DNA from: a virus | Taxonomy: Duplodnaviria > Caudoviricetes | Strand: one strand, 5' to 3' | IMG/VR virus record: IMGVR_UViG_3300043676_000044 | Coordinates: 1-60,690 of that record | DNA length: 60,690 nucleotides | Shown here: positions 1-60,690 of the stretch, one piece after another | Position numbering within the stretch: position 1 is the first letter of the stretch | Layout: every line of letters begins with the position of its first letter | Notes under the pieces: generated by a model | Database searches by the model: none | Told to the model about the DNA's origin: nothing | Seen by the model: the letters and a program-made list of their open reading frames with translations, nothing else | Made by a program: the position numbers and the translations under genes

Positions 1-154
1 CGGTGTCGGGTCGAGGACGAATTTCTCGTGGTAGGGGCTGTCCGTGTCCCACGGGTTGCTGTCGGCGATAAGCCCATACCAGCTGGGCGCGCCGTTGAGC
101 TTGGAGGGGAAACGGCCGAGGCGGCCGAGCAGGGGCGCCACTATATCTAATGGC
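1..154. repeat. Terminal direct overlap with 60537-60690 (circular assembly)
   Basis: 1-154 matches 60537-60690 except G127 vs A60663, which is synonymous (Leu) in terL; the terL frame continues across the junction. Confidence 0.97.
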
Positions 155-585
155 ACCTCGCGCAGCTCGTTGATCCAGGCGCCGGTGAGCTGCATCGACA
201 GCAGGCGCCGCTGGTCCTCTTTCGTATCAAGCGGGATGAGCATGATGTCGGCCTCGATGCGGGTGCCGTCGGGCATCGGCGCGCGCAGCCTTATGGTTGA
301 GTCAGTGACGAAATAACTGATCATAGGCCGCAGATATTGCTGGATATCGGAGAGAACAGTTGTCCTCAGTTGCTGCATCGTATTCCTAACAACTGCCCAC
401 CTTGTGGTGCGCACGCCGCCCCAGGGCGCCTGCAGGCGCGAGCGGCGGAGGATCTCGACGATGCAGCCCATCGACTTGCCCGAGCCGACCGGGCCGACCA
501 GCGCGCGCACGCGCGCGTCCGAGAGCATGAACTGCTCGACCGTGGGGGGTGGGACGTAGTTGAGGCTGCCCGCGTCGAGTGGCAT
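1..585 (-). CDS. terL: Terminase large subunit, N-terminal ATPase part (continues at 60536-59712; about 469 aa in total)
   Basis: Manual translation from ATG 585: MPLDAGSLNY..ALVGPVGSGKS (Walker A)..WAVVRNTMQQL..LTGAWINE (Walker B); joined length 1410 nt is in frame. Confidence 0.93.
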   Translation of the reverse strand, partial: MPLDAGSLNYVPPPTVEQFMLSDARVRALVGPVGSGKSMGCIVEILRRSRLQAPWGGVRTTRWAVVRNTMQQLRTTVLSDIQQYLRPMISYFVTDSTIRLRAPMPDGTRIEADIMLIPLDTKEDQRRLLSMQLTGAWINELREVPLDIVAPLLGRLGRFPSKLNGAPSWYGLIADSNPWDTDSPYHEKFVLDPTP

Positions 586-1082
586 CAGTCTTCTTCCTCA
601 GGCTCGATTACCGTAGTCGAGATGGTCTCGGTCCTGCCCGAGAACATGATGTTGACCGAGAAGGTCGGCCCCGAGGGGGCGGGGGCGAAATCTCCCTGGC
701 GGATCGGGGCGGGCTCCATGCCGCATACCTTGGTGAGCGTCTTGACCAGATCGACGCGCACCGCCGGTAGCACGCTGTCGTCCTGCAGCATGGAGAGGAT
801 TTTGGGCGAGGCTTCCAGCAGCCCGACCTGGCAATAGGTGCGGAAGCGTTCGGGGATGTTGCCGTCGCTCTCCCAGATCGACCGCTTGAGCCGGAGCAGC
901 TTGGTGATTTCCGGCCGCGCGCAGAACGCTACCGCCTGGTCGGGGGTGAGCCCGTAGCGTGCGGCGATGGCCTCGGGTTCGTGGATATTCCTCGCGATAT
1001 CGTCAGTGAACTGGTCGATCGGGATGCGCTCGATGGTCTCCCGGTCGAGGGCAACTACGGTAATCGTACCCGAGGCTGACAT
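585..1082 (-). CDS. terS: Probable terminase small subunit
   Basis: Directly upstream of terL with overlapping stop/start; HTH-like EAIAARYGLT; C-terminal FSVNIMFSG strand; ATG 1082 has GGGGAAG RBS. Confidence 0.6.
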   Translation of the reverse strand: MSASGTITVVALDRETIERIPIDQFTDDIARNIHEPEAIAARYGLTPDQAVAFCARPEITKLLRLKRSIWESDGNIPERFRTYCQVGLLEASPKILSMLQDDSVLPAVRVDLVKTLTKVCGMEPAPIRQGDFAPAPSGPTFSVNIMFSGRTETISTTVIEPEEED

Positions 1083-1098
1083 GGCTTCCCCACAAATA

Positions 1099-1147
1099 GT
1101 TGACGCAACACGGGAGAATACCGCATATAGCGCCGGATACGGTAGTT
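1099..1147 (+). promoter_or_regulatory. Putative sigma70-type promoter of the structural operon, followed by the repeated motif
   Basis: GTTGAC-N18-GCATAT, then ATACGGTAGTT at 1137-1147, in the divergent terS/portal gap. Confidence 0.5.
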
Positions 1148-1158
1148 GAGGCAAGGGA

Positions 1159-3435
1159 ATGCCCGAGGCGATCCCCGGCCGCTCGCAGTCCTCCCTGCCC
1201 GTGGGCTCCGTCGCACGCGCCGGGCCCGGCGGGTCCTATCCCAATGGACGGGGCTTGCTGCGGGTGGTCACCAGCGATGAGCTGACGCGCCGCGAGAACG
1301 AGCGGCGCATCGGCGCGGGTGCGGGGACGGCCAATAGGCTGACCAAGCCGGTGCCCGACATCGGCGCCTATATCCGCCGCCAGTGGACGATCTTCCGGGA
1401 CCACCGGAACCAGGGTAACAACCCGCTCAATAATCGCCTGCTCCGGGCGCAGCGCATGTTCGAGGGCAAATACGACCCCGAACGCCTCGCTGCGATCCGT
1501 CAGTTCGGCGGGTCCGAGGTGTACGCGCGCCTCGTCGCGGTGAAGTGCCGGGGGGCGTCTTCACTGCTGCGCGACGTATATCTCGGGCCCGACCGACCCT
1601 GGGACATCCAGGCCCAGCCCGACCCGCCGGTGCCGCCCGAGGTGCAGAAGGCGGCGATGCAGCTGGTCGCCGGCGAGGTTGCCACACAGGTGCAGGCGCA
1701 GCAGCCGATACTCCCCGAGCAGGCCAAGACCCGGCTGCAGTCGTTGCTGCATGCCGCACAGCAGGCGGCGGCCGCGAACGCCAACGACCAGGCTGACCGC
1801 GCCGCCGACGCCATCGAGGACCTTCTGGTCGAGGGGCGGTTCTACCAGGCGATGGCGGAGTTCCTGGTCGATGTGCCGTTGTTCCCGTGGGCCTGCATCA
1901 AGGGCCCGACGGTCAGGATGGTGCCGAAGCTGTCCTGGACGCCGAACAAGGACGGCAGCAAGACCGCCTCGATCGAGCGCAAGGCGCAGATGTTCTGGGA
2001 GCGGGTCAGCCCGTTTAACCTCTACTGGACCCCCGGTGTGTCCAACATCGCCGACGCCGCCATCATCGAGCGGCATCGCTTCTCGCGCACCGACATCAAC
2101 GACCTGATCGGGCTGCCCGGCTACGACGAGCAGGCCATCGCGGGGGTGCTGGAGGATTACGACCGCGGCCTCAGGGAGTGGCTGGATAGCCCCGACGCCG
2201 AGCAGGCGATCAACGAGAACCGCGAGGACCCCAACCTCAACCGCTCCGAGATGATCGAGGGGCTCGAGTATCACGGCAACGTCCAGGGCCAGATGCTGAT
2301 CGACGCGGGGATGAGCCCTAAGCTGATCAAGGACCCGCTGCGCGAGTACAACGTCCAGTCCTGGGTGATCGGCCGCTACACGATCAAGACCCTGCTCAAC
2401 CCGATGCCGACCCAGCGCCATCCCTACTATCTTACCAGTTTCGAGAAGGCCCCCGGCACCGTGGTTGGGCACGGGCTGCCGGATTTGCTGGAGGATATGC
2501 AGGAGGTGTGCAACGCCTCGTTGAGAGCGTTGGTGAATAATATGAGTATAGCTTCAGGGCCGCAGGTGGTCGTCAACGACGATAGCCTCTCCCCGGCCGA
2601 GGATGGCAACCAGCTGTATCCGTGGAAACGCTGGCATATCCAGGGCGACCTGTTTACCAACCAGCGTGAGCCGATCACCTTTTTTCAACCCCAGTCGAAT
2701 GCCCAGGAGCTGCTCTCGGTTTACACCGCGATCAGCAACATGGCCGACGAGATCTCGGCGATACCCCGCTACATCACCGGCAGTTCGCAGGGGCTGGGGG
2801 GTGCGGGGCGCACCGCCTCGGGCCTGTCGATGCTGATGGGCAACGCGGAGAAGGTGCTCCAGACGGTGGCGGCGAACATCGACGGGGACATCATGGACCC
2901 GTTGCTGAGCCAGACCTACGACCTGGTGATGATGACGGACCAGACCGGGATGCTCACCGGCGAGGAGGAGATCCGCGTCCGCGGCGTCAACGTCGCGGTG
3001 CAGAAAGAGACCGAGCGCCAGAAGCAGCTCCAGTTCCTGCAGATCACCGCCAACCCGATCGACGCGCCGATCGTCGGCGAGATGGGGCGCGCCCGCGTGC
3101 TGCGCTCGATCGCGCAGGGGCTCGGCCTGCCCGACAACGTGGTCCCCTCGGACCAGGAGCTGCAAGCCAAGCTCGATGCGCAGAAACAGATGCAGGCCGC
3201 CAGTCAGGCGATGCTTGCAGCCTCTGGCGCCGGCCAGCCGGGAGACGCCAATCCCCCCGGCGGGAAACCGGGGCAGCCGGGGCCACCGGCGGGTGGCAAG
3301 CCTGGGACGACTCCCGCCGGTGGCGCCCCGCCCGCCGCACACGCACAGGGACAGCAGGCGCCCACGCCGGGTCCCGCGCAGCTCGAAGACCACGCGCCCC
3401 GCGTCAATCTCATGCAGCAAGGGATACCGAAATAA
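1159..3435 (+). CDS. Portal protein (podovirus type) with Pro/Gly/Gln-rich C-terminal tail
   Basis: 758 aa, first structural gene; portal-like motifs (FEKAPGTVVGHGLPDLL, NNMSIASGPQ, RTASGLSMLM). Confidence 0.88.
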   Translation: MPEAIPGRSQSSLPVGSVARAGPGGSYPNGRGLLRVVTSDELTRRENERRIGAGAGTANRLTKPVPDIGAYIRRQWTIFRDHRNQGNNPLNNRLLRAQRMFEGKYDPERLAAIRQFGGSEVYARLVAVKCRGASSLLRDVYLGPDRPWDIQAQPDPPVPPEVQKAAMQLVAGEVATQVQAQQPILPEQAKTRLQSLLHAAQQAAAANANDQADRAADAIEDLLVEGRFYQAMAEFLVDVPLFPWACIKGPTVRMVPKLSWTPNKDGSKTASIERKAQMFWERVSPFNLYWTPGVSNIADAAIIERHRFSRTDINDLIGLPGYDEQAIAGVLEDYDRGLREWLDSPDAEQAINENREDPNLNRSEMIEGLEYHGNVQGQMLIDAGMSPKLIKDPLREYNVQSWVIGRYTIKTLLNPMPTQRHPYYLTSFEKAPGTVVGHGLPDLLEDMQEVCNASLRALVNNMSIASGPQVVVNDDSLSPAEDGNQLYPWKRWHIQGDLFTNQREPITFFQPQSNAQELLSVYTAISNMADEISAIPRYITGSSQGLGGAGRTASGLSMLMGNAEKVLQTVAANIDGDIMDPLLSQTYDLVMMTDQTGMLTGEEEIRVRGVNVAVQKETERQKQLQFLQITANPIDAPIVGEMGRARVLRSIAQGLGLPDNVVPSDQELQAKLDAQKQMQAASQAMLAASGAGQPGDANPPGGKPGQPGPPAGGKPGTTPAGGAPPAAHAQGQQAPTPGPAQLEDHAPRVNLMQQGIPK

Positions 3436-3635
3436 TGGCCACTGTGGAAAGCACCTCCTCGGGCAAGGACAAGTTCGTCCCGTCGGGCATGGGCAACAAG
3501 GGGCAGGCCGGCGGCAGCGGGCCTACCGGTAGTTCGCGCACCTACCCCAAGGGCGGCAGCGTCAGCACCAAGCCCGACTTCAACCCGATGAACTGCTCGA
3601 AATCCTGCGCTGAGTACAGCGTCGGCGGGGTGTGA
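3435..3635 (+). CDS. Small Gly/Ser-rich hypothetical protein (contains YPKGGSV)
   Basis: TAATG coupling to the portal; phage-like codon use. Confidence 0.65.
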   Translation: MATVESTSSGKDKFVPSGMGNKGQAGGSGPTGSSRTYPKGGSVSTKPDFNPMNCSKSCAEYSVGGV

Positions 3636-3946
3636 TGGCGAAAGTCCATCTCGGCAACCCGTATCGGGCGCCGCCCGCGTCCATCACCGCCGGCGAGCCG
3701 CTGAACCGGGTGATGGGCCAGTACGGCAAGAACGCGCCATCGGTCGCGGGCGCGCCGCTGGTGAGCATCGCCCTGGGGTCGCTGGTGCCGTTGCTCAACA
3801 CCCCACGCAAGGGCGGTCCTACCGCGATGCGCGGACTGAAGGGCGGCATCGGCCCGCGTGTGAAACAAGGCGGCCTCGGCCCCGGCAAGCTCGGCGGCTA
3901 CGGCAGCTCGCGCCAATACGACAAGAACCCGTTGGGTGATGGATGA
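3635..3946 (+). CDS. Small basic Gly-rich hypothetical protein
   Basis: Coupled ORF in the head operon. Confidence 0.6.
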   Translation: MAKVHLGNPYRAPPASITAGEPLNRVMGQYGKNAPSVAGAPLVSIALGSLVPLLNTPRKGGPTAMRGLKGGIGPRVKQGGLGPGKLGGYGSSRQYDKNPLGDG

Positions 3947-4215
3947 TCAATATCGGCAATGATGGCGTCACCGCCTGCAAGAACCTCAAGGGCAACGAGT
4001 TCTGGGACACGCTGCGCGCCCAGATCTACCGCGTCGCGGTCGAGCGCACCGATGCGGCACTCAGCTCCGACCCCGCCGCCCGCGTCGACCTTACCGCCTA
4101 TGCCCGCGCGATCCGGGACCTGTGGGTCGCGGTGGAGAGCGCCACGCTGGAGGTCAACTACCGGCAAATCGAGAAGCCCAGCCGCCCGATCATGACGAAG
4201 GCCGCAAATGTCTGA
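3943..4215 (+). CDS. Hypothetical protein, head operon
   Basis: ATGA overlap, 90 aa, helical. Confidence 0.7.
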   Translation: MINIGNDGVTACKNLKGNEFWDTLRAQIYRVAVERTDAALSSDPAARVDLTAYARAIRDLWVAVESATLEVNYRQIEKPSRPIMTKAANV

Positions 4216-5251
4216 CACGACCAAGTTCGCTCCTGCCGTCCCCGCCGCCGTCCGCCGTCAGGCGGAGGCCGCCGACGAGGCTGTTCGCCAGCTGCAGGCG
4301 GAGCAGGATGCGAACCGGGCCGAGACATCTCCTGGCGCTCCCGAGGGGACTCCATCTCCCCCCTCCGAGCAGCCGGAGAGTCCTGCCGGCTCTCCTCCCG
4401 GTTCACCACGGGACGGAGCTGCGGCGGGGCCTGCTCCCACCCCAACTCCGGGTGGACCCCAGGAGGAGGGGTGGGAGCAGCGTTATCGCACGCTAAGGGG
4501 CAAATACGACACCGAGGTGCCGACGCTGCAGAACCAGCTGCGCACCCTTGAGCGGACCATGACCGAGTTGCAGCTGCAGCTGCAGAACCCGCCGCCTCCG
4601 CCACCGTCAACTCCGGTAGTCAAGCCGGTGCCGATCTCCGACGAGGACATCGAGGCATACGGCCCGGAGCTGATCGACCGCGCCAGGAGCTGGGCGCGGG
4701 CCGAGCTGATGCCCGAGATCGAGCAGCTGCGCCACGACGTGGTCAGGGCCAACGGCACCGCCCAGAACGTCCAGTCCCAGGCGGCGATGCAGTCCGTCTA
4801 CAACTTCATGGACCAGAACCTGCCGAGCTGGAACGATATCAACACCGACCCGCGGTTTATCGAGTGGCTGCGCGGCACCGACCCGCTCTCGGGTTCGGTG
4901 CGGCAGAACATGCTGAGTGCGGCCTTCCTGTCCGGGGATGCCCGCCGCACTCTGAGCTTCTTCAGGGCATTCCAAACCGAGCATACCGAGGACCACTTCC
5001 AGCCGGGGACGACCCATACGTATGCCAATGGCAGCGCGGGTGCAGTCAGGCTCGAGGATATGGCGGGACCAGGGCGTGGTGCCCCAGTCTCTCCCGGCGC
5101 TCCTGCGACCAAGCGGCATGTAACCCAAAAGGACATCGCCGACTTTTATTCGGCCGTAACGAAGGGACGTTTCAACGGGCGCGACGCCGAGAGGCAGCGC
5201 ATCGAGCAGGAACTCCATGAGGCCGTGTACGAGGGGCGCGTCCGTAATTAA
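4208..5251 (+). CDS. Capsid scaffolding protein
   Basis: Precedes the capsid gene; disordered N-terminus, WEQRYRTLRGKYD coiled coil, C-terminal EGRVRN. Confidence 0.8.
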   Translation: MSDTTKFAPAVPAAVRRQAEAADEAVRQLQAEQDANRAETSPGAPEGTPSPPSEQPESPAGSPPGSPRDGAAAGPAPTPTPGGPQEEGWEQRYRTLRGKYDTEVPTLQNQLRTLERTMTELQLQLQNPPPPPPSTPVVKPVPISDEDIEAYGPELIDRARSWARAELMPEIEQLRHDVVRANGTAQNVQSQAAMQSVYNFMDQNLPSWNDINTDPRFIEWLRGTDPLSGSVRQNMLSAAFLSGDARRTLSFFRAFQTEHTEDHFQPGTTHTYANGSAGAVRLEDMAGPGRGAPVSPGAPATKRHVTQKDIADFYSAVTKGRFNGRDAERQRIEQELHEAVYEGRVRN

Positions 5252-5263
5252 CAGGAGCACCAC

Positions 5264-6220
5264 ATGGCTGTCGTCTATCCCGTTGCCGCAACGCCATATT
5301 CTGGCGCGCGGCCCGTCCCCGAATACTCGGGTATCTTTATTCCGCAGATCTGGTCAGGGAAGTTGATCGAGAAGTTCTATTCTGCAACGGTCCTGGCGGC
5401 CATCGCCAACACGGATTACGAGGGCGAGATCAAGAACCAGGGCGACACTATCCACATCCGCACCAAGCCCACCATCGCGATCAACGACTACCAGGCCGAC
5501 ATGCCGCTGACCGTGCAGCGCCCGTCGAGCAACATGGTCGACCTCCAGATCACGCAGGGGAAGTATTTCAACTGCGTGCTCGACGACGTGATGGAGACCC
5601 AGGCCGACCTCAACCTGCTTTCGATGTGGTCGGACGACGCCTCCGAGCAGATGAAGATCAAGATCGACACGGCCGTGCTGGCGACGCTGGACGCGGGAGT
5701 TGATGCCAACAACAAGGGCGCCACGGCGGGGTTGATCTCCGACGACATCGTCCTCGGGGTCACCGGCACGCCGGTCTCGCTGACGCCGTCCACGATCCTT
5801 GGGCATATCGTCGACCTCGGCACCGTGCTCGACGAGCAGAACATCCCCGAAACGGGTCGGTGGATGGTCTTACCTCCATGGGCGGCCGGGATGGTGAAAA
5901 AATCCGATCTGCGCGACGCCTCGATCAGCGGTGACGGCGTGTCGCTGATGCGCAATGGGCGTCTCGGCATGATCGACCGGTTCACGCTGTATGCGTCGAA
6001 CCTGCTGCCGACCGCGGTCGAGGGCACCACTAAGGCGTATCGCATCTTCGCCGGCCATCCGCACGGCCTGACCTTCGCCAGCCAGGTTTCCAAGGTCGAG
6101 ACGCTCCGCAGCGAGCAGACCTTCGGCACCCTGCTGCGCGGGCTGCAGGTCTACGGCAGCAAGGTGCTGGACGGGATCGCTATCGCCGAGCTTTACGCGG
6201 TCAAGGGGGCCGGTCCATAA
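5264..6220 (+). CDS. Major capsid protein (HK97 fold)
   Basis: FIPQIWSGKL, NTDYEGEIKNQGDTIHI, LDEQNIPETGRW, RGLQVYGSKV motifs; AGGAG RBS. Confidence 0.92.
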   Translation: MAVVYPVAATPYSGARPVPEYSGIFIPQIWSGKLIEKFYSATVLAAIANTDYEGEIKNQGDTIHIRTKPTIAINDYQADMPLTVQRPSSNMVDLQITQGKYFNCVLDDVMETQADLNLLSMWSDDASEQMKIKIDTAVLATLDAGVDANNKGATAGLISDDIVLGVTGTPVSLTPSTILGHIVDLGTVLDEQNIPETGRWMVLPPWAAGMVKKSDLRDASISGDGVSLMRNGRLGMIDRFTLYASNLLPTAVEGTTKAYRIFAGHPHGLTFASQVSKVETLRSEQTFGTLLRGLQVYGSKVLDGIAIAELYAVKGAGP

Positions 6221-6251
6221 GGGCTAACTACCGTAAGCGTAGGAACGGGTC

Positions 6252-6653
6252 ATGTCGGTATCGGTGGGCACCCCGACGATAGGGGGGCTGATCCTGGAGG
6301 CGCGGGCGATGCTGCAGGACACCCTGCAGACCAACGCCATGTCGCCGATCCAGGATGACCCGATCTACCGCTACTCCGATACCGACATGATCGCCGCGTT
6401 CAACGGGGCGATGCTGGAAGCGCGCACCAAGCGCCCCGACCTGTTCCTGCGCCTGGGGCTGCGTAAGGCGGTGCCGCGCTACACCACCGGCGACCTGGGC
6501 ACCGCCTTCCCGCTCGACCTCTCGGTCTACGACGCTTTCCTCTACTACCTCGTAGGGCGCGCCGAGATCCGGGAAGACACGTTCTCCAATGACGGGCGCG
6601 CTGTTGCGATGTTAAACAAATTCGTGAGTCAACTCATGGCGGTAGCGTCATGA
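6252..6653 (+). CDS. Probable head-tail adaptor protein
   Basis: Follows capsid gene; ARAMLQD..RYSDTDM..RPDLF pattern. Confidence 0.6.
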   Translation: MSVSVGTPTIGGLILEARAMLQDTLQTNAMSPIQDDPIYRYSDTDMIAAFNGAMLEARTKRPDLFLRLGLRKAVPRYTTGDLGTAFPLDLSVYDAFLYYLVGRAEIREDTFSNDGRAVAMLNKFVSQLMAVAS

Positions 6654-7255
6654 GCACCACCATTCCTTCGATCTCCGCGACCGGCGGGCTCGACCGCATC
6701 TACGATAGTGTCGAGAGCACCGTGCCCGGCGTGCTGCACCACTCCGTCGAGCAGGCGCTGTGGGACACGATCGAGGAGTTCTGCATCCAGAGTACGTTCT
6801 TCCGGGTCTGGGCGGAATGGGCGATGGGGGCCGGGACTAACGAGTTCGATTTCAATCCGGTCGACAGCAACACCATCGCCTTCGAGATCCTTTCCGTATC
6901 CGGACTGAGCTTCTGGGCTGCCGCGCCGATGGCGATACTGCTTGACCGCGGGCAGCCCTCCACCATCGCCCGGCAAGGCTGGGCGTGGCTAGCCTGCAAG
7001 CCCGTCTCCCTAGCCTGCTGCGGCCTGCCTTCCACCCTGGTGGATCGCTGGTATGAGGGGCTGCGCAACGGCACGTTGGCACGGTTGTTCGCGCAGCCGG
7101 CGAAACCCTGGTCCGCGCCGCCGCTGGCACAAAGTCACGGCGTGACCTATCGCGCGCGCATCCGCGAAGCGCGCGACCTCACCACGCGCCTCTACGGAGG
7201 CGGGTCGCAGCCTTTTTCCTACCCCTATTTCGCGCAGGGGAGGCGGAAGAATTGA
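6650..7255 (+). CDS. Probable tail adaptor/tubular protein
   Basis: Position; EEFCIQS..GTLARLFAQPAKPWS pattern of podophage adaptors. Confidence 0.6.
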   Translation: MSTTIPSISATGGLDRIYDSVESTVPGVLHHSVEQALWDTIEEFCIQSTFFRVWAEWAMGAGTNEFDFNPVDSNTIAFEILSVSGLSFWAAAPMAILLDRGQPSTIARQGWAWLACKPVSLACCGLPSTLVDRWYEGLRNGTLARLFAQPAKPWSAPPLAQSHGVTYRARIREARDLTTRLYGGGSQPFSYPYFAQGRRKN

Positions 7256-7683
7256 GCGATCTTTACGTCATCGCCTGCGAGCGCATGGCCAAGGCCCGGT
7301 TCAACTGGGAGGCTGATCCGGTCTACGCGATTCTGGTGGATGCGAGCTACGTGCCGGATTTCGCGGCGCACACCAGCTACGCCGATATCCCCAAATCCGC
7401 GGTGCTGCTGGCGCCGTCCCCGGCGACCAGCCCGCCGCCTACGGTAGTTGACGGCTGGTGCGTCAATAAAATGATTTATGCCACCCAGTTCGGCCCGGCG
7501 GCGGCGATCCACGCGGTGATCGTGATGCAGGCCATCGCGGGGGTGACACCCCACGACACGCCGCCCGACGATCAGCTCAGCCTCGTGGCCTATATCGACA
7601 AGGGTTACAATTTCAACGAGCAGTTCGCTACGCGCATGGCGCTCTACATCATCTGGCCCGACCAGGGGGTGTTCCGGCCATGA
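7252..7683 (+). CDS. Virion-associated hypothetical protein
   Basis: Coupled ORF in the structural operon. Confidence 0.6.
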   Translation: MSDLYVIACERMAKARFNWEADPVYAILVDASYVPDFAAHTSYADIPKSAVLLAPSPATSPPPTVVDGWCVNKMIYATQFGPAAAIHAVIVMQAIAGVTPHDTPPDDQLSLVAYIDKGYNFNEQFATRMALYIIWPDQGVFRP

Positions 7684-8024
7684 TCATCAATATCTCCGAA
7701 GTGGATATGGCGGCCCTGGATGGCGGTGGGCGCCTGGTGCCGCCCCGGCTACCTACCCCCGATGAGCCGCATAACGCGCTCTACAACGACATGATCCTCA
7801 ACGGGGTCGAGGTGGATGGCGGCTATGTCCCCTGGCACCCCGTGATTGAGGCGCGGGCGATCTACCCGTTCAGTTTCATCGCCACGAAGTTCAACACGGC
7901 ATTCCTCTGGCACGAGGGCGGGCCGACCGGCGAGTGCCTGTGCGTGCCGTATCTGCCTGACCTGGTCTGCGCACCCTGCGTTCCCGACGCGGTCGTGGTC
8001 CCCTCGGGAGGCAAGCCATGCTGA
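7680..8024 (+). CDS. Hypothetical protein
   Basis: Coupled ORF (ATGA overlap). Confidence 0.55.
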   Translation: MIINISEVDMAALDGGGRLVPPRLPTPDEPHNALYNDMILNGVEVDGGYVPWHPVIEARAIYPFSFIATKFNTAFLWHEGGPTGECLCVPYLPDLVCAPCVPDAVVVPSGGKPC

Positions 8025-8395
8025 TCGGGCGGATGCAGAAGGAGATGACTGACATCCGCCGCTGCACGGTGGATTTCGGCACGAGCTGGCTCGACAGCGG
8101 CGAGACGATCCAGGAGATCACCGATCCGATGGCCGAGCTGATGGGTGCCTGGGTGCCGGGGCCCTATCCGTCCTGGCCCGACAACACCATCCCCAACGTC
8201 ACCCTGCCCGACGACCCGACGCCGCTGCTGGTCGATTTCTGGATCATCCTGCCGACCAGCACTCAGGTTCAGATGTTCCTCTCGTCGGGCACGCCGGGGA
8301 ATTTCTACCGCGTGAGCTTCATCGCCACGGGCGCGTCGGGGCGTGCGCAGACCGTCGAGGTGATCATGTCCGTCAAACCCCAGCCGACCGGGTAG
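8018..8395 (+). CDS. Probable fibre-tail adaptor protein
   Basis: CTVDFGTSWLDSGETI..FLSSGTPGNFYRVS..GR pattern directly before a tail fibre. Confidence 0.6.
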   Translation: MLIGRMQKEMTDIRRCTVDFGTSWLDSGETIQEITDPMAELMGAWVPGPYPSWPDNTIPNVTLPDDPTPLLVDFWIILPTSTQVQMFLSSGTPGNFYRVSFIATGASGRAQTVEVIMSVKPQPTG

Positions 8396-8404
8396 GGAAC
8401 GATT

Positions 8405-10633
8405 ATGGGTATTATGTTCGGTAATAACGCCCTGTCGACGCTCACCGTGTCGCTGTTCGCGGGCGAGACCACGCTCATCATCGACGCGGCGGATGCGGCG
8501 GCTTTCCCGCAGCCGTCGGCGGCCGGCGATTACTTCCTCGTCACCGTCGAGGATTTGAAGCAGACGCCGATCCAGCGCGAGATCTGCAAATGCACCGGGC
8601 GCACGGGTAACCTGTTTACGGTGGTTCGTGCCCAGGAAGGGTTCGCGGCGAAGGATTTCACCGTCGGCACAACGACCGTGTCCAACCGCGTGACCGCGGC
8701 CACGATGAACATGGCGATCAACCTGCTGCCGCCGGCCGACAGCAAGGTCTACGGCCAGCAGCTAACTACCGTAGGCGGCGTCCCCACCTTCGTCGAGGTG
8801 CTCACCACGCAGGGCCAGCTGACCTTCGGCGGGCCGATCGGGATCGGGAGCACGCCGCCTGCCGGGACGCCGCTGGCGACGCTCTATACCAACGATGTTT
8901 CTCTCAACGGCAATATCGGGTTCAACCAGGTCTGGAACTCCACGGGCACGCCGGGGTGGCGATACCGTGTCGCCGGCGCCGGGGCGCTGTGGGGGTTCGA
9001 TCCCGCCCTCGGGCAGCTCGCGGCCTCGATGTCGCCTTCCGGCGCGGCGGGCGCGGCCGTGACAGGCACCGTGAGTGCGCTGCGGATCAATGCCAAGGGC
9101 CAGGTCGCGGGAGCTAATGTCGGACTGCCGCTTGCCGATGACACGCGCTACACCTGGACGGCGGACAACTTCGCCCTCGAGCCGGGCGGCTATTTCGCTT
9201 TCAATACCTACCTTGGGGCGGGAAGCGTCTGGAAGACCAAAGCCGCCGGCTATAGCGGCCTTATGTCTTTGGACACTGCCTCTGGAAACCTGAATTTCTT
9301 CGTCAACCCGTCAACCTCCGCCGGGACTGCCGTTTCCCTGACCCTCGCCTCGATAATGATGCCGTCGGGCGCGTTGCAGGTGCAGAATACGATTTTCGCG
9401 AACAAGGGCATTTCGTTCGGCAGCTTCAACAGCTGGGAGTATCAGGCTTACGTCACCACCGGCGGCGACCACATCCTGGCGCATCGTGCGGGCTGGTATG
9501 ACCAATGGCAGAGTTCCGGCGGGTCCACGATCTGGGTCCGGTCCAGCGCCAACGCGATGGTGCTCTATGGCAACGGTGACCTGACGGTCGCAGGCGCGCT
9601 GCGGTCGACCAACGCGGCGGCGGGTGTCTGGGCGTCGAGCGACAATTCGCACGGGCACTACACTTCGGGCGGCCGGTGGAAGGTCTGGCAGGTTTCGGCG
9701 GATGGCTGGCGTGTGCAGTGGGACGGCTCGAACGGGCAGCTCGCCTTCGTCAACCAAGCCGGTCAGATACTCTGGTCCGTCGACGGCAGCGGCAATGTCT
9801 GGGCCAGTGGGAACTACACCACCGGCACCGATATCAGCGCCCGCTCGCTGTATGCGAGCGCCACGGTGCAGGGGAACTACCTCTACTCGACTGGCAACAT
9901 TCAGGGCAACGTCGACATAAATTGCAGCCGGAACGTCAACGTCGCGGGCACGGTGACCTCCAACGTCGTGCACGCCACCGGGGTGCTGTACGGCGACCAG
10001 AACGGCCAGTTCGCCGGCAACGTCGTCTCCAACGCCGCGTTCGCGCCCGCTGGATTTTTTGTGGGCGCAAACAACGATACCAGCTGGGGAATGTATTCCG
10101 CCAGCGGGCAGCGCATCTTCCAGTTCGGCGCGGGTGGTTGGTATTGGCAGTGGGACAATAACTCGGGGACGCTGATCTGGTGGAAGGGTAGCCAGCATTT
10201 CTGGGTCATGCGCACCAGCGACAACCTTGCTTACAACGAGCTTGGGGCGGTCGGCGGCAACGGCGCCTATGCCAACTTTTCCGACCGCCGTGGCAAGGAC
10301 GCGATCACCCCCACCGAGCGCGGCCTCGCCGAGGTGTTGCAGCTTCATCCCGTCGAGTTCATCCGCGTTCCGCATCCGGAGCCGCAGGCTGGGGACATTG
10401 TGCCTCAGGCGATCGTCCCGCGCACCGAGATCGGGTTCGTCGCGCAGGACGTGGCAATGGTGGTGCCCGAAGCGGTGGTGGTCATGGGGGCGGCGCTGCC
10501 CGACGGCACCGGCACTCTGGCCGATCCCGAGCCGTCCCTGGGGATGACCTACGACACGATCGTTGCGATCATGGTCAATGCGATTAAGGAACTTAATACG
10601 CGCATCGTCGCGCTGGAAGGAGGGGCGCCGTGA
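8405..10633 (+). CDS. Tail fibre 1 with C-terminal peptidase S74-type chaperone domain
   Basis: N-terminal NNALSTL..REI..VVRAQEG anchor; G/N/W-rich body; SDRRGK..GLAEVLQLHPVEF..IGFVAQDV chaperone. Confidence 0.88.
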   Translation: MGIMFGNNALSTLTVSLFAGETTLIIDAADAAAFPQPSAAGDYFLVTVEDLKQTPIQREICKCTGRTGNLFTVVRAQEGFAAKDFTVGTTTVSNRVTAATMNMAINLLPPADSKVYGQQLTTVGGVPTFVEVLTTQGQLTFGGPIGIGSTPPAGTPLATLYTNDVSLNGNIGFNQVWNSTGTPGWRYRVAGAGALWGFDPALGQLAASMSPSGAAGAAVTGTVSALRINAKGQVAGANVGLPLADDTRYTWTADNFALEPGGYFAFNTYLGAGSVWKTKAAGYSGLMSLDTASGNLNFFVNPSTSAGTAVSLTLASIMMPSGALQVQNTIFANKGISFGSFNSWEYQAYVTTGGDHILAHRAGWYDQWQSSGGSTIWVRSSANAMVLYGNGDLTVAGALRSTNAAAGVWASSDNSHGHYTSGGRWKVWQVSADGWRVQWDGSNGQLAFVNQAGQILWSVDGSGNVWASGNYTTGTDISARSLYASATVQGNYLYSTGNIQGNVDINCSRNVNVAGTVTSNVVHATGVLYGDQNGQFAGNVVSNAAFAPAGFFVGANNDTSWGMYSASGQRIFQFGAGGWYWQWDNNSGTLIWWKGSQHFWVMRTSDNLAYNELGAVGGNGAYANFSDRRGKDAITPTERGLAEVLQLHPVEFIRVPHPEPQAGDIVPQAIVPRTEIGFVAQDVAMVVPEAVVVMGAALPDGTGTLADPEPSLGMTYDTIVAIMVNAIKELNTRIVALEGGAP

Positions 10634-10824
10634 TCAATCTTCTCATATATATCTTAATATTGCTGATTATCTTCAGCGTGATTTTTTACATCATCCGTCT
10701 CATTCCGTTGCCGCCACCGTTCGGGGTCGTCGCGCAGGCGGTCGTGGGATTGATCCTGTTACTGATCCTCATCGATATGTTGCTGGGCGGCAGGTTCGTG
10801 GGTTTTCCGCGGTATGGGCCATGA
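10630..10824 (+). CDS. Two-TM small membrane protein (Thivi_2564-like; holin candidate)
   Basis: Two hydrophobic helices joined by IPLPPPF; next to the candidate endolysin. Confidence 0.65.
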   Translation: MINLLIYILILLIIFSVIFYIIRLIPLPPPFGVVAQAVVGLILLLILIDMLLGGRFVGFPRYGP

Positions 10825-10861
10825 CCGGCAACCCCTTCACCCACTCCATGACGGTGTTCCG

Positions 10862-11230
10862 ATGACCTTCATCGCCGAAGACACCCATGCCCGCCTGGGC
10901 GAAGCCGTCGGCAGTGGCTATTGCATGGCGCATGTCCAGGCCGTCGCCGGCGTGGGCCACTCCTCGACCCTGCACCAGGGCGAGAAGGTGCGTGGCAACG
11001 AAATCCCACCCGGCACCGTGATCGGCACCTTCGATGCCACCGGCTGCTACGCCAACGCCACCGACGGGTCGAGCCATGTCGCCGTGTTGGTCGAGCAGAC
11101 CAAGGATGGGCTGAAAGTGGTCGATCAATGGCAAGGCCAGCCCGTGCACGAGCGGCTGATCCGGTTCAAGGGCGGTCGAGGCCCCGCCTGCGACGACGGC
11201 GATCAGTACCACGTCGTTGAAGCCGCATGA
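10862..11230 (+). CDS. Cys/His peptidoglycan amidase, BPSL0067/Tae2-like (endolysin candidate)
   Basis: VGSGYC..GEKVRG..GTVIGTFD..SHVAV..VVDQW..DDGDQYHVVE pattern. Confidence 0.72.
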   Translation: MTFIAEDTHARLGEAVGSGYCMAHVQAVAGVGHSSTLHQGEKVRGNEIPPGTVIGTFDATGCYANATDGSSHVAVLVEQTKDGLKVVDQWQGQPVHERLIRFKGGRGPACDDGDQYHVVEAA

Positions 11231-11492
11231 TCCTAAATTCTCCATGCTCCGGGCCGCGTTCTGGCTGCTCGCCGCCGTCGTGGGCGTGCAACTCGTGGTC
11301 ACTTTCGGTGTCGGTGCCGGGTGCCTCTGGCTGGTCATATCCGGCGCCTACCGCATCGGCGCCTGCGAGAACGTCAGCGGCCAGATCCGCGAGGTCTGGG
11401 CTGAAGCCATGGCCGCGATCCTGGCCCTCCTGCTTGCCGCCGGCGCCGGGCCGAAGCCGCCCGCCCCGCCACCAACGGGGGACGAGCCGTGA
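11217..11492 (+). CDS. Small membrane protein of the lysis cassette (start uncertain)
   Basis: Two hydrophobic segments and a Pro-rich tail. Confidence 0.55.
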   Translation: MKPHDPKFSMLRAAFWLLAAVVGVQLVVTFGVGAGCLWLVISGAYRIGACENVSGQIREVWAEAMAAILALLLAAGAGPKPPAPPPTGDEP

Positions 11493-11552
11493 CAACGTTC
11501 GTCCAATTCCGTCCGTGCCTACCTCATCATCATCAACCAGAAGGAATTAATC

Positions 11553-12065
11553 ATGCCTACAGTTCGTATCACGGGCGGCGTCCTCAACGTCCAGGCGGTC
11601 GGCACCCCCGACAATACCCTGCCGGGCGGTGGCGGAGGCCCGGTCGATCCCGGCTACGGCATCCCCGAGGGACGGCCTGACAACACCCTGCCGGGCGGCG
11701 GGTTGGGCTTCTGGGGCGGCCAAGCACCGCCACACGTCGATAACACGCTGCCCGGCCTGCCGGTCGGCCCCAATCAGGACCTGCCGTTGCCGCCGAACTA
11801 CCCCGACAATTCACTACCGCCCATCGTCGGACACCCCGATCTTCCGCCGCCACTTATCCCAGCCCATCCGATCTATCCTGTTCCGCCTGCGGCAGAGACG
11901 CCGCCGCTTGGCGCGGTTTATCCGCCCCTGCCTTATGCCAGTCAGGATGGCAGCGGCACCACGGCGATCATGGTCGTTACGATGGGTGTTTGGGGTCAAC
12001 GCTATGTCAGCATTGATCCTTCGTTGCAGTGGCCGGGGACGCCTCCGGCGCAACCGAAGGGTTAA
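11553..12065 (+). CDS. Proline-rich protein with DN(T/S)LP repeats
   Basis: PDNTLP twice, VDNTLP, PDNSLP; AAGGA RBS. Confidence 0.75.
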   Translation: MPTVRITGGVLNVQAVGTPDNTLPGGGGGPVDPGYGIPEGRPDNTLPGGGLGFWGGQAPPHVDNTLPGLPVGPNQDLPLPPNYPDNSLPPIVGHPDLPPPLIPAHPIYPVPPAAETPPLGAVYPPLPYASQDGSGTTAIMVVTMGVWGQRYVSIDPSLQWPGTPPAQPKG

Positions 12066-12074
12066 CACAACAAC

Positions 12075-12098
12075 GGGCGCGGGAATTAACCCGCGCCC
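12075..12098. other. Perfect 9-bp hairpin between genes
   Basis: GGGCGCGGG-AATTAA-CCCGCGCCC, no U tract, immediately before the AGGAGG RBS. Confidence 0.6.
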
Positions 12099-12110
12099 AT
12101 AGGAGGCCCA

Positions 12111-12860
12111 ATGCGTCCGCTTCTCGTTACCGGCGTCATCGCCAGCGCCGCCTTCAGCGCCGCCATCGCCCTCTCGCCCCACCCGGCGCATGCGACATTG
12201 CAAATCGCCGCCACGATCAACGGCAGCAGCTTCCTGTGTGTGGACAACGCAGCCTGCGACAACAACGGTGCCACCGGCACGATTGAGCTGTCGAACCAGA
12301 TCATCGGCGGCATCACCGTCGATGGCAGCATCCAGACATCGCGGGGTACACCGGCTAATCCGGGGCCACTCGATATCCTCAACACGTCGTCACTGAGCAT
12401 CATAAACTCTACTGCGAGCACGATCACGGGCGCGGTGGCAGTGAGCGATACCAGCTTCACGGCACCCGTGTCGTCGGTTGCCCTCTCAGCGTCAGGCGTG
12501 TGGGAGACAGCAGTCGGCAGCAGTGCGACATTGCAATGGTACGCTGACACGGCGAACGCACAGGGCGCGGACAACGCCACCGACGCGCCGGGCACGCTGC
12601 TCGATACGTTCGTATCCAGCGCCGTCGTGGTGGCGGACAGCCTCTCGGACAACAACACTGCGCCGTTCTCCGCCCTCGCACCGTTCTCCATGACCGAGAC
12701 GGTGGCCTTCTCGCTGACATCAGGCGGGACGCTGCTCAATCGCGGCCAGACCATGCTGGCGGCGGTCGATACCCCGGAGCCGGCTTCCATGGCGTTGCTA
12801 TGGGCAGGGCTGGTGGCGCTGGGCGTCGTTCGCCCGCGCGTGCGGGTCCGGGGCTCATGA
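12111..12860 (+). CDS. PEP-CTERM surface-sorted secreted protein
   Basis: Signal peptide ending AHA; S/T/A-rich body; TPEPASMALLWAGLVALGVV + RPRVRVR. Confidence 0.9.
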   Translation: MRPLLVTGVIASAAFSAAIALSPHPAHATLQIAATINGSSFLCVDNAACDNNGATGTIELSNQIIGGITVDGSIQTSRGTPANPGPLDILNTSSLSIINSTASTITGAVAVSDTSFTAPVSSVALSASGVWETAVGSSATLQWYADTANAQGADNATDAPGTLLDTFVSSAVVVADSLSDNNTAPFSALAPFSMTETVAFSLTSGGTLLNRGQTMLAAVDTPEPASMALLWAGLVALGVVRPRVRVRGS

Positions 12861-12896
12861 CTCTGTGACCAACTACCGTAATTATAGGAGGAACCA

Positions 12897-13094
12897 ATGC
12901 CGCAACCGAACGTGCAACTCGCGACCCCGCCCGAGGTCCCGCTCGGGGTCACCTTGACCTTTGCCGAGTGGCAGATGGTGGTAGGCCAGCTCGGCCAGGG
13001 GCCGTATCAACAGGTCGCGGCGCTGATCGACAAGATCTCGCGCCATGTCAGCCAGCGCATCGAGGAGTTCCACGCCAAGCAGGAGAGCGCGTGA
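12897..13094 (+). CDS. Hypothetical protein
   Basis: AGGAGG RBS; EWQMVVGQLGQGPYQQVAALIDKI helix. Confidence 0.7.
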   Translation: MPQPNVQLATPPEVPLGVTLTFAEWQMVVGQLGQGPYQQVAALIDKISRHVSQRIEEFHAKQESA

Positions 13095-13393
13095 TGGCCA
13101 AAGCCAATCCGTTCGCGGCCAAGGGCAAGGCAAAGGGGGCGGGCGGCAACCCGTTCGCCAAGGGAAGGGTGCCGACGACCAAGGGGCCGCCCGCCAATGA
13201 TCCGCTCGCGGCGGGCGGGGGCGGCGGCCCGCCGATCCCTATGGGGCCTGGTTTCGCCAAGGGCGGCAAGGTCGACCCGTGGGACAAGACCTCACGGGGC
13301 AAGAAGGATGCCGCTTTCGACAAGAAGATGGGCATCAAGCCGGGTTCTGCGACCGACAACAAGATCGACCGCCTCGTCAAGGGGAAGCGGTGA
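13094..13393 (+). CDS. Small basic protein with FAKGGKV motif
   Basis: TGATG coupling; K/G-rich. Confidence 0.7.
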   Translation: MAKANPFAAKGKAKGAGGNPFAKGRVPTTKGPPANDPLAAGGGGGPPIPMGPGFAKGGKVDPWDKTSRGKKDAAFDKKMGIKPGSATDNKIDRLVKGKR

Positions 13394-13563
13394 AACGCGG
13401 CGGCTCGATCAGGCGCGTGGCGGGCAAACCCATCGGCAAGGATGACGGGCTGATCCCGGCGCAGGTCGGTGAGTATGTCATCCGCAGGAGCGCGGTGAAG
13501 AAGCTCGGCACCAAGGCGCTCGACCGGATCAACAAGGGGAAGCTCCCGAAAGGAGCGCGCTGA
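13390..13563 (+). CDS. Small basic protein (KRGGSI..IPAQVGEYVIRRSAV)
   Basis: GTG start overlapping the previous stop. Confidence 0.65.
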   Translation: MKRGGSIRRVAGKPIGKDDGLIPAQVGEYVIRRSAVKKLGTKALDRINKGKLPKGAR

Positions 13564-13564
13564 G

Positions 13565-13972
13565 ATGGCGAATAAATCAGGGCTCATGTCTGGCGACATT
13601 CCGGACAACGCCACATGGGCTAAGGGCGGCAAGGTCCATAAGGTCCGCAAGGTCAAGGGTTACGACGGCGGCGGCTTCGTCGAGGGTATGACCGGGATGA
13701 TGTCGGCCATCGGCCAGGGCTACGACATGATGAACAAGGTCAAGAAGGCGCGTAAGGAGAGCGGCTCGGATACGTCCTCGGTGGCCAAGGACTCCGTCGC
13801 GGCGGGGTCGTCAGTGTCCAAGTCGGACCCGCAGGATACCGCGACCCCCAAGTCGAGCGCACCGCCGCGGGTCAAGGACGACGACGCCGGCTCCACCAGC
13901 TTCGCCAGGGGCGGTAAGGTCAACCGGGTGATGGATCACCGCAGCCAGTACATGAAGAAGGGAAAACGCTGA
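13565..13972 (+). CDS. Basic protein with three (W/Y/F)xxGGxV motifs
   Basis: WAKGGKV, YDGGGFV, FARGGKV. Confidence 0.7.
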   Translation: MANKSGLMSGDIPDNATWAKGGKVHKVRKVKGYDGGGFVEGMTGMMSAIGQGYDMMNKVKKARKESGSDTSSVAKDSVAAGSSVSKSDPQDTATPKSSAPPRVKDDDAGSTSFARGGKVNRVMDHRSQYMKKGKR

Positions 13973-14118
13973 TGGTCGGGCATGTCGTCAGGAACCGCCT
14001 CGCGGCCGAGGCCGCCGAGGCCAGGAAGGAGGACGCGGCGCATCACCGGGCCGCGCCCAAGAAGAAAGTGCCCGACAAGCCGGAACCCAAGGCGGCCGAA
14101 AAAGGGAAGGACAAGTGA
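13972..14118 (+). CDS. 48-aa charged peptide (below the ORF-track cutoff)
   Basis: TGATG coupling at both ends: MVGHVVRNRLAAEAAEARKE..KGKDK. Confidence 0.55.
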   Translation: MVGHVVRNRLAAEAAEARKEDAAHHRAAPKKKVPDKPEPKAAEKGKDK

Positions 14119-14297
14119 TGGCGAAAGGTAAAGGCAAGACGCGCTCGTCGGGCAGTGGCAGCCCGTCGTTCAACTCCGGTGGTTCCGGCGGCAGTTCGCT
14201 CAGCCAGCGCGCGATCCCCGGCCCCGCCAGCACCGGTGGCCCGGTCTCGCTGAAGAAGGCGCTGGCCAAGAAGGCGCCGCGTGGAAAGGGCATCTGA
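14118..14297 (+). CDS. Small basic Ser/Gly/Lys-rich protein
   Basis: Coupled ORF MAKGKGKTR.. Confidence 0.6.
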   Translation: MAKGKGKTRSSGSGSPSFNSGGSGGSSLSQRAIPGPASTGGPVSLKKALAKKAPRGKGI

Positions 14298-14312
14298 AGG
14301 GAATTACCGTAA

Positions 14313-16079
14313 TTGCCGGCACTCGTCCTCAAAGGCTTCGGCGGCACCATCCCACGGATGAACCCGCGTTTGCTGCCCGACGTGCAGGCGTCGGAGGCGT
14401 GGAACTGCGACCTCGATAGCGGCGCCATCGCCGGGCTGCCGATGCCCAAGCTCATCAAGGATTTGACCGGTGCACTGCCCGGCAAGACGGTGAAGAAGGC
14501 GTATCGCCTGCCCGCGCCGCCGCCAGGCGGGCCGGATGCCTGGCTGCCGCTGCCTGACGAGGCGTCGAGCGTGGTGCGTTCGCCGCTTACCAATGACAGC
14601 CTGCACCGGATCTACTGGACCAACCCGAACGACGGTGCCTACTGGAGCACCTACGCGATGATCACGGCGGGCACCCCGCCATATAATCTCGGCTTCATCG
14701 CGCCCAGCACGTCCTATTCGCTTACTGTCTCGGCGTCCGGGGGAACTACCGACGGCAGCCTGCCGCTGGTGTCGCGCACCTATTTGTTCACCTACATCGA
14801 CACCTACGGCGAGGAGAGCAGCCCCTCGGGTCCCTCGGCGGTGGTGACTGGCGCCAGCGACGGTAATTGGACGATCTCGGGGATACCGACCGCACCGCCC
14901 GCCGCCGTGGCGGGCAAGAACTACCCGGCGGTCGCCCGCGTGCGCCTGTATCGCACGGTCACCGGCCAGAACACCGGGGCGCAGTTCTATCAAGTGCAGG
15001 AATGGCCGCTCCCGTCGGGTCCGGCTGGCGGCGTGTTCGTGGACACCATTGTCGACAGCCTGATCGTCTACTCCAACCCGCTGCCTTCCTCGTCCTGGGC
15101 ATCGCCGCCCGACGGGCTTGACGGGCTGGTCGCGATGACCTCGGGGATGCTGATCGGGTTCACCGGCAACACCGTGCATTTCTGCGAGCCCAACCGCCCG
15201 CACGCATGGCCCGCCGCCTATGATCTCTCGGTGCAATACCAGATCGTGGCACTCGCGGTGTGGCAGCAGAGCCTGATGATCCTGACGCAGGGATACCCCA
15301 GCAGCGGGACAGGCAACACCCCGGCCAATTTTGTGCTCAGCCAGATCCAGGTCGCCGAGCCGTGCATCGCGCGCAACTCGGTGGTGACCGACCTTCTGGG
15401 CGTCTACTATGCGAGCCAGAACGGCATCCAGGTGCTGACCTATTTCGGCATCCAGAACCAGACCTTGCAGCTGATGAGCAAGAATATCTGGATGAATAAG
15501 TTCGAAGCCAACAGCATCAGCGCCTGCCGCCACCGCCAGCAATACCTCGCGGTGATCGACGACGGCACCGGTTTCATCATCGACTACGCCGAGAACCGCC
15601 TCGGCCTGGTGCAGCTCAGCACCGTGGATGGCGTCGTCTCGGTGTGGAACGATGTCTACACCGGCGATGCCTACATGATGCAGAAGGAGAAGGTCTATCT
15701 ATGGGACGGCCCTTACGAGCCGCCGCTGGCGTATCGCTGGAAGTCCAAGGAGTTCTACCTGCCCGCGCCGGTGAATTTCGCCGTCGTGCAGGTCTCGATG
15801 TCCGACTACGTCTACGGGTTGCCTGCGCCGCCGATCATCAATCCGTTGGCCAGCCCCATAAATGTCGGCGAGACCGAGCTGCCTGACGGCGCGCTGGCGA
15901 TCTTCCGGGTCTATTTCCACTACCAGCTGGTCTACCAGACCTGGCTGACTTCGCCGCGGCCGATCTTCAAGCTGCCGTCCGGGTATAAGGGTTTTACCTG
16001 GCAGTTCGAGATCGTCGCGCGCGTGCCGATCTACTCGATCGAGATCGCCACCACGGCGCAGGAGCTGAAGGGGGTCTGA
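14313..16079 (+). CDS. Probable tail nozzle/stabilisation (beta-propeller) protein
   Basis: GFGGTIPRMNPRLLP start; YLFTYIDTYGEES, HFCEPNRPHAWP, YRWKSKEF patterns of podophage tail proteins; TTG start inside a motif copy. Confidence 0.72.
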   Translation: MPALVLKGFGGTIPRMNPRLLPDVQASEAWNCDLDSGAIAGLPMPKLIKDLTGALPGKTVKKAYRLPAPPPGGPDAWLPLPDEASSVVRSPLTNDSLHRIYWTNPNDGAYWSTYAMITAGTPPYNLGFIAPSTSYSLTVSASGGTTDGSLPLVSRTYLFTYIDTYGEESSPSGPSAVVTGASDGNWTISGIPTAPPAAVAGKNYPAVARVRLYRTVTGQNTGAQFYQVQEWPLPSGPAGGVFVDTIVDSLIVYSNPLPSSSWASPPDGLDGLVAMTSGMLIGFTGNTVHFCEPNRPHAWPAAYDLSVQYQIVALAVWQQSLMILTQGYPSSGTGNTPANFVLSQIQVAEPCIARNSVVTDLLGVYYASQNGIQVLTYFGIQNQTLQLMSKNIWMNKFEANSISACRHRQQYLAVIDDGTGFIIDYAENRLGLVQLSTVDGVVSVWNDVYTGDAYMMQKEKVYLWDGPYEPPLAYRWKSKEFYLPAPVNFAVVQVSMSDYVYGLPAPPIINPLASPINVGETELPDGALAIFRVYFHYQLVYQTWLTSPRPIFKLPSGYKGFTWQFEIVARVPIYSIEIATTAQELKGV

Positions 16080-18694
16080 TGTCGATCACCTTCCCAAAAG
16101 TTCAGGCGCTCAGCACCAACCCGAATACGACGGTGGGTATTAACCCGAACCTGCCGGCGATCCCGAACCCGAACGTCGATCTCAAATCCGTGGCGACTGT
16201 CCTGCTTGCTTGCAAGCAAGCCATCGAAAGCCTGGGCGGGACCCGCGGTGCGATACTGGACCGGGCGGTTACCTTCAACGATCTGATCCGCGTCGGGTTG
16301 TCCTCGCCCCAATCGTTCATGAGCCCAACCGGGACCGTGCCGGGCGGGGGTCCTGGCACGGGTGGCGGCGGGGCGGGTTTCCCCGAGGCGCCGGTCGATA
16401 GCACGTTGTATGGGCGTATCGACACTACCTGGCAGCGGGCGCTGGCGCTGGCGGGCGGCACGATGACGGGGCCGATCGTGCTGGCGGGGAACGCCACCGC
16501 GCCGCTTCAGCCAGTGGCGCTCCAGCAGCTCTCAACTACCGTAGGCGCCTACCTGCCCCTGGCCGGGGGCACGCTCACCGGGCCGCTCACCCTGGCGGCC
16601 AACGGCACGGTGGCGCTGCATGCGGTCACCCTGCAGCAGCTCAATGCGGGGCTGACGGGCAAGGAGGACAAGGTCAACAAGGGTATTGCCAGCGGCTATG
16701 CCCCGCTCGATGCGGGGTCCAAAGTGCCCGCCGCCTTCCTGCCCGCCTATGTCGACGACGTGGTGGAGTTTGCCGATCTCGCCGCCTTCCCGGCGCCCGG
16801 CACGGCCGGGCTGATCTACGTCGCTCTTGACACTAACAAGATCTACCGCTGGTCGGGATCGACCTATGTCGAGATCAGCCCCAGCCCCGGCTCGACCGAC
16901 GCGGTGCCGGAAGGCGCGGTCAACCTCTATTTTACCAACGCGCGGGCCGCCGCTGCCGCCCCGGTGCAGAGCTTCAACACGCGCACCGGCGCGGTCACGC
17001 TGAGCAGTGGAGACGTGTCAGGGGCCAGCGGCTTGCTGACGACCGGCGGCGCGATGACAGGCGGGCTGAACTTCGGCAACACCGCCATGGCCGCAGTTGG
17101 TGACACCTCGCGGCACATCTCCTTGTATGGCGGCAGTGGAACCAGCGGGACCTTTGGTTTCAACGTCACTGGCGGACGAATAAACTACAGTGTTCCCTTG
17201 GTAGCTCACGTTCATAGCTTCAACGTTGCCGGTGTTGAGGAAGTGCGTATCACCAACACAGGCATCAATCTGCTGAACACCGGCTGGGTCAGTGGCTTGC
17301 TCGCGCCGACCGCCGCCGATCACGCAACGAATAAGGGCTACGTCGATGCCGCCGACGCGCTGCGGATTACCGATGCACCCAACGACGGCAAAGCCTATAT
17401 CAGGCAAAGTCTTGCCTGGGCACAGGCGGCGAGCACTGCCCTGCCGGTCGTGGTCGGGGATGTGCCGCCCACCCCTGTGGACGGGCAGCTGTGGTTCGAC
17501 TCGGTTGGGCTACAGCTTTACATCCGGTACAACGACGGTAATTCGTCGCAGTGGACATCAGCGACGAACCAGTTTGGCCTCACCTCCTACGCGCCACTGG
17601 CCAGCCCGGTCTTCTCTGGTGACGCCCGCTGCGTCACGCCCCCGCCAGGGGATAATGATACCTCCATTGCAACGACGGCCTTCGTGCAGCAGGCCGCTGT
17701 GACGGCGACGGCGGGGGCAGGGGCGGGGAATGTCGGGCGCAACCTCATCCACAACTCGCTTTTCACTGTGTGGCAGCGCGGAACGTCGTTCTCTGCTGGT
17801 GGCTACACGGCGGATCGTTGGCAACTGAGCCTTGGCCCTGACACAGGCACCGTGTCGCAAACCGTTGCGGCAGACAGTCAGCGAGCGAGTATAGGCGACG
17901 AGGCGGTGACCAATCTCCTGTCGGTTTCGTTCACCGGCAGTGCTGCCGCGAACGGCCTTGTGCAATTCCTGCAGCCGATCGAGGGCTTGCGCAGGCTTGC
18001 TGGCAAGACCGTGACTGTGTCGTTCTGGGCATCCAGCAACAACTCCTCTGGATTGAAGCTGGGGGTGAACCTCTACCTCGCCTACGGCACTGGTGGATCG
18101 CCATCCACGAACGACTATTTCCAGAATGCGCAGGTTCTCACGGGCGTGTATCCCTGGACACGGTATAGCCTGACCTTTACGGTGCCATCGTTGGCTGGCA
18201 AAACCCTGGGCACAAACAACAACGATGCAACGCTGCTCGTGTTCATGTTTTCCTGCGGGTCGAACTCGACCTTCTATCCGGGCTTCGGAGCACAATCCGG
18301 TCTTATTCAACTCTGGGGCGTCCAGTGTGAGATCGGCTCCGCTATGACGCAGCTAGAGAAAATCGAATACGCCGACGACCTTCGCCACTGCCAACGCTTC
18401 TATTACCAGGGCGTTCCACCACTGCGCGGTGTTGGGAGCGGCACTACCAATGTCGGGAGAATTGCCGCAATGCATCCAGTTCCGATGCGCGCGGTGCCAA
18501 CGGTCACGCTGGTAACGCCGTTACCGGTTTGGGATGGGGTAACAGCGACGACTGTGACTTCCATTCAGACTGTCTACGCAACAACAACTGCCTTTGAGCT
18601 GGATGCGGTTTCTGTTGCCGCTCTTGCTGCCGGTCGGCCAGCGATAGTTTATCAGGGCGCGGGTGGGCTGCTCACTGTATCGGCGGATCTCTGA
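16079..18694 (+). CDS. Tail fibre 2 with C-terminal carbohydrate-binding-like module
   Basis: LAGGTMTG repeats, SFNTRTGAVTL, IATTAFV, RNLIHNSLFTVWQRG..HCQRFY. Confidence 0.85.
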   Translation: MSITFPKVQALSTNPNTTVGINPNLPAIPNPNVDLKSVATVLLACKQAIESLGGTRGAILDRAVTFNDLIRVGLSSPQSFMSPTGTVPGGGPGTGGGGAGFPEAPVDSTLYGRIDTTWQRALALAGGTMTGPIVLAGNATAPLQPVALQQLSTTVGAYLPLAGGTLTGPLTLAANGTVALHAVTLQQLNAGLTGKEDKVNKGIASGYAPLDAGSKVPAAFLPAYVDDVVEFADLAAFPAPGTAGLIYVALDTNKIYRWSGSTYVEISPSPGSTDAVPEGAVNLYFTNARAAAAAPVQSFNTRTGAVTLSSGDVSGASGLLTTGGAMTGGLNFGNTAMAAVGDTSRHISLYGGSGTSGTFGFNVTGGRINYSVPLVAHVHSFNVAGVEEVRITNTGINLLNTGWVSGLLAPTAADHATNKGYVDAADALRITDAPNDGKAYIRQSLAWAQAASTALPVVVGDVPPTPVDGQLWFDSVGLQLYIRYNDGNSSQWTSATNQFGLTSYAPLASPVFSGDARCVTPPPGDNDTSIATTAFVQQAAVTATAGAGAGNVGRNLIHNSLFTVWQRGTSFSAGGYTADRWQLSLGPDTGTVSQTVAADSQRASIGDEAVTNLLSVSFTGSAAANGLVQFLQPIEGLRRLAGKTVTVSFWASSNNSSGLKLGVNLYLAYGTGGSPSTNDYFQNAQVLTGVYPWTRYSLTFTVPSLAGKTLGTNNNDATLLVFMFSCGSNSTFYPGFGAQSGLIQLWGVQCEIGSAMTQLEKIEYADDLRHCQRFYYQGVPPLRGVGSGTTNVGRIAAMHPVPMRAVPTVTLVTPLPVWDGVTATTVTSIQTVYATTTAFELDAVSVAALAAGRPAIVYQGAGGLLTVSADL

Positions 18695-18696
18695 TC

Positions 18697-20469
18697 ATGG
18701 CATTCGATTTCCCCAACGTACCGACCAACGGCCAGACCGTCACTACCCCTGTCGGGGCGATCTACACCTGGGATACGGTCAAGTGGCTGGCGTCGACCAC
18801 ATCCGCCGCGCCGCCTTACCTGCCGCTGGCGGGCGGCGATGTCACCGGCACTATCGGCGTCGGCGCCGCGCGACCGGGCGATGCGCTGGCGGGCACGGTG
18901 CTGCCGGCGCGGCTGGTGATGCCGATCGACGGGAACATCACATGGAATGCCTATTGGACTGGCTCCGCGTGGAAGACGCGGGCGGCCGGGTTTAGCGGAT
19001 CGCTCAACGTCGAGGTCGGGGATGGCGCGTTTCGGTTCTACATCGCGCCGTCGGTAGCAGCGGGTGCGGCACCAGTCTACAAGATGGCGCTCGCGCTTAC
19101 CCAGGCGGGGCATCTTGTCGGCAGCACCAGCACCGCGCCACCGGCCGATGCGAGCGCGCCCATGGTGTCGATGATTGAATACACGACACCGGGCCAGGGA
19201 CATTACGCGTTCAACGCCTATGTCGGCACGACCGGTGGGGTGGCGTGGAAGGCGCTGACCACCGGCTATGGTGCGAATATCTATCAGGCGTCTGCGGGAA
19301 ACGTCGCGCTCTCGTTGTTCGGCACCGCCAATGCGGGTGCGTCATTCGGGGCGGCGCAGTTGTTCAACTTTGGTCAGGATGGTTCTTTCACTGCGCCCGG
19401 CAGCGTGTGGGCGGCGAACCTCCCTGGTAGTTTCGGGTTGCAGAATTTTGGCGGCGGCTGGTGGGGGTTGCGCTTCCAATCAGATGGCTGGCGGCTGCAA
19501 TGGAACACCGCCAACGGCGATCTGCAATTCGTCAATGACACCAGTTCGCCCCGGTTCACTTGTTATTCTTCCGGTGTTTTCACTACCGCCGGTTATATCA
19601 ATGCGGGTGGCGTGGACGGCAACGGTTACGCCTTTACCAGCAGCGCGGGCGGCGCGTGGCTCAACGGTCAGATTTACGCGCAAACGAACGTCACTGCCGG
19701 GGGCACGGTGCAGGGCGCCTATATCCATTCAACCCAGGATGTCCGCGCTGACAGCTACGTCTACGGCAACCGGATAGTGTCCAACACCGGCATCTTTCAG
19801 GTCGCGGAAGGCTATAATCTGTCGCGCAATAGCAGTGACGGCCGCTGGATATTCTATGAGGGCGGCACATGGAATTGTCAGATCAGTACCGGTGGTGATG
19901 TCTCCGCGCGCGGCACGGTCTACGGAAACGGCCATGTGTTCAGCTACAACAACGTCTATGCACTCAATGACTGGAGCTTCTATTTCGGCGGTGGTGGAAG
20001 TGGTAAGATCTTTCAGTTCCAGGGCAGTTGGTATTGGGATTGGGCCAGCGCCAGCGGCAATTTGATCTGGTTTCGCGGCGGTGGCACCAACTGGGTGCAG
20101 CACTCAAACAGTAGTTGCTACAACAATGAGAATTGGGTTGGTGGACATGGCTGGGTCGATCTGTCCGATGAGCGGCTCAAACAGGACATAACACCTGATA
20201 GCACCGGCCTCGATGTGGTAACACGCCTGCGGCCAATCCGCTTCCGCCGCAAGGGACAGGATCGAGAAGAAATCGGCTTCTCTGCACAACAGGTGCAATC
20301 AGTCATTCCCGAAGCAGTGATTGGCACGACTGCTTCACTGACACCTGGGGGTCCGCTGGAGAACGAACCCACGACACTGGGTGTGGCAACCGGTCAGATC
20401 ATCGCCGTGCTGGTGAACGCCGTCAAAACCCTGGACGCGCGCCTGGGCGCGCTGGAGGCAAAGCCATGA
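18697..20469 (+). CDS. Tail fibre 3 with S74-type chaperone domain
   Basis: MAFDFPNVPTNGQ start; SDERLKQDI..IGFSAQQV; paralogous to 8405-10633. Confidence 0.86.
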   Translation: MAFDFPNVPTNGQTVTTPVGAIYTWDTVKWLASTTSAAPPYLPLAGGDVTGTIGVGAARPGDALAGTVLPARLVMPIDGNITWNAYWTGSAWKTRAAGFSGSLNVEVGDGAFRFYIAPSVAAGAAPVYKMALALTQAGHLVGSTSTAPPADASAPMVSMIEYTTPGQGHYAFNAYVGTTGGVAWKALTTGYGANIYQASAGNVALSLFGTANAGASFGAAQLFNFGQDGSFTAPGSVWAANLPGSFGLQNFGGGWWGLRFQSDGWRLQWNTANGDLQFVNDTSSPRFTCYSSGVFTTAGYINAGGVDGNGYAFTSSAGGAWLNGQIYAQTNVTAGGTVQGAYIHSTQDVRADSYVYGNRIVSNTGIFQVAEGYNLSRNSSDGRWIFYEGGTWNCQISTGGDVSARGTVYGNGHVFSYNNVYALNDWSFYFGGGGSGKIFQFQGSWYWDWASASGNLIWFRGGGTNWVQHSNSSCYNNENWVGGHGWVDLSDERLKQDITPDSTGLDVVTRLRPIRFRRKGQDREEIGFSAQQVQSVIPEAVIGTTASLTPGGPLENEPTTLGVATGQIIAVLVNAVKTLDARLGALEAKP

Positions 20470-20822
20470 CCGCAACCATCATTTCCACAACCGGCAACTA
20501 CCCGTTCGGCAACATGACCAATCAACTGGTCGGGAAGCTGATCTTGGCGCAGACCCAGATGCAACGCTTGCAGGAGGCGATTGCCACCGCCTCGTCAGGC
20601 TATACCGGCACCCCCGGCACCGAGTTTGAGGCCCCGTTCCCTGGGCTCACGCCGGGCGCTCCCGGGGCGAACCTGTTCGGGGTGGTGCCCAGCTCCATCG
20701 CGGGCGAGCAAGGGCAGTCCTACGCCTACGCGGTCAATTCGCTGTTCGGGGTGTGGGAAACCTTCTGGACCGCCGCGCGGCCTTATATCGAGCAGCTCGA
20801 TAACGGGGGGACATCGATGTGA
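20466..20822 (+). CDS. Hypothetical protein
   Basis: Coupled ORF. Confidence 0.65.
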   Translation: MTATIISTTGNYPFGNMTNQLVGKLILAQTQMQRLQEAIATASSGYTGTPGTEFEAPFPGLTPGAPGANLFGVVPSSIAGEQGQSYAYAVNSLFGVWETFWTAARPYIEQLDNGGTSM

Positions 20823-21040
20823 TCCAGCGCAAGCCACGTCCCTCCCGCGCCACTGGGCGTCCGGTCGGACGGCCACCCAAGCTCGCGCAGCGCACCCGCG
20901 CTCACGCCATCGCCGCCGCTGAACCCATGATCAGCGTCAAGGCGCTGGCGCGGCGCGTCGGCGTCAGCCCCGAGCGCATTCGGTTCTGGGGTATCAAGGA
21001 GGCGAGCGCATCGTCTTCCTTGAAAGCCAGATTACCGTAG
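20819..21040 (+). CDS. Small HTH DNA-binding protein with AT-hook-like N-terminus
   Basis: GRPVGRPPK..SVKALARRVGVSPERIRFW; stop codon lies within a motif copy. Confidence 0.55.
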   Translation: MIQRKPRPSRATGRPVGRPPKLAQRTRAHAIAAAEPMISVKALARRVGVSPERIRFWGIKEASASSSLKARLP

Positions 21041-21079
21041 TTCAGATGGACGGCGGCGGGCAGAACGACTACCGTAACC

Positions 21080-21565
21080 GTGATACCCCTGACGGGGGAG
21101 GCCATGCGTGACATCCGTATCAACGAGCCGGGCGCCGGCGAATGGATCATGGCGAGGGTCACTGGTTCGTTCTTGCCGAGCCATGACCACAGCTTCGCCA
21201 CCTACCGCGATGGCAGGATCGTGGGCGGCTTCGCGATGTGCCACTACCTCGGCGCCTCAGCCACGATCCACATGGCGGGCGACGACGAGCACTGGTGCTC
21301 GCCCGACCTGCTCTGGATGGTCTTCGACTACGCCTTCAACCAGCTGGGGATGCGCAAGTTGATCGCCCCGGTGCGCAGCAACAACTACCTCGCTTTGTCG
21401 CAGGATCTGCGTGCCGGCTGGTTCCCCGAAGCGATCATCCGCGACGCCTACCCCGACGCGCATATGTTCATCCTGACCCTGACGCGCGAGCGGTGCCGCT
21501 GGCTCAAGGTCAAGCCGAAACGCTGGATGACCGGCGAGCAGGCCAGAAAACTGGAGGCTGTCTAG
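21080..21565 (+). CDS. GNAT-fold acetyltransferase-like protein
   Basis: FDYAFNQLG.RKL..V.SNN..GW.PEA.IRDAY; usual position before ejection proteins. Confidence 0.75.
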   Translation: MIPLTGEAMRDIRINEPGAGEWIMARVTGSFLPSHDHSFATYRDGRIVGGFAMCHYLGASATIHMAGDDEHWCSPDLLWMVFDYAFNQLGMRKLIAPVRSNNYLALSQDLRAGWFPEAIIRDAYPDAHMFILTLTRERCRWLKVKPKRWMTGEQARKLEAV

Positions 21566-21594
21566 TGGTTTATAATGGTGGAGGAGTCTGAGCC

Positions 21595-22410
21595 GTGGGT
21601 GGAAAGGGAGACGCACCGCCAGCCCCAGATTATACGCCGATAGCGCAGTCGAGCCTGGAGTCGGCCAAAGTCGCGCAGGAGACCTCGCGCGAGCAGCTGC
21701 AATGGGCCAAGGAGCAATACGCCGACCAGGCCCCGACGACCAAGAAGTTCGTCGACCAGATGGTCGACGACAGCAAGCAGCAAAGCGCGCACGCGCAGAC
21801 GATGTTCGATCAATATCAGCAGACTTTCCAGCCGATGATGAAGAAGTTCGCCGACACGGCGAGCGGCTGGAACACTCCGGGGCGGGCGGAGCAGCAGGCC
21901 GGCATGGCGATGGCCGACGTGTCGACCCAGATGAACAAGCAGCGCGAGGCCAGCCTGCAGCAGCTCGAGAGCTTCGGCGTCGACCCGAGCCAGACCCGCT
22001 ACGCGGCACTGGACCTCGGCACCCGCGTGCAGCAGGCCGCGGCCACGGCCGCGACCGGCACCCAGTCGCGCCAGCTGACCGAGCAGCAGGCACTCGCGCT
22101 GCAGGGACAGGCTATAAATATCGGGTCGGGGATACCTTCACAGGTCACCCAGACCTTCGCCGGCGCGGCCGGGTCGGGCGGCACGGGGATGAACGCGGCC
22201 AATGCCGGGATGCAGACAGGATCTAACATCATGGGCTCGCCGACCTCGTGGGGACAGCTGGGCAACCAGTCCCTGGGCACCAGCATCAACGCGATGAACA
22301 CCGGATACAGCAACGCCATGCAGGGCGCACAGTTCGAGAGGCAGGGGAGCCAGGACACCATGAAGGGCATCGGCTCGCTGGTTGGCGCGGCCGCGATGCT
22401 GGCGATCTGA
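21595..22410 (+). CDS. Internal virion/ejection (pilot-type) protein
   Basis: MGGKGDAPPAPDY start; Q/A/G-rich helical protein. Confidence 0.75.
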   Translation: MGGKGDAPPAPDYTPIAQSSLESAKVAQETSREQLQWAKEQYADQAPTTKKFVDQMVDDSKQQSAHAQTMFDQYQQTFQPMMKKFADTASGWNTPGRAEQQAGMAMADVSTQMNKQREASLQQLESFGVDPSQTRYAALDLGTRVQQAAATAATGTQSRQLTEQQALALQGQAINIGSGIPSQVTQTFAGAAGSGGTGMNAANAGMQTGSNIMGSPTSWGQLGNQSLGTSINAMNTGYSNAMQGAQFERQGSQDTMKGIGSLVGAAAMLAI

Positions 22411-22411
22411 C

Positions 22412-25351
22412 ATGGCATTCTATCTCGGGAGTTTCACCAGCGGGTTGTTCGAGGGTGCCAACCAAATGTTGGGCATGCAGGAAGGTCTGCATCGCCTCAA
22501 GGACTGGGACACGCACGACAAGGCATCGGAAGCCGCGGCGCGCGAAGCCGCCGATGCGATGGCGAATGCGGGCAAGCCGCAGGAATACAAGCCGATCGAC
22601 GTGCGGGTGGATCAGCGCCCGGCGGTAGCACCGGGCGGCGGCGAGCCGGGCGCCGCGGGGGGCGGGCGCAAGGACGATATCCCGCCGCCGAAGACCAAGG
22701 CCGCGCCCGCGCCCGCGACCATGCCCTCGACCCTGCCGCAGATCGACGTGTCGGGCATCCCGGCGATCCCCGGCGATCCCAATGCCAAGCCCAATGTCGC
22801 GCCCGGCCAGTCGTGGTGGACCCGGCCGGTCTCGGAGCTGGTTCCCGACTGGATGAAGCCGCAGCCGGGCCAGAACGAGCCGGGCAACTTCCCGCCCTCG
22901 CCCGCGGCCCAGCCGGGGCAGGCCGCGATCGCGCCGCCGCAATCGCCCTACCCGCCCACATCCGCGCCTACCGGCCAGCCCACGCAGGTCCCACCGATCG
23001 ACCCGAACAAACCGCAGATCGAGCAGCTGCGGGCCATGACGATGCCGCAGCTCCAGACCCTTCTGAGCAATCCCGGCAATATGAACCGGACGCTGATCCG
23101 GCAGGCTTTGGACGAGAAGCGCCAGGCAGCGATCCCGGCGGAACCGCCCGACACCAATTTCCCGCCTACGCCCGTAACCCAGCTTTCTCCCCAGCAGGCG
23201 CCAGCACCTCCCGCCACGGCTGCGGCACCGCCTCCCGCGCCCCCGGCCTCCCCCGGCAGCGGTACCATGGGCGCGTCCAACCAGCCACCGGGCGCGGGCG
23301 GTGGCGTTCCGGCCCAAACGGCGGGGCTGGTCGTGCCGCCGGGCGTCACCCCGCCGCCGGGTGTGGCTGTCCCGCCACAACAGCAGGTTGCCGCCGCTGC
23401 TGCCCCGCCACCGGTCCCGCCCAGCGAGGCGGCGCCGACGGGCAATATGCTCACCAGGGCGCTCAGCGCGATCAACCCGATCAGCACCGCCCAGGCGGCG
23501 GAGGTGCCGCCGAAGCCGCAGGCCGCCCTGCCCCCGGCCTCCAGCCGCACCGATATGACCGTCACGCCGCAGGGACCGGAGGATCGCGAGACGCGCGCGC
23601 AGCCCCCGCCTCCCGCGCCCGGCGGTCTCGGCGCCGCCAAGCTGGGCCAGCCCGACAGTGTCGCGGTCCCGGCGGCGATCCCGCCCAAGGGCGAGGTGCC
23701 CGCCAAGGTCGCGGAGTCCGACCCGACAGCCAAGCCCAGCCCGGCGCAACCGGCGGGACCGGCGGTCAGCACGCCCTCAATTACCGTAGCTCCGGATCAG
23801 CAGGGTCCGACCCAGCGTAGCGAGACCCCGCCGAAGGTGACCCAGCCGCCGCTCGACCTGTCCGCCTGGGAGACCGTCAAGCAACAGCGTTCGCCCGAGG
23901 TGGTGGCCGAGATCGAGCGCATCGCGTCCAAGTGGGGCGTCTCGCCCGAGCGTATCGCCGCTCATTGGAAAATGGAGAGCGGCCTGCGCGGGTCGAGCGA
24001 GAACGGTAAGGCTGGCGAGATCGGGGTGATGCAGATCATGCCCGGAACGCGCGATCTGGTGGACCCGCACCACAAGCTGGACCCGACCAATTTCTGGGAC
24101 AACATCGAACTTTCGGCGAAGATCATCGCGCGCTGCGACGCCGAGTTCGGCCGCGACACGGTGGCCTCGGCCGCCGCCTACAATGCTGGCCCCGGCGGTG
24201 CCAATCGGATGCCCAGCGGCAACGGCCCGGCCAGCACCTACACCTATGTCCAGCGGATGTTTCACGGACAGATTAACAACGATATGTACGCCACCGGCTC
24301 CCGCTCCGGTACCGGTGGCGGCGGCAGCGGCGAGGGTGGCGGCGTGAGGCTCATGGAGGCGGGGGTGCAGGGTGGCCCCGACGGGTTTATCTCCATGGTC
24401 GCCCAGACCGGCGCGCCCAATGCGACCCTGACCGACAAGTGGCACTCCGCGAACTACGCGATCATCAAGGATGCGTATCGTCTTGGCGGGGCCGAGGGCG
24501 CCCAGCACGCCATGGATTTCATTACGCAAATGAGTCACATGGGCAGCAACAACGCCCTGATGAGCGCCTACCGGGCGATGTCGGCGGGCGACACGACCAC
24601 CGCCGCGCAGCAGCTCGCCCGCGCGCACACCTTCTTCCCCGACGGGGCGATCGGGCAATTCGGCGTCGACGGCAAGGGCAATCTCTGGGCCCAGCGGGTC
24701 AGTGAGCAATACCCCACGGTCAAACTGGGGCAGCCGTTCCAGGTCACCCGCGAGGGGATCGAGCAGATGCTGGTGCAGACCCACGACCCCAATAAATACG
24801 TCGCCATGCTCAGCCAGATGCGGGCCAACAACCAGAAGGTAGCGTTGGAGGCGGCGCGGCAGAAATGGTACGAGGGTGCCGACCAGCGGGCCGAGACCCG
24901 CGCCGATGCGGCCATCGCCGGTCGCGCGATTGGCGGCAGTGGCACGACCCCCGGCCAATTGGCGGATGACCGTGCCCGCGAGACCGCTATCAACACCTCG
25001 GTCGACAAGGCGTTCCACGTAGATCCCAGCAAAGTCGCCGACGAGAAGGACCTGCCGAAGCTGCGGGTCGAGGGCGCGGTCGGTTCGCTGGCGATGCGCG
25101 ACCTCATGACCAATTCCAAGATGCCTGCCGCTACCGCCGAGCATTACGGGCGCGGCATTAACTCGGGTGACTACGAGATGCGCAAGACCGAGGACGGCAG
25201 GGTCGGGTTGTATCGCAAGGGCGCCCCCGCCGGCGGCTCGCCCGACGCGCTGATATCTCCGGAGACGGCCGCGGCGATCACCCGCACCGCGCCCAATGTG
25301 CGGATCGTCGCGCCCTCCGCGCCGGCGAAGCCGCAGGCCAAGCCGGGATGA
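22412..25351 (+). CDS. Ejection protein with lytic transglycosylase (SLT) domain and long Pro-rich linker
   Basis: MESG..GEIGVMQIMPGT..AAAYNAGPG SLT motifs; likely start ATG 22412. Confidence 0.85.
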   Translation: MAFYLGSFTSGLFEGANQMLGMQEGLHRLKDWDTHDKASEAAAREAADAMANAGKPQEYKPIDVRVDQRPAVAPGGGEPGAAGGGRKDDIPPPKTKAAPAPATMPSTLPQIDVSGIPAIPGDPNAKPNVAPGQSWWTRPVSELVPDWMKPQPGQNEPGNFPPSPAAQPGQAAIAPPQSPYPPTSAPTGQPTQVPPIDPNKPQIEQLRAMTMPQLQTLLSNPGNMNRTLIRQALDEKRQAAIPAEPPDTNFPPTPVTQLSPQQAPAPPATAAAPPPAPPASPGSGTMGASNQPPGAGGGVPAQTAGLVVPPGVTPPPGVAVPPQQQVAAAAAPPPVPPSEAAPTGNMLTRALSAINPISTAQAAEVPPKPQAALPPASSRTDMTVTPQGPEDRETRAQPPPPAPGGLGAAKLGQPDSVAVPAAIPPKGEVPAKVAESDPTAKPSPAQPAGPAVSTPSITVAPDQQGPTQRSETPPKVTQPPLDLSAWETVKQQRSPEVVAEIERIASKWGVSPERIAAHWKMESGLRGSSENGKAGEIGVMQIMPGTRDLVDPHHKLDPTNFWDNIELSAKIIARCDAEFGRDTVASAAAYNAGPGGANRMPSGNGPASTYTYVQRMFHGQINNDMYATGSRSGTGGGGSGEGGGVRLMEAGVQGGPDGFISMVAQTGAPNATLTDKWHSANYAIIKDAYRLGGAEGAQHAMDFITQMSHMGSNNALMSAYRAMSAGDTTTAAQQLARAHTFFPDGAIGQFGVDGKGNLWAQRVSEQYPTVKLGQPFQVTREGIEQMLVQTHDPNKYVAMLSQMRANNQKVALEAARQKWYEGADQRAETRADAAIAGRAIGGSGTTPGQLADDRARETAINTSVDKAFHVDPSKVADEKDLPKLRVEGAVGSLAMRDLMTNSKMPAATAEHYGRGINSGDYEMRKTEDGRVGLYRKGAPAGGSPDALISPETAAAITRTAPNVRIVAPSAPAKPQAKPG

Positions 25352-28300
25352 GCGACACGCTCGACGACGACCTCGACGCCCGCCGGGAGGAGGCGGCGGA
25401 TGCCGCACCCGCCCGCACGCCATGGAGTGGCGAGAATGTGCAGGACCAGCCCGGCGGCATCCCGGTCGCCACCTACGGTAATTACGGTGCTGACGAGGAC
25501 GGTGCAGCTGGTGGTGCTGCTCCTGGCCCTGGTCCTGGCCCTGGTGCTGGGCGTGCGGCCCCCCGTGACATAGCCCCGGCGCTGCGGGCGGCAGGCATAC
25601 CCGAGCGGCGCATCAAGAATATCGAGCGGCAGATCCGGGTGGGGGAGGCGATCCGCAACGCGACCCATCCGCCCAAGACCAAGGAGCCGCCCTGGGACCC
25701 GAGTTCCACTAAGCAGGCCGAGGGCAGCCCGAGCGTCTCGCTGGGGGCCGAGGAGCCGGAAGCCGAGCACACCTGGTACGGCGACTACGCCCATGAGATG
25801 TGGTCGCGCGCCAAAGGTATGGGGGCGAGCCTCGCGGGCGCGGCCGAGGGGGTGGCGCAGTCGGTCTCGGCCAGCCCCGAGCTGCAAACCTGGCTGCACG
25901 ACACTCGCACCTCCTGGGAGGAGTCGGCCAAGGCCGAGATCGAGAAGATGTCCCCGGAGCGGCAGAAGGCATACGCCTCGTCGTTCCTCCAGAAGGGCGC
26001 GCCGTCCCCGACCGGTGACATCCCCGGCTACCTGGCTTCGTCGGCCGTCAGCATGGTGCCCGATGCGCTGCTCATGGTGGCGGGCAAGATACCCTTCACC
26101 GCGCCCATCGTGATGGGGATCTTCGGCGGCATGTCCGCCGGGCAAGCCTATACAGACCTCTCCAAAAAGATCGGCGAGGCCAAGGAAAGCGACCTGCTCA
26201 ACAGCGATTTCTATCGCGAGCTGCGCAGCCAGGGGGCCAGCGACCAGGACGCCCGCAAGCAGTTGATCGGGCATATCGCGCCGATCCTGATGGGGGTTCA
26301 GTTCAGTATCGGTGCCGCCGGGTCGGTGCTGCCGATCCAGGCGATCAAGGGCCAGGTCGGCGGTGCCGTCGCACGCGGCGCGCTGGGCCGGTTCGGTCTT
26401 GGCGCACTGGAGGCCGGGTCGGGCGGGGCGGCGGCGGGGGCCGCGAGCAGCACCGCCCAGCAGGTCGCGAACATCCAGGCCGGGACGCAGAAGGATCTCG
26501 ACCAGGGGGACGTGCTGCGCACGGCCGCAGGGTGGGGTGTTCCCGGCGCGGTCTTCGGTGGCGTCGGCCATGCCGTGGCCGGTGAGCGGCCCGCACCCAC
26601 ACCCAAGGTCCGGGAGCCGATCGTCGACCCGGCGATCAAGGCCGCAGCCGAGGAGCAGATCGGCGGCAAGCCCGAGGAGACACCGCCCCCGCCGCCATCC
26701 GGCGCCGAGTTGGCCCCGCCCCCGATCGCGGGGGGCGGGCTGCCCACGGCAGGCAGTGCGTTGCCTGGCACGGGCACGCCGCCCACGGCCGGCGCGGAAG
26801 CAGCACCCCCGCCCCCACCCGGTGGTGGACCGCCTCCCACAGCTGGCGCGGAAGCAGCACCGCCTCCAGGCGCCGGGCCGCCGCCAGGTGGCGGGGCGGG
26901 CATCACCCCGCCCGGCACGCCGCGACCCCCTGTCGTCGGCACGCCGCCAACTACCGTAGGCGCAACACCTCCCCCGGCGCCTCCGGCGCCGACCGCCGAG
27001 GCGGCGGCTCCCCCCAAGGCACCCGAGGTTCCGGCGATCGGCGCGCTCAAGCCGGTCGAGGCTATGAGCAAGGCCGAGCTGGCGGCGGAGCTGGGCTACA
27101 CCACCAACAAGGCGCGTAAGATCAGCTTGCCCAAGCTACGCGAGACGGTGGCGGCTGCCAGGTCCAAGCCGTCGGCGGCGCCCGAGGTCACGGTCGCGCA
27201 GCCTACGGCCGAGGCGCCTGCCGCACCCGCGGCGCCACCGGAAGCCAAGCCTGCCCCTGCTGCTGAACCCGCCGCCACAGCCGAGCCAACTACCGGTAGT
27301 CAGCCCGAGGCGGAGATTTTCCAGCCAACAAGTAAGCCTCCTGGCAAGCTTGCAAGCCAGCAAGAAAGCCCGACCGAGACCGTGGCGGCGCATACCGCCG
27401 AAGCGGAGGCGCCCGCCCCGCCCGCGCCCGAGATGACGAAGGTCGCCGGCGTCACCGACAAGGCCGAGGTGGTCAAGGCGGAACCCAAGGCGGAGGCGAA
27501 ACCGCCCGAGGCTAAGGTCGCGGCCGCACCGGCTGAGCCGGCCAAGCCAACTACCGTAGGCGAGGATCTCAGGGCCAAGGCCGCGGCCAAGCGTGCCGCC
27601 CAGAAGGCTAGGATGGCCGAGACCGGACCACGCCAGAAAGCCGAGGGGGCGGCGGTCGCGGAGGAAGCGGCGGCGCCTCAGGAAGCCGCGCCCGCCGTCG
27701 ACCATGCCGCCGTGGCGCGCGAGCATATGGGCAAGGCCGGTCGCGCCGAGGGGCTGAAGCCTGCCCATATCGAGGCGCTGCAGAACGGGCTCGACCGGGC
27801 GCTCAAGGGCGCCGAGACGGAGCAGGAAGTCCTGGAGCGGATGGGGCAGTGGGGCGAGAAGGGCACGCTGCCGGTCCCCGGAACGAAAATCACGCGCGCC
27901 CATGTCGTCGACAAGGCGATGCAGCTGATGGGCCACAAGAGGGGCCTGGCGTCGCGCGAGGCCGCGCGCCAGAAGGTGGCCGACCGGCGCGAGGTGCTCG
28001 CCGAGGCGCGCACCGATGACCGCCCCAGCAAGGCCGGCGGCGATGTCGAGGACAAGCTGGCCGAGACCGGTGGGCGCTACGACGAGAGCGAGGCCAGGCA
28101 GGAGGTCGCGCGCGAGCAGACCTCCGATGAGCGCGCCCACGAGTTGTCCGACGTGCTGCACGAAACCGGTGACACGGAGCCGTCCGAGGGGGTCGCCGGC
28201 TACGCGGGCGGCAAGGGCTACGCGGAGACGCGCGACCTCGCCAAGAAGGGGAACCGGCTGGTCAACGAGGTGATCGCCGGGGAGAAGACCGTCCACGAGG

Positions 28301-31300
28301 CCAGCGATGCGTTCGGTGAGAAGAAAGCGGAGGGGCGACCGCGCCGCTGGAAAGACCTCGAGCATTTCATCCGCGACCGCAAGACGCTGGCGGAGAGCAC
28401 CGAGCATTTCGACAAGCTGGTGGAACTCGGCAACGAGCGCACCGAGCTGCGCCGCCAGGAAGGCAAGCGCGACGAAACAAAGGGCGACACGGCGAAACGC
28501 AAGTCGCGGCTGGCCGAGATCGAGAAGGAGATGAACCGCCTGGTCAAGGCGGGTGACCCGAACCTCGTCGAGCATCTCGACAGGATGTTGGAAGATCTGA
28601 AACAGGGTCCGCCGCTGGAAGCGCATCTGTCGAAGGCGCGGGAGCGCCCCGAAGGGGCGGCGGAGGGCGAGGAGGCGGGCGATAAGATCGCGCGCGATGT
28701 GCGCGACCACGCACTCAACGAACGCATCCGCCAGCACATCGCGGAGGTCGAAGGGTTGGGCGAGGGCCGTTACGCCAGGCTGCACGACCTGCTCGACAGG
28801 ATCATCAAGGCCAAGGATCTGCCCGCGCACCTGGAGCACTATCGCGAACTGGCCAAGATCCTGCGCAAGAAGTCTCCCGATATCCCGGTGATGTCGCGTG
28901 AGGAGCACGAGCTTACCCATCTCAGTAACTGGAAGATGCCGTCCGACGCCGCCGGGGCGATGGTGCTGGGTAAGAACAACAACGTCTCCCACATCGTGCT
29001 CGACCACGCCAAGCTGGGGGTCCGTTCCGCGGCCGGGCATTTCGAGACGCTGCTGCACGAGGGGGCGCACACGCTGACCTCGGCCTATATCCGTGACCTC
29101 AAGCCCGGCGACCGCGACTACAAGGTCCTGAGTGAGATCTATCGCGAGCTGGGGCGGCTGAACAAGGAGGCGCCGCAGGAGGTCCATGGTTTCGTGGGCA
29201 GGATCGACACCGGTGCAGCCAACTACGCGCTGCACAACCTGCAAGAACTGCACACGATGCTGATGACCTCGCCCTCATTGCATGCTTGGGCGCGGGCGCA
29301 GGTACCAAGTGCGAAATTCACCCAGGCGATGGCCAGGCTGGGCTACCCCGTCGGTAAGGGGCCGGGGGCGGTCTGGCGCTCGTTCGTGGGCGTCATGAAG
29401 CGGGCGCTGGGTATCGGCAAGGACAGTCAACTACCGTCGTCATTCCTCGAACAGGTGATGAAGCCGCTATCCGATGTCGCCGAGCGGGGGGAGAAATACA
29501 GCAGGCAGTTCCCGACCCGCGAGCATGAGATTATCGGCGCGGGGGATGCAGGGTTTGCGCGCAAGGCCACGGAGCACGATGCGGAGACGGGGAAGTTCCA
29601 CGAAGCCTACGACAAGGCGCTGAACAAGCTCGACCCGCTCAGGGCCGGCGACAAGCTGCGCAGCGCAGCACTCCAGTGGTCCCCGCTCGACTCGGTGGTG
29701 GGGTGGAACAAGAAGCTGGTCGAGGGCGCGCTCAAGCGGGCCCATGATGCGGGGCGGCTGCTGGGGATCAAGAGCGGCCCGCTGGAGGCGTTCCGCGATG
29801 CGCAGCGTTCCGCCGGCCACGACGAGAAGAAGTTCCGCGACGACAACGCCGAACGGGTCGACGCGCTGCTGGGGCGGCTGGGGCACAAGGACAGCGAGCC
29901 GGTCGCGCAGTTGATGCACGATGTCAGCATGGCCGACGCGCAGCTGGGCCCTGGCGCCAAGAACACCCACCTCAAGGGCGACGACCTCAAGCGCGCCGAG
30001 GCGTTGCAGGCGCGGTTCGACAAGCTGAGCCCGAGCCAGAAGGCGACCTATGTCGAGCTGCGCGACCTGCGCCGCGACTGGTACCGCGAGGAACGCGATG
30101 CGCGGCTGCACAACCTGCTGTCACAGTTCGTGCCCGACCTGACGCAGGCGCAGCGCGATGCGCTGGTCGAGACGATGCGCAGCAAGAAGGGCATCGAGGA
30201 GACCATTAAGGGTGAGAGCGGTAGCGAGGCTGCCAAGGCGCTGGGCACGGCATGGGAGGGCAACCGCCGCTTCGTGAAGATGGTGGCCCAGGTGCACCGT
30301 CTCGGACACATCTCGGGCGATTATTTCCCGCTGCGCCGCGACGGCAAGTACGTCGTGCGCTACGGCGACAAGGGGGATAAAGAGAGTTACGGCGTCGAGA
30401 TGTTCGAGCGCCGGGGCGAGGCCGAGGCACGCCGTGCCGAGTTGGCCGCGCAGGGTCACGAGGTCGCGCAGGTTATGCTGCGGCGCGAGACCCACCTTGA
30501 CGATATTAGCCCCGACAGCGACCTGATCCGGCAGTTCGAGAGCCGCATCCAGGCGGACAAGGAGCTGAGCCCGCACGCGGCGGACATCAGGGACGAGCTG
30601 AAGAATATCCTGCTGGAAAGTGCCACCGCGTCGGAGAAGGCACGCACCGCCATGCGGCGCGAGCGGGTAGCCGGGGCGCGGATCGACCCGAAGCGGGACC
30701 TGGCGGCGGACTATATCCGCACCGGGGCGAGCATCGCCAACGCCCGGCATGGCGCGCAGCGGCGCATGGCGCTCGGCGATATGAAGATGCTGATCAAGGA
30801 CGCATCCAACTACGGTAAGCCGGGCGAGGCCATCACCATGCAGCAGGTGGTGGGCGAGTTGGAGAAGCGGGTCGCGACCATCGGCGACCACAACGATTTC
30901 GCCGACAAGGTCGGCCATGTCGCGACCCAGCTCTCCTTCGCCAAGACCCTGCTCTCGCCGGTGCACGCGCTCTACAACACGCTGGACATCCAGGCTACGG
31001 CGCACTCGCATCTCGGCGCGCGGCACGGCTACGCCCACGCCGTGGGTGCGGTGACCAGGGTGATGAAGCAATTGGGTCCCGGCATGACCGGCAAAGCAAT
31101 AACCGGCAGCCTGTCTAATCTTGGCAAGGGGCTGAAGGCCAAGGACTGGAACCTCTCGACCTACGCGCAGGACCGTCTGGTCAAGTCGGGCGCCGACGCG
31201 GGCCAGATGAAGACCCTGTTCGACGCCGCCAACCATGCCGGCCTGCTCGATCATACCGAGACGACCGACATCAAGCGCATGTCGAAGGGGGTGGGCGGCA

Positions 31301-32520
31301 ACCTCGCCACCAAGACCTGGACCCGGTTCCAGCAGATGATCACGTTTGGGGTCCACGCCGTCGACGAAATGAACAAGGCGGCGGTGCTGAAATCGGCGTT
31401 CGACCTGGAGATGAAGAAGAACGGCGGCAACGTCGAGGGGGCAACCAAATACGCCGTCGAGGCACTAAGCAAGTCGACACCCAACCGTGCGGTCTACGGC
31501 AAGGCACGGATCGCCACGCGGCAGGGATCGCTGGGCGCGCTCGCGCCGATGGCGATGCAGTTCCGCCAGTACGGGTTGTGGATGTATGGGATGATGGCGG
31601 TCGAGGCCAGGAATATGATCCACGCCGGGACCAAGGCCGAGCGCCGCGAGGCGATGAAGGCGTTCGCCGGCGTGCTGTTCACGCATGGTCTGATGGCCGG
31701 GGCGCTGGGCACGGCCGGGGTCGCGGAGGCGCTGCGCTACGGTGGCGGGCTCTATGACTGGGTGACCGGTGCCGAGCGTCCACATGATTACGCGAATAAT
31801 GTTCGTGCTTTCCTCTCCGACACGTTCGGCCCGAGGATTGGCGAGATGATCGCCCACGGACTGCCGACGATGGCGGGCATGGACATCCACCGCAACATCG
31901 GGACCGGAGACATGCTCAACGTCCCCAGCATCGACAGTTTCAAGTCATCGGCTTTCGCCACGGCGTTCGCCTCCGCGGTGTTCGGCGCTTCCGGCGACAA
32001 TTTCGTGAACGCGCTGGGTGGGGTAGGGCAGCTGTTCCAGGGCAATGTCGGCGCGGCGCTCAAGACCGTTGCCCCGCGACCCCTGGTCGATGCAGGCCAG
32101 GCTTACAAGTTCGCGACCGCGGGGGTGACCGACAGCAAAGGGAAAACGATCCTTCCTGCCGACAAGCTCTCGCCGCTCGACATCGCCTACAAAGCGGTGG
32201 GGTTGAACCCCTCGCGGGTCAGCGAGGTCCGCGCCTCGCGCAACGCTATACTGGAGGCGAAGCAGGAAGCGCAGCACGCCCGCACCACGGCGATCCAGAG
32301 CTGGCTGTCGGACATGGACAAGCAACATGCGGCGGACGCGACCCAGGCGGTGCGGAAATACAACGACACGCACCCCAGCAATAAAATCACGGTGGGCCAG
32401 CTGCTGCAGGCACGCAAGGCCGCGAAGGATGCGGAGAAGCACCCCGAGCGGCTGGGGCTCAACCTGCCGAAGAAAGGGGCGCGCGCGATGGTCGAGGCTG
32501 GAAGGTTCGGGAATTTCTGA
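25348..32520 (+). CDS. Giant (2390 aa) internal virion/polyvalent protein with PLxRFG-like domain and HExxH zincin motif
   Basis: YFPLRRDGKYVV; ETLLHEGAHTLT..LQELHT; Pro-rich linker. Confidence 0.8.
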   Translation: MSDTLDDDLDARREEAADAAPARTPWSGENVQDQPGGIPVATYGNYGADEDGAAGGAAPGPGPGPGAGRAAPRDIAPALRAAGIPERRIKNIERQIRVGEAIRNATHPPKTKEPPWDPSSTKQAEGSPSVSLGAEEPEAEHTWYGDYAHEMWSRAKGMGASLAGAAEGVAQSVSASPELQTWLHDTRTSWEESAKAEIEKMSPERQKAYASSFLQKGAPSPTGDIPGYLASSAVSMVPDALLMVAGKIPFTAPIVMGIFGGMSAGQAYTDLSKKIGEAKESDLLNSDFYRELRSQGASDQDARKQLIGHIAPILMGVQFSIGAAGSVLPIQAIKGQVGGAVARGALGRFGLGALEAGSGGAAAGAASSTAQQVANIQAGTQKDLDQGDVLRTAAGWGVPGAVFGGVGHAVAGERPAPTPKVREPIVDPAIKAAAEEQIGGKPEETPPPPPSGAELAPPPIAGGGLPTAGSALPGTGTPPTAGAEAAPPPPPGGGPPPTAGAEAAPPPGAGPPPGGGAGITPPGTPRPPVVGTPPTTVGATPPPAPPAPTAEAAAPPKAPEVPAIGALKPVEAMSKAELAAELGYTTNKARKISLPKLRETVAAARSKPSAAPEVTVAQPTAEAPAAPAAPPEAKPAPAAEPAATAEPTTGSQPEAEIFQPTSKPPGKLASQQESPTETVAAHTAEAEAPAPPAPEMTKVAGVTDKAEVVKAEPKAEAKPPEAKVAAAPAEPAKPTTVGEDLRAKAAAKRAAQKARMAETGPRQKAEGAAVAEEAAAPQEAAPAVDHAAVAREHMGKAGRAEGLKPAHIEALQNGLDRALKGAETEQEVLERMGQWGEKGTLPVPGTKITRAHVVDKAMQLMGHKRGLASREAARQKVADRREVLAEARTDDRPSKAGGDVEDKLAETGGRYDESEARQEVAREQTSDERAHELSDVLHETGDTEPSEGVAGYAGGKGYAETRDLAKKGNRLVNEVIAGEKTVHEASDAFGEKKAEGRPRRWKDLEHFIRDRKTLAESTEHFDKLVELGNERTELRRQEGKRDETKGDTAKRKSRLAEIEKEMNRLVKAGDPNLVEHLDRMLEDLKQGPPLEAHLSKARERPEGAAEGEEAGDKIARDVRDHALNERIRQHIAEVEGLGEGRYARLHDLLDRIIKAKDLPAHLEHYRELAKILRKKSPDIPVMSREEHELTHLSNWKMPSDAAGAMVLGKNNNVSHIVLDHAKLGVRSAAGHFETLLHEGAHTLTSAYIRDLKPGDRDYKVLSEIYRELGRLNKEAPQEVHGFVGRIDTGAANYALHNLQELHTMLMTSPSLHAWARAQVPSAKFTQAMARLGYPVGKGPGAVWRSFVGVMKRALGIGKDSQLPSSFLEQVMKPLSDVAERGEKYSRQFPTREHEIIGAGDAGFARKATEHDAETGKFHEAYDKALNKLDPLRAGDKLRSAALQWSPLDSVVGWNKKLVEGALKRAHDAGRLLGIKSGPLEAFRDAQRSAGHDEKKFRDDNAERVDALLGRLGHKDSEPVAQLMHDVSMADAQLGPGAKNTHLKGDDLKRAEALQARFDKLSPSQKATYVELRDLRRDWYREERDARLHNLLSQFVPDLTQAQRDALVETMRSKKGIEETIKGESGSEAAKALGTAWEGNRRFVKMVAQVHRLGHISGDYFPLRRDGKYVVRYGDKGDKESYGVEMFERRGEAEARRAELAAQGHEVAQVMLRRETHLDDISPDSDLIRQFESRIQADKELSPHAADIRDELKNILLESATASEKARTAMRRERVAGARIDPKRDLAADYIRTGASIANARHGAQRRMALGDMKMLIKDASNYGKPGEAITMQQVVGELEKRVATIGDHNDFADKVGHVATQLSFAKTLLSPVHALYNTLDIQATAHSHLGARHGYAHAVGAVTRVMKQLGPGMTGKAITGSLSNLGKGLKAKDWNLSTYAQDRLVKSGADAGQMKTLFDAANHAGLLDHTETTDIKRMSKGVGGNLATKTWTRFQQMITFGVHAVDEMNKAAVLKSAFDLEMKKNGGNVEGATKYAVEALSKSTPNRAVYGKARIATRQGSLGALAPMAMQFRQYGLWMYGMMAVEARNMIHAGTKAERREAMKAFAGVLFTHGLMAGALGTAGVAEALRYGGGLYDWVTGAERPHDYANNVRAFLSDTFGPRIGEMIAHGLPTMAGMDIHRNIGTGDMLNVPSIDSFKSSAFATAFASAVFGASGDNFVNALGGVGQLFQGNVGAALKTVAPRPLVDAGQAYKFATAGVTDSKGKTILPADKLSPLDIAYKAVGLNPSRVSEVRASRNAILEAKQEAQHARTTAIQSWLSDMDKQHAADATQAVRKYNDTHPSNKITVGQLLQARKAAKDAEKHPERLGLNLPKKGARAMVEAGRFGNF

Positions 32521-32774
32521 TGCCCAAAGACCCACTCGACTACCAGAAGAACCGGGCCTGGTACATCGCGCGGGAGACCAGCGAGGCGGGCAAGAACAAG
32601 CGCGTCGAGCGCGCCCAGGCCCGCACCAAGGCGGTTAAGTCGGGGATGCTTGCAAGCAAGCATGATCCCCGCGAGGTCGACCACAAGCGTCCCATGGACA
32701 AGGGCGGGGGCAACGGCAAGGGGAACCTGCAGGTGCTGTCACGCAAGGCCAATCGACGCAAATACGACCATTAG
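32520..32774 (+). CDS. Small HNH endonuclease
   Basis: EVDHKRPMDKGGGNGKGNLQVLSRKANR. Confidence 0.85.
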   Translation: MPKDPLDYQKNRAWYIARETSEAGKNKRVERAQARTKAVKSGMLASKHDPREVDHKRPMDKGGGNGKGNLQVLSRKANRRKYDH

Positions 32775-32858
32775 CTAAAACGGAGACGGCGGCCAGGATG
32801 ATCTGACCGCCGCCGATCCGCCCCCGGTAGGCGGGGCGGCAACCCGTGGAGGAATGCG

Positions 32859-32933
32859 ATGTGTACCCATCGCAGCCTTCGACCGTGGATAGTAGTGATC
32901 CTGCGTATCCGGATCAAGATTAGCCGCGGCTAG
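32859..32933 (+). CDS. 24-aa cationic/hydrophobic peptide (candidate type I toxin or leader peptide)
   Basis: GGAGGA RBS; MCTHRSLRPWIVVILRIRIKISRG; hairpins on both sides. Confidence 0.5.
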   Translation: MCTHRSLRPWIVVILRIRIKISRG

Positions 32934-33165
32934 AAGGCGGGGCAACCTCGAAAGGGGTTGCCTCACTCCCCGGAGACGCGCTGTACAAACAAACACGTCG
33001 GGAGGAAACGGAGATTTGGGAACGTGCCGCAATCTGTACACCCCCGCTAATCCGTCAGCTTCCCGCCCACCAACTCCGCGACCCAGCTGAACAGGCGCCC
33101 TACCAGCCATCCGGCCAGGAACCACCCGACAGAACACATCGACTGCCGTTGTTCCTTCAGTCTCG

Positions 33166-33828
33166 TCAGATAGCTTCAGCGGTTGCAATGACATAGGACC
33201 GCGACCAGTCGCCGTCCTGCACCGGCAAATGCTCGCTGAAAATCTCCAGCTCCTGCGGCAGGAAGTGCGCCTCGCGCACCATGTCGGCCAGCTCGTCCTC
33301 GTCGTAATGGACCGGCCCGCCCTCCTGGCCGTAGCCAACCGGCGGCTTGTCGGATTTCAGCACCATGCCGATCAGCAGGGTGCCGCTGGGCTTGAGCACG
33401 CGATGGATCTCGCGCAGCCCGGCGACGGGGTTGTTCCACCAGTAGATGGTGTTCATCGCGACCGCGCAGTCGAACTGCTCGGCGCGCAGCGGCATCAGCT
33501 CGACGGATGCGTGTATGGCTTCAAAGAGGTAGTCGAGGTGCTTGTTGCGCCGGCCACCGACGTGGTGGGCCTTGTTGAACTCCCGCACCAGGGTCTCGGA
33601 GATCTCGACCCCGAGATACCTGTCGAGCTGCCCCGCATCGTAGAGCTTGTGCGCCAGCGCCCCGCCGCCGAAGCCGATCTCGATCAGGTGCCGCGCACGA
33701 TAGCTGCTCAACATCGACACCGCCCGGTCCTGGACCTTGGCGTTTAACCAATCCATATAATCGGCCATGGCGACGCCAAGCCCGCCCTCGGGCTTCCTGG
33801 CGATCTCGGCAAGCGGGTGCAGGGCCAT
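33166..33828 (-). CDS. Class I SAM-dependent methyltransferase (not DNA-MTase type)
   Basis: LIEIGFGGG, GVEIS, FDCAVAMNTIYWW, EIHRVLKPSG. Confidence 0.88.
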   Translation of the reverse strand: MALHPLAEIARKPEGGLGVAMADYMDWLNAKVQDRAVSMLSSYRARHLIEIGFGGGALAHKLYDAGQLDRYLGVEISETLVREFNKAHHVGGRRNKHLDYLFEAIHASVELMPLRAEQFDCAVAMNTIYWWNNPVAGLREIHRVLKPSGTLLIGMVLKSDKPPVGYGQEGGPVHYDEDELADMVREAHFLPQELEIFSEHLPVQDGDWSRSYVIATAEAI

Positions 33829-33835
33829 GATATCC

Positions 33836-36784
33836 TCACGGGGTTGGGGGTGCGCGCAAGGTCGTGGGCAGGGGCGCCGGGGGAGCCGGCAAATACGCCT
33901 GCAGATCGGGGTGGGTGAGCGGGATCTCGACCGTCGTGACTTTGCCGGCCGCGAATGGAGTGCCGCCACCGAGTATGTTTTGGGCGCCGTGGGCCGCCTG
34001 CCAGACTTTGACCATGCAGCCGATAATATCGAGGCCAGACATATTGCGCTTGCGTGCCCACCGGACGAACGCCCCTTTGTCGATGCGCATCGCCTGGTTC
34101 TGCTCGCCGATGTGGATGACCACGCCGGGGCCGTTATTGCTGGGGGTGATAATAACCAGCGGCGCCTTACCGTATCCGGTCGCGGTGAAGTAGGACGTTA
34201 CTATTTTCTGGCTGCCGTGGTCAGTAATGAACTGCCCGAGGATCTGCGGCAGGTTATAGCCTGCCGCAGATGTTAGCACGGTCTGTTCGCGAGCTGCGCG
34301 CAACTCCAGAAAAGTCTTGCAGAGGAACTCCCGTAGTTCGGGCAGTGTAAACTCGACCAGCCCCAGCGATTTGGCGATCGAGGCCCCGGCGTAGATGCAG
34401 CCTATCCCGGCGATGTAGAGCCGCTCGTCGCGCCGGGCTTGCAGTTCGTCGGTGAACGCCTTCATGGCGTGCAGGATCACCGCCTCCGCGGTGGGGTAAT
34501 TCATCGCCAGCCATTTCGCGTAGACCCGCCCGGCCTGGCCGTAATTGGTGTCGGTTTTCGCGATGATTTTTGTGGCGCCCGTGTCGTTCGGCGGGTTGTC
34601 GCTGGGGATGGAATACTCGAACAGCCGCAAGGCGCCGGCCGAGGTGGCCTCGGTCTCGCTTATCACCGTGTCCATAAGAGGGCGATTGCCGGCGGTGCAA
34701 ACCATCGTCTGCCACTCGCCCGTCTCGCGCATCGTGCTGTCGGAGGTCAGTCGTGAGCGTTCCTTGCCCTGCGCCATCTGGAAAATCAGGCTCACGAAAT
34801 TCGCCGTGTTGGCCTGCCCCACCAGGGTCTCATCCCAATACACCGGCATCACCCGGCCTTCGCTCGCCTTGCGGGCGATCGAGTTGGCGGTGTCGTTGGT
34901 CGCGGTCATGATGCGCTTCTGCGCCCAGGCGGTCTGGCCTACCGTAATTGCCGCGGACTTGCCGACACCGCTGTCACGCGACCACGGCGATATCACCACG
35001 CCCGACTGCCCGGTGAGTTTCATCAGCGGCGCGCCGAACGCCACGGCCACGATCGCGGCCAAGGGCGGGCGGTCCTTGACCACGAGGTCGGCTGCCTGCT
35101 TCCACAATGCGAGGTCGCCGGTCGGCTGGTACATCGTGTGGATCTGGCGGTCGCCACCGGCCACACGCTCGACCGCGCCATTGGGGAGGTACAGCTCGCC
35201 GCCAACGGCGAAGCCGCCATGCCCACCCTTGCTCGTGTGCCAGCCATAGGGTGCTGCGACATCGGCGCGCAGGAGATACTGATCTCGCAATTCCTGTATC
35301 CAGGCCACGATAAAATCTCCGAATTTACCTTCCATCCCGCGCTCTACGGTCACATGCTGTTTGGCGAGCAAGCTCCGCATCGCGGCGTTATCCGCCGACA
35401 TCTGATAGTCGTACAACTGCACCGCGTAGTGGACGCGGGACCGGACATAGGTGAACGACAGCACGACCCCATCGGGGGTGCTGTCGAGGGCGCCCGAGTG
35501 GACATCCCCCTGCACCAGTTCGTCCCACATTGTGCCGCCGTCCTTGAGCTTTACCATGAACTCAATACGGCCGTTGTTGCGGCGGTAACCGCTCGGCAGG
35601 TCGCCGTCGTCCACGCCGTGATGCCAGGGCGAGTTGATCTTCCCCCAGCTCGGGCAACTCGGGCACACGCCGCGCCGCTCGGCATTGAACAGCCCGCAGC
35701 TCGGCGGGCCCTGCTGCTTCCTGTCGTGTTCCTTGGCGATATCCGCGACCGCCTTGTCGGTCTCGACGGCGGTGTAGCCGGGATGGCCGCTCGACATGCG
35801 ATGGACGTAGTCCGCACCGTCGACGCAGAAATGCGCCAGCGAGAGGTTCCCGAGATACCAGATCGTGCGCTTGTCGTTCTTGCCCGCTTCCATCAAGGAT
35901 ATACGGAGCTGCTCGCATTTCGGCACGATATTCATCATGTGGCGCGGGCGCCCGGTAGGCTGCACCCCGGCGGCAGCAGCAGCGGCCATGTTCACGCCGC
36001 TGGCCCGCGCATGTGCCAGCAGGGTGACCGAGGCGGTGCCCTGGAGCGCGTTGGAAGGTGCGATTACGGTAGTTACCGCTGCCGGGGAGAATTTCATGAG
36101 CGCAGTCAGCATCATGGAATTAACGATTTCCCCGGCGGAAAGCGCGTCGATCACCGCGACCAGTGCGGGCGTGCCCGCGACCTTGTGGTTGGCGGTCCCG
36201 GCGGGCCGCAATATCCTGGCGGCGTCGGCGATGACGGCTACGTCGCCGGTGAAGCCATGGGCCACCACGGCGCTCTTGAACCGCGCCGCGTAGGGGGTCC
36301 ACGACGCCACCGACATCGGGTTTTCCATGATCCAGTAGACGTGCAGCCCGTAGCCGGAACGCACGACCAGATTGGGCTTGGGCAGGCCCGACGCCTGATA
36401 GAACCCGGTGACCCACGCAAGGGCCGCAGCCTGGTCGGGGAAAACCTGGCTCGGGTCCTTCTTGTCGCCGTCACGCTTGCAGTCGAGGTCGAGCCAGAAC
36501 GACCGTAATTGATGGACGTTGGCGGTGTCCTTGGTGCCGCGGTATTTGGGGAACCCGAGTGCGTCGGTGCCATCGGGCTGGGCGGTCACGAAGCTCGCGT
36601 TGGAGTGGTAGACATCCCAGCCCTTGCGGGTGGCCCAGCGGGCGTAGCCGGCGGCATTCGCGACATCGTTGCGGGGGAACAGGCGCACAGAAAAACCGCC
36701 CGCCTTGTCGGGCGTGCGGTTCGTGGTGATCGCGAGGAAATTCCCTGGTGCGATAACGTAGTTTAGAAATTCTCCTGTATCCAT
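33836..36784 (-). CDS. Primase-helicase (N-terminal AEP-like primase + DUF927/P-loop domain)
   Basis: FWLDLDC, SGYGLHVYW, RILRPAGT, CPSC, SGVGKS, YWDE, NYGQAG motifs. Confidence 0.88.
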   Translation of the reverse strand: MDTGEFLNYVIAPGNFLAITTNRTPDKAGGFSVRLFPRNDVANAAGYARWATRKGWDVYHSNASFVTAQPDGTDALGFPKYRGTKDTANVHQLRSFWLDLDCKRDGDKKDPSQVFPDQAAALAWVTGFYQASGLPKPNLVVRSGYGLHVYWIMENPMSVASWTPYAARFKSAVVAHGFTGDVAVIADAARILRPAGTANHKVAGTPALVAVIDALSAGEIVNSMMLTALMKFSPAAVTTVIAPSNALQGTASVTLLAHARASGVNMAAAAAAGVQPTGRPRHMMNIVPKCEQLRISLMEAGKNDKRTIWYLGNLSLAHFCVDGADYVHRMSSGHPGYTAVETDKAVADIAKEHDRKQQGPPSCGLFNAERRGVCPSCPSWGKINSPWHHGVDDGDLPSGYRRNNGRIEFMVKLKDGGTMWDELVQGDVHSGALDSTPDGVVLSFTYVRSRVHYAVQLYDYQMSADNAAMRSLLAKQHVTVERGMEGKFGDFIVAWIQELRDQYLLRADVAAPYGWHTSKGGHGGFAVGGELYLPNGAVERVAGGDRQIHTMYQPTGDLALWKQAADLVVKDRPPLAAIVAVAFGAPLMKLTGQSGVVISPWSRDSGVGKSAAITVGQTAWAQKRIMTATNDTANSIARKASEGRVMPVYWDETLVGQANTANFVSLIFQMAQGKERSRLTSDSTMRETGEWQTMVCTAGNRPLMDTVISETEATSAGALRLFEYSIPSDNPPNDTGATKIIAKTDTNYGQAGRVYAKWLAMNYPTAEAVILHAMKAFTDELQARRDERLYIAGIGCIYAGASIAKSLGLVEFTLPELREFLCKTFLELRAAREQTVLTSAAGYNLPQILGQFITDHGSQKIVTSYFTATGYGKAPLVIITPSNNGPGVVIHIGEQNQAMRIDKGAFVRWARKRNMSGLDIIGCMVKVWQAAHGAQNILGGGTPFAAGKVTTVEIPLTHPDLQAYLPAPPAPLPTTLRAPPTP

Positions 36785-36838
36785 TGCCGTCTCCTGAAGA
36801 ATGGGGGCGCCCTCGCGAGCGCCCCGCTCGGCAAGGGA

Positions 36839-37921
36839 TCAGCCCGCCTGGGTGAGGCTTGGCGCTTTCAGCAATCCGGCGATGGCGTCCTCCATGTTCT
36901 TAGGCAGCGTCGGCAGGGCCGGGGCGACCGGCTGCTGCAGAGTTGCCGCAGCCTGTGGCTCCGGTGCCGCCACCGGGATCGTCGCCTTACCGAAGCCGCG
37001 CTTCTTGGCGGCGGGCGGCAGGCTTGCCGGGGGCGCGGGCGGCATTGGCGCCGGGGCCGGGGGTGGCGGTATCTCCACCGGCGGCGGGGGCGCGGGGGGC
37101 GGGGGCGCGGGCGGCTCAGTCGTAGCCGCACGGGTCTGGAACGCCGTCGGCAGCACACCCCCCGCCAGGGCGGCGGTCTCCGGTGCCGGGGCTTCCTGTG
37201 CCTCCTGCTCCAGCATGCGCGCGATCAGCGGGTCCTCGATGGCCTCGAGCACTTCCACCGCCTGCGCGTCGTCGAGCAGCTTGATGGCGGTGAAGGTGAT
37301 CAGCGGATAGGCAACGGAATAATCGAAGCCCAGCCGTGTCTCGACCATGTAGGGCTGATAGCCCAGACGGTTCAACTCGGCGCCATAGCGCGCGAGGTTG
37401 GTGAGGCTCATTGGCGGCACGCGCAGAAGCATCGGCCCGCCATAGCCCTCGTTGGTGATATCGCCCGACGGCACGACCGCGATGCGGCGCACGTCCTGGC
37501 AGGCTTTGGCCTTCTTGCCCGCCTCGGTCACGCGCGACCCCCACGCATTCTGCGGGCAGGCGGCACAGCTCGCGCACTGCTTTTTCGGGCTGGCCATGTC
37601 GGGGTGTATGCCGTCGATCGAGAAGCAGTCGGGCGCTTCGCTGTCGCCCTCGCTGTAACGCTTGTCGTACCAGCTCTTGGCGATGTGCGGCGCGATGCCG
37701 ACGATCACCACGTCAAGCGTCGGCAGGGGCGTGCCCCGCTCGTCGAACAGGATCTCCTCCTCGCCCCGGTGCTTGATGCGCCAGTTCTTTCCCTTGTAGC
37801 CGATAGCAGCGAACCCGGCGGTCAATCCTTCCTGTGCGGCCTTGGCCATGTCGGGAAGGTTGTTGCTGGTTTGGAACGCTGCGGCCAGGGTTCCTCCCTT
37901 GAAGGGAACTACATTATTCAT
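36839..37921 (-). CDS. Probable ssDNA-binding/annealing replication protein with Cys cluster
   Basis: PDCFSIDG, CASCAACPQNAWGS, KAC..RRIAV, LRVPPMSL; Pro-rich tail. Confidence 0.65.
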   Translation of the reverse strand: MNNVVPFKGGTLAAAFQTSNNLPDMAKAAQEGLTAGFAAIGYKGKNWRIKHRGEEEILFDERGTPLPTLDVVIVGIAPHIAKSWYDKRYSEGDSEAPDCFSIDGIHPDMASPKKQCASCAACPQNAWGSRVTEAGKKAKACQDVRRIAVVPSGDITNEGYGGPMLLRVPPMSLTNLARYGAELNRLGYQPYMVETRLGFDYSVAYPLITFTAIKLLDDAQAVEVLEAIEDPLIARMLEQEAQEAPAPETAALAGGVLPTAFQTRAATTEPPAPPPPAPPPPVEIPPPPAPAPMPPAPPASLPPAAKKRGFGKATIPVAAPEPQAAATLQQPVAPALPTLPKNMEDAIAGLLKAPSLTQAG

Positions 37922-37979
37922 CGTGCCTTAACCTCCTGGATACAAAAACGGTAATTGCTTGGGCTGTAGAAAGCAAGTT

Positions 37980-38405
37980 TCAGTCGGGCCTCCTCACGTT
38001 CACCCGCGTCATTCGGTCGATCTCAATCCCTGGTATGGCTGCCTGGGTATCCTCGACTATCTGTTGTGCCACGACCTTGGAGACCCGCGCCTCGAGCAGC
38101 TCCCACAAGCCGTTCTGCTGGATATGGGCCAGGGTGGCTGCCCAATCTTTTACCTTCACGCTTGCGTGTGTGGTTTTGTAGAAGCTGCCTGCATTAGTAC
38201 GCATCGCCTCGGTGTTGGTCTGCAGCAGCGCATCGAGCAGCATCGCCTCCAGCGCCGCCATCATGTCGTTATATGGTCCCAGCTGCTTGGCCTGGGCGTC
38301 CTTTATTTCAGCGATCTTGTCGCGCAGTGCGATGTAGTTCGAGACGATGGTATCGAGCGGCGAGGATGGTGCGGGTTGTTGTGCGATTACAGTAGTTGCT
38401 GACAT
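37980..38405 (-). CDS. Phage replication-module hypothetical protein
   Basis: YIALRDKI..RTNAGS..DW..LLEARVS..IPGI pattern. Confidence 0.7.
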   Translation of the reverse strand: MSATTVIAQQPAPSSPLDTIVSNYIALRDKIAEIKDAQAKQLGPYNDMMAALEAMLLDALLQTNTEAMRTNAGSFYKTTHASVKVKDWAATLAHIQQNGLWELLEARVSKVVAQQIVEDTQAAIPGIEIDRMTRVNVRRPD

Positions 38406-38416
38406 TTGCTATGCTT

Positions 38417-39982
38417 TCACAAACTAAGTTCCTGCTGGCGGAATAAGTCTAAAAGTAGGCCCTGGAGTTTTCCCTTGGTCTCCTGCCGGCGGTAGGTCTC
38501 GCGTTCCACGGCCGTGCCGCCCAGGTGGACGATGTAGGTCTTCTCCAGCTGGCCAGGGCGAACAATGCGGGCGTTGGCCTGCTCGTAGATCTCATAGCTC
38601 GGGGCCGGCGCGTACCACACGATCGTATTCGCGCGGGTCAGCGTGAGTCCATGCGCCATGCAGCCAGGGTGCGCCACGATCAGCTTGGGTTCGTCTTGCG
38701 TCTGGAACGAGGTGAAGATCCTGTCGCGCACCGTGCGCGACACGCTGCCATGGACCACGGAAGGCACATGTTTGTGCCGGGCCAGGTAGTCGGCCACCCC
38801 CGCGATCGCGTGCAGGAATGGCACAAAGACTATCACCTTGGCGTCGGTCTCCTCGACCACCTCCAGCAGCGCGCTGTGCCGCCCGCCCTGCGGCAGCTCG
38901 TAGACGGTGCCGTCATCGGCATAGATATAGCCGCACGCCACCTGCAGGAGTTTGGTCCGCAGCACCCCCTCGTTGACGGCGGTGATAGTTTTGCCCTGGT
39001 TCGTGCTCATGCGCATGTGGTCGTAAAGCAGCTTGTAGGCCCTGGTACCGTCGGGCGACAGCTCGACCTTGCGGTGGACGTAGGAGGTGGGCGGCAGCTC
39101 GGACACGTCGCTGCGCTGGAACCGCACGCTGGGCTGCATCTGCGCATGGACAGTGTCGTTGGCCTCGCGCTTGGGCACCCACTTGAACGTCGTGATCTTG
39201 TTCATGGTCTGGTCGCGGAACTGGCTCATACTACGCGCGGTGCGGGCGGGGGTCAGCAGCTTCATCTGTCCCCAGGCGTCGGTGGGGCTTGAGGGCGTAG
39301 GGGACCCGGTCAGGCCCCAGACATAGGGCACGCCCTGGATTACCGTATTTGCCGATTTCCACAGGTTGGTGGACTTGTTCCTGAACACCGACAATTCGTC
39401 GATGATGATCACGTCGAACTTCTTCGCCACCAGCTCGTCGCGCAGCAGCTGCAACCCATGATGGTTCACGATATAAAACGAGGCGTCGCGCTTGAGCCGC
39501 TCGCTGCGCTTCTCGCGCGCGGCGTGGTGCAGCACCACCATCTTGCGGTGGGGCATCAGCATGAACAGCTCGGCCTCCCAGACCGGCGTCAGCGTCGAGA
39601 GCGGCGCCACGATCAGCACCCGTCGCACCCCTGACGTGCGCATCAGGAAATCACAGGCGAACAGTGCCGCTGCGGTCTTGCCGGTGCCCATCGAGTTCAG
39701 CACGTAGGCACGTGGGTTCTCGACCAGCATGGCGGCAGTTATCTTCTGCACGTCCCATGGCTTGCGTCGTGAGGTGGCGGCGCACCAGTCATAGCCGGTG
39801 AAGATCGGCGAGGGGATCGCAACCCCCAGGTTGCGCGCGAGGCGCGCCTCCTCGCGGGCGTTGGGGAACACGAGGAACCGCTGCCCCTCGTGGTCGAACG
39901 GCGTGGCGTGCGGGATCAGCGCGGCAAGATCCTGCCGCCACGCGGTGACGATCTGACTACCGTCGTTTGAGATGTAGCTCAT
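38417..39982 (-). CDS. SNF2-family helicase
   Basis: MGTGKT, IIDE, LTGSP, HGLTLT, QANARIVRPGQ. Confidence 0.92.
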   Translation of the reverse strand: MSYISNDGSQIVTAWRQDLAALIPHATPFDHEGQRFLVFPNAREEARLARNLGVAIPSPIFTGYDWCAATSRRKPWDVQKITAAMLVENPRAYVLNSMGTGKTAAALFACDFLMRTSGVRRVLIVAPLSTLTPVWEAELFMLMPHRKMVVLHHAAREKRSERLKRDASFYIVNHHGLQLLRDELVAKKFDVIIIDELSVFRNKSTNLWKSANTVIQGVPYVWGLTGSPTPSSPTDAWGQMKLLTPARTARSMSQFRDQTMNKITTFKWVPKREANDTVHAQMQPSVRFQRSDVSELPPTSYVHRKVELSPDGTRAYKLLYDHMRMSTNQGKTITAVNEGVLRTKLLQVACGYIYADDGTVYELPQGGRHSALLEVVEETDAKVIVFVPFLHAIAGVADYLARHKHVPSVVHGSVSRTVRDRIFTSFQTQDEPKLIVAHPGCMAHGLTLTRANTIVWYAPAPSYEIYEQANARIVRPGQLEKTYIVHLGGTAVERETYRRQETKGKLQGLLLDLFRQQELSL

Positions 39983-40278
39983 AGGCTATCTACTTCCTTC
40001 AGCCACGAAGACAGTTCCAGCAGATCGTCGTCAGTAGCCACGAGGAACACGGTGATACCCGCCGCACGCATCGAGCTGATAGCGCCTTGCTGTCGCAGGG
40101 TAGGTTTCCCGCCGGGCTTCTTCGCCTCGATCGCGAACGCCTGCCCTTTGATAGCCCCGTAATAGTCGAGCGTCGCCGCCCCGTAGCCATGGCTTACGGG
40201 CATGTGAACATATAGACGCCCCTTGTATATGTCAAGTATCTCTCTAATCTTATTCTTGATACGCCCTTCGGGGGTCAT
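39979..40278 (-). CDS. VRR-NUC nuclease
   Basis: MTPEGRIK..GYG..LDY..FAIEAKKPGGKPTLRQ. Confidence 0.88.
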   Translation of the reverse strand: MTPEGRIKNKIREILDIYKGRLYVHMPVSHGYGAATLDYYGAIKGQAFAIEAKKPGGKPTLRQQGAISSMRAAGITVFLVATDDDLLELSSWLKEVDSL

Positions 40279-40301
40279 GTATTCTCCATTACTGTAGTTG
40301 G

Positions 40302-40553
40302 CTATACTTCCATACAGAGGTTGGCGATGAACTCCTCGGGCACGACCATGGGCACCGGCCCGGCCTCGGGGCACGGCAGCAGATTGCACGCCCAGTAGCG
40401 CCCGTCCTCGATGCGAAAGATCGCGATCGCCTCGTCCATCTCCAGGCCGAACTGGATTCCGACGCTGAACTTGTCCCGGATGCCGCGCGGCAACTGGCTG
40501 CGCACCATGTTCACCATGGCGTCCGACGCGCCCCAGGGGGACAGCGCGGGCAC
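40302..40553 (-). CDS. Hypothetical protein
   Basis: Fills the gap in the - strand operon; GTG start coupled to the upstream stop. Confidence 0.5.
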   Translation of the reverse strand: MPALSPWGASDAMVNMVRSQLPRGIRDKFSVGIQFGLEMDEAIAIFRIEDGRYWACNLLPCPEAGPVPMVVPEEFIANLCMEV

Positions 40554-41227
40554 TACCCGCCCCGGCCGTGGTATGGACAGGAAACCACTCCGCAAAAACG
40601 GCGGCAGAGTCCCGACGGTTGGGGCGGAAACTCCTGCATGGCCCTGGCTTTTTCCAAAGCGCGCACCCTCGGGAGGATGCCCGACCAGACCGGCGTTATG
40701 TCCGATCTTGTATATGCCTTGCCGTCCACGTAGTCGTAATTAACGAACGCCAGCGCGGCATGGACCGTCTGTACCTTGGGCATGTGGGCAAACAAGGTCA
40801 TGCTCATGAGCTGGAGCTGGGTCAGATCCTCGGTCACCTTGCCGGTCTTGTAGTCGAGCACGGTGGCCACCCCGTCGTCGCGTACCTTGGCGACATCGAG
40901 CACGGTGCGGAACCACACGTTCCCACCAAAGTATTCGCTGGGCTGGAACGTGCTGGTAAGCGCCAGCTTCTGCTCGGTATAGGTCGTGCCGTCCGCCGTC
41001 TGGATGTTCGCGAGCATCGGCTCGAACCGCGCCATGTTGGGCGGCAGCTCGATGTTCTTACTGACCCGGTTCTGGAACGCCTGGTGCAGCAGGTGCCCCT
41101 CGCGCAGCTGCGGACTCTCGGGCTCCTTCACGTCCTTGATCACGTCATAATGGTAATGCCGTTTTGGACACGTTTCGTAATTTTTGAGCGCGCTGTACGA
41201 CCAGGAGAAGGGTTTACTCATGCTCAC
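40553..41227 (-). CDS. Cas4-like PD-(D/E)XK exonuclease
   Basis: WSYSAL..CP, EQKL, LD..LDYKTGK, QL, LCRRFC..CPY. Confidence 0.88.
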   Translation of the reverse strand: MSMSKPFSWSYSALKNYETCPKRHYHYDVIKDVKEPESPQLREGHLLHQAFQNRVSKNIELPPNMARFEPMLANIQTADGTTYTEQKLALTSTFQPSEYFGGNVWFRTVLDVAKVRDDGVATVLDYKTGKVTEDLTQLQLMSMTLFAHMPKVQTVHAALAFVNYDYVDGKAYTRSDITPVWSGILPRVRALEKARAMQEFPPQPSGLCRRFCGVVSCPYHGRGG

Positions 41228-42125
41228 CTGCGGTAGTGGATGGGGGCACTATATAGTGTGTGCGACCCGGTGCCGCTTTAGCGCCACCCAGCACCTCGCT
41301 GGCGTGGATCATAATCACCTTCCCCGACCGCAACCGGCGGGCATGCGCCCGGCGGTCGTGCGGGATCGGGCTGGCATGAGTGCCGCCAAGGGCGGCATGG
41401 GCTTCCGCACGGTCACGCAGCGCGGTGACATAGGCCGTGCTCGGCGCAACCGTCGTGTAGGATGGTAGCGGCGGGCGCCCCATAAGCTTGCGGCGCTTGT
41501 TGACCGTGACCGTAGCGCCCCCCGGAATGCGCTTAGTATCAGACTGACGTAGTAGATCGAGGAACCCGTATACGCAGTCGAGGGTGTCGTTCATGTCTTC
41601 GATCGTGGTTTCTCTGCGATGCTCAAATGTCCCGGCCCGGCACCACAATTTCAGCTTTGGCGCGCCGTCGACAAGAGTAACCATGGTCAGGGACATAAGC
41701 GCCAGCCGGCGTTCACCGTTGTCTACGTGGATTTCACCGCGAAAATGCGCCACGGTAAGATCAGCCTTTAACGATACGTAAATAAGATCGGTGTCTGTCG
41801 TTTCGTTGGGGTGCAGCGCAATCAGGTAGTTTTGGTATGGATGCACGAGAGTGCCGTCCAATAGCTCGCCCAGCTCGGATTCGAGCCCCAGGCCGCGAGC
41901 GACATTTCTACCGATATCGAATACATGCCCCCGGAGGCAGCACGAGTCGACACAGTGCCATAGTCTGCTGACTAGCTCCCCATCATCGCCAGTGAGTTCT
42001 TCGGGCCAGTTAAGGCCGATAGTGTGAGTTTTGGTCGCGACCAGTAGAATTTCGTCGACGCTGCGAGCGCGCCGCCAGCGCGGTTCTCGATCGTTGTTGG
42101 TCGCGCGCTGTAGGGGGATTATCAT
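41214..42125 (-). CDS. Hypothetical protein, lower GC, with C-terminal HASPIPHDRRAHARR motif
   Basis: Open 303-aa frame between pol and nuclease; atypical codon use. Confidence 0.7.
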   Translation of the reverse strand: MIIPLQRATNNDREPRWRRARSVDEILLVATKTHTIGLNWPEELTGDDGELVSRLWHCVDSCCLRGHVFDIGRNVARGLGLESELGELLDGTLVHPYQNYLIALHPNETTDTDLIYVSLKADLTVAHFRGEIHVDNGERRLALMSLTMVTLVDGAPKLKLWCRAGTFEHRRETTIEDMNDTLDCVYGFLDLLRQSDTKRIPGGATVTVNKRRKLMGRPPLPSYTTVAPSTAYVTALRDRAEAHAALGGTHASPIPHDRRAHARRLRSGKVIMIHASEVLGGAKAAPGRTHYIVPPSTTAGEHE

Positions 42126-44011
42126 TGATTGACCTTATCCTCGGCCAGCTTGAGGCTGGAACCCCAGCCGCCCTCACTCGCGAGCGGCAGGCCCGGCGCC
42201 CAGACCGGCGCGCGGGCGAACTCGGCCTCCAGCAGCGCATCCATCGCTTCGGCCTCATCCTCGGGCACGCAGTAATCCAGGCTGTCATGCGTCGTCAGGA
42301 ATGGCACGGAGTCACTCGACGCCTTGACCCTGGTCATGATCTCAGTGATCACGATCCGTGCCAGGGCCTGGCAAAGATTTTCCGTGATCTTCCCCCCGAA
42401 CAGTTTGCGCGGCGTATCGTATGGGTCGTCATAGACCATCTCGGACCTGGTGTTTGTGATCACCTGCTTCCTGAGATTACGGTAGTTCAGGGGCAACCCA
42501 TTGGGAAGCCAAATCGCCTCGGGGGCGGTCTTTATGCAGTCCTTTATATAGGGTGTCGAAACGGAAGATCCAACCATCAGGCTGCGCGCGAGCTGGTCGC
42601 ACTTGTTCCAGAGCTGCGGGATCTCAGGGTAGCGGGCGCGGTAGAGGCTCACCAACGCCGCGGCTTCTTCGTCCGATACCTCGACGCTTATGCCGCCCTG
42701 GCCAATGAACAGGGTATGGCGCATGCGCTCGGCACCCATGCCATAGCCGCTACCAAGTATTACGGTCTTCCCTACGTGTCTGGCGAGCTTGTCGGCCCGG
42801 GTGATCGTCCGCGCATAAGCCTCGCTGGCAAACTCGGAGTAGATGTCCCGCCCCTGCCGGAACGCTTCCAGCAGGCTCTCGCAATCCGCTAGCCAGGCGT
42901 TCACCCGCGCCTCGATCTGCGAGCTGTCGCGGTGGACGATGCGGTAGCCCTCGGGCGCCTTGATCGCCTCGCGTATCCGCGATCCGCGCTTGAAGTTCTG
43001 CCAGTTAAACCCGTCGCTCCCCGAGAACCTGCCGGTATGCGCGCCGAAATACCGTAGTGGGACCGGCGCCCAGCCCTGACCAAGGTTGTCGGGCCAGTGC
43101 TTCAATGATAGCGCAAGCATTTTCTCAGTTCGGGTCTCCTCCTGCGTAGACTTGGACCCGACGCGCACCGCCAGCAAAGTTTGCACCTCCTCGGGCTGCT
43201 CCGGATCGGAGCAAAGCTCCTTGAAGGCGCGGTCGTTCTTCGCCAGCGCCCAGGTCTCCTCGCCGGTCGCCGGCGATACCTTGCGCGGCACCTCGACGCC
43301 GTGGCGCTCGAGCAGGGCGGCGAATTGCGGGTTGGAGCTGAACACGCAGGGATCGAGGTGGCCGACGCGCGCCAGCATCTGCGCCTTGCGCGCCCGGACC
43401 TCGGCGAGATGCTCGGCCAGCACATGCGGATCGAGCATGACTTGGGGGGCGCAGAACATGCGCACCGTCATGTCGATCACCGGCAGCTCGCTGGTGGGGA
43501 ACACCGTCATGAACCGGTCGAATATCATCCGGCACAGTTCATTGTCGTGCCTGCAGTAACTACGGTAAGCCATCAGTGCCTCGGGGTTAGCCTGGAAGTC
43601 GGCCAGCCCCCAGCCCTTGGCGCTGTGGACCTCCTGTCCCTTGGGGGGCAGGCCCAGATGCTCGGCGACCTTGGCCAGGCTCGACGAGCCTAGCTTGTGG
43701 TGGGTGAGCGCCCGCGCCATCGAGAACGTGTCGAGATACAAAGCTGGCTCGATGCCCAGGCGCCACGACATGATCCCCGCATCGAACACGCAGTTATGGG
43801 AGAGCATCGCGCTGTTGTCCCAGTCGATCCGCGACAGGCGCTCCCTGACGGCCTCGATGCCGACGAAGGTTTCGCTCGGCTGATGGTCCTCCTTCACCGC
43901 GGCCATGATCAGCTGGAAGCGCGGATCGAGGATGTAGTCGATCGTACTCATTCGGTTGAGCGTGTAGTCGCTGGCGTAGTAGCTCTCGAAGTCAATCGCA
44001 ACGATGCCCAT
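42122..44011 (-). CDS. Family A DNA polymerase with 3'-5' exonuclease
   Basis: IDFESY, HNCVFD, HTGRFSG, DSSQIEAR, GKTVILGSGYGMG, TTHDS. Confidence 0.95.
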   Translation of the reverse strand: MGIVAIDFESYYASDYTLNRMSTIDYILDPRFQLIMAAVKEDHQPSETFVGIEAVRERLSRIDWDNSAMLSHNCVFDAGIMSWRLGIEPALYLDTFSMARALTHHKLGSSSLAKVAEHLGLPPKGQEVHSAKGWGLADFQANPEALMAYRSYCRHDNELCRMIFDRFMTVFPTSELPVIDMTVRMFCAPQVMLDPHVLAEHLAEVRARKAQMLARVGHLDPCVFSSNPQFAALLERHGVEVPRKVSPATGEETWALAKNDRAFKELCSDPEQPEEVQTLLAVRVGSKSTQEETRTEKMLALSLKHWPDNLGQGWAPVPLRYFGAHTGRFSGSDGFNWQNFKRGSRIREAIKAPEGYRIVHRDSSQIEARVNAWLADCESLLEAFRQGRDIYSEFASEAYARTITRADKLARHVGKTVILGSGYGMGAERMRHTLFIGQGGISVEVSDEEAAALVSLYRARYPEIPQLWNKCDQLARSLMVGSSVSTPYIKDCIKTAPEAIWLPNGLPLNYRNLRKQVITNTRSEMVYDDPYDTPRKLFGGKITENLCQALARIVITEIMTRVKASSDSVPFLTTHDSLDYCVPEDEAEAMDALLEAEFARAPVWAPGLPLASEGGWGSSLKLAEDKVNQ

Positions 44012-44023
44012 GCTGATATTCTC

Positions 44024-44293
44024 TCAGCCCTCGACTATTTTAGGCGTGTAGCCGTAGTGCTGGCGGAACTCGGTCTGCACAATTTTGGCGATATCAGCGC
44101 CCGGCTTGACGGGGATAGTCCCGCCCCGTGTGCGTAAGCCGACAGCCACTTCCTCGTATTGCGATCCCTGGCCATTCCCCAGGTTCCACATCACGCACAG
44201 CAGACCATGGTGCGCGGTGTATTCAGTGCTGGTGTCGCCTTCCACGAGAGTCGCGTAGGCGCCACGCTCAGTTCGGACGATATGTGCGGTCAT
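44024..44293 (-). CDS. Hypothetical protein
   Basis: Tightly packed - strand ORF. Confidence 0.55.
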   Translation of the reverse strand: MTAHIVRTERGAYATLVEGDTSTEYTAHHGLLCVMWNLGNGQGSQYEEVAVGLRTRGGTIPVKPGADIAKIVQTEFRQHYGYTPKIVEG

Positions 44294-44296
44294 ATC

Positions 44297-44572
44297 TCAG
44301 TTCTCCTCTTCGCCGACCCGCGCGACGGTCAGCCACGTATTATGGCCGGTAACGTAACGGTCAGCGCGAACCGGGACGCAGATGAAGGCCTCGTAGGTGT
44401 GCGTCTTTTTGCTATGGCTCCAGCTGTCGAGCCGCAGCGTGCGGCAAAAACCGCGCTTGCCGAATTTTCTGTGCGCTTCGCGCTCGGCGAAAATCTCGGC
44501 GGCGGCGCCAGCGTTCTCCGCTTGCACGGCGCGGAAACCGTCGCAGCGGAAAGTATAGAGGTGGGCTGACAT
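44297..44572 (-). CDS. Hypothetical protein
   Basis: AGGAG RBS; motif variant upstream near 44596. Confidence 0.6.
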   Translation of the reverse strand: MSAHLYTFRCDGFRAVQAENAGAAAEIFAEREAHRKFGKRGFCRTLRLDSWSHSKKTHTYEAFICVPVRADRYVTGHNTWLTVARVGEEEN

Positions 44573-44605
44573 AGTCCTAACTCCTCTGTGCTCGACTACA
44601 GTAAT

Positions 44606-45382
44606 TTACGCGGGTTTCCACTCGCCGTCGAGGAACTGCCAGGCCAGGACCTGCGCGAATTGCCGGCGGTGGTGCCCGTTCGTCTCGGGGGTCAGCGAGC
44701 AGTCGGCCAGGATCTCCTCGGCCGCGGCTCGGTATTTCCTGACCAGCTCGACCGTCTCCACGCGGGGGGCATAGGGCGCGGTGCGGTTGCTGACCTCGTT
44801 GATGCGATGCTTCCACTTCTCCTCGGTGACGAAGGTCGCGAGCTGCGGCCACAGCATGTGCAGCGTGGTAGTGTCGGTCAGATTGTACATGACCGACTCG
44901 GTGAACCAGCTCGCGAGGTGCTCCCGCCGCCGGGCATGCACGATCGGCGCGAGCCACGACAGTAGTTGGTTCCATTTCTCCTCGGTGATGTTATGGATCA
45001 GCGCGTCAACATAGTCGGATTTGTTGAGCCTCGCTATGTTGTTGCCGGCAGGGGGCGACGTACGGCTGGTATACTTCGGGAAGAACATCTTCACGTTGTT
45101 CACGAACAGCACGACATCGCGCGGCAGGGGCTTCCACCCCTCGGGTACATGGTCGGCGGACAGGCGGATGACGATGGACCCGGTCATCTGAATGCCGCTG
45201 ATGTCCCTGGCGCGCAGCGCGTTGCAATGCCCGATCATGTCGGGGTCGAGCACCAGGAGCTGCACGTCGTCGGCATCGAGCGGGAACTGCGCCTCGAACT
45301 GGCGCGCCGGGCGCCTCAGTGTGGCTCTGATGCTCTCTAGGATATCGGTGGTGATGGAAGATGGGATTTTCTGGTTAGCCAT
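44606..45382 (-). CDS. Hypothetical protein
   Basis: Operon-consistent 258-aa ORF. Confidence 0.7.
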   Translation of the reverse strand: MANQKIPSSITTDILESIRATLRRPARQFEAQFPLDADDVQLLVLDPDMIGHCNALRARDISGIQMTGSIVIRLSADHVPEGWKPLPRDVVLFVNNVKMFFPKYTSRTSPPAGNNIARLNKSDYVDALIHNITEEKWNQLLSWLAPIVHARRREHLASWFTESVMYNLTDTTTLHMLWPQLATFVTEEKWKHRINEVSNRTAPYAPRVETVELVRKYRAAAEEILADCSLTPETNGHHRRQFAQVLAWQFLDGEWKPA

Positions 45383-45950
45383 TAGTCTTCACCTTCTTCG
45401 GTTTGCGCACCGGATGCAGCAGGATTTTGCGGTGCTGCGGCATGTTGAGGATGTTCACCAGCGTCTCGAGCTGCAGCCGCGAGTTGCCTCTGATCGAGAT
45501 CTTGTCGCTGTCCTCATAGTATTGCAGGGTCTTGCCGATGGGGCCGTGCATCGTTGTCTTCTCGGCGACAATCTCGATGGCCACCATGATCGGCCGCAAC
45601 TTCGCCAGCGGCTCGATGACGCAGGAGAAATACAGTGGATCGGTCAGCGCCTCGGCATACTCGTCCGGAGGGACGCTCGATTTGCCGTGTGCCACGTGGA
45701 TGATTAGCGGGGTGTGGCCCCGCCTATGTCCCCACTCCCTCGTCATCTCCCTAAACCCGCCGGTCATGAAGCTGAACAGGAATTGCGGGCGGTCGCTGTA
45801 GCGGTTCTCGGCGTTGACGCTGATGCAGAACCCGCGCTCGGTGATGCAGTCGGCCATGTGCTGCAGTATCGCCACCTGCTGGCGCATGTCCTCGGCGAAG
45901 CTGGTGGTTGGGATTACGGTAGTCGACGACAAAGGTGTCGCGACGGTCAT
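45375..45950 (-). CDS. Hypothetical protein
   Basis: Coupled ORF with GGAGG RBS. Confidence 0.65.
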   Translation of the reverse strand: MTVATPLSSTTVIPTTSFAEDMRQQVAILQHMADCITERGFCISVNAENRYSDRPQFLFSFMTGGFREMTREWGHRRGHTPLIIHVAHGKSSVPPDEYAEALTDPLYFSCVIEPLAKLRPIMVAIEIVAEKTTMHGPIGKTLQYYEDSDKISIRGNSRLQLETLVNILNMPQHRKILLHPVRKPKKVKTNG

Positions 45951-46195
45951 GGTGCCTCCAATGCGATGCGCGCTAATGTGGTGTCATCGAGAAACTCGTC
46001 GTAGGGAACGACGATCTCGCTGCCATCGACGAACTCGATGGTCATCTCGTCGGATAGGGTGCATCGCAGCACTAGGCCGATCTTCTCGGTCAGGCGCTGA
46101 GGGAGCCTGTCACATAGCAAGCCCCTGTAGCTTTCCATCTGCCCGATCCCGTTGGGGCCAGCGATAATGCCGGATTTGCTGGGGAACTTAGTCAC
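45947..46195 (-). CDS. Hypothetical protein, paralogue A (ends LARIALEAP)
   Basis: Aligns with 46192-46443. Confidence 0.7.
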   Translation of the reverse strand: MTKFPSKSGIIAGPNGIGQMESYRGLLCDRLPQRLTEKIGLVLRCTLSDEMTIEFVDGSEIVVPYDEFLDDTTLARIALEAP

Positions 46196-46443
46196 GGTGC
46201 CTCCAATGCTATGCGAGCTAGCATGTAATCACTGAGGAAATCCTCCTCGGCGAACTCGATGCTGGTGTCGTCGGTAAACTCGACAGTGATGATGCCCGAC
46301 GTTCTGATGGTCCAAGCCCGGTTTATTCGGCGCATCAGGCGCTCGGGCAGGCGCTCGCGAAGAAGTTGCGTGTAGGAAGTTATCTGCCCGGTGCGCCAGG
46401 ACCCATCGACAGGTGGAAGATACAGCGTCCGCCGCTTGGTCAT
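46192..46443 (-). CDS. Hypothetical protein, paralogue B (ends LARIALEAP)
   Basis: ATG at 46443 overlaps the vWA gene stop. Confidence 0.7.
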   Translation of the reverse strand: MTKRRTLYLPPVDGSWRTGQITSYTQLLRERLPERLMRRINRAWTIRTSGIITVEFTDDTSIEFAEEDFLSDYMLARIALEAP

Positions 46444-47732
46444 GTCTTGATGTGCACGGTCTCGCCGAACGGGGCCGTGCCTTTCTCGATGCTGGCCCAG
46501 ACCACCGGATACAACGGTGCCTTGTCGGGCATTTGGCCTTGGAGATCCGTGAGGTAGATCAGCGCGTCGGGCTTGATGCCTTCCTTCTCCAGGTACTCGA
46601 ACGGTGGGACGAAGCTGGTGCCGCCGCCGCCCCTGACGCCACGCTTGCGTGCCACTTCCAGCTCGTCGAGTGAGTTGGCCTCGGCGACACGCCGGATCTG
46701 TGCGTCGCACTCGATCAGGATCACGGTCTTGGGTTTCACGTCCGCGAGTATCCCGCGCATCTCCCCGAAGAACGCACCCAGCGCCTTGGGGTCGGCGTAG
46801 ATCGACCCCGACGTGTCCACCACGACCGCCACCGTGTCCGCGCCATGCCCGGTGCGGCCCGGCATCATGATGATCGGATTGAGTATCAGCTTGCGCCGGT
46901 CCGGACGGTTCCACGTCTCCTTGCGCCGCCCGATCATGCCGGTGATGGTCAGGCGGATCTTGTCGCGCCACTGAATCTGCGGCTCCAGGATATCCTCGAC
47001 CATCCTGGCGATGCGCGTCGGCAGCTTGCCCATCGCCTTGGCCGCGGCTGCCGCCGCCGCGATGGCCTCCTTGTACTCGGTGTCGCTCGGCAGATCGACC
47101 TTGCCCGTGACCGGGTCCACCGGCGGGTCCAGCAGCTCGTCGAACGCGCCACCCTGTTTCGCCGCCTGGGCATCGCCCTTGGCCCCCTTGGGCGCCTTGT
47201 CTGAACTACGGTAGGTGCTGGGGTTACCCTGGCCTCCGTTGTTGGGCTGGGGCGGCGGGTCCTGCCATTTGCGCTCGTAGACCTTCTCCCATACCTCGTC
47301 CGCGCTCACGTCCGCGGCATAGAGCCACTCGGGGTTCATCTGTCCGACGCCGTCCTCGATGAGCCCGGCATTGATCACGTAGTCGGCGCAGACATTGGCG
47401 AACTGATGGACGAACGGCTTGCCCATCACCGTGCCCTGCTGCTCGTAATGCTTGCCGCGCGCGGGGTGGCGCTCGACGGCGTGGACGACCTCATGGGCAT
47501 AGACGAAGATCGCCTCGCCGGGTTTGAGCGTGTCGATATAGTCGGGGTTGATGAAGATATGCCTGCCGTCCGTCGCGGCGGTGGGGACATCCCTGGTAAA
47601 GACCTCCCGACACTGGGAGTAGAAAAAATGGCTGTAGAAATGGCATGCCGTCATCATCCCGACGCGGGCGATCTCCAGCTTCCTGACCTGGTCGGGCGTG
47701 GGCACGATCTCGGTAAACTTATGGGTCTGCAT
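46440..47732 (-). CDS. Metallopeptidase-like (DUF2201-type) + vWA domain protein
   Basis: TAATDG, AHEVVH, ADYVIN; DTSGS MIDAS, GGGGTSF, YLTD. Confidence 0.9.
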   Translation of the reverse strand: MQTHKFTEIVPTPDQVRKLEIARVGMMTACHFYSHFFYSQCREVFTRDVPTAATDGRHIFINPDYIDTLKPGEAIFVYAHEVVHAVERHPARGKHYEQQGTVMGKPFVHQFANVCADYVINAGLIEDGVGQMNPEWLYAADVSADEVWEKVYERKWQDPPPQPNNGGQGNPSTYRSSDKAPKGAKGDAQAAKQGGAFDELLDPPVDPVTGKVDLPSDTEYKEAIAAAAAAAKAMGKLPTRIARMVEDILEPQIQWRDKIRLTITGMIGRRKETWNRPDRRKLILNPIIMMPGRTGHGADTVAVVVDTSGSIYADPKALGAFFGEMRGILADVKPKTVILIECDAQIRRVAEANSLDELEVARKRGVRGGGGTSFVPPFEYLEKEGIKPDALIYLTDLQGQMPDKAPLYPVVWASIEKGTAPFGETVHIKT

Positions 47733-47745
47733 TACGGTAGTTCTC

Positions 47746-48642
47746 CTATTGGCTGTCCAGACGATCCACGATCGCCTGGGCCTGCTTCTGCACGATCTCG
47801 CGGGCGACGTGGCTTACGCGCAATCCCTCGGCGCTGCTGCCACTGATCATTCGGTCGATCATCGCGGTGATCTCGATCACCTCCTGCTCACCGTTGATGT
47901 TCCAGGCGGGAAGCAACGTGACCAGCTCGCGCACCGCCTCGACCGTCGAGGCACGGAACGTCGCGTCCTCCCCCGACAGGCGCTCGGCGAGCTTGCCCAC
48001 GCGCTTGCGGATCTGGTCCATCATCGCCTTGCGGGCGCCATCGACCATGATCTGTTGTTTCGCCTCAAGGAACTTGGACAGCGCCGTCAGCGTGGTATCC
48101 GGCAGCCCCTGGAAATCCTGCCCGGCAGGCATGGGGACGAAATCGTAGTTGATGTGGAACTGCGCCCGCACCTCCGCCTCGGTCGGGTATGTCGCATCGG
48201 CCAGCGCCGCCAGGTTGGCCTTCGCCCGCACTATCGCATCGGGGTAGTCCGCGATGAACGCATCGAGCGCCTCCATCGCGATCCGCTTGCGCTTGCCCAT
48301 CTCCTCGGCGTACTTGTCGAACAGCTCCGTGGGCAGCAGCCGTGGCCCCCTGAGGCGCTCGGCGTGGGGGTCGGCCACCCATGGCAGGGTCAGGCCGTAA
48401 TGGGTCGTACGGACCGCTGTGAAGGCCGCCTGGGCCTCTTTCAGCTTGCCGTCGGCCCCAGCCAGCATGTTCTTGATCGCCCGCCCCACGTTGCCCACGG
48501 CCCCGGCGTCGGCCTTGGCCTTGTCCATGATCTTGCGATCGGACTTCTCGGCCGACCACACCCCGATGGTCACGTCGGCCAGCAACGCGGTCTTGCGCAG
48601 CGCGTTGCCGATATCGGCATGCCCGATCTGCATCCCGTCCAT
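47746..48642 (-). CDS. Helical protein of the AAA/vWA cluster (DUF3150-like)
   Basis: WSAEKSD..HYGLTLPW..RLLP..YPT..F pattern typical next to phage MoxR/vWA pairs. Confidence 0.65.
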   Translation of the reverse strand: MDGMQIGHADIGNALRKTALLADVTIGVWSAEKSDRKIMDKAKADAGAVGNVGRAIKNMLAGADGKLKEAQAAFTAVRTTHYGLTLPWVADPHAERLRGPRLLPTELFDKYAEEMGKRKRIAMEALDAFIADYPDAIVRAKANLAALADATYPTEAEVRAQFHINYDFVPMPAGQDFQGLPDTTLTALSKFLEAKQQIMVDGARKAMMDQIRKRVGKLAERLSGEDATFRASTVEAVRELVTLLPAWNINGEQEVIEITAMIDRMISGSSAEGLRVSHVAREIVQKQAQAIVDRLDSQ

Positions 48643-48875
48643 CAATGTCCTCCAAATACGGTAGTTGGTGTCAATGCCAAGTATACCAGCAGCGTGCCCA
48701 CCAGGGCAGCCACGGCCAGGGTGGCGTGGATCGCGAGCGCCTGCCGGCGCATGGTTCGCTCGAATGCCTCGGCGGACCAGGGACGCGGGGGGCTGGGGAT
48801 ATGCAGTTCCAGCTGGCGCGGGTCGTTGTCGTTCACGGGCAAGGGCTCCAGTTCCTCGATCAGGTGCAATCTCAT
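48642..48875 (-). CDS. Small protein with C-terminal TM helix
   Basis: ALAIHATLAVAALVGTLLVYLAL. Confidence 0.55.
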   Translation of the reverse strand: MRLHLIEELEPLPVNDNDPRQLELHIPSPPRPWSAEAFERTMRRQALAIHATLAVAALVGTLLVYLALTPTTVFGGH

Positions 48876-49306
48876 GGCTCGGGGTTCCCCAGGATATCCA
48901 GGTAGGTGCTCTCGTGCGGCTCGATCTCCCGGTTGCATGACGGGCACCGGTCATTGCACGCGCAGCTCCACTGATCGGTCCATGTCTCGTGGCAGGCTTG
49001 GCATTCATAGTGGTTCACGATGCGGCACGGCTCGTCGTCGGTATCGACCGGCCCTTCCCACAGGTCGCGCGACTTCACGAACATCCACATCATCACCCAG
49101 GTCCCGTCGTCGGTCTCGCTGACTACGGTAGGGGAGTCGATCTCCATGTCGTTGTCGAACGCGATGGTGTTGCGGGCGAACTCGATATACGGGTTGTCCG
49201 CCTCGCTCGCCTGGAACGCGCGGACGCAATCCGAGAAGGTGACGTGGTTCTCATCGAACAGCTTCTTGATGCGCGCCCGCCGGTCCTCGACCTCTAGCAT
49301 TCCCAT
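48872..49306 (-). CDS. Hypothetical protein with C-terminal Zn ribbon
   Basis: NHYECQACHETWTDQWSCACNDRCPSC; start ATG within a motif variant. Confidence 0.7.
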   Translation of the reverse strand: MGMLEVEDRRARIKKLFDENHVTFSDCVRAFQASEADNPYIEFARNTIAFDNDMEIDSPTVVSETDDGTWVMMWMFVKSRDLWEGPVDTDDEPCRIVNHYECQACHETWTDQWSCACNDRCPSCNREIEPHESTYLDILGNPEP

Positions 49307-49485
49307 TATGGTAGTTCCTCTACTGACTCGATGCAGATCTCTTGCAAGGTAATTCCCTCCGGAGGGCAAGGGCGCTCCTCGACCGCGCACCTGGCGATCT
49401 CCTCCGCTTCCTCGCGGCTCGCGGCCTCGATGGTGAAGTCGAACCCGTCGGTGTAGTAGACGCTGCCCACGATGTTGAATTTCAT
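49306..49485 (-). CDS. 59-aa acidic protein (possibly DpnD/PcfM-like), ends ELP
   Basis: Manual translation MKFNIVGSVYY..IEAASREEAEEIA..EELP; AGGAG RBS. Confidence 0.6.
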   Translation of the reverse strand: MKFNIVGSVYYTDGFDFTIEAASREEAEEIARCAVEERPCPPEGITLQEICIESVEELP

Positions 49486-49520
49486 GTTTCATCTCCTGTG
49501 ATTACGGTAGTTGTCCTGCC

Positions 49521-50693
49521 CTATGCCCGCACCGCGAGCAGCAGGTCCTTGTGTTCCCGCAGCCAGTCGGCGTAGTCGGCGGTCATCGACAGCGCATGGC
49601 TGGCCTCGGGGCGCCCTTTCATCGCGCGCACCGCGAGCACCTGCATCTCGGTCTTCAACCTGGTCAGGTATTTCATCACCGGCTCGGCATTCTTGTCGTC
49701 GATATTCCCCGCGAGCATGAACCCCACCACCATCTGCGCATCCTTGTTCGGCGGCAGCTTGGCCTTGGATGGGTCGCGCATCACGCTCTCGATGGTGGGG
49801 ATCTCGTCGGAGAACTTGAGGTGGACAAAATACTGGCTCGCCGCCGCCTGCCCGACCCAGCCCGCGGCACACTCCTTGGCGATGGTGTCCATCGGCATCT
49901 GGTCGCGGGATACCTCCTCGGGTGACCTTAGCGAGCGCAGATCCGCATCCATCCGGCACAGCGATCGCGGGGTGCAGAACGGATCGGTCCCATCGGGCAC
50001 GCCGTCGGTGAACACGATCTGCGGGTATTGCTGCGCGAAGCTCAGCGTCATGTGGTGCGGGCGCAGCGCCTTGGGCTGGCTCGACGCCCACCCGATGAAC
50101 GCCGGCATGTTGGCGTCGATATGCACCTCCATGCGGCGGTTGGTGAGGAACATCAGCGGGCGCATCACACCCGACCGGTCCTTCATTCGGTTGGACGCGG
50201 CCACCACGCGCCAGCCCATCGGGAGTGCCACGTTGCCCACCTGCCCGTTGAGCAGCAGCTCCGCGCCCGCTTTGCGCACGTCATCGTCTGCCTGGCCAAA
50301 TTCGTCCAGGAACAGGACGCCGACGCGGGGGACCTGGCCTTTCCACGTCCCCTCACGGTGCACCGTGCCGTCGGGCTCGATGACTACCGTATTTGAGATG
50401 GTCGGATACCACGGCGGCGTGCTGAACACGGTGTCCAGCGCGTTGTCCGCGGCGCCCTTGATGGGGATCATGAACCCGCGCACGTCCACGCTCGAGATGG
50501 TCGCGAACATGAACACATGCAGCCCGACCGGCTCGCCCAGCTGACGCGCCGTCTCGGCCACGCACTGGACCACCGCCGACGATTTGCCGATGCCAGGGGG
50601 CGAGATCATCTCGATCGCGCTGGCGCGCGTGCCTCCGTGCAACGCACCCATGTGGGTGCGAACGATAACCTGTTTCGCTTCGTTGATGTCCAT
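49521..50693 (-). CDS. MoxR-like AAA+ ATPase
   Basis: SPPGIGKS, LFLDEF, VVAASNR, TPRS. Confidence 0.88.
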   Translation of the reverse strand: MDINEAKQVIVRTHMGALHGGTRASAIEMISPPGIGKSSAVVQCVAETARQLGEPVGLHVFMFATISSVDVRGFMIPIKGAADNALDTVFSTPPWYPTISNTVVIEPDGTVHREGTWKGQVPRVGVLFLDEFGQADDDVRKAGAELLLNGQVGNVALPMGWRVVAASNRMKDRSGVMRPLMFLTNRRMEVHIDANMPAFIGWASSQPKALRPHHMTLSFAQQYPQIVFTDGVPDGTDPFCTPRSLCRMDADLRSLRSPEEVSRDQMPMDTIAKECAAGWVGQAAASQYFVHLKFSDEIPTIESVMRDPSKAKLPPNKDAQMVVGFMLAGNIDDKNAEPVMKYLTRLKTEMQVLAVRAMKGRPEASHALSMTADYADWLREHKDLLLAVRA

Positions 50694-50695
50694 GA

Positions 50696-51034
50696 TTACG
50701 GTAGTTCCTTGTTGGTGTGATAGATACGTGCCTCAAGCTCGGCGATCATCGCGTCCAGCGCGAGCTTGGGGACGTCGAACAGGGTCCAGTGCCTGGCCGG
50801 CACGATGCAGGGCGCGTCCAAGTGGTCGGTCTCGATGTGCCAGCACTCGATCGGTTTCTCAATCGCGGCCAGCTGCAACGCCGCCTCGGTATACTCAAGA
50901 TCGAACACGAAGTAGCGCAGCCATACGTCGAACGCGGCGCCGGCATCGTCGGCGTGGATTATGCAGTCCTCGCGATTGCCCTCGTTGACCTCCTTGGCGA
51001 CCTCATACTCGATGCCCACCTGATACAGGGCCAT
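50696..51034 (-). CDS. Hypothetical protein (ends ELP)
   Basis: Bounded by motif copies at both ends. Confidence 0.7.
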   Translation of the reverse strand: MALYQVGIEYEVAKEVNEGNREDCIIHADDAGAAFDVWLRYFVFDLEYTEAALQLAAIEKPIECWHIETDHLDAPCIVPARHWTLFDVPKLALDAMIAELEARIYHTNKELP

Positions 51035-51324
51035 TACGGTAGTTCCTTTATCGGGCGTTGCTCGCTGAGACCCGCGACGATCACCACCAGCTCGTTCATG
51101 ACGCTCTCGAGGCGGGCGACGCGAGCGCGGTGCTGGTTGCCCGCGATGGCCTGGGCATTATCCCCCTGCATGTAGTAGTCGCGACCGTGGGGCGCGGTGT
51201 TCGTCTGCAGGTATTCGTGCGCGTCGCTGACCATTTGCAGCGCCATGATGTAGCTATCATACAGGCTGTCGTAGCTGGTGCCGTTGAGATGCACGGTGGG
51301 GATCGCGATGGTGACAAGGGTCAT
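51034..51324 (-). CDS. Hypothetical protein (ends ELP)
   Basis: PTVHLNGT..APHGRDYY pattern; bounded by motif copies. Confidence 0.72.
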   Translation of the reverse strand: MTLVTIAIPTVHLNGTSYDSLYDSYIMALQMVSDAHEYLQTNTAPHGRDYYMQGDNAQAIAGNQHRARVARLESVMNELVVIVAGLSEQRPIKELP

Positions 51325-51352
51325 TTCGGTTGTCCTCGATTACGGTAATTGA

Positions 51353-51811
51353 TCAGGGGTAGAGATGCAGCTGGTTCGTGCTGTTGTTGATCGACCACCC
51401 GCAGACATGGCGCAGGAACCCCTGCCCGAGCAGGCCGGTCTCGGTCTGGTTTATCGACATCTCGATATTCTCGACCGTGATGCCCTTGAGCGTGAGCGCA
51501 GGAAGTATGTAGGTCTGCTCGCGGCTGACGGCGCCGTTGGCGAGGTGGAAGTTGACCATGCGGTAGGGTTTCAGGCTGCCGTCGCGGAGCCAGGCCAGGC
51601 CGAGCGAGCGCGGCAGGGACACGTCCCCCGCGCCGCTGTCGAGCACGAAGGTATGCCCGCCTGGCACGTCGCGAAAATAGAACTTGATATGCGGCGTGGA
51701 GTAGGTCGCGAAGTCCAGGTCGTAGCTGACCGGGGTGGGGGAGCACGGGAACGCGGGGGACGCGATCGCGACCGTCATTAGCGCACACGCTCCCAAAAGA
51801 AGCCGTTTCAT
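51353..51811 (-). CDS. Secreted retropepsin-like aspartic protease
   Basis: Signal peptide; FVLDSGA; LANG flap; LLGQGFL. Confidence 0.82.
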   Translation of the reverse strand: MKRLLLGACALMTVAIASPAFPCSPTPVSYDLDFATYSTPHIKFYFRDVPGGHTFVLDSGAGDVSLPRSLGLAWLRDGSLKPYRMVNFHLANGAVSREQTYILPALTLKGITVENIEMSINQTETGLLGQGFLRHVCGWSINNSTNQLHLYP

Positions 51812-51849
51812 CGGTATATCCCTATTACGGTAGTTGATAAAGAGTAAAG

Positions 51850-51951
51850 TCAGGAGTCTGCGTCTAAGACTATCAGGAAAGACAATATTCCTATGGTGAC
51901 CAGGCCGCCGCCGAGCATGGCGAACACGATCACGGGGAGCAGGTCGAGCAT
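51850..51951 (-). CDS. 33-aa membrane peptide
   Basis: AAGGA RBS; MLDLLPVIVFAMLGGGLVTIGILSFLIVLDADS. Confidence 0.5.
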   Translation of the reverse strand: MLDLLPVIVFAMLGGGLVTIGILSFLIVLDADS

Positions 51952-52171
51952 GGGTGGGTTCCTTGGGTTGGTGGGGGCGCGCCGACGACAAGGTGTCGCG
52001 GCGGGGCGGCGCATCATTCGGTAAAACCGCCGTGGATGCCCGCACAGGCGCCCTTATGGGCTGGGTGGGGGCGAGGGCGCGGCGGGGACGTTATCGGCCT
52101 GTACGGGCAGATATGGGGCTCTAGGGGACGCGGGGGGCTAGATCCTCCGATTACGGTAGTTGATGGGTAGC

Positions 52172-52384
52172 TTAGACCTGGTGCTCTGCGAGTTCGCGAT
52201 TAAACTCGACCAGCAGCCTTCCGTCGCGATCGTCCAGGCTGGCACACACCACGATCGGGTCGTCGACGCACGCATTATAGAAGCGCGCCGCGTCGAGGTA
52301 ATTGTCATAGAGGAACGTGTGATAATCCAGCGCGCCATGCTCGACCGCGCCGATGGTCACGACGAAGGGATTTTGCAGGTTCAT
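52172..52384 (-). CDS. Hypothetical protein
   Basis: GGAG RBS next to a motif copy; flanked by two copies. Confidence 0.55.
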   Translation of the reverse strand: MNLQNPFVVTIGAVEHGALDYHTFLYDNYLDAARFYNACVDDPIVVCASLDDRDGRLLVEFNRELAEHQV

Positions 52385-52431
52385 GGTGGATAACTCCAAT
52401 TACGGTAGTGCATGAAGGGTCTGGATAGTAT

Positions 52432-52841
52432 GGAAGTATGTATCACGCATCCGTGAGGATACTTCCATTCTCGTGAGACGAAAATGAGACTTTGGCGGAT
52501 TTCCAGGCGTTTTTCGCGATACTTCCATACTTCTATTACGCATTCCGTGTAACGGAAGTATTCAAACACCAAAAAACCCAGGAGTAGCTAGGGCTACCGC
52601 GATGAACTTCTGCAACGACGTAAATACACCCCAAAATGGAGGGGTCCGGTTTCACGACCTATCGTGACAAACTCAGTCTCAGATCTCATCCTGCGAGACA
52701 GCCTCGCTAGTGGCTCCTGTTTTAAAACATATAGAAGTATGGAAGTATGGAAGTATGAAAGAAAACTATTGAAAATCTGCCATAAACTGCGTCGAGATAC
52801 TTCCAACGGTGCGGCCGGCGAACACGGCGCTACGGAAGTAT
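52432..52841. repeat. Cluster of (G/A)GAAGTAT 8-mers in an AT-rich intergenic region (iteron/origin-like)
   Basis: Ten copies in both orientations: 52432, 52459, 52519, 52527, 52554, 52733, 52741, 52749, 52797, 52834. Confidence 0.8.
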
Positions 52842-53010
52842 GACCCCAAAATTGGTCGCTACGATAGTGACTGGGGGTTTTTGGCCCGGAAAGCTTCCAC
52901 CACTATATAAATTGGTCGAGTAGCGGCGGCGCAGGCGGCGCATCATTCGGTTTAATATAGTAGTGGGAGCTTACGCCCCCACCCTACCTTGTAACCACTA
53001 TAGTGATTGG

Positions 53011-53940
53011 TTAGGCAGCCTGGCCCAATGTAGTGGTGGGCGTGGTGGACTGGAACACGCGGCCGTTGAAGGGGGCGAACACGTCAACCACACCCGAAGC
53101 TGGCTCAATTACGGTAGTGGATGGGATAGGCTTGGGTCCGTCGAGCACCTCGGTTGCGCTCGCGGTCGGCTCGCGCGCCTCTACGGCAGCGATCTCACGC
53201 ATGTCCTGCGCGGTGACCGGGCGCGTGACCGGCCCGGCCTCGCCCAGCATCGCGGCGCGCGCCGCCTCCAAGGTTTCGACCTTGACCTTGGACAGGGTAT
53301 CAAACGCAGCCTTCACGTCCTGCTCGGGGAAGTTGAGCGCGATGGTGGAAAGCTCATCCATCATGGCCTTGATCCGCTTGGCGGCCTTGTCGGCCTTGAT
53401 ATCCGGGTCGCACTCGCGGGCATAGGCGGTGATCAGGTCGGGCGCGTCGAGCAATCTGCCGCGCGTCGGCAGGGCCTGCGTCGCGGACATCACGACATGG
53501 TAACGGCGCTTCCATGCCTTGCGTGCGGGCATGTCGGCGTCCTTGCCATTGAGCGCCTTGGCCAGGTCTTCGTCGGCCCACACCGCAAGTGCTGCGTCCA
53601 TGATGGATGGGAAAGCCTCGCGCGTGCCGGGTTGCATGACCACGCGCAGCTCGTTGGCGAAAGTCTTGACGCTGGCGGGAAGTTTCGCGCCGTTGTTCGC
53701 CTCGGCGACAAGTGCCGCGCCCTTGTCTACCTGTTGCGCGGTCCAGGCGTTCTGCGTGGACAGCTCGGCCAGGGTGCGCAGCGTGCCCTCGCGCGTGACC
53801 AGCTCGTTGTCGCGCTTGCCCTGCACGATATCAGCTTCTTTCTTGATATCGTCCAGTTCCATGCTGTGGCGCGACAGCGCGCCCTGAATGGCGTTCTTGA
53901 TGGTCTCCGCGATGGTCGCGGTGTCGAGGAGCATGTTCAT
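53011..53940 (-). CDS. Early hypothetical helical protein
   Basis: 309-aa ORF, AGGA RBS beside a motif copy. Confidence 0.75.
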   Translation of the reverse strand: MNMLLDTATIAETIKNAIQGALSRHSMELDDIKKEADIVQGKRDNELVTREGTLRTLAELSTQNAWTAQQVDKGAALVAEANNGAKLPASVKTFANELRVVMQPGTREAFPSIMDAALAVWADEDLAKALNGKDADMPARKAWKRRYHVVMSATQALPTRGRLLDAPDLITAYARECDPDIKADKAAKRIKAMMDELSTIALNFPEQDVKAAFDTLSKVKVETLEAARAAMLGEAGPVTRPVTAQDMREIAAVEAREPTASATEVLDGPKPIPSTTVIEPASGVVDVFAPFNGRVFQSTTPTTTLGQAA

Positions 53941-53977
53941 AGTGTGTGGGTTCCTGATTACGGTAGTTGATGGGGGG

Positions 53978-54064
53978 TTAGGCGCGGCAGACACAGAAAG
54001 AGAGTTGCAAGCGCCACACTCGCAGAAATCTAAGCCCGCCGACCTTGCGATAACGTAGGGTCAT
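53978..54064 (-). CDS. 28-aa basic peptide
   Basis: TAATG coupling; MTLRYRKVGGLRFLRVWRLQLSFCVCRA. Confidence 0.45.
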   Translation of the reverse strand: MTLRYRKVGGLRFLRVWRLQLSFCVCRA

Positions 54065-54291
54065 TAGCGGGCACCCATGGCGTAGGCGCGGATGGCTTTG
54101 CTGCCGTGATACATCGCGCCCATGGCGTGGCTCGGCAGGTTTCCGGCGATGCAGCCGCCCTTGATCCTGCGGGCGCCGTTGGCGACGCGGGCCGGGCAAC
54201 GCTTGATTACGATGTTCGCGGGGGGCGCAACCACGTCGCGCTTGCCCAGCGTGGGGGCGAGTAGGAACTTGGCAGAGATCGTGGCTCGCAT
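54064..54291 (-). CDS. First early gene, small basic protein
   Basis: GGAG RBS; directly downstream of the hammerhead and a motif copy. Confidence 0.6.
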   Translation of the reverse strand: MRATISAKFLLAPTLGKRDVVAPPANIVIKRCPARVANGARRIKGGCIAGNLPSHAMGAMYHGSKAIRAYAMGAR

Positions 54292-54315
54292 GGGTCACTC
54301 CGATTACGGTAGTTG

Positions 54316-54366
54316 AAGGTTTCGGGTTCGCACCCATCGTCAGCATGGCGAGCAGCCATGGACCTT
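54316..54366 (-). ncRNA. Type III hammerhead ribozyme
   Basis: AAGG-UC / CAUGGC-UGCUC-GCCAUG / CUGACGA-U / GGGU-GCGA-ACCC / GAAA-CCUU: all core nucleotides and three perfectly paired stems. Confidence 0.88.
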
Positions 54367-54745
54367 GCGTGGCGCGGCCTTCCGCGCAACCTACTGCCTC
54401 CGCATGGTGGGTCCATGCATCTACGGGGTCGAGTGTCCGCACCTGCTGCGCTTGTTAGACGCATGGATGCTTAGGCGCCCCTGCCGGCATCATGTGTGCC
54501 GCGTTGCTGCGTCGGGGTGGATCTCATAAGGGGGTGGAAGGAACAACTACCGGTAGTCAGGGGGGCTGGGGGGCCGGGGGGAGTATTGGACAGGGGTGGG
54601 GGGGTGCCTAGGCCGCGGTTAGGTAAGTCACTCACACGACCAGCACTTTTTGAATACTATGTCACCGCCACTACGTTAGTGACTGGGAATGACCACTACA
54701 TTAGTTTTTCTATCTCCACGCCCCCACCCCGCCCAGCAGTATCTC

Positions 54746-54802
54746 TTGCAGACTCGGGGGCACGGCCTTATATAACAATCATGTTTACGGTAGTTATCCA
54801 CA
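54746..54802 (+). promoter_or_regulatory. Sigma70-like promoter, motif copy and one DnaA-box consensus upstream of the HTH gene
   Basis: TTGCAG-N17-TATATA; TTTACGGTAGTT 54784-54795; TTATCCACA 54794-54802; second -35 TTGACG at 54818. Confidence 0.55.
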
Positions 54803-54873
54803 AGCAGTGCAACTAGATTGACGCACGCGGCTTTAGGCGTGTTCTATTCACGAGCTACTAGAAGGGGGTCCAC

Positions 54874-55320
54874 ATGGCGCAAAAGAGTACGCCCAGTCCA
54901 TCCACCCGGTCGCGCAGCCGCAAGGCCCCGCCGCCGGCCAACACCAACTACAATAGCCTGGCTAAGCGCGACAAGGAGCCGTTGCCTGAGATCGACGAGG
55001 ATCTGGCTGAGCGCCTGGTCGAGCTGCTCGCCGCGATCACCGAGACCACGCGCCCGGCGACCAAGAAGGCGCGCCTGCTCGCGTTCATCATCGAGATGGA
55101 CCGGCTCAAGCAGCTGTTCCCTACCCACCAGGTGGTCGCTGACCATATCGGCTGCTCGGTCGACAATATCCGCACCGCGCTGAACGACAGCATCAAGCGC
55201 AAGCTGGTGACCCAGGAGCTGGTGTTTGTTCCCGGTAACATCGCGCGTCGCGAGAGCACCACGCGGCGGCACCGCTACGCACCAACCAGGAGATTAGCGC
55301 CCGTTACTAGTCTGCTGTAA
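54874..55320 (+). CDS. Winged-HTH DNA-binding protein (repressor candidate)
   Basis: FPTHQVVADHIGCSVDNIRTALNDSIKRKLV. Confidence 0.7.
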   Translation: MAQKSTPSPSTRSRSRKAPPPANTNYNSLAKRDKEPLPEIDEDLAERLVELLAAITETTRPATKKARLLAFIIEMDRLKQLFPTHQVVADHIGCSVDNIRTALNDSIKRKLVTQELVFVPGNIARRESTTRRHRYAPTRRLAPVTSLL

Positions 55321-55504
55321 TACTGATAAACGCCCAAAATAAAACTAAATAAAACGGCTTTAAGGCGTGATAAACCGTACCCGACGGGCAGTCGTTAAAA
55401 ATGCGTTATTCTGGCTCGCTCCATTAATCTCCATCTAGACATTTGTCAGGAAGTATGGGGCGAGTCATTTTTACTGTGGCCAGGATGTCACACCGGGTTT
55501 TCGT

Positions 55505-55540
55505 TTGACACCCCCTGACTCGGGATTTAGATTACGGTTT
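55505..55540 (+). promoter_or_regulatory. Sigma70 promoter with a motif variant over the -10 box
   Basis: TTGACA-N17-TAGATT; ATTACGGTTT overlaps the -10. Confidence 0.65.
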
Positions 55541-55571
55541 AATCATGGGGCTTCCACGAAGGAATACCGTA

Positions 55572-55910
55572 ATGCGCCAGCGGCCGGTCCAAACCTCCTC
55601 CCCTCCCGCGAGTCGGGTCCAGTCTGGAAATGCAGCAGACGCGCAACCGCTACTTCACATGGCCGTGCGCTCGCCGCCGCGGGCGGTGTCGCAGATCGGG
55701 CCGCCGGTCCCCCGCGTCCGCCGTGCCTCCGAGATGAAACTGGCGATAGATCGCGCGCTTGAGGCGGTCGGACGGCTGTCGGACCAGCTGGGCGATGGCG
55801 GGGGCGGCATGAGCGATCAGGAGCTGGTTCAGGTCGCGCAGGGGTTCGTGCGCGCCGTGGCGACCGCCGGGACCCGCCTCGCCTGTATCATAACGCCAAT
55901 AAAGCTATAA
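55572..55910 (+). CDS. Hypothetical protein
   Basis: AAGGA-ATACCGTA-ATG start after a strong promoter. Confidence 0.5.
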   Translation: MRQRPVQTSSPPASRVQSGNAADAQPLLHMAVRSPPRAVSQIGPPVPRVRRASEMKLAIDRALEAVGRLSDQLGDGGGGMSDQELVQVAQGFVRAVATAGTRLACIITPIKL

Positions 55911-56019
55911 CTCTCCGTCGCGTACGGTAAGTAAGCTTTCAAGCTTGCCAGCTGTGGCGGAAGTGTATTAGATCGCCCCACCCCGTCGTGCATACGCGCA
56001 TGGCGTGGAGAGGGGAACC

Positions 56020-56637
56020 ATGAAGGTTGTCGTGCTGGCGTCGCAGAAGGGCGGCGCGGGGAAGACCACGCTGACCGCGCATCTCGCGGTCGAGGCGGCG
56101 CGGCGGGGTTCCCGGGTCGTGGTGGTCGACCTCGATCCGCAGATGGGGCTCATGGAATGGTGGAACGCGCGCGCGGCTGACACACCGGTGGCTGCCCAGT
56201 TCGCCGCCGCCGACCTCGCCGCCGGCATCGCCTCGCTGCGGGAGAGCTTCGATTTCATGTTCATCGACACGCCGCCGGCACTCGGAGACAATATCCGCCT
56301 CGCCATGGCCCATGCCGACCTCGTGGTAATTCCCGTGCAGCCCTCGCCCAACGACCTGCGCGCCGTCGGCGCCACTATCCGCATGGCCCGCGAGGTGCGT
56401 AAGCGGTTGCTGTTCGTGCGGAACAGATCGAACCCCCGGCACGTCCTTGCCAGGGAGACAGCAAGATTGCTGGCGGCGCACGGGCCTTCCGCTCATGGTG
56501 ATATCGGGGACCGCACCGACTTCAAGGCGGCGATGGCTGAAGGGCTGACCGCGTCCGAGATCAATCCATGGTCGCGGTCGGCGGTCGAGGTCGCCGCCCT
56601 GTGGGATGTCGTGGCAGAACAGCTAGGAGGGGTTTGA
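56020..56637 (+). CDS. parA: Short ParA (type Ib/ParF-like) partition ATPase
   Basis: SQKGGAGKTT, DLDPQ, FIDTPP, ADLVVIPVQPSPNDL. Confidence 0.93.
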   Translation: MKVVVLASQKGGAGKTTLTAHLAVEAARRGSRVVVVDLDPQMGLMEWWNARAADTPVAAQFAAADLAAGIASLRESFDFMFIDTPPALGDNIRLAMAHADLVVIPVQPSPNDLRAVGATIRMAREVRKRLLFVRNRSNPRHVLARETARLLAAHGPSAHGDIGDRTDFKAAMAEGLTASEINPWSRSAVEVAALWDVVAEQLGGV

Positions 56638-56867
56638 TGGCCAAGACGCCGATAAAATTATCAGATGGCCTGGTGAATGCCGGTAAGCGCCCCGCGCTCG
56701 GGCCAACTACCGTAGGTCGGGTCTATCCTATGATGCTCTCGGTCCGCGTCGATCCGGCGTTGCTCGACGAGGTGAAGGACCTCGCGCATGCGCGGCGGCT
56801 GAAAATCCAGGATGCGGTGGACGAGATGATGCGCAGCTGGGTGCGGACCAACGGCTCACGGCGCTAA
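56637..56867 (+). CDS. Ribbon-helix-helix partition partner (ParG-like)
   Basis: Coupled to parA; LSVRVDPALLDEVKDLA..IQDAVDEMMRSW. Confidence 0.75.
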   Translation: MAKTPIKLSDGLVNAGKRPALGPTTVGRVYPMMLSVRVDPALLDEVKDLAHARRLKIQDAVDEMMRSWVRTNGSRR

Positions 56868-56891
56868 ATGCAAGCAAGTTTGCCGGTAAGA

Positions 56892-57401
56892 TTACGAGGA
56901 TGGGCGCCCCCCGCTCCCCATTCTGGCCTGGGTCGCGGCCTTCTGCGCCCCCAGGTAGGCCAGCATCCGCCGTTCAGCCGCAATCGCGTCCCAAGGGAGT
57001 GGTTCCTGAGCCTCTTTTTTTATTTCTAACACTTTAGTCGTGCGATCCTGCTGGTCAGAGCGCCGGCGGGGCCAGGGGCAGCCGCGAGCGGTGGCGGTCG
57101 GGCGGTCGGGGGCCGGTTTGAGTAGGATATACAGGTTCGAGGTCTGCTCCGTGCGCCACTTTCCTACGCGCCGTCGCCGTCGCATCCAGGTTAGCAGGCC
57201 GAGCGCACGGGCGTTGTTGAGGGCACGTCCCACCGTCGCGGTGTGGCAGCCGACACGGCGGGCTATGGCGGCGTGGGAGGGGAAAAGAAGCCCTCCATAG
57301 GGCCGGAATGTGGGTAAAGCCCGTAAGACGAGAAATTCTAGCCGGGTCATGTTACCGGCCAGCAGTTCTGCATGGGCTGCGGCGACCAGGGCGGCGCTCA
57401 T
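56892..57401 (-). CDS. wHTH plasmid replication initiator-like protein
   Basis: LFPSHAAIARRVGCHTATVGRAL..GLLTW.RR..QTSNLY, resembling alphaproteobacterial plasmid Rep proteins. Confidence 0.7.
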   Translation of the reverse strand: MSAALVAAAHAELLAGNMTRLEFLVLRALPTFRPYGGLLFPSHAAIARRVGCHTATVGRALNNARALGLLTWMRRRRRVGKWRTEQTSNLYILLKPAPDRPTATARGCPWPRRRSDQQDRTTKVLEIKKEAQEPLPWDAIAAERRMLAYLGAQKAATQARMGSGGRPSS

Positions 57402-57715
57402 GGAGCATCCCCCCGATCGGGAATGTCATCACCGAGGAAGAAAAACTCGGTTTTTCCGTGGAAATTGGTGCGCCAGGTAAGCAAACCGTGAGCTTTTGCT
57501 CGCTTTCGGGCCTCGAAAACCGTCCTTTCACACCAGTTTTCGCCCTCTATTAAGGCTTTATCGGACGGATTTGGGTGCCCGCTTTTGACTAAAAATCGCA
57601 GTTTTTCAAGGATATAAGTGTGTTTATAGGTCAGAATACGGGCTTTGAGGGCTGTTTCCAGCCCCTCGTTCCATGCTTTGAACGCTAATGACGGGGGTTG
57701 CACTCCGCTCTCCAT
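57398..57715 (-). CDS. Second, shorter Rep-like wHTH protein (lower GC)
   Basis: PSDKAL..CERTVFEARKRAKAHGLLTW parallels the downstream gene. Confidence 0.6.
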   Translation of the reverse strand: MESGVQPPSLAFKAWNEGLETALKARILTYKHTYILEKLRFLVKSGHPNPSDKALIEGENWCERTVFEARKRAKAHGLLTWRTNFHGKTEFFFLGDDIPDRGDAP

Positions 57716-57848
57716 CGAGCGGCCCCGCGAAAGATTACATCGCCCCCACCACGCAAAAAAAGACTTGCGTGGACGCCAACTACCGACAACTATGGACCTT
57801 AGTGATGGGTCCTGTTTCGGAGCGGAAGACTCCGGGTAGGTTTGTGGG

Positions 57849-57882
57849 GGTGGTTCTCTTTCGGGGGGCCACCTTTACTTTT
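57849..57882 (+). terminator. Intrinsic terminator of a putative antisense RNA
   Basis: GGTGGTTCTC/GGGGGCCACC stem (needs G-U pairs, so + strand only) followed by TTTACTTTT. Confidence 0.65.
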
Positions 57883-58098
57883 GTACGCCCTTGGCAACAT
57901 CGCCGTCGTGAACCTTGCGCGCATCCGCGCCGCGCTGCAATTCCTAATGCTGTCTCAATGGAACCATGCCATCGCGATCAGGGTCACCAGGAGCAGCAGC
58001 AGTGGCTCGAGCAGTCGCGCGGGGCGCATCCTGTTCTCCCGTCACGGTAGTATGCTATTAGCAATTACCGTAATTGGGATCAACACGAGGAGGGGGTC

Positions 58099-58953
58099 AT
58101 GGCGCAGTCCTACCGCAAGCCTATCCTGGAGGAGGCCGACAGTAGGGATACTCCCACCCAGCAGGCCGCCGAGTACTGCAATGTCTGTCGCTTTGCCATG
58201 GTGCCCGACGCCACCTCCTACCGTTGCCGGCGCGACCCGCCGGTGAACGGCGTCCAGCCCACGGTCAAGGGCACGGACTGGTGCGGCTCTTACGAGATTG
58301 GCACGCCCTATGTGCCTGCCCCGCCCCCCGCGTCCCCGCCTGCCCCGGTCAACGCCGTCCTCCCCCGTATCGAGCAGGTCGCCAACGTGATCAGCTGCAC
58401 CACGGGGAATTGGAGCGGCACGCCGACCAACTACAAATACGACTGGCGTATGGACGGCAAGGATGTCGGGCCGGGCACCGAGAACCCGAACTACATCACC
58501 GTCTCCGCCGATATCGGCAAGACCGCGACCTGCATCCTGACCGCCCGCAACGACTGGGGCGAGGCCAGCGTCACCTCGAACGCGATCGTGGTCGCGGACC
58601 CCGCACTCCCCGTTCCCGAGAACACCACAATCCCCTATGCCAGCCAGGCCGGCGACACGTTGAACTGCACCATGGGCGAGTGGACCGGCACGCCCAGCGC
58701 GTATTTTTACCAATGGAAGGTGGATGGCGCCCCGGTCGGGGATGGCAGCGCGGACTACGTCGCCACCTCCGAGCAGGAAGGTCGCGACGCAATGTGCGTG
58801 GTCAGCGCGTCCAACATTAGCGGCAGCGGGACCGCGCCGCCTTCCAATACCGTCACCATCGCCCACTGGGCACCGCCGCGGTCAGCGCGTCAGGCGCCAC
58901 ATCGCAACCAGGGCGACCACGATGACGCCGCCCGCCACAAGAAAGAAGACTAG
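58099..58953 (+). CDS. Protein with Cys-rich N-terminal domain and two tandem Ig-like domains
   Basis: Two copies of CTxGxWxGTP..Y.Y.W..DG..VG..Y..G....C; GGAGG RBS. Confidence 0.78.
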   Translation: MAQSYRKPILEEADSRDTPTQQAAEYCNVCRFAMVPDATSYRCRRDPPVNGVQPTVKGTDWCGSYEIGTPYVPAPPPASPPAPVNAVLPRIEQVANVISCTTGNWSGTPTNYKYDWRMDGKDVGPGTENPNYITVSADIGKTATCILTARNDWGEASVTSNAIVVADPALPVPENTTIPYASQAGDTLNCTMGEWTGTPSAYFYQWKVDGAPVGDGSADYVATSEQEGRDAMCVVSASNISGSGTAPPSNTVTIAHWAPPRSARQAPHRNQGDHDDAARHKKED

Positions 58954-58972
58954 CCAGTCCACTTAGGTCCAC

Positions 58973-59698
58973 CTACTGGTGTAACGCTGCTTTCTTGCGG
59001 CGTCGGTGGGCGCGCTGGGAACAGGCGGGAGAGCAGTAGCCCTTCCGCCGAAAATGGGCGTAGCCCGCGTAGGACCCGCCGCAGATCGTGCAGAGCAAAT
59101 CGCTCTTGCTGTTATGCTTCTCCCATATGTTCCTGGAGTTGCGCGACGCCCACGCGCGGCCCGCGTCGGTTCGGTGCCACTCGGCTGCGGCGGCGAGAGC
59201 CTTGACGGTGGGGGGTTTGAGGGTGCCCGCCGCAATCCGCTTGAGCGCATGGTGTCGCGCGTGGTCGCTCCGCGAGACCAGCTCCAGATTGTCGATGGTG
59301 TTGTTGGCGGGGTTGTCGTCTTTATGGTGGACCTGGAACCCAGCGGGGCGGGGACCGTGGTGATGCTCCCAGACCGCGACGTGCAGCGAGATGGATATCT
59401 TGCGCCGCTGGTTCGCTTTGCGCTGCCACCAGTCCCGGCCATAGCCGCGTTTCTGCTCCTCTCGCTGTAGGTCGAGGTGTTGTTGCGGGGTGACCAGTTC
59501 AAGGTTGTAGGCGGCGTCGTTACTTGGATCGCCGTCCTTGTGATGGATCTCCATCCCTCGGGGTACCGGGCCGTAGGCGCGCTCCCAGACGGCGAGGTAG
59601 CAGGTAATTTTGCGCCAGAAATAGCGGTTTTTCCCGCCCTGGTAGTAGCGGTTTCCGTTAAACTCCTGGAAGTTGGTTCCATTGATACCGCGAGGCAT
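58973..59698 (-). CDS. Double-HNH homing-type endonuclease with C-terminal Zn ribbon
   Basis: IHHKDGDPSND..NLELV and VHHKDDNPANN..NLELV; CTIC..YCSPAC. Confidence 0.85.
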   Translation of the reverse strand: MPRGINGTNFQEFNGNRYYQGGKNRYFWRKITCYLAVWERAYGPVPRGMEIHHKDGDPSNDAAYNLELVTPQQHLDLQREEQKRGYGRDWWQRKANQRRKISISLHVAVWEHHHGPRPAGFQVHHKDDNPANNTIDNLELVSRSDHARHHALKRIAAGTLKPPTVKALAAAAEWHRTDAGRAWASRNSRNIWEKHNSKSDLLCTICGGSYAGYAHFRRKGYCSPACSQRAHRRRKKAALHQ

Positions 59699-59711
59699 GG
59701 CGCAGTATACA

Positions 59712-60690
59712 TCATGTCCAGCCCATAGGGGATGGTGTTGGAACTGGGCGCCTGGTTGACATACGCAGCACTCTACCAGTAATATTAGTGGATACTCCAA
59801 GTGCAGCATACGTTAGACAATCGCAACAATCTGACCAGGGGTGGAGCTTCTCGGGGATCTCCTCCATCTGGCCGTCGCGCTTCCTGCGGTAACGGTAGCG
59901 GTCGCCCAGCGCCTTCACCAGCGTCGGGCACAGCGCGCGGTTGATCTGCAGGGCGGGCTCGCCCTGGATGGTCCCGCGCAACAACTTCTCCACCGCCATC
60001 AATCGCGGCGCAATCGCGTTCGTCGAGGCGGGGAAACTATGCAGGCCCAGAGCCTTCAGCGCCTCTATGGGGGTCTCCTCGGTGATCTGGCTGCGCTGGT
60101 TGCCCGCCGGGTCGGCCACCACGAAATGGTTCTTGCCGGCGTAGGGCTCCTGCAACAACCGTGGTCGCAGACGCTCCTCGACCATCTGGATCAGGCCCAT
60201 GTCTTCCGTACATATTTCTTCAAAAACCAACAATCGCCCTAACGCATCAACCTGGGTGATCAGGCAGGTTGGGGTGCGGCCGAAATCGAAGGCGACCATG
60301 ATCGGGCGATGCGGGTTGACCACGACTTGCATGTCGCGGACATGGGTGGGTGCGTGAAAAGAACGTCGGAACACCGCCTGCCCGGCGTTACTGGTGCCCC
60401 ACTGGCTCTCGACATGCACCGCCGCCCACTCCGCGTCGCGGCCGTTCATCAGGTCGTCGTAATACGCCGACGGTAGGTTCGCGAGGTTCTCGCCCTGCGG
60501 CGAGATCCCGCTGGGCTGGTGGAACAGCGCCCACCCCGGTGTCGGGTCGAGGACGAATTTCTCGTGGTAGGGGCTGTCCGTGTCCCACGGGTTGCTGTCG
60601 GCGATAAGCCCATACCAGCTGGGCGCGCCGTTGAGCTTGGAGGGGAAACGGCCGAGGCGGCCAAGCAGGGGCGCCACTATATCTAATGGC
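59712..60690 (-). CDS. terL: Terminase large subunit, C-terminal part (RNase H-like nuclease)
   Basis: DSNP motif, AFDFGRTP, VADPAG, HPWSDCCD. Confidence 0.93.
   Translation of the reverse strand, partial: PLDIVAPLLGRLGRFPSKLNGAPSWYGLIADSNPWDTDSPYHEKFVLDPTPGWALFHQPSGISPQGENLANLPSAYYDDLMNGRDAEWAAVHVESQWGTSNAGQAVFRRSFHAPTHVRDMQVVVNPHRPIMVAFDFGRTPTCLITQVDALGRLLVFEEICTEDMGLIQMVEERLRPRLLQEPYAGKNHFVVADPAGNQRSQITEETPIEALKALGLHSFPASTNAIAPRLMAVEKLLRGTIQGEPALQINRALCPTLVKALGDRYRYRRKRDGQMEEIPEKLHPWSDCCDCLTYAALGVSTNITGRVLRMSTRRPVPTPSPMGWT

Follow-up and report, generated by a model that had tools for sequence, protein, structure and literature searches.

Two described systems are comparable to the one reported here. 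The first is that of the stoperators of mycobacteriophage L5, and the sites found here would work alike, yet outside that phage family. The second is formed by the start-associated sequences of cluster K phages, which have a similar placement and for which a role in translation is suspected (PMC3203893). The stretch of DNA analysed (hereafter the window), 60,690 bp long, is the complete genome of a soil podophage related to Rhizobium phage RHph_TM27A. A single short, nearly palindromic word recurs around 50 times in it, in most cases directly before genes, a placement that resembles that of the cluster K repeats. A preliminary description had proposed a stoperator-like control system and knew of nothing similar for this phage type; indeed, our literature searches found no such description for this phage group, although comparable systems have been published for other phages.

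The exact core TACSGTA occurs 44 times in the window, compared to a mean of 1.75 (standard deviation 1.37, maximum 6) in 100 dinucleotide-preserving shuffles, none of which reached 44. All 43 positions listed previously were right, one copy (39341) having been overlooked, and the rough estimate of 3-4 expected cores, far below the observed number, was if anything too high. The claim that most copies carry AAY..RTT flanks was too strong, since the strict pattern AAYTACSGTARTT matches only 3/44; AYTACSGTART matches 20/44 and RAYTACSGTARTY 15/44, and RAYTAC-N-GTARTY, with 47 sites at no more than one mismatch, serves as the working consensus. Rather than an asymmetric 13-mer, the site turns out to be a near-palindrome, symmetric at positions ±1 to 3 and ±5 and, in copies inside genes, also at ±4 (C/G). 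Junction copies are asymmetric, position -4 being C and position +4 being A, with a central C in 18/18 (coding strand), and their extended consensus, ATCAACTACCGTAATCGGAG, 17-20 nt long, stops directly before GGAG.

Non-coding DNA makes up 5-10% of the genome, yet it holds 20/44 copies, usually 0-26 nt ahead of a start codon, and a site stands just upstream of 17/68 genes versus 2.7 under random placement. On the plus strand, junction copies are found past the major capsid gene at 6226..6238 (16 nt before start 6252), at 21030..21042 (overlapping the stop of 20819-21040) and 21067..21079 (3 nt before start 21080), and at 12871..12883 (16 nt before start 12897), 14302..14314 (1 nt before start 14313) and 58063..58075 (26 nt before start 58099), the last three being strict 13-mer matches. 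Site density peaks at 47-54 kb, in the left-ward early operon, where minus-strand junction copies lie at 47730..47742 (gap 0, between the SD and ATG of 46440-47732), 48654..48666 (14 nt before start 48642), 49500..49512 (17 nt before start 49485), 50694..50706 (3 nt before the ATPase start, the TAA of the site being the stop of the upstream gene), 51032..51044 (gap 0, TAATG overlap), 51338..51350 (16 nt before start 51324), 51823..51835 (47 nt before start 51778), 52398..52410 (16 nt before start 52384) and 53956..53968 (18 nt before start 53940), and GGAGG directly follows an intergenic copy at 52149..52161 (minus strand). Another intergenic copy, at 55562..55574 (plus strand), has a weak left half. 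The six near-variants named earlier are all one-mismatch or W-centre copies, five of them at gene junctions: 37944..37956 (minus strand, one mismatch, plus strand AACGGTAATT), 40287..40299 and 44594..44606 (both minus strand, W-centre), 49304..49316 (minus strand, one mismatch, ending in the ATG of 48872-49306) and 55530..55542 (unstranded, one mismatch, adjoining a sigma-70-like promoter match). The sixth, 38385..38397 (minus strand, W-centre), falls within the first codons of gene 37980-38405 and reads TTVI.

Overall, 32 copies are co-oriented, 9-10 opposed and 2 ambiguous, in agreement with the earlier count of 32/9/2; one ambiguous copy, 1135..1147 (minus strand), occupies a divergent gap of 76 bp, with 55 nt between it and the terS-like start on one side and 14 nt between it and the opposite-strand portal start on the other. 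The reported switch of orientation with gene direction is largely a feature of junction copies, with 17/20 copies outside genes co-oriented with the next gene, but not of in-gene copies, which are unbiased (15 co-oriented versus 9 opposed, not significant). The distribution is stoperator-like as proposed, with more than 40 copies that are non-random, phage-specific, enriched in short intergenic gaps and co-oriented where intergenic. However, with only 0-18 nt between them and the start codon, the junction copies fall in the footprint of the ribosome, and the stoperator idea does not predict such a location in the ribosome-binding region.

Further sites occur at intervals inside long genes. These in-gene copies number 24, an eight-fold excess that persists against codon-preserving shuffles (2.94 ± 1.70, maximum 8, n = 200), and the rare codons that they were said to force are real, the copies translating as TTVG or TTVI. 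Co-oriented copies on the plus strand lie in the tail-fibre gene 8414-10633 (8764..8776, TTVG), in 16079-18694 (16534..16546), in 22466-25351 (23779..23791) and in the gene for a 2390-aa virion protein (26949..26961 and 27549..27561, both TTVG). Those on the minus strand lie in the terS-like gene (1053..1065), the primase-helicase gene (36062..36074), the PolA gene (42475..42487 and 43558..43570), 45375-45950 (45912..45924, TTVI), 46440-47732 (47204..47216), 48872-49306 (49121..49133) and 53011-53940 (53107..53119, STTVIEP). Opposed copies on the plus strand are found in the minus-strand terS-like gene 585-1082 (606..618, GATTACCGTAGTC), primase-helicase gene (34165..34177 and 34937..34949) and ATPase gene (50382..50394), as well as in the SNF2 helicase gene (39338..39350, the copy absent from the earlier list) and the PolA gene (43047..43059); on the minus strand they occur in the plus-strand gene 7252-7683 (7437..7449) and in the 2390-aa gene (25471..25483 and 30808..30820). 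The nine opposed copies alone outnumber the most seen in any shuffle with the two orientations pooled (8), an argument for selection acting on the word as double-stranded DNA.

We tentatively read the word as the operators of a phage regulator with genome-wide transcription control, to which we give a little less than an even chance. A phage-encoded sequence-specific protein would bind RAYTAC-N-GTARTY, most likely as two subunits, one per half-site, and the occupied sites would stop host RNA polymerase or hamper expression of the following gene, simultaneously across the genome. The phage might in this way be held silent as a plasmid prophage that ParA partitions, or early genes might be turned off in the lytic cycle. 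Several binding partners had been suggested, among which a plausible one, and our best candidate, is the 148-aa protein encoded at 54874..55320 (plus strand), whose AlphaFold2 model has a winged-helix fold (mean pLDDT 77) and which would bind AACTACCGTAATC or GTAGTT duplexes. Its gene adjoins a divergent non-coding gap (54292..54873, unstranded), a candidate main operator region with the top half-site density of the genome (8 per 600 bp versus 1.9 on average). The gap holds a copy at its left edge (54302..54314, minus strand, 13 nt upstream of 54064-54291, a doubtful ORF), another 79 nt before the winged-helix gene start (54783..54795, minus strand) and a variant with a two-base centre (54545..54558, unstranded, AACTACCGGTAGTC).

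Homologues of the winged-helix protein are present in 6/9 genomes with CTAC/ACTA-type words (the window, G003, G004, G008, G011 and G020) and in 0/9 with other words, although these are not independent genomes, and the association is not strict because no homologue is detectable in the complete CTAC-type relatives G013 and G012 (97% complete). G003 and G020, which have one word in common, also have identical recognition helices; between phages whose outer half-sites differ, the helix differs too. More broadly, a palindrome of its own is strongly enriched in each of 13 of the 14 further related genomes or records that were typed, G016 giving only a weak CTATAG signal, and in 14/14 the assigned word lies near gene starts, 3-12 times above random placement. 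Related phages carry analogous start-associated palindromes, but their words differ. Particular junctions are only partly conserved from genome to genome, which counts against the operator reading. Differing words at the same kind of place point to a swappable phage-encoded control system. As to absence from the host, which the preliminary description had set as a check, such words are infrequent in two bacterial assemblies containing relatives: 20/20 matches to CACTACNGTAG in a 2.3-Mb assembly fall on its 59-kb phage contig, and 8/37 matches to CGTTACCTC in an 8.7-Mb Bradyrhizobium genome fall on its 60.5-kb phage-sized contig.

The asymmetry of the junction copies, together with their place in the ribosome footprint, fits an element that acts in RNA. 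If so, junction copies would work in the mRNA before or inside the ribosome-binding region, either as the target of a phage-specific RNA-binding protein, comparable to T4 RegA, that represses or enhances translation, or as a short stem-loop that masks the SD, with the in-gene copies a by-product or second use. We regard this as unlikely, albeit deserving of real weight: the copies lie immediately 5' of the SD or between SD and ATG, the cluster K sequences offer a possible precedent, and in TM27A, G001 and G008 the SD itself comes from the element's 3' arm. Moreover, the half-site spacer varies within genomes (0/1/2 bases in 6/13/3 copies of G011 and 2/5/9 copies of G013; 0/1 bases in 6/16 copies of G001), which is unusual for a rigid dimer, and fits a stem-loop better, and the words of several relatives show hairpin potential, with energies well below shuffles. 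However, the window's own copies form no hairpin, either at junctions (-2.25 versus -2.11 kcal/mol in shuffles) or overall (-4.09 versus -3.95 kcal/mol), and no RNA-binding protein was recognised among the window's proteins. A palindromic core would serve no obvious purpose in single-stranded RNA, and an RNA role leaves the opposed in-gene copies, far over expectation, unexplained.

The early region, with one strictly co-oriented copy per gene, recalls the layout of T7-type promoters. Each junction copy might mark the start of a transcript whose leader is very short and contains nothing but the SD; the reader would be an RNA polymerase of the phage, or else one of its sigma or appropriation factors. 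An asymmetric consensus ending just ahead of GGAG would suit this, as would the variation of words among relatives, a trait shared with phage-polymerase promoters, an ECF-type sigma factor encoded in one relative (G004) and the borderline similarity of the winged-helix model to the N-terminal domain of T4 MotA (Z 8.1-8.5). We nevertheless consider it improbable. PHROGs and Pfam recognised no RNA polymerase across the 77 ORFs of the window, and the 2390-aa virion protein, proline-rich with an HExxH motif, has no sequence match among solved structures. In five junction copies the start codon follows 0-3 nt past the site, too close for any leader to fit; a -35 or -10 partner conserved at constant spacing is missing, and neither the 24 in-gene copies, nine of them antisense, nor the symmetric core would be expected of a promoter.

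REPs are genome-specific and intergenic, and the words here are likewise. They might be structural or selfish palindromes that have no dedicated regulator and spread by recombination or a nuclease, acting as mRNA-end stabilisers or as linkers at points of gene-cassette exchange. In keeping with this, real stem-loops exist in relatives, and the cassette-swap joints of related strains lie within about 10-60 nt of sites: joint 48643 is near 48654-48666, joints 49523 and 49525 are near 49500-49512, and a skip from 51309 to 51367 spans 51338-51350, with one strain's replacement sequence holding a W-centre copy. We assign this a low probability, as window copies do not fold, no transposase of the REP-associated type was found in the window, in-gene copies are retained despite their rare-codon cost, and 13 conserved bases are more than simple linkers would require.

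The plasmid prophage N15 has scattered centromere sites, and the word could in principle serve as dispersed centromere or genome-organising sites for the partition proteins of the phage. The window encodes a ParA-type partition ATPase (56020..56637, plus strand), scoring 174 bits to NF041546, slightly under the cut-off of 180, and a 76-aa protein (56637..56867, plus strand), assigned on weak evidence to the ribbon-helix-helix type, which is likely its centromere-binding partner. One site lies inside the ribbon-helix-helix gene (56705..56717, plus strand, co-oriented) and one in the intergenic region upstream of parA (55920..55932, minus strand, opposed). The flanks of the latter are weak, sites track gene starts instead of clustering near parA, and equivalent words occur in relatives that have no ParA, making a centromere role highly improbable.

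For the operator reading, this module cuts both ways. It had been suggested that the sites silence a plasmid prophage, and the partition genes are indeed there; however, most relatives possess analogous words although neither partition nor integrase genes are detectable in them, and prophage silencing is therefore not a general explanation. A good site (56705-56717) within the presumed maintenance module also counts against operators. We counted in their support the signs of a temperate habit in the family, namely the ParA and ribbon-helix-helix pair of the window, an integrase encoded by G003 and relatives found within isolate genomes. Beside the partition genes, 56892..57401 (minus strand) encodes an HTH_36 or replication-initiator-O-like protein.

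The core heptamer TACSGTA occurs 44 times in the window compared with 1.75 ± 1.37 expected, and none of 100 dinucleotide-preserving shuffles reached 44. All 43 coordinates listed in the preliminary description proved correct, with one further copy, at 39341, having been overlooked, and the six near-variants it named are all real. The strict 13-mer in which it had cast these sites did not hold, however, as it fits only three copies. Allowing at most one mismatch to RAYTAC-N-GTARTY gives 47 sites in the window, and with the centre oriented as C the consensus reads (c)AAC-TAC-C-GTA-(A/G)T(C/T). Twenty of the 44 cores do not lie wholly within coding sequence, in a genome where non-coding DNA amounts to 5-10%. 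Enrichment was also evident against a codon-preserving control, in which 200 shuffles retained every protein and the codon usage: 24 cores lie inside genes compared with 2.94 ± 1.70 in the shuffles (maximum 8). As had been noticed from the sequence, in-gene copies force rare codons; they read TTVG or TTVI, the rare codons being ACT and GTA. Symmetry covers the core and positions ±5, and asymmetry is limited to the centre, ±4 and ±6, in copies at gene junctions only; copies inside genes are more symmetric (AACTAC-S-GTAGnn). One peptide, STTVIEP, is common to two unrelated proteins, a terS-like protein (site 609) and a 309-aa early protein (site 53110), and is encoded in both by a copy of the word with similar flanks, the centre being G in one and C in the other.

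The 18 junction copies precede a start codon by 0-55 nt, 13 of them by no more than 18 nt, and are placed either immediately before the Shine-Dalgarno sequence or in the space separating it from the ATG. A site is found just upstream of 17 of 68 genes, compared with 2.7 by random placement. All 18 are co-oriented, with a C centre on the coding strand in every case, and they share the asymmetric extended consensus ATCAACTACCGTAATCgGAG; junction variants with a T or A centre occur at 44594 and 40287, and the copy at 1138, in a 76-bp divergent gap, can be read either way. Outside genes, 17 of 20 copies are co-oriented with transcription, whereas inside genes the excess of co-oriented over opposed copies (15 and 9) is not significant. 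The claim that orientation flips with gene direction is therefore right as a count, but it is carried by the junction copies. A constraint acting on the mRNA, and not on a protein, could explain the centre-C rule. The highest half-site density of the genome is found in the non-coding divergent gap at 54292-54873, which holds two cores and three variants.

The window is a single contig of 60,690 bp and the whole of its genome record. The large terminase gene, terL, spans both of its ends (1-585 and 59712-60690, minus strand), which means that the record was closed into a circle, or permuted, at an arbitrary position. When the 77 ORFs were scanned with PHROGs and Pfam, a podophage-type virion module emerged on the plus strand, comprising an SU10-type portal (1159-3435, plus), the major capsid protein (5264-6220, plus), tail fibres, an internal virion protein, an SLT-domain protein and a 2390-aa protein. 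The replication and early module occupies 33-54 kb on the minus strand and encodes a DUF927 primase-helicase, an SNF2 helicase, VRR-NUC, a PD-(D/E)XK nuclease and PolA, together with a MoxR-like ATPase, its accompanying VWA metallopeptidase and numerous small ORFs. At 54.9-58.9 kb there follows a small module of mixed content, which carries a ParA ATPase, a 76-aa ribbon-helix-helix protein and an HTH_36 replication-initiator-like protein. A Type Ib partition centromere is a very unlikely role for the word, whose sites are dispersed rather than beside parA; relatives without ParA also have equivalent words. A tRNA scan of the window returned none, and three conserved proteins without an assigned function gave nothing below E 0.5 in a sequence search against solved structures. 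Long linkers rich in proline and alanine and a zincin-like HExxH motif characterise the 2390-aa virion protein (25348-32520). Its C-terminal third matches PHROGs annotated as DarB-like antirestriction, it groups by BLAST with a 360-aa protein at 36839-37921, and it has no sequence match among solved structures.

Megablast of window positions 1-20000 and 40000-60690 found no nucleotide match to phage records. The closest named relatives are the Rhizobium phages RHph_TM27A/B, TM29 and TM3_14A, with 52% portal identity; there are at least 596 capsid relatives in IMG/VR, and 42 related loci lie in bacterial genomes. The ATPase, used as a single query for related loci, found no relative. The 17 sequencing runs listed for window positions 46500-56400 all consist of DNA contigs, with no RNA among them. 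Related strains were compared using contigs from four metagenome runs against window positions 40001-60000, which gave 353 differences, 40 of which were examined. The strains differ by cassette replacements (48643-49523 and 51309-51367) whose joints are close to copies of the word, and one replacement cassette sequence itself bears a copy with a W centre. An HNH_3 endonuclease gene lies beside terL (58973-59698, minus), between it and the gene at 58099-58953; since a related-strain contig from run X2 joins 58961 to 59758 through 241 other letters, this gene is a variable insert.

We typed 14 relatives, i.e. six full relatives and eight further genomes or records (handles G001-G020 denote relatives). 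Analogous words were indeed present: 13 of the 14 have their own strongly enriched palindrome. RHph_TM27A (TM27A) and a 60.5-kb Bradyrhizobium contig share GTTACCT-N3-4-AGGTAAC, G001 has TTACTCC-N0-1-GGAGTAA, G002 has 21 copies of CCACTAGCTAGTGG, G003 and G020 share AACTATAG, and G004 has CTACTAC-W-GTAGTAG. The words of the others are GTTACC-N5-6-GGTAA (G005), ATCACTAC-N-GTAGTGAT (G008), TCCCTAC-N0-2-GTAGGGA (G011), TTTACTAC.../...GTAGTAAA (G012), CACTAC-N0-2-GTAGTG (G013) and TTACGCC-CSG-GGCGTAA (G014); G016 showed a weak CTATAG signal only. In all 15 genomes, the window included, the assigned word is 3-12 times more frequent than random just upstream of predicted starts, and 31%-83% of copies lie outside coding sequence. 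An enriched, start-associated palindrome is thus a property of the whole phage family. The junction after the capsid gene bears such a word in many of 80 IMG/VR loci. Orthologous junctions are occupied before gp298 in 6/8 cases, gp309 in 4/6, the ATPase in 5/12 and the gene after the capsid in 5/13, and no word stands before the capsid, scaffold, terS-like or exonuclease genes; as these positions are only partly conserved, we propose no constant set of occupied junctions. In both bacterial assemblies examined, the words are phage-restricted. The strict form GTTACCT-N3-4-AGGTAAC had no match in the Bradyrhizobium genome, which was then scanned with a 9-mer instead. An IMG/VR scan for CAACTACCGTAATC returned 118 stretches, with a single match in each among the matches listed.

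The position of the junction copies raises the question of whether the word acts in RNA, a role that we consider unlikely. These copies are strongly asymmetric and close to the ribosome-binding site, and in several relatives the 3' arm of the word provides the Shine-Dalgarno sequence itself. Spacers between half-sites vary within one genome, for example 0, 1 or 2 bases (G011, G013, G001, G005, G012), and some relatives have real stem-loops, with folding energies below those of shuffled sequences. The window copies, however, gain no folding advantage: hairpins were rejected at -2.25 vs -2.11 and -4.09 vs -3.95 kcal/mol (observed vs shuffled), as were terminators, with 11 terminator-like matches compared with 11.5 expected. 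Rfam 15 had no matches in the window at gathering score. The variable spacers and the absent hairpin potential of the window are hard to reconcile in a single explanation. As regards promoters, no conserved -35 or -10 partner stands at a fixed distance from the word, sigma-70-like matches number 3 compared with 4.7 expected in 44000-60690, and PHROGs and Pfam recognised among the 77 ORFs no phage RNA polymerase, which promoters of T7 or N4 type would require.

We tentatively read the word as the DNA operator of a phage regulator, with a confidence that falls somewhat short of even. Several observations point this way: inside genes the word is under selection as double-stranded DNA in either orientation, its core is symmetric, the window copies cannot fold, each phage has a word of its own, and the presence of a DNA-binding protein follows word class. 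The candidate is a 148-aa protein encoded by the first gene right of the divergent gap (54874-55320, plus). Its family is small, comprises 31 clusters and bears no assigned name, and neither Pfam nor NCBIfam offered a match. AlphaFold2, run with 30 aligned sequences, predicted a helix-turn-helix with a beta wing, i.e. a single winged helix (mean pLDDT 77). Foldseek gave weak matches only, all of them winged-helix (TFE, MarR-type, the DnaD N-terminal domain and SmtB), and VIA-align placed first ribosomal protein eS19 (Z 8.8) and the T4 MotA N-terminal domain (Z 8.5 and 8.1), followed by MarR and Crp types; these matches to a predicted model support a shared fold only. Beyond the gene lies an AT-rich non-coding stretch (55320-55560) with a one-mismatch copy of the word and the region's best sigma-70-like match, TTGACA-17-TAGATT at 55505-55533, and this stretch may be an origin or the promoter of the partition module.

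The winged-helix alignment, used as a query, recovered seven related loci. The genomes that encode homologues, namely the window, G003, G004, G008, G011 and G020, all carry CTAC/ACTA-type words, and a truncated match was found in one more assembly, on whose phage contig TACTGTA and TACGGTA are overrepresented. The homologue is missing from TM27A, G001, G002, G005, G006, G007, G010, G014 and G015, all with other words (for G007, G010 and G015 typed from 20-kb loci only). It is also missing, despite CTAC-type words, from G013 (complete) and G012 (97% complete). G016 (77% complete) lacks it too. Overall, 6/9 genomes with CTAC/ACTA-type words have it compared with 0/9 with other words, a hypergeometric probability of ~0.005 calculated by hand and ignoring relatedness, and capsid identity does not follow this grouping. 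The predicted recognition helix is the same in G003 and G020, and it differs where the outer half-sites of the phages differ. In other relatives the corresponding gap, from terL to the early operon, encodes different small HTH proteins. A 242-aa protein at that position is common to TM27A and the Bradyrhizobium contig, whose word is shared, and is lacking from the other seven genomes compared. A 73-aa HTH protein of the window (20819-21040) was rejected as the binder, having no counterpart at that position in relatives.

If the word is such an operator, sites occupied at the heads of cistrons and in the interior of long genes would block or impede host RNA polymerase genome-wide, either to silence a prophage or to shut off early genes in lytic growth. 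Signs of lysogeny are the partition module of the window, an integrase in G003, and relatives found inside isolate genomes or as 60-kb Bradyrhizobium contigs. Most relatives show no lysogeny genes, and early-gene shut-off in lytic growth is therefore equally likely. A broader and more doubtful proposal is that these soil podophages of Alphaproteobacteria and neighbours carry a swappable cassette, in which a small DNA-binding protein whose gene lies between terL and the early operon would be paired with its own genome-wide palindrome at cistron starts. Exchange of the cassette would re-address the genome and set immunity or expression groups, which would make it an independent, dimer-based reinvention of stoperator-type silencing, and one site might gate both transcription and translation.

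Scattered operators under a single repressor are known from phiC31, a Streptomyces phage with conserved palindromic intergenic inverted repeats, and from P1, a plasmid prophage with dispersed C1 operators, each having about 15-20. Compared with the window, these are fewer sites, without a tie to start codons, and the proteins and hosts are unrelated. Clusters of CtrA boxes have been described in phages of Alphaproteobacteria as host-factor sites in one large intergenic region (PMC9437464). They too are short symmetric words in the same host class, and TTAC-N7-GTAA of some relatives has the geometry of TTAA-N7-TTAA, whereas the words described here differ from phage to phage and are spread genome-wide; a CtrA box was accordingly rejected for the window, where the word differs and the sites are dispersed.

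The preliminary description had likened the word to the stoperators of cluster A mycobacteriophages. These sites, present in L5, Bxb1 and TipsytheTRex, are described in PMC9283540 as more than 20 13-bp sites across the genome, in promoter regions and short intergenic spaces, with an orientation that correlates with transcription; they are reported there as asymmetric and bound by a monomer with an HTH domain and a 'Stoperator' domain. Stoperator sequences are also reported to differ between related phages (PMC6550527). The window resembles this system in having more than 20 dispersed sites (44 cores, 47 at ≤1 mismatch). Its word is near-palindromic, however, in-gene orientation is unbiased (15:9), the candidate protein is predicted to be a single winged helix, and the host and phage lineages are unrelated. 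The comparison thus holds for genome-wide sites, which are real far beyond chance, and fails for the asymmetric form; lacking the asymmetric site that defines stoperators, the window word is not a member of that system, although it would work in a similar way.

In placement, the closest known system is the start-associated repeats (SAS/ESAS) of cluster K mycobacteriophages, together with their upstream inverted repeats. According to PMC3203893, these are 13-bp repeats at the translation starts of a subset of genes, in one orientation and in 11-19 copies, asymmetric, containing the Shine-Dalgarno sequence (GGGATAGGAGCCC) and conserved across cluster K. Immediately before about half of them, imperfect inverted repeats are described whose spacer is variable; in that account their function is not established, and a role in translation is suggested (PMC3203893). 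Placement before starts, the single orientation and, taking the window and relatives together, the variable spacer are all shared. In contrast, copies number 44-50 in the window and half lie within genes, the Shine-Dalgarno sequence is usually separate, the consensus differs from GGGATAGGAGCCC, and words of this type change completely between related phages. In the literature we searched, these words are not described for this phage group: no paper was found that names 'RHph_TM27A', and none on palindromic intergenic phage repeats or Bradyrhizobium temperate phages describes them. Systems of this kind are known, while the symmetry of the word, its association with start codons, its complete replacement among relatives and the candidate protein are new.

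Should the operator reading be correct, one protein acting at about 50 addresses would control expression in a widespread, unstudied group of soil and rhizosphere phages. An address rewritten many times within the family would offer a natural series for studying regulator-site co-evolution, and phages could be sorted into immunity or expression groups by sequence alone. Such pairs would also supply compact orthogonal operators and repressors for high-GC bacteria and, beside the mycobacteriophages, a second independent example with which to address the role of start-associated repeats.

Several other features of these genomes were observed. The MoxR-like ATPase (49521-50693) and the VWA/DUF2201 metallopeptidase (46440-47732) are kept as a pair in six of seven genomes compared. 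G004 encodes a 152-aa ECF-type sigma factor (locus L099, 13058-13513) between its gp141 homologue and the SNF2 helicase, with no counterpart in the window. Acb2/Tad1-like and Tad2-like anti-defence genes occur in relatives at L097:11714-11929 (G003), L094:16860-17084 (G002) and L104:12847-13122 (G005). Finally, loci L117 and L118, on one 465-kb Pseudolabrys contig, are two capsid matches of equal score and the same k-mer profile, about 62 kb apart, which suggests a tandem or duplicated prophage.

Follow-up and report, generated by a model that had tools for sequence, protein, structure and literature searches.

Oriented near-palindromic sites dispersed over the genome of an uncultivated soil phage, candidate operators or roadblocks for a regulator of the phage

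Introduction

Short repeats dispersed over tailed phage genomes have been described in several groups. Cluster A phages carry 20 to 30 oriented repressor sites, some acting as operators and most as roadblocks, with a lineage-specific consensus (PMC6550527, PMC9283540). Cluster O mycobacteriophages carry 17-bp dyad repeats in more than 30 copies genome-wide, which are predicted to be bound by a dimeric protein (PMC4351075). The start-associated sequence (SAS) of Cluster K is a 13-bp oriented repeat located a few bases before the starts of non-structural genes (PMC3203893), and the PeSL cassettes of T4-type phages are repeated junctions that flank non-essential genes in plastic regions (PMC2839356).

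Here, we analyze a repeated site in a stretch of 60,690 nt of phage DNA, hereafter the window. The stoperators and operators of Cluster A (L5 gp71 and relatives) resemble the window in comprising tens of 12-14-bp sites in early and late operons, oriented with transcription (33:7 in the window) and partly placed in an early control region; the resemblance extends to a consensus that differs between lineages, together with the regulator, when the relatives of the window are considered. Some members of Cluster A are extrachromosomal and encode parA, which is also present in the window. By contrast, the Cluster A sites are described as lacking dyad symmetry and being bound by a two-domain monomer, whereas the site is a near-palindrome in the window and perfect in its relatives. 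Furthermore, the candidate regulator of the window has a predicted winged-helix fold and falls outside known Pfam and PHROGs families, and the window phage is a podovirus with an N4-type capsid protein and Proteobacteria-like hosts. Binding and roadblock action are features of Cluster A that are proposed here for the window. The Cluster O repeats share with the window sites the predicted binding of a dimer and a frequent location between genes or near their 5' ends, with about a third lying inside genes. They differ in sequence, in the 7-3-7 arrangement of the arms and in having no observed orientation; few or none are found at indel ends, whereas some ends lie beside copies in the window, and the Cluster O phages are not obviously temperate.

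Results and discussion

A prior sequence-only reading of this DNA had singled out a motif, AACTACCGTAAT, at junctions of early genes. In the window, a two-armed site with the core ACTAC-N-GTAGT and the extended consensus tCAACTACCGTAATCG most often takes this form; 41 to 49 copies of the site are scattered over the 60.7-kb phage genome. The near-palindromy of the motif and its membership in a dyad family had gone unnoticed. The exact string AACTACCRTA occurs 22 times in the window, a count reached by 0 of 100 dinucleotide shuffles (mean 0.03, maximum 1), and the dyad family ACTAC-N(0-2)-GTAGT, allowing up to one mismatch, 41 times (mean 0.86, maximum 3 in 50 first-order Markov shuffles); with close variants included, there are 49 copies of ACTAC-N-GTAGT. 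Perfect dyads are located at positions 27289 and 54546. With only 6 to 7 bp between the centers of its 5-bp arms, the site offers little room for two helix-turn-helix heads, which speaks against a DNA-bound dimer unless it is the outer bases of the 15-18-bp site that are read.

Between positions 47720 and 54320, 11 of the 13 genes have a copy that ends between 4 nt inside and 40 nt before the start codon, the genes starting at 51951 and 48875 being the two without. The minus-strand junctions reported earlier are all present in the sequence, those at 51339-49 and 52399-409 as variants of the motif. At six of the junctions, all on the minus strand, the site is followed by a Shine-Dalgarno-like GGAG or AGGA and the start codon: 54303-13 (GGAG, then ATG 54291 of the first gene of the leftward operon), 53957-67 (AGGA, ATG 53940), 52399-409 (CACTACCGTAAT, with C for the first A; GGAG, ATG 52384), 51824-34 (ATG 51811), 51339-49 (the perfect palindrome ATTACCGTAAT; GAGG, ATG 51324), and 49501-49511 (12 nt after the ATPase stop; AGGAG, ATG 49485). 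The gene starting at ATG 51811 encodes a 152-aa aspartyl-protease-like protein with a signal-peptide-like N-terminus. At four further minus-strand junctions, the site stands between the Shine-Dalgarno sequence and ATG. The copy at 47731-47741 separates AGGAG from ATG 47732-47730 of a gene for a DUF2201 metallopeptidase/VWA protein (46443-47732), and the other three also spell the end of the preceding ORF as ELP-stop. These are 49305-49315 (ACTACCATAAT), where the 59-aa ORF ends, TAATG overlaps the start of the 144-aa ORF (49306), and the junction reads GAGG, AACTACCATA, ATG; 50695-50705, where the 112-aa ORF ends and AAGG, the motif, ATC, and ATG 50693 of the ATPase gene follow one another; and 51033-51043, where the 96-aa ORF ends, with AAGG before the motif and TAATG overlapping the start at 51034. 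The shared endings of the three ORFs (49309-49485, ...EELP; 50699-51034, ...KELP; 51037-51324, ...KELP) are thus as previously noted, and so is the lack of relationship between the proteins, two of the pairs giving no BLASTP match at E<=10 and the remaining pair one of E=0.40. Two plus-strand cases, at 14313 and 55572, exist as well, albeit as variants of the motif: the palindrome ATTACCGTAAT at 14303-14313, which follows AAGGG and leads into the TTG start at 14313, and a degenerate copy, AATACCGTAATG, one base short, at 55560-55571 between AAGG and ATG 55572.

Other copies in the same region are located within reading frames. The minus-strand copy at 48655-48665, ending in TATT, forms the last codons of a 77-aa ORF (P-T-T-V-F) and precedes GGAGG and ATG 48642 of the 298-aa gene; a weaker copy, CCTAC-C-GTAGT, lies within the 144-aa ORF (49122-49132, minus strand, P-T-V-V), another copy within a 309-aa ORF (53108-53118, minus strand, T-T-V-I), and a weak antisense copy on the plus strand within the ATPase gene (50383-50393). 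An orphan copy at 52150-52160 (minus strand), overlooked earlier, is followed by the Shine-Dalgarno sequence GGAGG with no ORF behind it.

Copies are also found in the rest of the genome, and about half of all copies lie inside genes, which the initial description had missed. The late plus-strand operon (3522-29440) contains 14 copies, starting at 3522, 4610, 6227, 7438 (antisense), 8765, 12872, 14303, 16535, 21031 (antisense), 21068, 26950, 27289 (perfect dyad), 27550, and 29430; five of these (6227, 12872, 14303, 21031, and 21068) precede gene starts, and the others are within structural genes. In the replication part of the leftward operon (34327-47215, minus strand), 11 copies start at 34327, 36063, 38386, 39956, 40288, 42476, 43048, 44595, 44956, 45913, and 47205, two of them before starts (40288 before ATG 40278 and 44595 before ATG 44572). 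Three minus-strand copies near the terminase and portal genes (607-1146) comprise 607-617, which precedes ATG 585, 1054-1064, and 1136-1146, which precedes the portal start at 1159. On the plus strand, a copy at 56706-56716 lies within a 76-aa gene downstream of parA (T-T-V-G), and the palindrome ATTACCGTAAT at 58064-58074 is found 24 nt before ATG 58099. The codons that make up the intragenic copies are rare ones, with ACT accounting for 61 of 757 Thr codons and GTA for 43 of 783 Val codons, which points to selection at the nucleotide level.

Of the 49 copies in the whole window, 21 have their end at -4 to +40 nt from a start, a zone of 5% (P about 6e-15), although this count is partly circular, with some start codons having been curated with the motif contexts in view. 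Orientation follows transcription in 33 of the 40 copies for which it can be determined, the remaining 7 being opposed (P = 4e-5). Of 44 copies that were aligned, 36 have C as their central base when read on the sense strand. The association with starts, the 11 of 13 genes in the early region, and the orientation all favor an mRNA signal beside the ribosome-binding site, which a phage or host protein or an endoribonuclease would read to set translation or processing gene by gene, in the manner of a translational repressor or of the Cluster K sequences. The SAS is likewise asymmetric, oriented, and placed 3-7 bp from starts (PMC3203893); upstream stop codons sometimes fall inside the repeat, as they do in the window motif, and the arms of the ESAS differ between subclusters, akin to the lineage variants described below. 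Strong orientation also speaks against a DNA-binding dimer, which, being symmetric, needs none, whereas an RNA signal would. Nevertheless, the SAS is described as containing the Shine-Dalgarno core, which is separate from the core of the window site, and as being confined to the non-structural half of the genome and nearly always to gene starts. In the window, 28 of the 49 copies are not at starts, many of them within long late genes, four are in a divergent control region, and 7 are antisense. A reader of single-stranded RNA would need no symmetry, and the perfect palindromes of the relatives, with 0-1 central bases, cannot form RNA hairpins. Consistently, folding of the RNA around eight copies gave z-scores between -0.72 and +1.04, none beyond shuffles, and an Rfam search returned no match. 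We thus regard a signal at the RNA level as unlikely.

Short, oriented, lineage-specific motifs before many genes also resemble promoters of phage RNA polymerases or phage sigma factors, and T7-like CACTATAG strings are present in a non-coding stretch near 53000. If each gene had its own transcription start at the motif, however, transcripts begun at the four junctions where it stands between the Shine-Dalgarno sequence and ATG would lack a ribosome site, the many copies within genes would be out of place, and the palindromes of the relatives would fire in both directions. No RNA polymerase or sigma factor was detected among 65 ORFs with PHROGs or 64 ORFs with Pfam, and a promoter element for phage-specific transcription machinery appears very improbable.

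Seven related genomes (G001-G006 and Rhizobium phage RHph_TM3_14A) each have a palindrome of their own, located, where checked, at the same gene junctions. The palindromes are perfect in G001 (ACTACCGGTAGT), G005 (ACTAC[A/T]GTAGT), G003 (TACTCCGGAGTA), and the Rhizobium phage (GTTACCT-N3-4-AGGTAAC). With the window included, the genome's own dyad exceeds chance in all 8 genomes tested, the excess being 6-fold or more in 7 of them and weak in G004 (13 versus 4.8). A copy precedes the ATPase gene in the window, G001, G004, G005, and G006, and the window, G001, G006, and the Rhizobium phage share one behind the capsid gene. The signal is private to the phage: the 22 matches to ACTACNGTA in a 2.3-Mb Acetobacteraceae MAG all fall on a 59-kb phage contig. 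Two features of the relatives again favor an RNA signal. Association with starts, scored automatically, is above that of random positions in 6 of the 8 genomes, and the right arm doubles as the Shine-Dalgarno sequence in several lineages (GGAGT in G003/G004, AAGG/GAGG in the Rhizobium phage, and GTAGGG in G006), which would also be expected of a translational operator and counts against a DNA-level reading. On the other side, the association is absent in G002 (0/14) and G005 (3/27 versus 8% of random positions).

The divergent non-coding region at 54292-54873 contains a cluster of four sites (54546-54794) that had not been reported. The first of them (54546-57) is the perfect dyad ACTACCGGTAGT, and the others are at 54670-80, 54695-705, and 54784-94. 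By eye, the last of these is just upstream of a TG-N-TATATA extended -10-like element on the minus strand. A promoter scan of the divergent region called no sigma-70-like promoter for the leftward operon. Next to the cluster, on the plus strand, is the gene of a 148-aa protein (54874-55317) with 81 homologues at E<=0.001 and no matching Pfam or PHROGs family. Its AF2 model (pLDDT 88, pTM 0.76) matches winged-helix structures only, with a best Foldseek E of 0.017 and VIA Z of 6.3-8.1; such matches (Foldseek E >= 0.017, VIA Z <= 8.1) are generic and identify the predicted fold weakly. Based on this fold and its position, the protein is the most likely candidate for binding the sites. The 1200 nt upstream of the winged-helix gene contain 5 copies in the window (0.81 expected), 4 in G006 (0.46), 3 in G002 (0.87), 1 in G001, and 0 in G005. 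The absence of an upstream cluster in G005 and of a called promoter in the divergent region count against the copies being operators of the winged-helix protein. A profile of the winged-helix family found a member in all five genomes with the ACTAC half-site (window, G001, G002, G005, and G006) and none in the three with other half-sites (G003, G004, and the Rhizobium phage), for which other binders must be assumed. Among 83 capsid-centered loci of at least 8 kb, the gene is present in 3 of the 6 loci densest in ACTAC dyads and absent from the other 77, the loci in these counts being phylogenetically non-independent and mostly stopping short of the control region.

Dispersed palindromic sites for centromere or regulator proteins are known from plasmids and plasmid prophages, such as those of RK2 KorB and N15. 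The window encodes a small ParA (56005-56634), followed by the 76-aa protein, which has a weak CopG-like hint (E = 0.06, below the curated cut-off) and whose gene itself contains a copy of the motif. The copies could accordingly be sites for partition, as the centromere of a ParA partner, or for replication or genome compaction and packaging. We see only a slim chance of this: the ParA, 76-aa, and HTH_36 genes have no tblastn match in G001, G003, G004, G005, G006, or the Rhizobium phage, each of which has a motif of its own, and neither placement right before starts nor conserved places in the early operon are expected of centromeres.

The junctions had also been proposed to let gene cassettes be inserted and deleted by recombination. 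The accessory genes between the conserved genes indeed vary in every relative, while the flanking sites stay put, and PeSLs provide a precedent, as gene gain, loss, and replacement are described to end at them (PMC2839356). Natural variants in four soil and sediment runs include gene-cassette differences with ends 4 to 18 nt from copies. In all four runs, the two genes at 48645-49306 are missing from their place in contigs, and the ends of this joint are close to copies, at distances of 4 nt (49305-15) and 12 nt (48655-65). These contigs are also rearranged between the ATPase stop and the 298-aa gene, one end lying at 49523/49525, 12 nt from the copy at 49501-11, and in run X3 a second haplotype, which carries its own copy of the motif, leaves the window sequence at 51367, 18 nt from the copy at 51339-49. 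Of 16 break points overall, 5 fall no further than 25 nt from a copy, compared with a 10% zone (P = 0.018). However, 7 of the 16 lie that close to a start codon, so gene boundaries account for the data as well as the motif does, and the four runs share one variant and its base differences, which implies few events rather than four. The bases between the retained copy and ATG differ from those of the window's junction, excluding a simple copy-to-copy deletion. A clean deletion of 245 nt (45972-46216) made use of another junction repeat, 26 nt long, making cassette exchange look like a side effect, and the only segment replaced between Rhizobium phages TM3_14A and TM29 has its ends 61 and 95 nt away from the closest repeats.

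Moreover, 11 bp is short for homologous exchange, and recombination leaves the intragenic copies, the dyad symmetry, and the control-region cluster unexplained. PeSLs consist of a promoter and terminator stem-loops and are far longer than 11 bp, whereas neither a promoter (promoter scan) nor a stem-loop (RNA folding) was found around the window copies. A shared junction for inserting, deleting, and shuffling cassettes, as in T4-type phages, is thus quite unlikely to be the main role of the motif.

Conclusions

A layout of this kind is known from some mycobacteriophages and has not been described for this family of uncultivated soil phages. We give about even odds to a phage regulator using the sites as operators or roadblocks, in the way of Cluster A stoperators. 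The earlier suggestion was of a roadblock or translational operator at each early gene; the roadblock or operator fits best, although acting on DNA instead of RNA and not confined to the early genes. DNA sites are favored because the motif has a dyad symmetry that is perfect in relatives, because copies are also present in long late genes and in a non-coding control region, because RNA folding at eight copies gave nothing beyond shuffles, and because the winged-helix gene adjoins the site cluster.

Under such regulation, the control-region copies (54546-54794) would serve as operators of the leftward early operon, and those at gene junctions and within long genes as dispersed silencing or roadblock sites comparable to Cluster A stoperators, probably acting during prophage maintenance. 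The sites would be found at junctions of ribosome-binding sites, stops, and starts because these few bases are the sole non-coding room in a packed genome, and where room is short, the site may be encoded in codons, GAA-CTA-CCG-TAA as ELP-stop and ACT-ACC-GTA as T-T-V. Short identical junctions of this kind may also favor the exchange of gene cassettes, as a by-product.

The phage genome and its family

The window, an entire virus record, is 60,690 bp long, with 64% G+C and an estimated completeness of 96% (CheckV). Searches with PHROGs and Pfam identified an SU10-type portal (1159-3432), tail fibres, a DarB-like protein of 2390 aa (25348-32517), a primase-helicase (33839-36784), an SNF2 helicase, a family A DNA polymerase (42125-44011), an ATPase (49524-50693) and a small ParA (56005-56634), and Pfam PF25209 marks the major capsid protein (5264-6217), which is N4-gp56-type by source names. 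The large terminase gene spans the record ends (1-585 and 59715-60690), indicating that the record is circularly permuted; an HNH endonuclease ORF (58976-59809) overlaps its 3' part. Genes run rightward from 1159 to 32520 and leftward from 54291 to about 32540, leaving a divergent gap at 54292-54873, and neither PHROGs nor Pfam recognised an RNA polymerase, a sigma factor or an integrase in the window.

In the phage collection, the sole cultured relatives are a group of four near-identical Rhizobium phages (capsid identity 62%). Metagenomic relatives of the capsid protein number in the thousands, many of them on contigs of 57-67 kb, and of the 8,000 candidate proteins scored against this N4-type family marker, 7,732 matched at E<=0.001. 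Megablast of 47600-54500 against cultured phages gave no match. A query with the ATPase protein found no close relative in viral or metagenome contigs, and hence no near relative with the same motif and early genes for a base-by-base alignment. One 58.8-kb contig carries relatives of both the capsid (90%) and the winged-helix protein described below (67%). Some distant relatives were located in contigs of 137-326 kb and in one complete Salinisphaera chromosome, and hence at least part of the family is temperate. The 'putative integrase' annotated at 42239-45322 in Rhizobium phage record MN988472.1 matches the DUF927 primase-helicase of the window (29% identity over 960 aa), and the 14-bp attL and attR features of that record fall within genes; the integrase label seems doubtful.

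A dyad motif at gene junctions

The feature picked out by the sequence-only reading is real, strongly non-random and family-wide. Its form AACTACCRTA occurs 22 times against 0.03 expected, and the core, ACTAC-C-GTAAT, is one change away from the palindrome ACTAC-N-GTAGT. Allowing at most one mismatch, ACTAC-N(0-2)-GTAGT is found at 41 sites, compared with 0.86 in shuffled sequences (maximum 3), and eight close variants bring the total to 49. The perfect ACTACCGGTAGT is present at two of the 41 sites (27289 and 54546), and the extended consensus of the aligned copies is tCAACTACCGTAATCG. The early region (47.7-54.8 kb) holds 19 sites in 7.1 kb, the replication genes 11 in 15 kb and the late genes 14 in 31 kb. 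A 14-mer scan of viral contigs gave, among the matches listed, a single match per contig, which we took to be chance. An RNA hairpin in the window was rejected, as all eight of the copy contexts folded here did no better than shuffles (z -0.72 to +1.04); Rfam yielded no matches over the whole window, and neither did a tRNA scan. We know of no convincing match of the motif to 16S rRNA by pairing, or to RfaH ops or CsrA sites by likeness.

Each of the RBS/stop/start junctions listed in the sequence-only reading is present, and the three ORFs that it described as ending in ELP do so and are unrelated in sequence. The copies that it cited at 51341, 52401, 14313 and 55572 also exist, albeit as variants of its form. 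In 47720-54320, a copy lies directly before the start of 11 of the 13 genes. In the genome as a whole, 21 of the 49 copies end between 4 nt inside and 40 nt before a start codon, a zone that makes up 5% of the sequence (P about 6e-15, an optimistic value because some starts were curated while the motif was in view). The remaining copies lie within ORFs and are read mostly as Thr-Thr-Val, using codons that are rare in the 17 long genes (ACT for 61 of 757 Thr, GTA for 43 of 783 Val), which argues that the nucleotides are kept and not the peptide. Four copies (54546-57, 54670-80, 54695-705 and 54784-94) are clustered in the divergent non-coding region, where the promoter scan called no promoter; an extended -10-like element, seen by eye only, adjoins the copy at 54784-94.

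With respect to transcription, 33 of the 40 copies for which this can be determined are oriented with it and 7 against it (P = 4e-5). This strong orientation in the window, together with the repeated fusion of the right arm with a Shine-Dalgarno sequence, keeps alive the view that the motif acts at the RNA level, as in the translational operator that had been offered as one explanation.

Motif types in related genomes

Every related genome examined has an enriched dyad of its own. Expressed as copies against chance expectation, the types are CCACTACC(G)GTAGTGG in G001 (30 against 3.1), TTTACTACCGGTAG... in G002 (14 against 0.9), ACTAC[A/T]GTAGT in G005 (27 against 2.3), aATCACTACNGTAGGG in G006 (23 against 1.1), TACTCC(C)GGAGTA in G003 (30 against 4.7), ACTCC/ACTAC hybrids in G004 (13 against 4.8, a weak enrichment) and GTTACC-N-GGTAAC in Rhizobium phage RHph_TM3_14A (55 against 0.1); other palindromes are found in two more distant capsid relatives (L251 and L254). 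While the sequence changes, the place is conserved: the window, G001, G004, G005 and G006 all have a copy ahead of the ATPase gene, and one follows the capsid gene in four genomes (the window, G001, G006 and the Rhizobium phage). By an automated rule, the association with start codons exceeds that of random positions in six of eight genomes, the two exceptions being G002 (0 of 14 copies) and G005 (3 of 27). In a 2.3-Mb Acetobacteraceae metagenome-assembled genome (MAG), all 22 matches to ACTACNGTA fall on the phage contig of G006, so that the signal is phage-private, provided that the binning is right. That contig (C1, 59,358 bp), binned with the MAG, is the closest relative with the same half-site, with a capsid identity of 77%, and gives at most a hint at the host group.

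A winged-helix protein as the candidate binder

The gene adjoining the four-site cluster (54874-55317, + strand) encodes a 148-aa protein for which Pfam and PHROGs have no family and cultured phages no match. A full HMMER scan retrieved 81 homologues at E<=0.001, compared with only 2 relatives in a word-based protein search, and weak HTH matches are seen in 3 of 47 aligned members of the family. The predicted structure is confident (pLDDT 88, pTM 0.76), and all structural neighbours of the model are winged-helix proteins (MarR family, ArsR/SmtB, Fur, IscR, DnaD N-domain, TFE and T4 MotA N-domain), most of them DNA-binding, with none of the matches being strong (Foldseek best E 0.017; VIA Z 6.3-8.1). 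According to the family profile, each of the five genomes with ACTAC arms has a winged-helix member, and the three with other arms have none. Across 83 capsid-centred loci, the gene occurs in three of the six that are densest in ACTAC dyads and is absent from the remaining 77; these counts are few and phylogenetically non-independent. Upstream of the winged-helix gene there are five copies in the window (0.81 expected), four in G006, three in G002, one in G001 and none in G005.

The motif network is most likely, at roughly even chances, a set of genome-wide operator or roadblock sites. The copies would then be double-stranded DNA sites of a phage regulator, which would account for their symmetry, the intragenic copies, the cluster in the control region and the phage-private nature of the motif, as well as for lineage-specific drift at conserved places and the link to one protein family. 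Placement at RBS/stop/start junctions would, in turn, reflect the lack of other non-coding room.

A second repeat and the ParA module

The window also contains 12 copies of a second repeat, ATACTTCC, where chance would give 0.74; eight of them (52432-52841), on both strands, lie in a 600-nt non-coding stretch of the early operon. This array looks like replication-origin iterons or a second operator set. Small palindromes adjoin the stretch, for example around 53000 and 52870. Elsewhere, a 99-aa ORF without a Pfam match (39982-40278, - strand) separates the helicase gene from its neighbour, at the place where the Rhizobium phage has a VRR-NUC gene; upstream of it are a copy of the dyad motif, GGAG and one ATACTTCC copy.

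Among the phages compared, the module at 55545-57715 is present only in the window phage. Next to ParA, it comprises the gene of a 76-aa protein (56637-56864) whose CopG-like hint stays below threshold, that of an HTH_36 protein resembling replication initiators (56895-57401, - strand) and a 105-aa ORF. The module and the absence of an integrase suggest that the window phage is a plasmid prophage. Part of it, 56981-57710, is replaced in the variant strain of two sequencing runs (X2 and X3). ParA combined with a small ribbon-helix-helix partner would be a type Ib arrangement, with the motif as a ParG-type partition centromere, the ribbon-helix-helix call for the 76-aa protein being a sub-threshold Pfam match. 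We reject this as a family-wide explanation, since the par module is missing from six relatives, each of which has its own motif.

Gene exchange and its break points

Part of 47000-55000 is contained in 18 soil and sediment runs, none recorded as RNA, and for four of these (X2 to X5) we compared the contigs with 44000-58000. One and the same variant strain was recovered in all four. In this strain, the 144-aa and 77-aa genes of the window are missing from their place: the sequence passes from 49301, 4 nt past the copy at 49305-15, through six other letters to 48643, which is the base before the ATG at 48642 and lies 12 nt past the copy at 48655-65. Further joints (49523/5 to 48826, 48777 to 49485 and 49422 to 49347) indicate that the entire stretch from the ATPase stop to the 298-aa gene has been rearranged or replaced. 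A second path in X3 departs from the window at 51367, 18 nt from the copy at 51339-49, and starts with a motif copy of its own followed by GGAG. Runs X4 and X5 show a clean deletion of 245 nt (45972-46216), which takes out an 82-aa gene flanked by two direct repeats of 26 nt (46217-46192 and 45973-45948). The repeats stand at consecutive gene junctions, and each comprises an ORF end, a GGAGG and the start that follows; this is a natural cassette deletion at a junction repeat distinct from the ACTAC motif.

The ends of these differences lie within 25 nt of a motif copy in 5 of 16 cases, where the corresponding zone covers 10% (P = 0.018), and within 25 nt of a start codon in 7 of 16. As to the proposal that the motif is a shared junction for the gain and loss of cassettes, exchange beside the copies is seen, but it is inseparable from what happens at gene boundaries in general. 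One segment is replaced between the Rhizobium phages TM3_14A and TM29, and its ends are 61 and 95 nt away from the repeats of these phages. The copy at 52150-52160 is followed by a Shine-Dalgarno sequence (GGAGG) and then a stop, without an ORF behind it, and contigs of other runs stop nearby (52017-52192); this orphan copy may be a remnant left behind when a cassette was lost.

Relation to known repeat systems

Of the systems that have been worked out, the stoperators of Cluster A mycobacteriophages are the nearest parallel: a single 13-14-bp site, in 20-30 copies or more, is spread genome-wide and bound by a repressor that stops elongating RNA polymerase (PMC6550527; PMC9283540). Similarly, the 41 dyad copies of the window (49 with variants) extend over the early, replication and late regions and are co-oriented (33 versus 7), a trait that is meaningless for the palindromic relatives. 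Whereas Cluster A sites are described as asymmetric and the repressor as monomeric, the window core is ACTAC-N-GTAGT and its relatives have perfect palindromes. Some Cluster A copies are operators within the early lytic promoter; in the window, four copies lie in the divergent region at 54546-54794. In Cluster A, the consensus also co-varies with the repressor; here, the winged-helix protein accompanies ACTAC arms in 5/5 versus 0/3 genomes and 3/6 versus 0/77 loci, which are not independent.

Among repeats that still lack an explanation, the nearest to the window motif are the Cluster O dyads and the Cluster K SAS/ESAS (PMC4351075; PMC3203893). Cluster O resembles the window in having dozens of short inverted repeats, both intergenic and intragenic, with no link to promoters, and differs in sequence and arm length. 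Virtually all Cluster K SAS lie 3-7 bp before a start, with an AGGAG core inside, and they are confined to the non-structural half, whereas 21 of the 49 window copies are at starts, the Shine-Dalgarno sequence stands beside the core, and 14 copies are found in the late operon (3522-29440). Each repeat of the PeSL cassettes carries a strong sigma-70 promoter and a terminator stem-loop; at the window copies neither promoter nor terminator was called, and eight of eight folds are no better than those of shuffles. PeSL indels and replacements end in the repeats; for the window, 5 of the 16 ends are no more than 25 nt away from a copy, and 7 are as close to a start codon.

Implications

Among the papers listed by our literature search, all dealt with other phages or viruses and none with the repeats of this podophage family; the name of its closest cultured member gave no paper. 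To our knowledge, Cluster A mycobacteriophages are the only phages in which genome-wide regulator sites of such a kind are understood; the family described here is of a Proteobacteria type, and it has four Rhizobium phages in culture and thousands of capsid relatives in metagenomes. It combines in one case a lineage-variable motif at constant places, a named candidate binder, and strain variants with cassette differences beside the motif, which makes two questions accessible to simple assays, namely, whether the motif acts as DNA or RNA and whether it channels gene exchange. If the motif is indeed the site of a regulator, its type may predict immunity groups of uncultivated phages. We further put forward, as a long shot, that this large and almost wholly uncultivated family of approximately 60-kb podophages might use a fast-evolving private palindrome code, with 20-55 copies per lineage at conserved junctions and a co-evolving silencing or timing regulator, in which the junction copies double as portable splice points. 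Were this the case, accessory genes would be exchanged among phages with a common code, and one short sequence would couple regulation, superinfection immunity and gene flow.

Follow-up and report, generated by a model that had tools for sequence, protein, structure and literature searches.

Hundreds of hammerhead ribozymes are known from phages and prophages, and their biological role is still called an open question (PMC6155905; PMC6765202). According to the text of Perreault et al. (PMC3088659), phage hammerheads have been proposed to process long transcripts, and the same text places the hammerhead of the haloviruses HF1 and HF2 13 nt ahead of the first open reading frame (ORF) of a polycistronic early transcript; the mapped 5′ end of this transcript is no more than 3 nt away from the point of cleavage. 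The class typified by the sTRSV ribozyme is characterised in the text of Chi et al. 2008 (PMC2553840) by a contact between the stem II tetraloop, typically GNRA, and the closed loop of stem I, which includes a conserved Hoogsteen pair between the last A of the tetraloop and the U adjacent to residue 1.6. In the engineered element RiboJ, an sTRSV hammerhead stands before the ribosome-binding site (RBS), and the text describing it gives increases in E. coli of 2-10 fold in protein and about 2 fold in transcript (PMC6206723).

Here we describe a hammerhead motif in the genome of an uncultured phage from soil or sediment. The window, that is, the whole stretch of 60,690 nt that was analysed, comes from an IMG/VR virus record that is linear and estimated to be 96% complete. 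The plus-strand genes, which extend up to ~32.7 kb, encode virion proteins (adaptor/portal, major head protein, internal virion protein and tail fibres). The minus-strand genes run from 54291 to ~33166 and encode a MoxR-like ATPase, a DUF2201 metallopeptidase/VWA protein, an exonuclease, a helicase and a DUF927 primase/helicase, and to the right of 54874 lie small ORFs, a ParA-like ATPase and a Rep-like HTH protein. This layout places the motif in a ~580-nt divergent non-coding region, just before the first leftward replication ORF, in agreement with the initial annotation, which had put it at the head of an early operon. The early timing given there to this operon is suggested by its gene content. 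The first ORF gave no PHROG or Pfam match. Since a scan of 54000-55000 found no sigma-70-like promoter or terminator, the transcript is assumed from gene orientation only; no RNA run containing the locus turned up either.

Table 1. Coordinates of the ribozyme, its neighbouring features and related sites. Positions are those of the window except in the last row. L003 is a metagenome contig with an orthologous locus, L017 is a locus in another viral genome and R1 is a covariance model (see text).
Feature	Position	Strand	Remark
Whole type III hammerhead motif, 51 nt	54316..54366	-	Sequence read, single descriptor match and R1 score
Stem III 5′ strand AAGGU, U16.1 at 54362	54362..54366	-	Pairs with 54316-54320; L003 identical
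C17, predicted cut 3′ of C17, between 54361 and 54360	54361	-	Canonical GUC placement
Stem I hairpin CAUGGC (54360-54355) / GCCAUG (54349-54344), 6 bp, loop 1 UGCUC	54344..54360	-	Sequence read
Core C3 U4 G5 A6 C7 G8 A9 = CUGACGA	54337..54343	-	Unchanged in L003 orthologue
Extra U between A9 and G10.1	54336	-	Sequence read; kept in L003/L004
Stem II hairpin GGGU-GCGA-ACCC, 4 bp	54324..54335	-	Stem same in orthologue, whose loop is CCGA
G12 A13 A14 (54323-54321), then stem III 3′ strand A15.1-CCUU (54320-54316)	54316..54323	-	Unchanged in orthologue
C, single base separating ribozyme from motif copy AACUACCGUAAU	54315	-	
Motif copy AACUACCGUAAU	54303..54314	-	1 nt after ribozyme
GGAG, Shine-Dalgarno-like site	54298..54301	-	Sequence read
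First ORF after ribozyme, 75 aa	54064..54291	-	GC3 0.86; 76-codon ORF in L003
Second gene, 309 aa, no family match	53011..53940	-	Conserved in L003; used to find orthologous loci
Example AACTACCGTAAT sites	54303-54314(-), 53957-53968(-), 51033-51044(-), 50695-50706(-), 12871-12882(+)		
L017 hammerhead copies (L017 coordinates)	245-299, 1092-1146, 1585-1638, 1911-1965	-	R1

The motif folds into three helices round a junction, whereby stems I and II are closed by loops and stem III is open (6, 4 and 5 bp, respectively), and the element-by-element hammerhead layout proposed in the initial annotation was borne out in full when the minus strand was read (Table 1). The G10.1-C11.1 pair (G 54335 with C 54324) and the A15.1-U16.1 pair (A 54320 with U 54362) are both present, and the cleavage-site base is C, not G. 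All hallmarks of a type III hammerhead in sequence and secondary structure are found except an insertion-free core, which is interrupted by the one U at 54336, and a score from Rfam. Single-sequence folds recovered stems I and II and not stem III (z -1.17, not significant). Folds of the region were unremarkable overall (z -0.73 to -1.96) and showed neither a ligand-binding structure nor any other conserved one.

The likeness to sTRSV-like type III ribozymes (RF00008) is close, as these have the same open stem III and the same succession of GUC, stem I hairpin, CUGANGA, stem II hairpin and GAAA. The 6-bp stem I followed by U, and the 4-bp stem II with a tetraloop that ends in A, also agree with sTRSV as given in the text of PMC2553840. 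By contrast, the extra U, the lack of an RF00008 match at E<=10 and the non-GNRA tetraloop of the relative set the phage motif apart from this class, as does its being DNA-encoded in a phage, whereas the sTRSV type is carried in a circular RNA replicon. The HF1/HF2 hammerhead (HHphage) shares with the motif a location shortly upstream of the first ORF of a polycistronic replication/early transcript in a dsDNA virus, a transcript that is predicted in our case; in the text of PMC3088659, however, HHphage is set apart by unusual insertions close to C3 and stem I, is of archaeal halovirus origin and stands 13 nt from the start codon, compared with 24 nt from the ribozyme end and 69 nt from the cut to the ATG at 54291 here. 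Gene-flanking hammerheads of phages and prophages, as treated in the texts of PMC3088659 and PMC6155905, are likewise intergenic, phage-borne and proposed to process long transcripts, but the present motif is a single copy at the head of an operon and does not lie between cistrons. Finally, RiboJ as described in the text of PMC6206723 is also a type III hammerhead directly upstream of the RBS, which removes the promoter-derived leader and stays on the mRNA, a behaviour that is predicted here; RiboJ is engineered, with an added hairpin after the ribozyme, whereas in the phage a start-associated motif follows.

We searched both strands of the window with a type III descriptor (stem I of >=4 bp, stem II of >=3 bp and stem III of >=4 bp with U16.1-A15.1 as its first pair; any base but G at H17; no more than one base inserted after A9), and the only match was 54366-54316 (-). 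Among 400 random windows, generated with a first-order Markov model to match the length and dinucleotide composition of the real one, there was one relaxed match and none with equally long stems. Rfam 15 reported no family at gathering score in the whole window and no hammerhead family at E<=10 in sub-windows of 501 nt and 86 nt, and in the phage record, where 7 candidates were scored, RF00008 (54 positions, gathering score 48.5 bits) matched nothing at E<=10. The check named in the initial annotation, a match to Rfam Hammerhead_3, thus failed even at E<=10. Rfam 15 also misses comparable extra-U phage hammerheads. When 20 viral loci with clear extra-U hammerheads were supplied as a control, no extra-U site was reported at gathering score, and the matches obtained, a type II hammerhead (L038), a twister-P5 (L076) and a tRNA (L073), all lay elsewhere. 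At E<=10, none of 8 extra-U sites in five loci was reported, the sole match being a canonical type I hammerhead without the extra U (L010; 21.4 bits compared with a cut-off of 52). Because Rfam 15 misses every control extra-U hammerhead, its silence does not refute the motif.

A covariance model, R1, was built from phage type III hammerheads with the studied phage excluded. MAFFT misaligned two of eight type III sequences, leaving six for the model (L005, L016, L017, L038, L065 and L079; alignment A6). With filters off, R1 matched the window at 54366-54316 (-) over its full length (1-55) with 50.3 bits (E 3.7e-11, a rough value), of which the share of the core and stem II is there by construction, because the training set was fetched with the core/stem II pattern of this very ribozyme, and the parts independent of the pattern are stems I and III, the topology and C17. 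The second-best match scored 11.9 bits, and in this window search the studied phage has a single R1-type copy. R1 also recovers L003, L090, L114 and three more copies in L017. In alignment A8, which holds 13 type III sequences and in which the figures lean towards the structure as it was fitted to R1 and six of its rows are the training set, 97.9% of cells are paired, compared with 33-44% when the partners are slid by 1-3 columns; 11 of the 15 pairs are changed on both sides, including all six of stem I, and the covariation score was reached by none of 500 shuffles. The gap between true and slid pairing is large despite the fitting to the model, which makes the helices credible. The GUC triplet is present in all 13 aligned sequences.

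Megablast of 53000-56000 against the INPHARED phages gave no match, and tblastn with the 390-aa ATPase found distant phages only, the best being Rhizobium phage RHph_TM3_14A (28% identity), whose whole record contains no R1-type hammerhead. No relatives were found by protein or pattern among 185,579 species genomes (GTDB). IMG/VR contains one near-identical contig only, with an identical ribozyme region, and the 309-aa protein has just two other homologues (60-61% identity) in a set of 5.8 billion proteins. The metagenome contigs L003 and L004 were retrieved with an alignment of these three proteins (59% identity), and both have a descriptor match at the syntenic place, ahead of a 76-codon ORF that precedes the 309-aa homologue. 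The orthologous ribozyme is known as two sequence types only, since L001/L002 and three DNA runs all have the same letters there. Contigs of the DNA runs X4, X9 and X10 were compared with 53900-54900, for which a further run, X11, gave no contig. Those spanning the ribozyme are invariant within it, and the nearest strain differences fall at 54422, 54151 and 54142, with parts of 54444-54650 uncovered in some runs; these contigs provide no covariation because the strains are near-identical.

The ribozyme of L003/L004 reads AAGGUC CACAGG UUCUC CCUGUG CUGACGA U GGGU CCGA ACCC GAAA CCUU and is identical to that of the window at 43 of 51 bases. Six of the eight differences make up three double-sided compensatory changes in stem I, which becomes CACAGG/CCUGUG (U-A to C-G, G-C to A-U and C-G to G-C, from window to orthologue). 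The remaining two lie in loop 1 (G to U) and loop 2 (G to C), and no change affects stem II, stem III, the GUC, the core or the extra U. As the flanks of the ribozyme in the window and L003 are only 41% identical over 134 upstream alignment columns and 58% identical over the downstream ORF (133/228 bases), the ribozyme is the best conserved stretch of the region. An orthologue with compensatory changes is strong comparative evidence for selection on the fold, and these three pairs, together with the R1 score, uphold the earlier claim of a complete type III hammerhead motif. They also bear on the possibility that the motif is a chance resemblance within a G+C-rich intergenic region. The absent Rfam match is the one observation that speaks for it; against it stand the random windows, of which 0 of 400 was equally good, the compensatory conservation in a relative whose flanks have diverged, and the score with R1. 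We therefore rejected chance, which we regard as wholly improbable. From its sequence, 54366-54316 (-) is most likely a hammerhead in identity and is predicted to work like one, and the element is a real yet fairly ordinary addition to the known phage hammerheads. We also considered a 14-mer, AAGGTCGAAACCTT, in which the six bases of the ribozyme's 5′ end and the eight of its 3′ end are joined; it lies within the 309-aa gene at 53283-53270 (-), where it was the third match of R1 in the window, is absent from L003, was set aside and is probably a coincidence.

The inserted U recurs in other viruses. A search of IMG/VR with the pattern CTGANGATGGGN{3,8}CCCGAAAC (CTGANGA-T-GGG...CCC-GAAA) found at least 124 stretches. 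Among 100 distinct contexts in the matches listed, 80 are type I, 12 are type III and 8 are neither, which gives 92 complete hammerheads, in all of which the extra U was required by the fetch pattern. Because two of the 12 type III contexts belong to the lineage of the studied phage and L122 is close to a copy of L090, the independent type III examples number nine. The extra U is found in 13 of 13 type III sequences of A8, for which R1 itself contains the U, and it is kept in three L017 copies missed by the DNA pattern, as their stem II is of the GGCC-, GGCU- or GACC-type. Record G001, to which L017 belongs, is a complete 48-kb viral genome; near one of its ends, a stretch of 1.8 kb contains four type III hammerheads with the extra U. 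Another complete genome, G002, has a single type III copy at 1501-1555. Downstream of the ribozyme, an ORF start is found within 3-40 nt in 9 of 9 independent type III members among the matches listed; in two of them (L038 and L079) a TTG was picked at +3, whereas an ATG after GGAGGG sits at +18, and the mechanical ORF lists round the type III hammerheads other than ours cannot separate a place at the head of an operon from one between cistrons. Ribozymes of other kinds were also observed near extra-U sites in unrelated viral contigs: a twister-P5 (L076 1954-2020 (-), 54.1 bits), a type II hammerhead (L038 544-609 (-), 37.5 bits compared with a cut-off of 37) and the canonical type I hammerhead of L010, at 1881-1932 (+).

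A base inserted at this point of the core has precedents. The CChMVd (+) hammerhead carries an extra A between A9 and G10.1 and cleaves, with a moderately lower trans-cleavage rate according to the text of PMC1636495, and in the hammerheads of Penelope elements the base at the A9/G10.1 position is conserved (PMC4209133). The phage ribozyme resembles both in that the same core position carries one inserted base. It differs in that this base is U and is common to many phage hammerheads of types I and III, whereas the precedents come from a viroid and from eukaryotic retroelements. Since CChMVd (+), the Penelope elements and the 92 phage hammerheads share an occupied position, the extra U is a known kind of variant and is no ground for excluding the motif. 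The text of Perreault et al. 2011 (PMC3088659), taken apart from its figures and supplements, treats the core insertions A6a, U13a and 2a/2b and not one at A9/G10.1, and no description of an extra-U class of phage hammerheads was found in the non-subscription literature that was covered. The size of the extra-U class in viral contigs and its absence from the Rfam results obtained here go somewhat beyond what is known, and so, to the same degree, does the regularity with which its type III members are found just ahead of a start codon. As Rfam 15 reported none of the extra-U phage hammerheads supplied to it, annotation pipelines probably undercount them, which is a practical gap.

The contact between loop 1 and loop 2 that the initial annotation had drawn from the sTRSV class was borne out in part. 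In the window, a U directly follows the 6-bp stem I and the GCGA loop ends in A, and the orthologue retains both bases; U is also the first base after stem I in 13 of 13 rows of A8. The GNRA character of the tetraloop, on the other hand, is not conserved, the relative having CCGA, and no covariation was found between the loops: the substitutions G to U in loop 1 and G to C in loop 2 do not covary.

Immediately downstream, the ribozyme abuts a copy of a repeated motif, an arrangement pointed out in the initial annotation and confirmed here both in the window and in L003/L004, where the motif likewise follows the ribozyme, 2 nt later. Allowing <=2 mismatches, AACTACCGTAAT occurs 52 times in the window, compared with 0.79 copies expected, and the copies are mostly oriented with the local genes. 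They take two placements, either ahead of a Shine-Dalgarno-like GGAG/AGGA, with the ATG 8-16 nt later, or between a Shine-Dalgarno-like AAGG/GAGG/GGAG and an ATG, in which case the ATG overlaps the motif or comes right after it. Cluster K mycobacteriophages reportedly have start-associated sequences, in which one short motif recurs directly ahead of many start codons. AACTACCGTAAT is like these in its repetition before starts and unlike them in sequence and host, and the likeness concerns the neighbouring motif, not the ribozyme. Were the AACUACCGUAAU copy a promoter, the mRNA of the operon might begin past the ribozyme, and this would speak against a trimming of that mRNA by the ribozyme. In the divergent control region, ACTACCGGTAGT, at 54557-54546, is a perfect palindrome of 12 nt. 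As its two halves are copies of the motif's first half in inverted orientation, a DNA-binding dimer may recognise the motif half-site.

The stretch between the ribozyme and the divergent genes, 54367-54873, contains no convincing minus-strand gene. Within this otherwise diverged leader, a block, CCCCCTTATGAGAnCCAnCCCCGACGCAG, at 54534-54507 (-) is conserved with L003 (about 720-755 there) and is a candidate promoter or operator; its distance to the ribozyme is ~140 nt in the window compared with ~390 nt in L003. C-rich tracts are found in the control region at 54561-54605. A G+C-rich hairpin, GCGCGG-AAGG-CCGCGC, lies at 54369-54384 (-), 2 nt upstream of the ribozyme; it has no U tract and is absent from L003.

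What might a hammerhead do at this place? We consider it reasonably likely that a functional, sTRSV-like type III ribozyme trims the leader of the replication operon and so gives its mRNA a 5′ end that would be fixed, promoter-independent and probably more stable. Transcription of the minus strand would carry the ribozyme within the long untranslated leader of the leftward replication operon, and self-cleavage would take place after C17. The upstream leader would leave with a 2′,3′-cyclic phosphate. A type III hammerhead is cut close to its own 5′ end, so that the downstream product would start with a 5′-OH and keep stems I and II, followed by the start-associated motif, GGAG and the ATG. These end groups are those predicted by the established hammerhead mechanism, and we infer the minus-strand transcription, the cleavage and the effects on stability and translation alike. 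A fixed, structured 5′ end would free the translation start from its upstream context, 5′-end-dependent decay would probably be slowed by the ribozyme-capped end, and the ribozyme would be a natural counterpart of the synthetic RiboJ insulator. In favour of this reading are the ORF starts close behind all nine independent type III members, the HF1/HF2 precedent, the transcript processing proposed by Perreault et al. and the gains in transcript and protein obtained with RiboJ, which shares the architecture. In Bacillus subtilis, the 5′-OH product of the glmS ribozyme is degraded faster and not protected, which counts against stabilisation. The setting is unusually clean, with a single copy at the head of a replication operon, a fixed short distance to the RBS and an orthologue, and it makes the idea of 5′-end definition or protection directly testable by reporter.

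An active ribozyme might, alternatively, serve its upstream product, by releasing the non-coding leader RNA of the ~500-nt control region with a 2′,3′-cyclic phosphate at its 3′ end (as a regulatory RNA, primer or antisense), or by merely uncoupling that RNA from the mRNA. The long gene-free stretch upstream, the CCCCCTTATGAGAnCCAnCCCCGACGCAG block conserved amid 41% identity, the palindrome ACTACCGGTAGT with the C-rich tracts and the adjoining genes for ParA-like and Rep-like HTH proteins would all suit such a role. However, the feature that is constant in the nine other type III members is a nearby downstream start codon and nothing upstream, the type III topology leaves the body of the ribozyme on the downstream mRNA, and the spacing between block and ribozyme differs between the relatives, so we judge a role of the upstream RNA to be improbable. 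We give an equally small chance to an active ribozyme that lowers or gates expression, either because the 5′-OH would mark the mRNA for decay, as with glmS, or because cleavage would be modulated by a motif-bound protein or by Mg2+, with output following the cleaved fraction. In both relatives, no more than 1-2 nt separate the 3′ strand of stem III from the repeated motif, and a factor bound to the motif could thus affect stem III, but the motif precedes most genes of the phage, and its adjacency to the ribozyme may therefore only reflect the nearby start codon. Regulated cleavage of phage hammerheads is raised in the text of Perreault et al. (PMC3088659), and an extra base at A9/G10.1 lowers the rate of CChMVd as given in the text of PMC1636495. 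Arguing the other way, the unremarkable folds offer no ligand-binding or alternative structure, stems I and II at the 5′ end would hinder 5′ exonucleases, and RiboJ, which has the same architecture, raises expression in E. coli (text of PMC6206723).

Less probable still, and in our view very unlikely, is a conserved RNA or DNA structure that does not cleave, e.g. two protein-bound hairpins, the inserted U blocking a useful cleavage rate. This would be in keeping with the failure of the Rfam models to recognise the element and with the inactivity of some predicted core variants in the text of Perreault et al. (PMC3088659). Between the relatives, however, the catalytic core bases, A15.1-U16.1 and C17 are invariant and the stems vary by compensation, a pattern to be expected of a ribozyme and not of simple hairpins. 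The extra U is moreover shared by all 13 type III sequences, as well as by the 92 complete hammerheads, for which it was a requirement of the pattern, and hammerheads with a base at the A9/G10.1 position are known to cleave (text of PMC1636495). Leader trimming by an active ribozyme is the reading we prefer. It might, tentatively, be taken further, to a wider picture that we hold to be possible and rather doubtful: a large phage class unreported by Rfam would have an obligatory U between A9 and G10.1, its type III members would be natural RiboJ-like 5′-UTR modules that stand 12-40 nt ahead of start codons and set the 5′ end, and through it the stability and translation, of mRNAs, and the module of this phage lineage would be fused to the genome-wide motif AACUACCGUAAU, which could place the first replication gene under the joint action of cleavage and a motif-binding factor.

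Further along the replication operon, a 152-aa ORF at 51353-51811 (-) scores above the cut-offs of two retropepsin-like aspartyl protease families, PF13975 (32.9 bits) and PF13650 (29.8 bits), a domain that is unusual for a phage.
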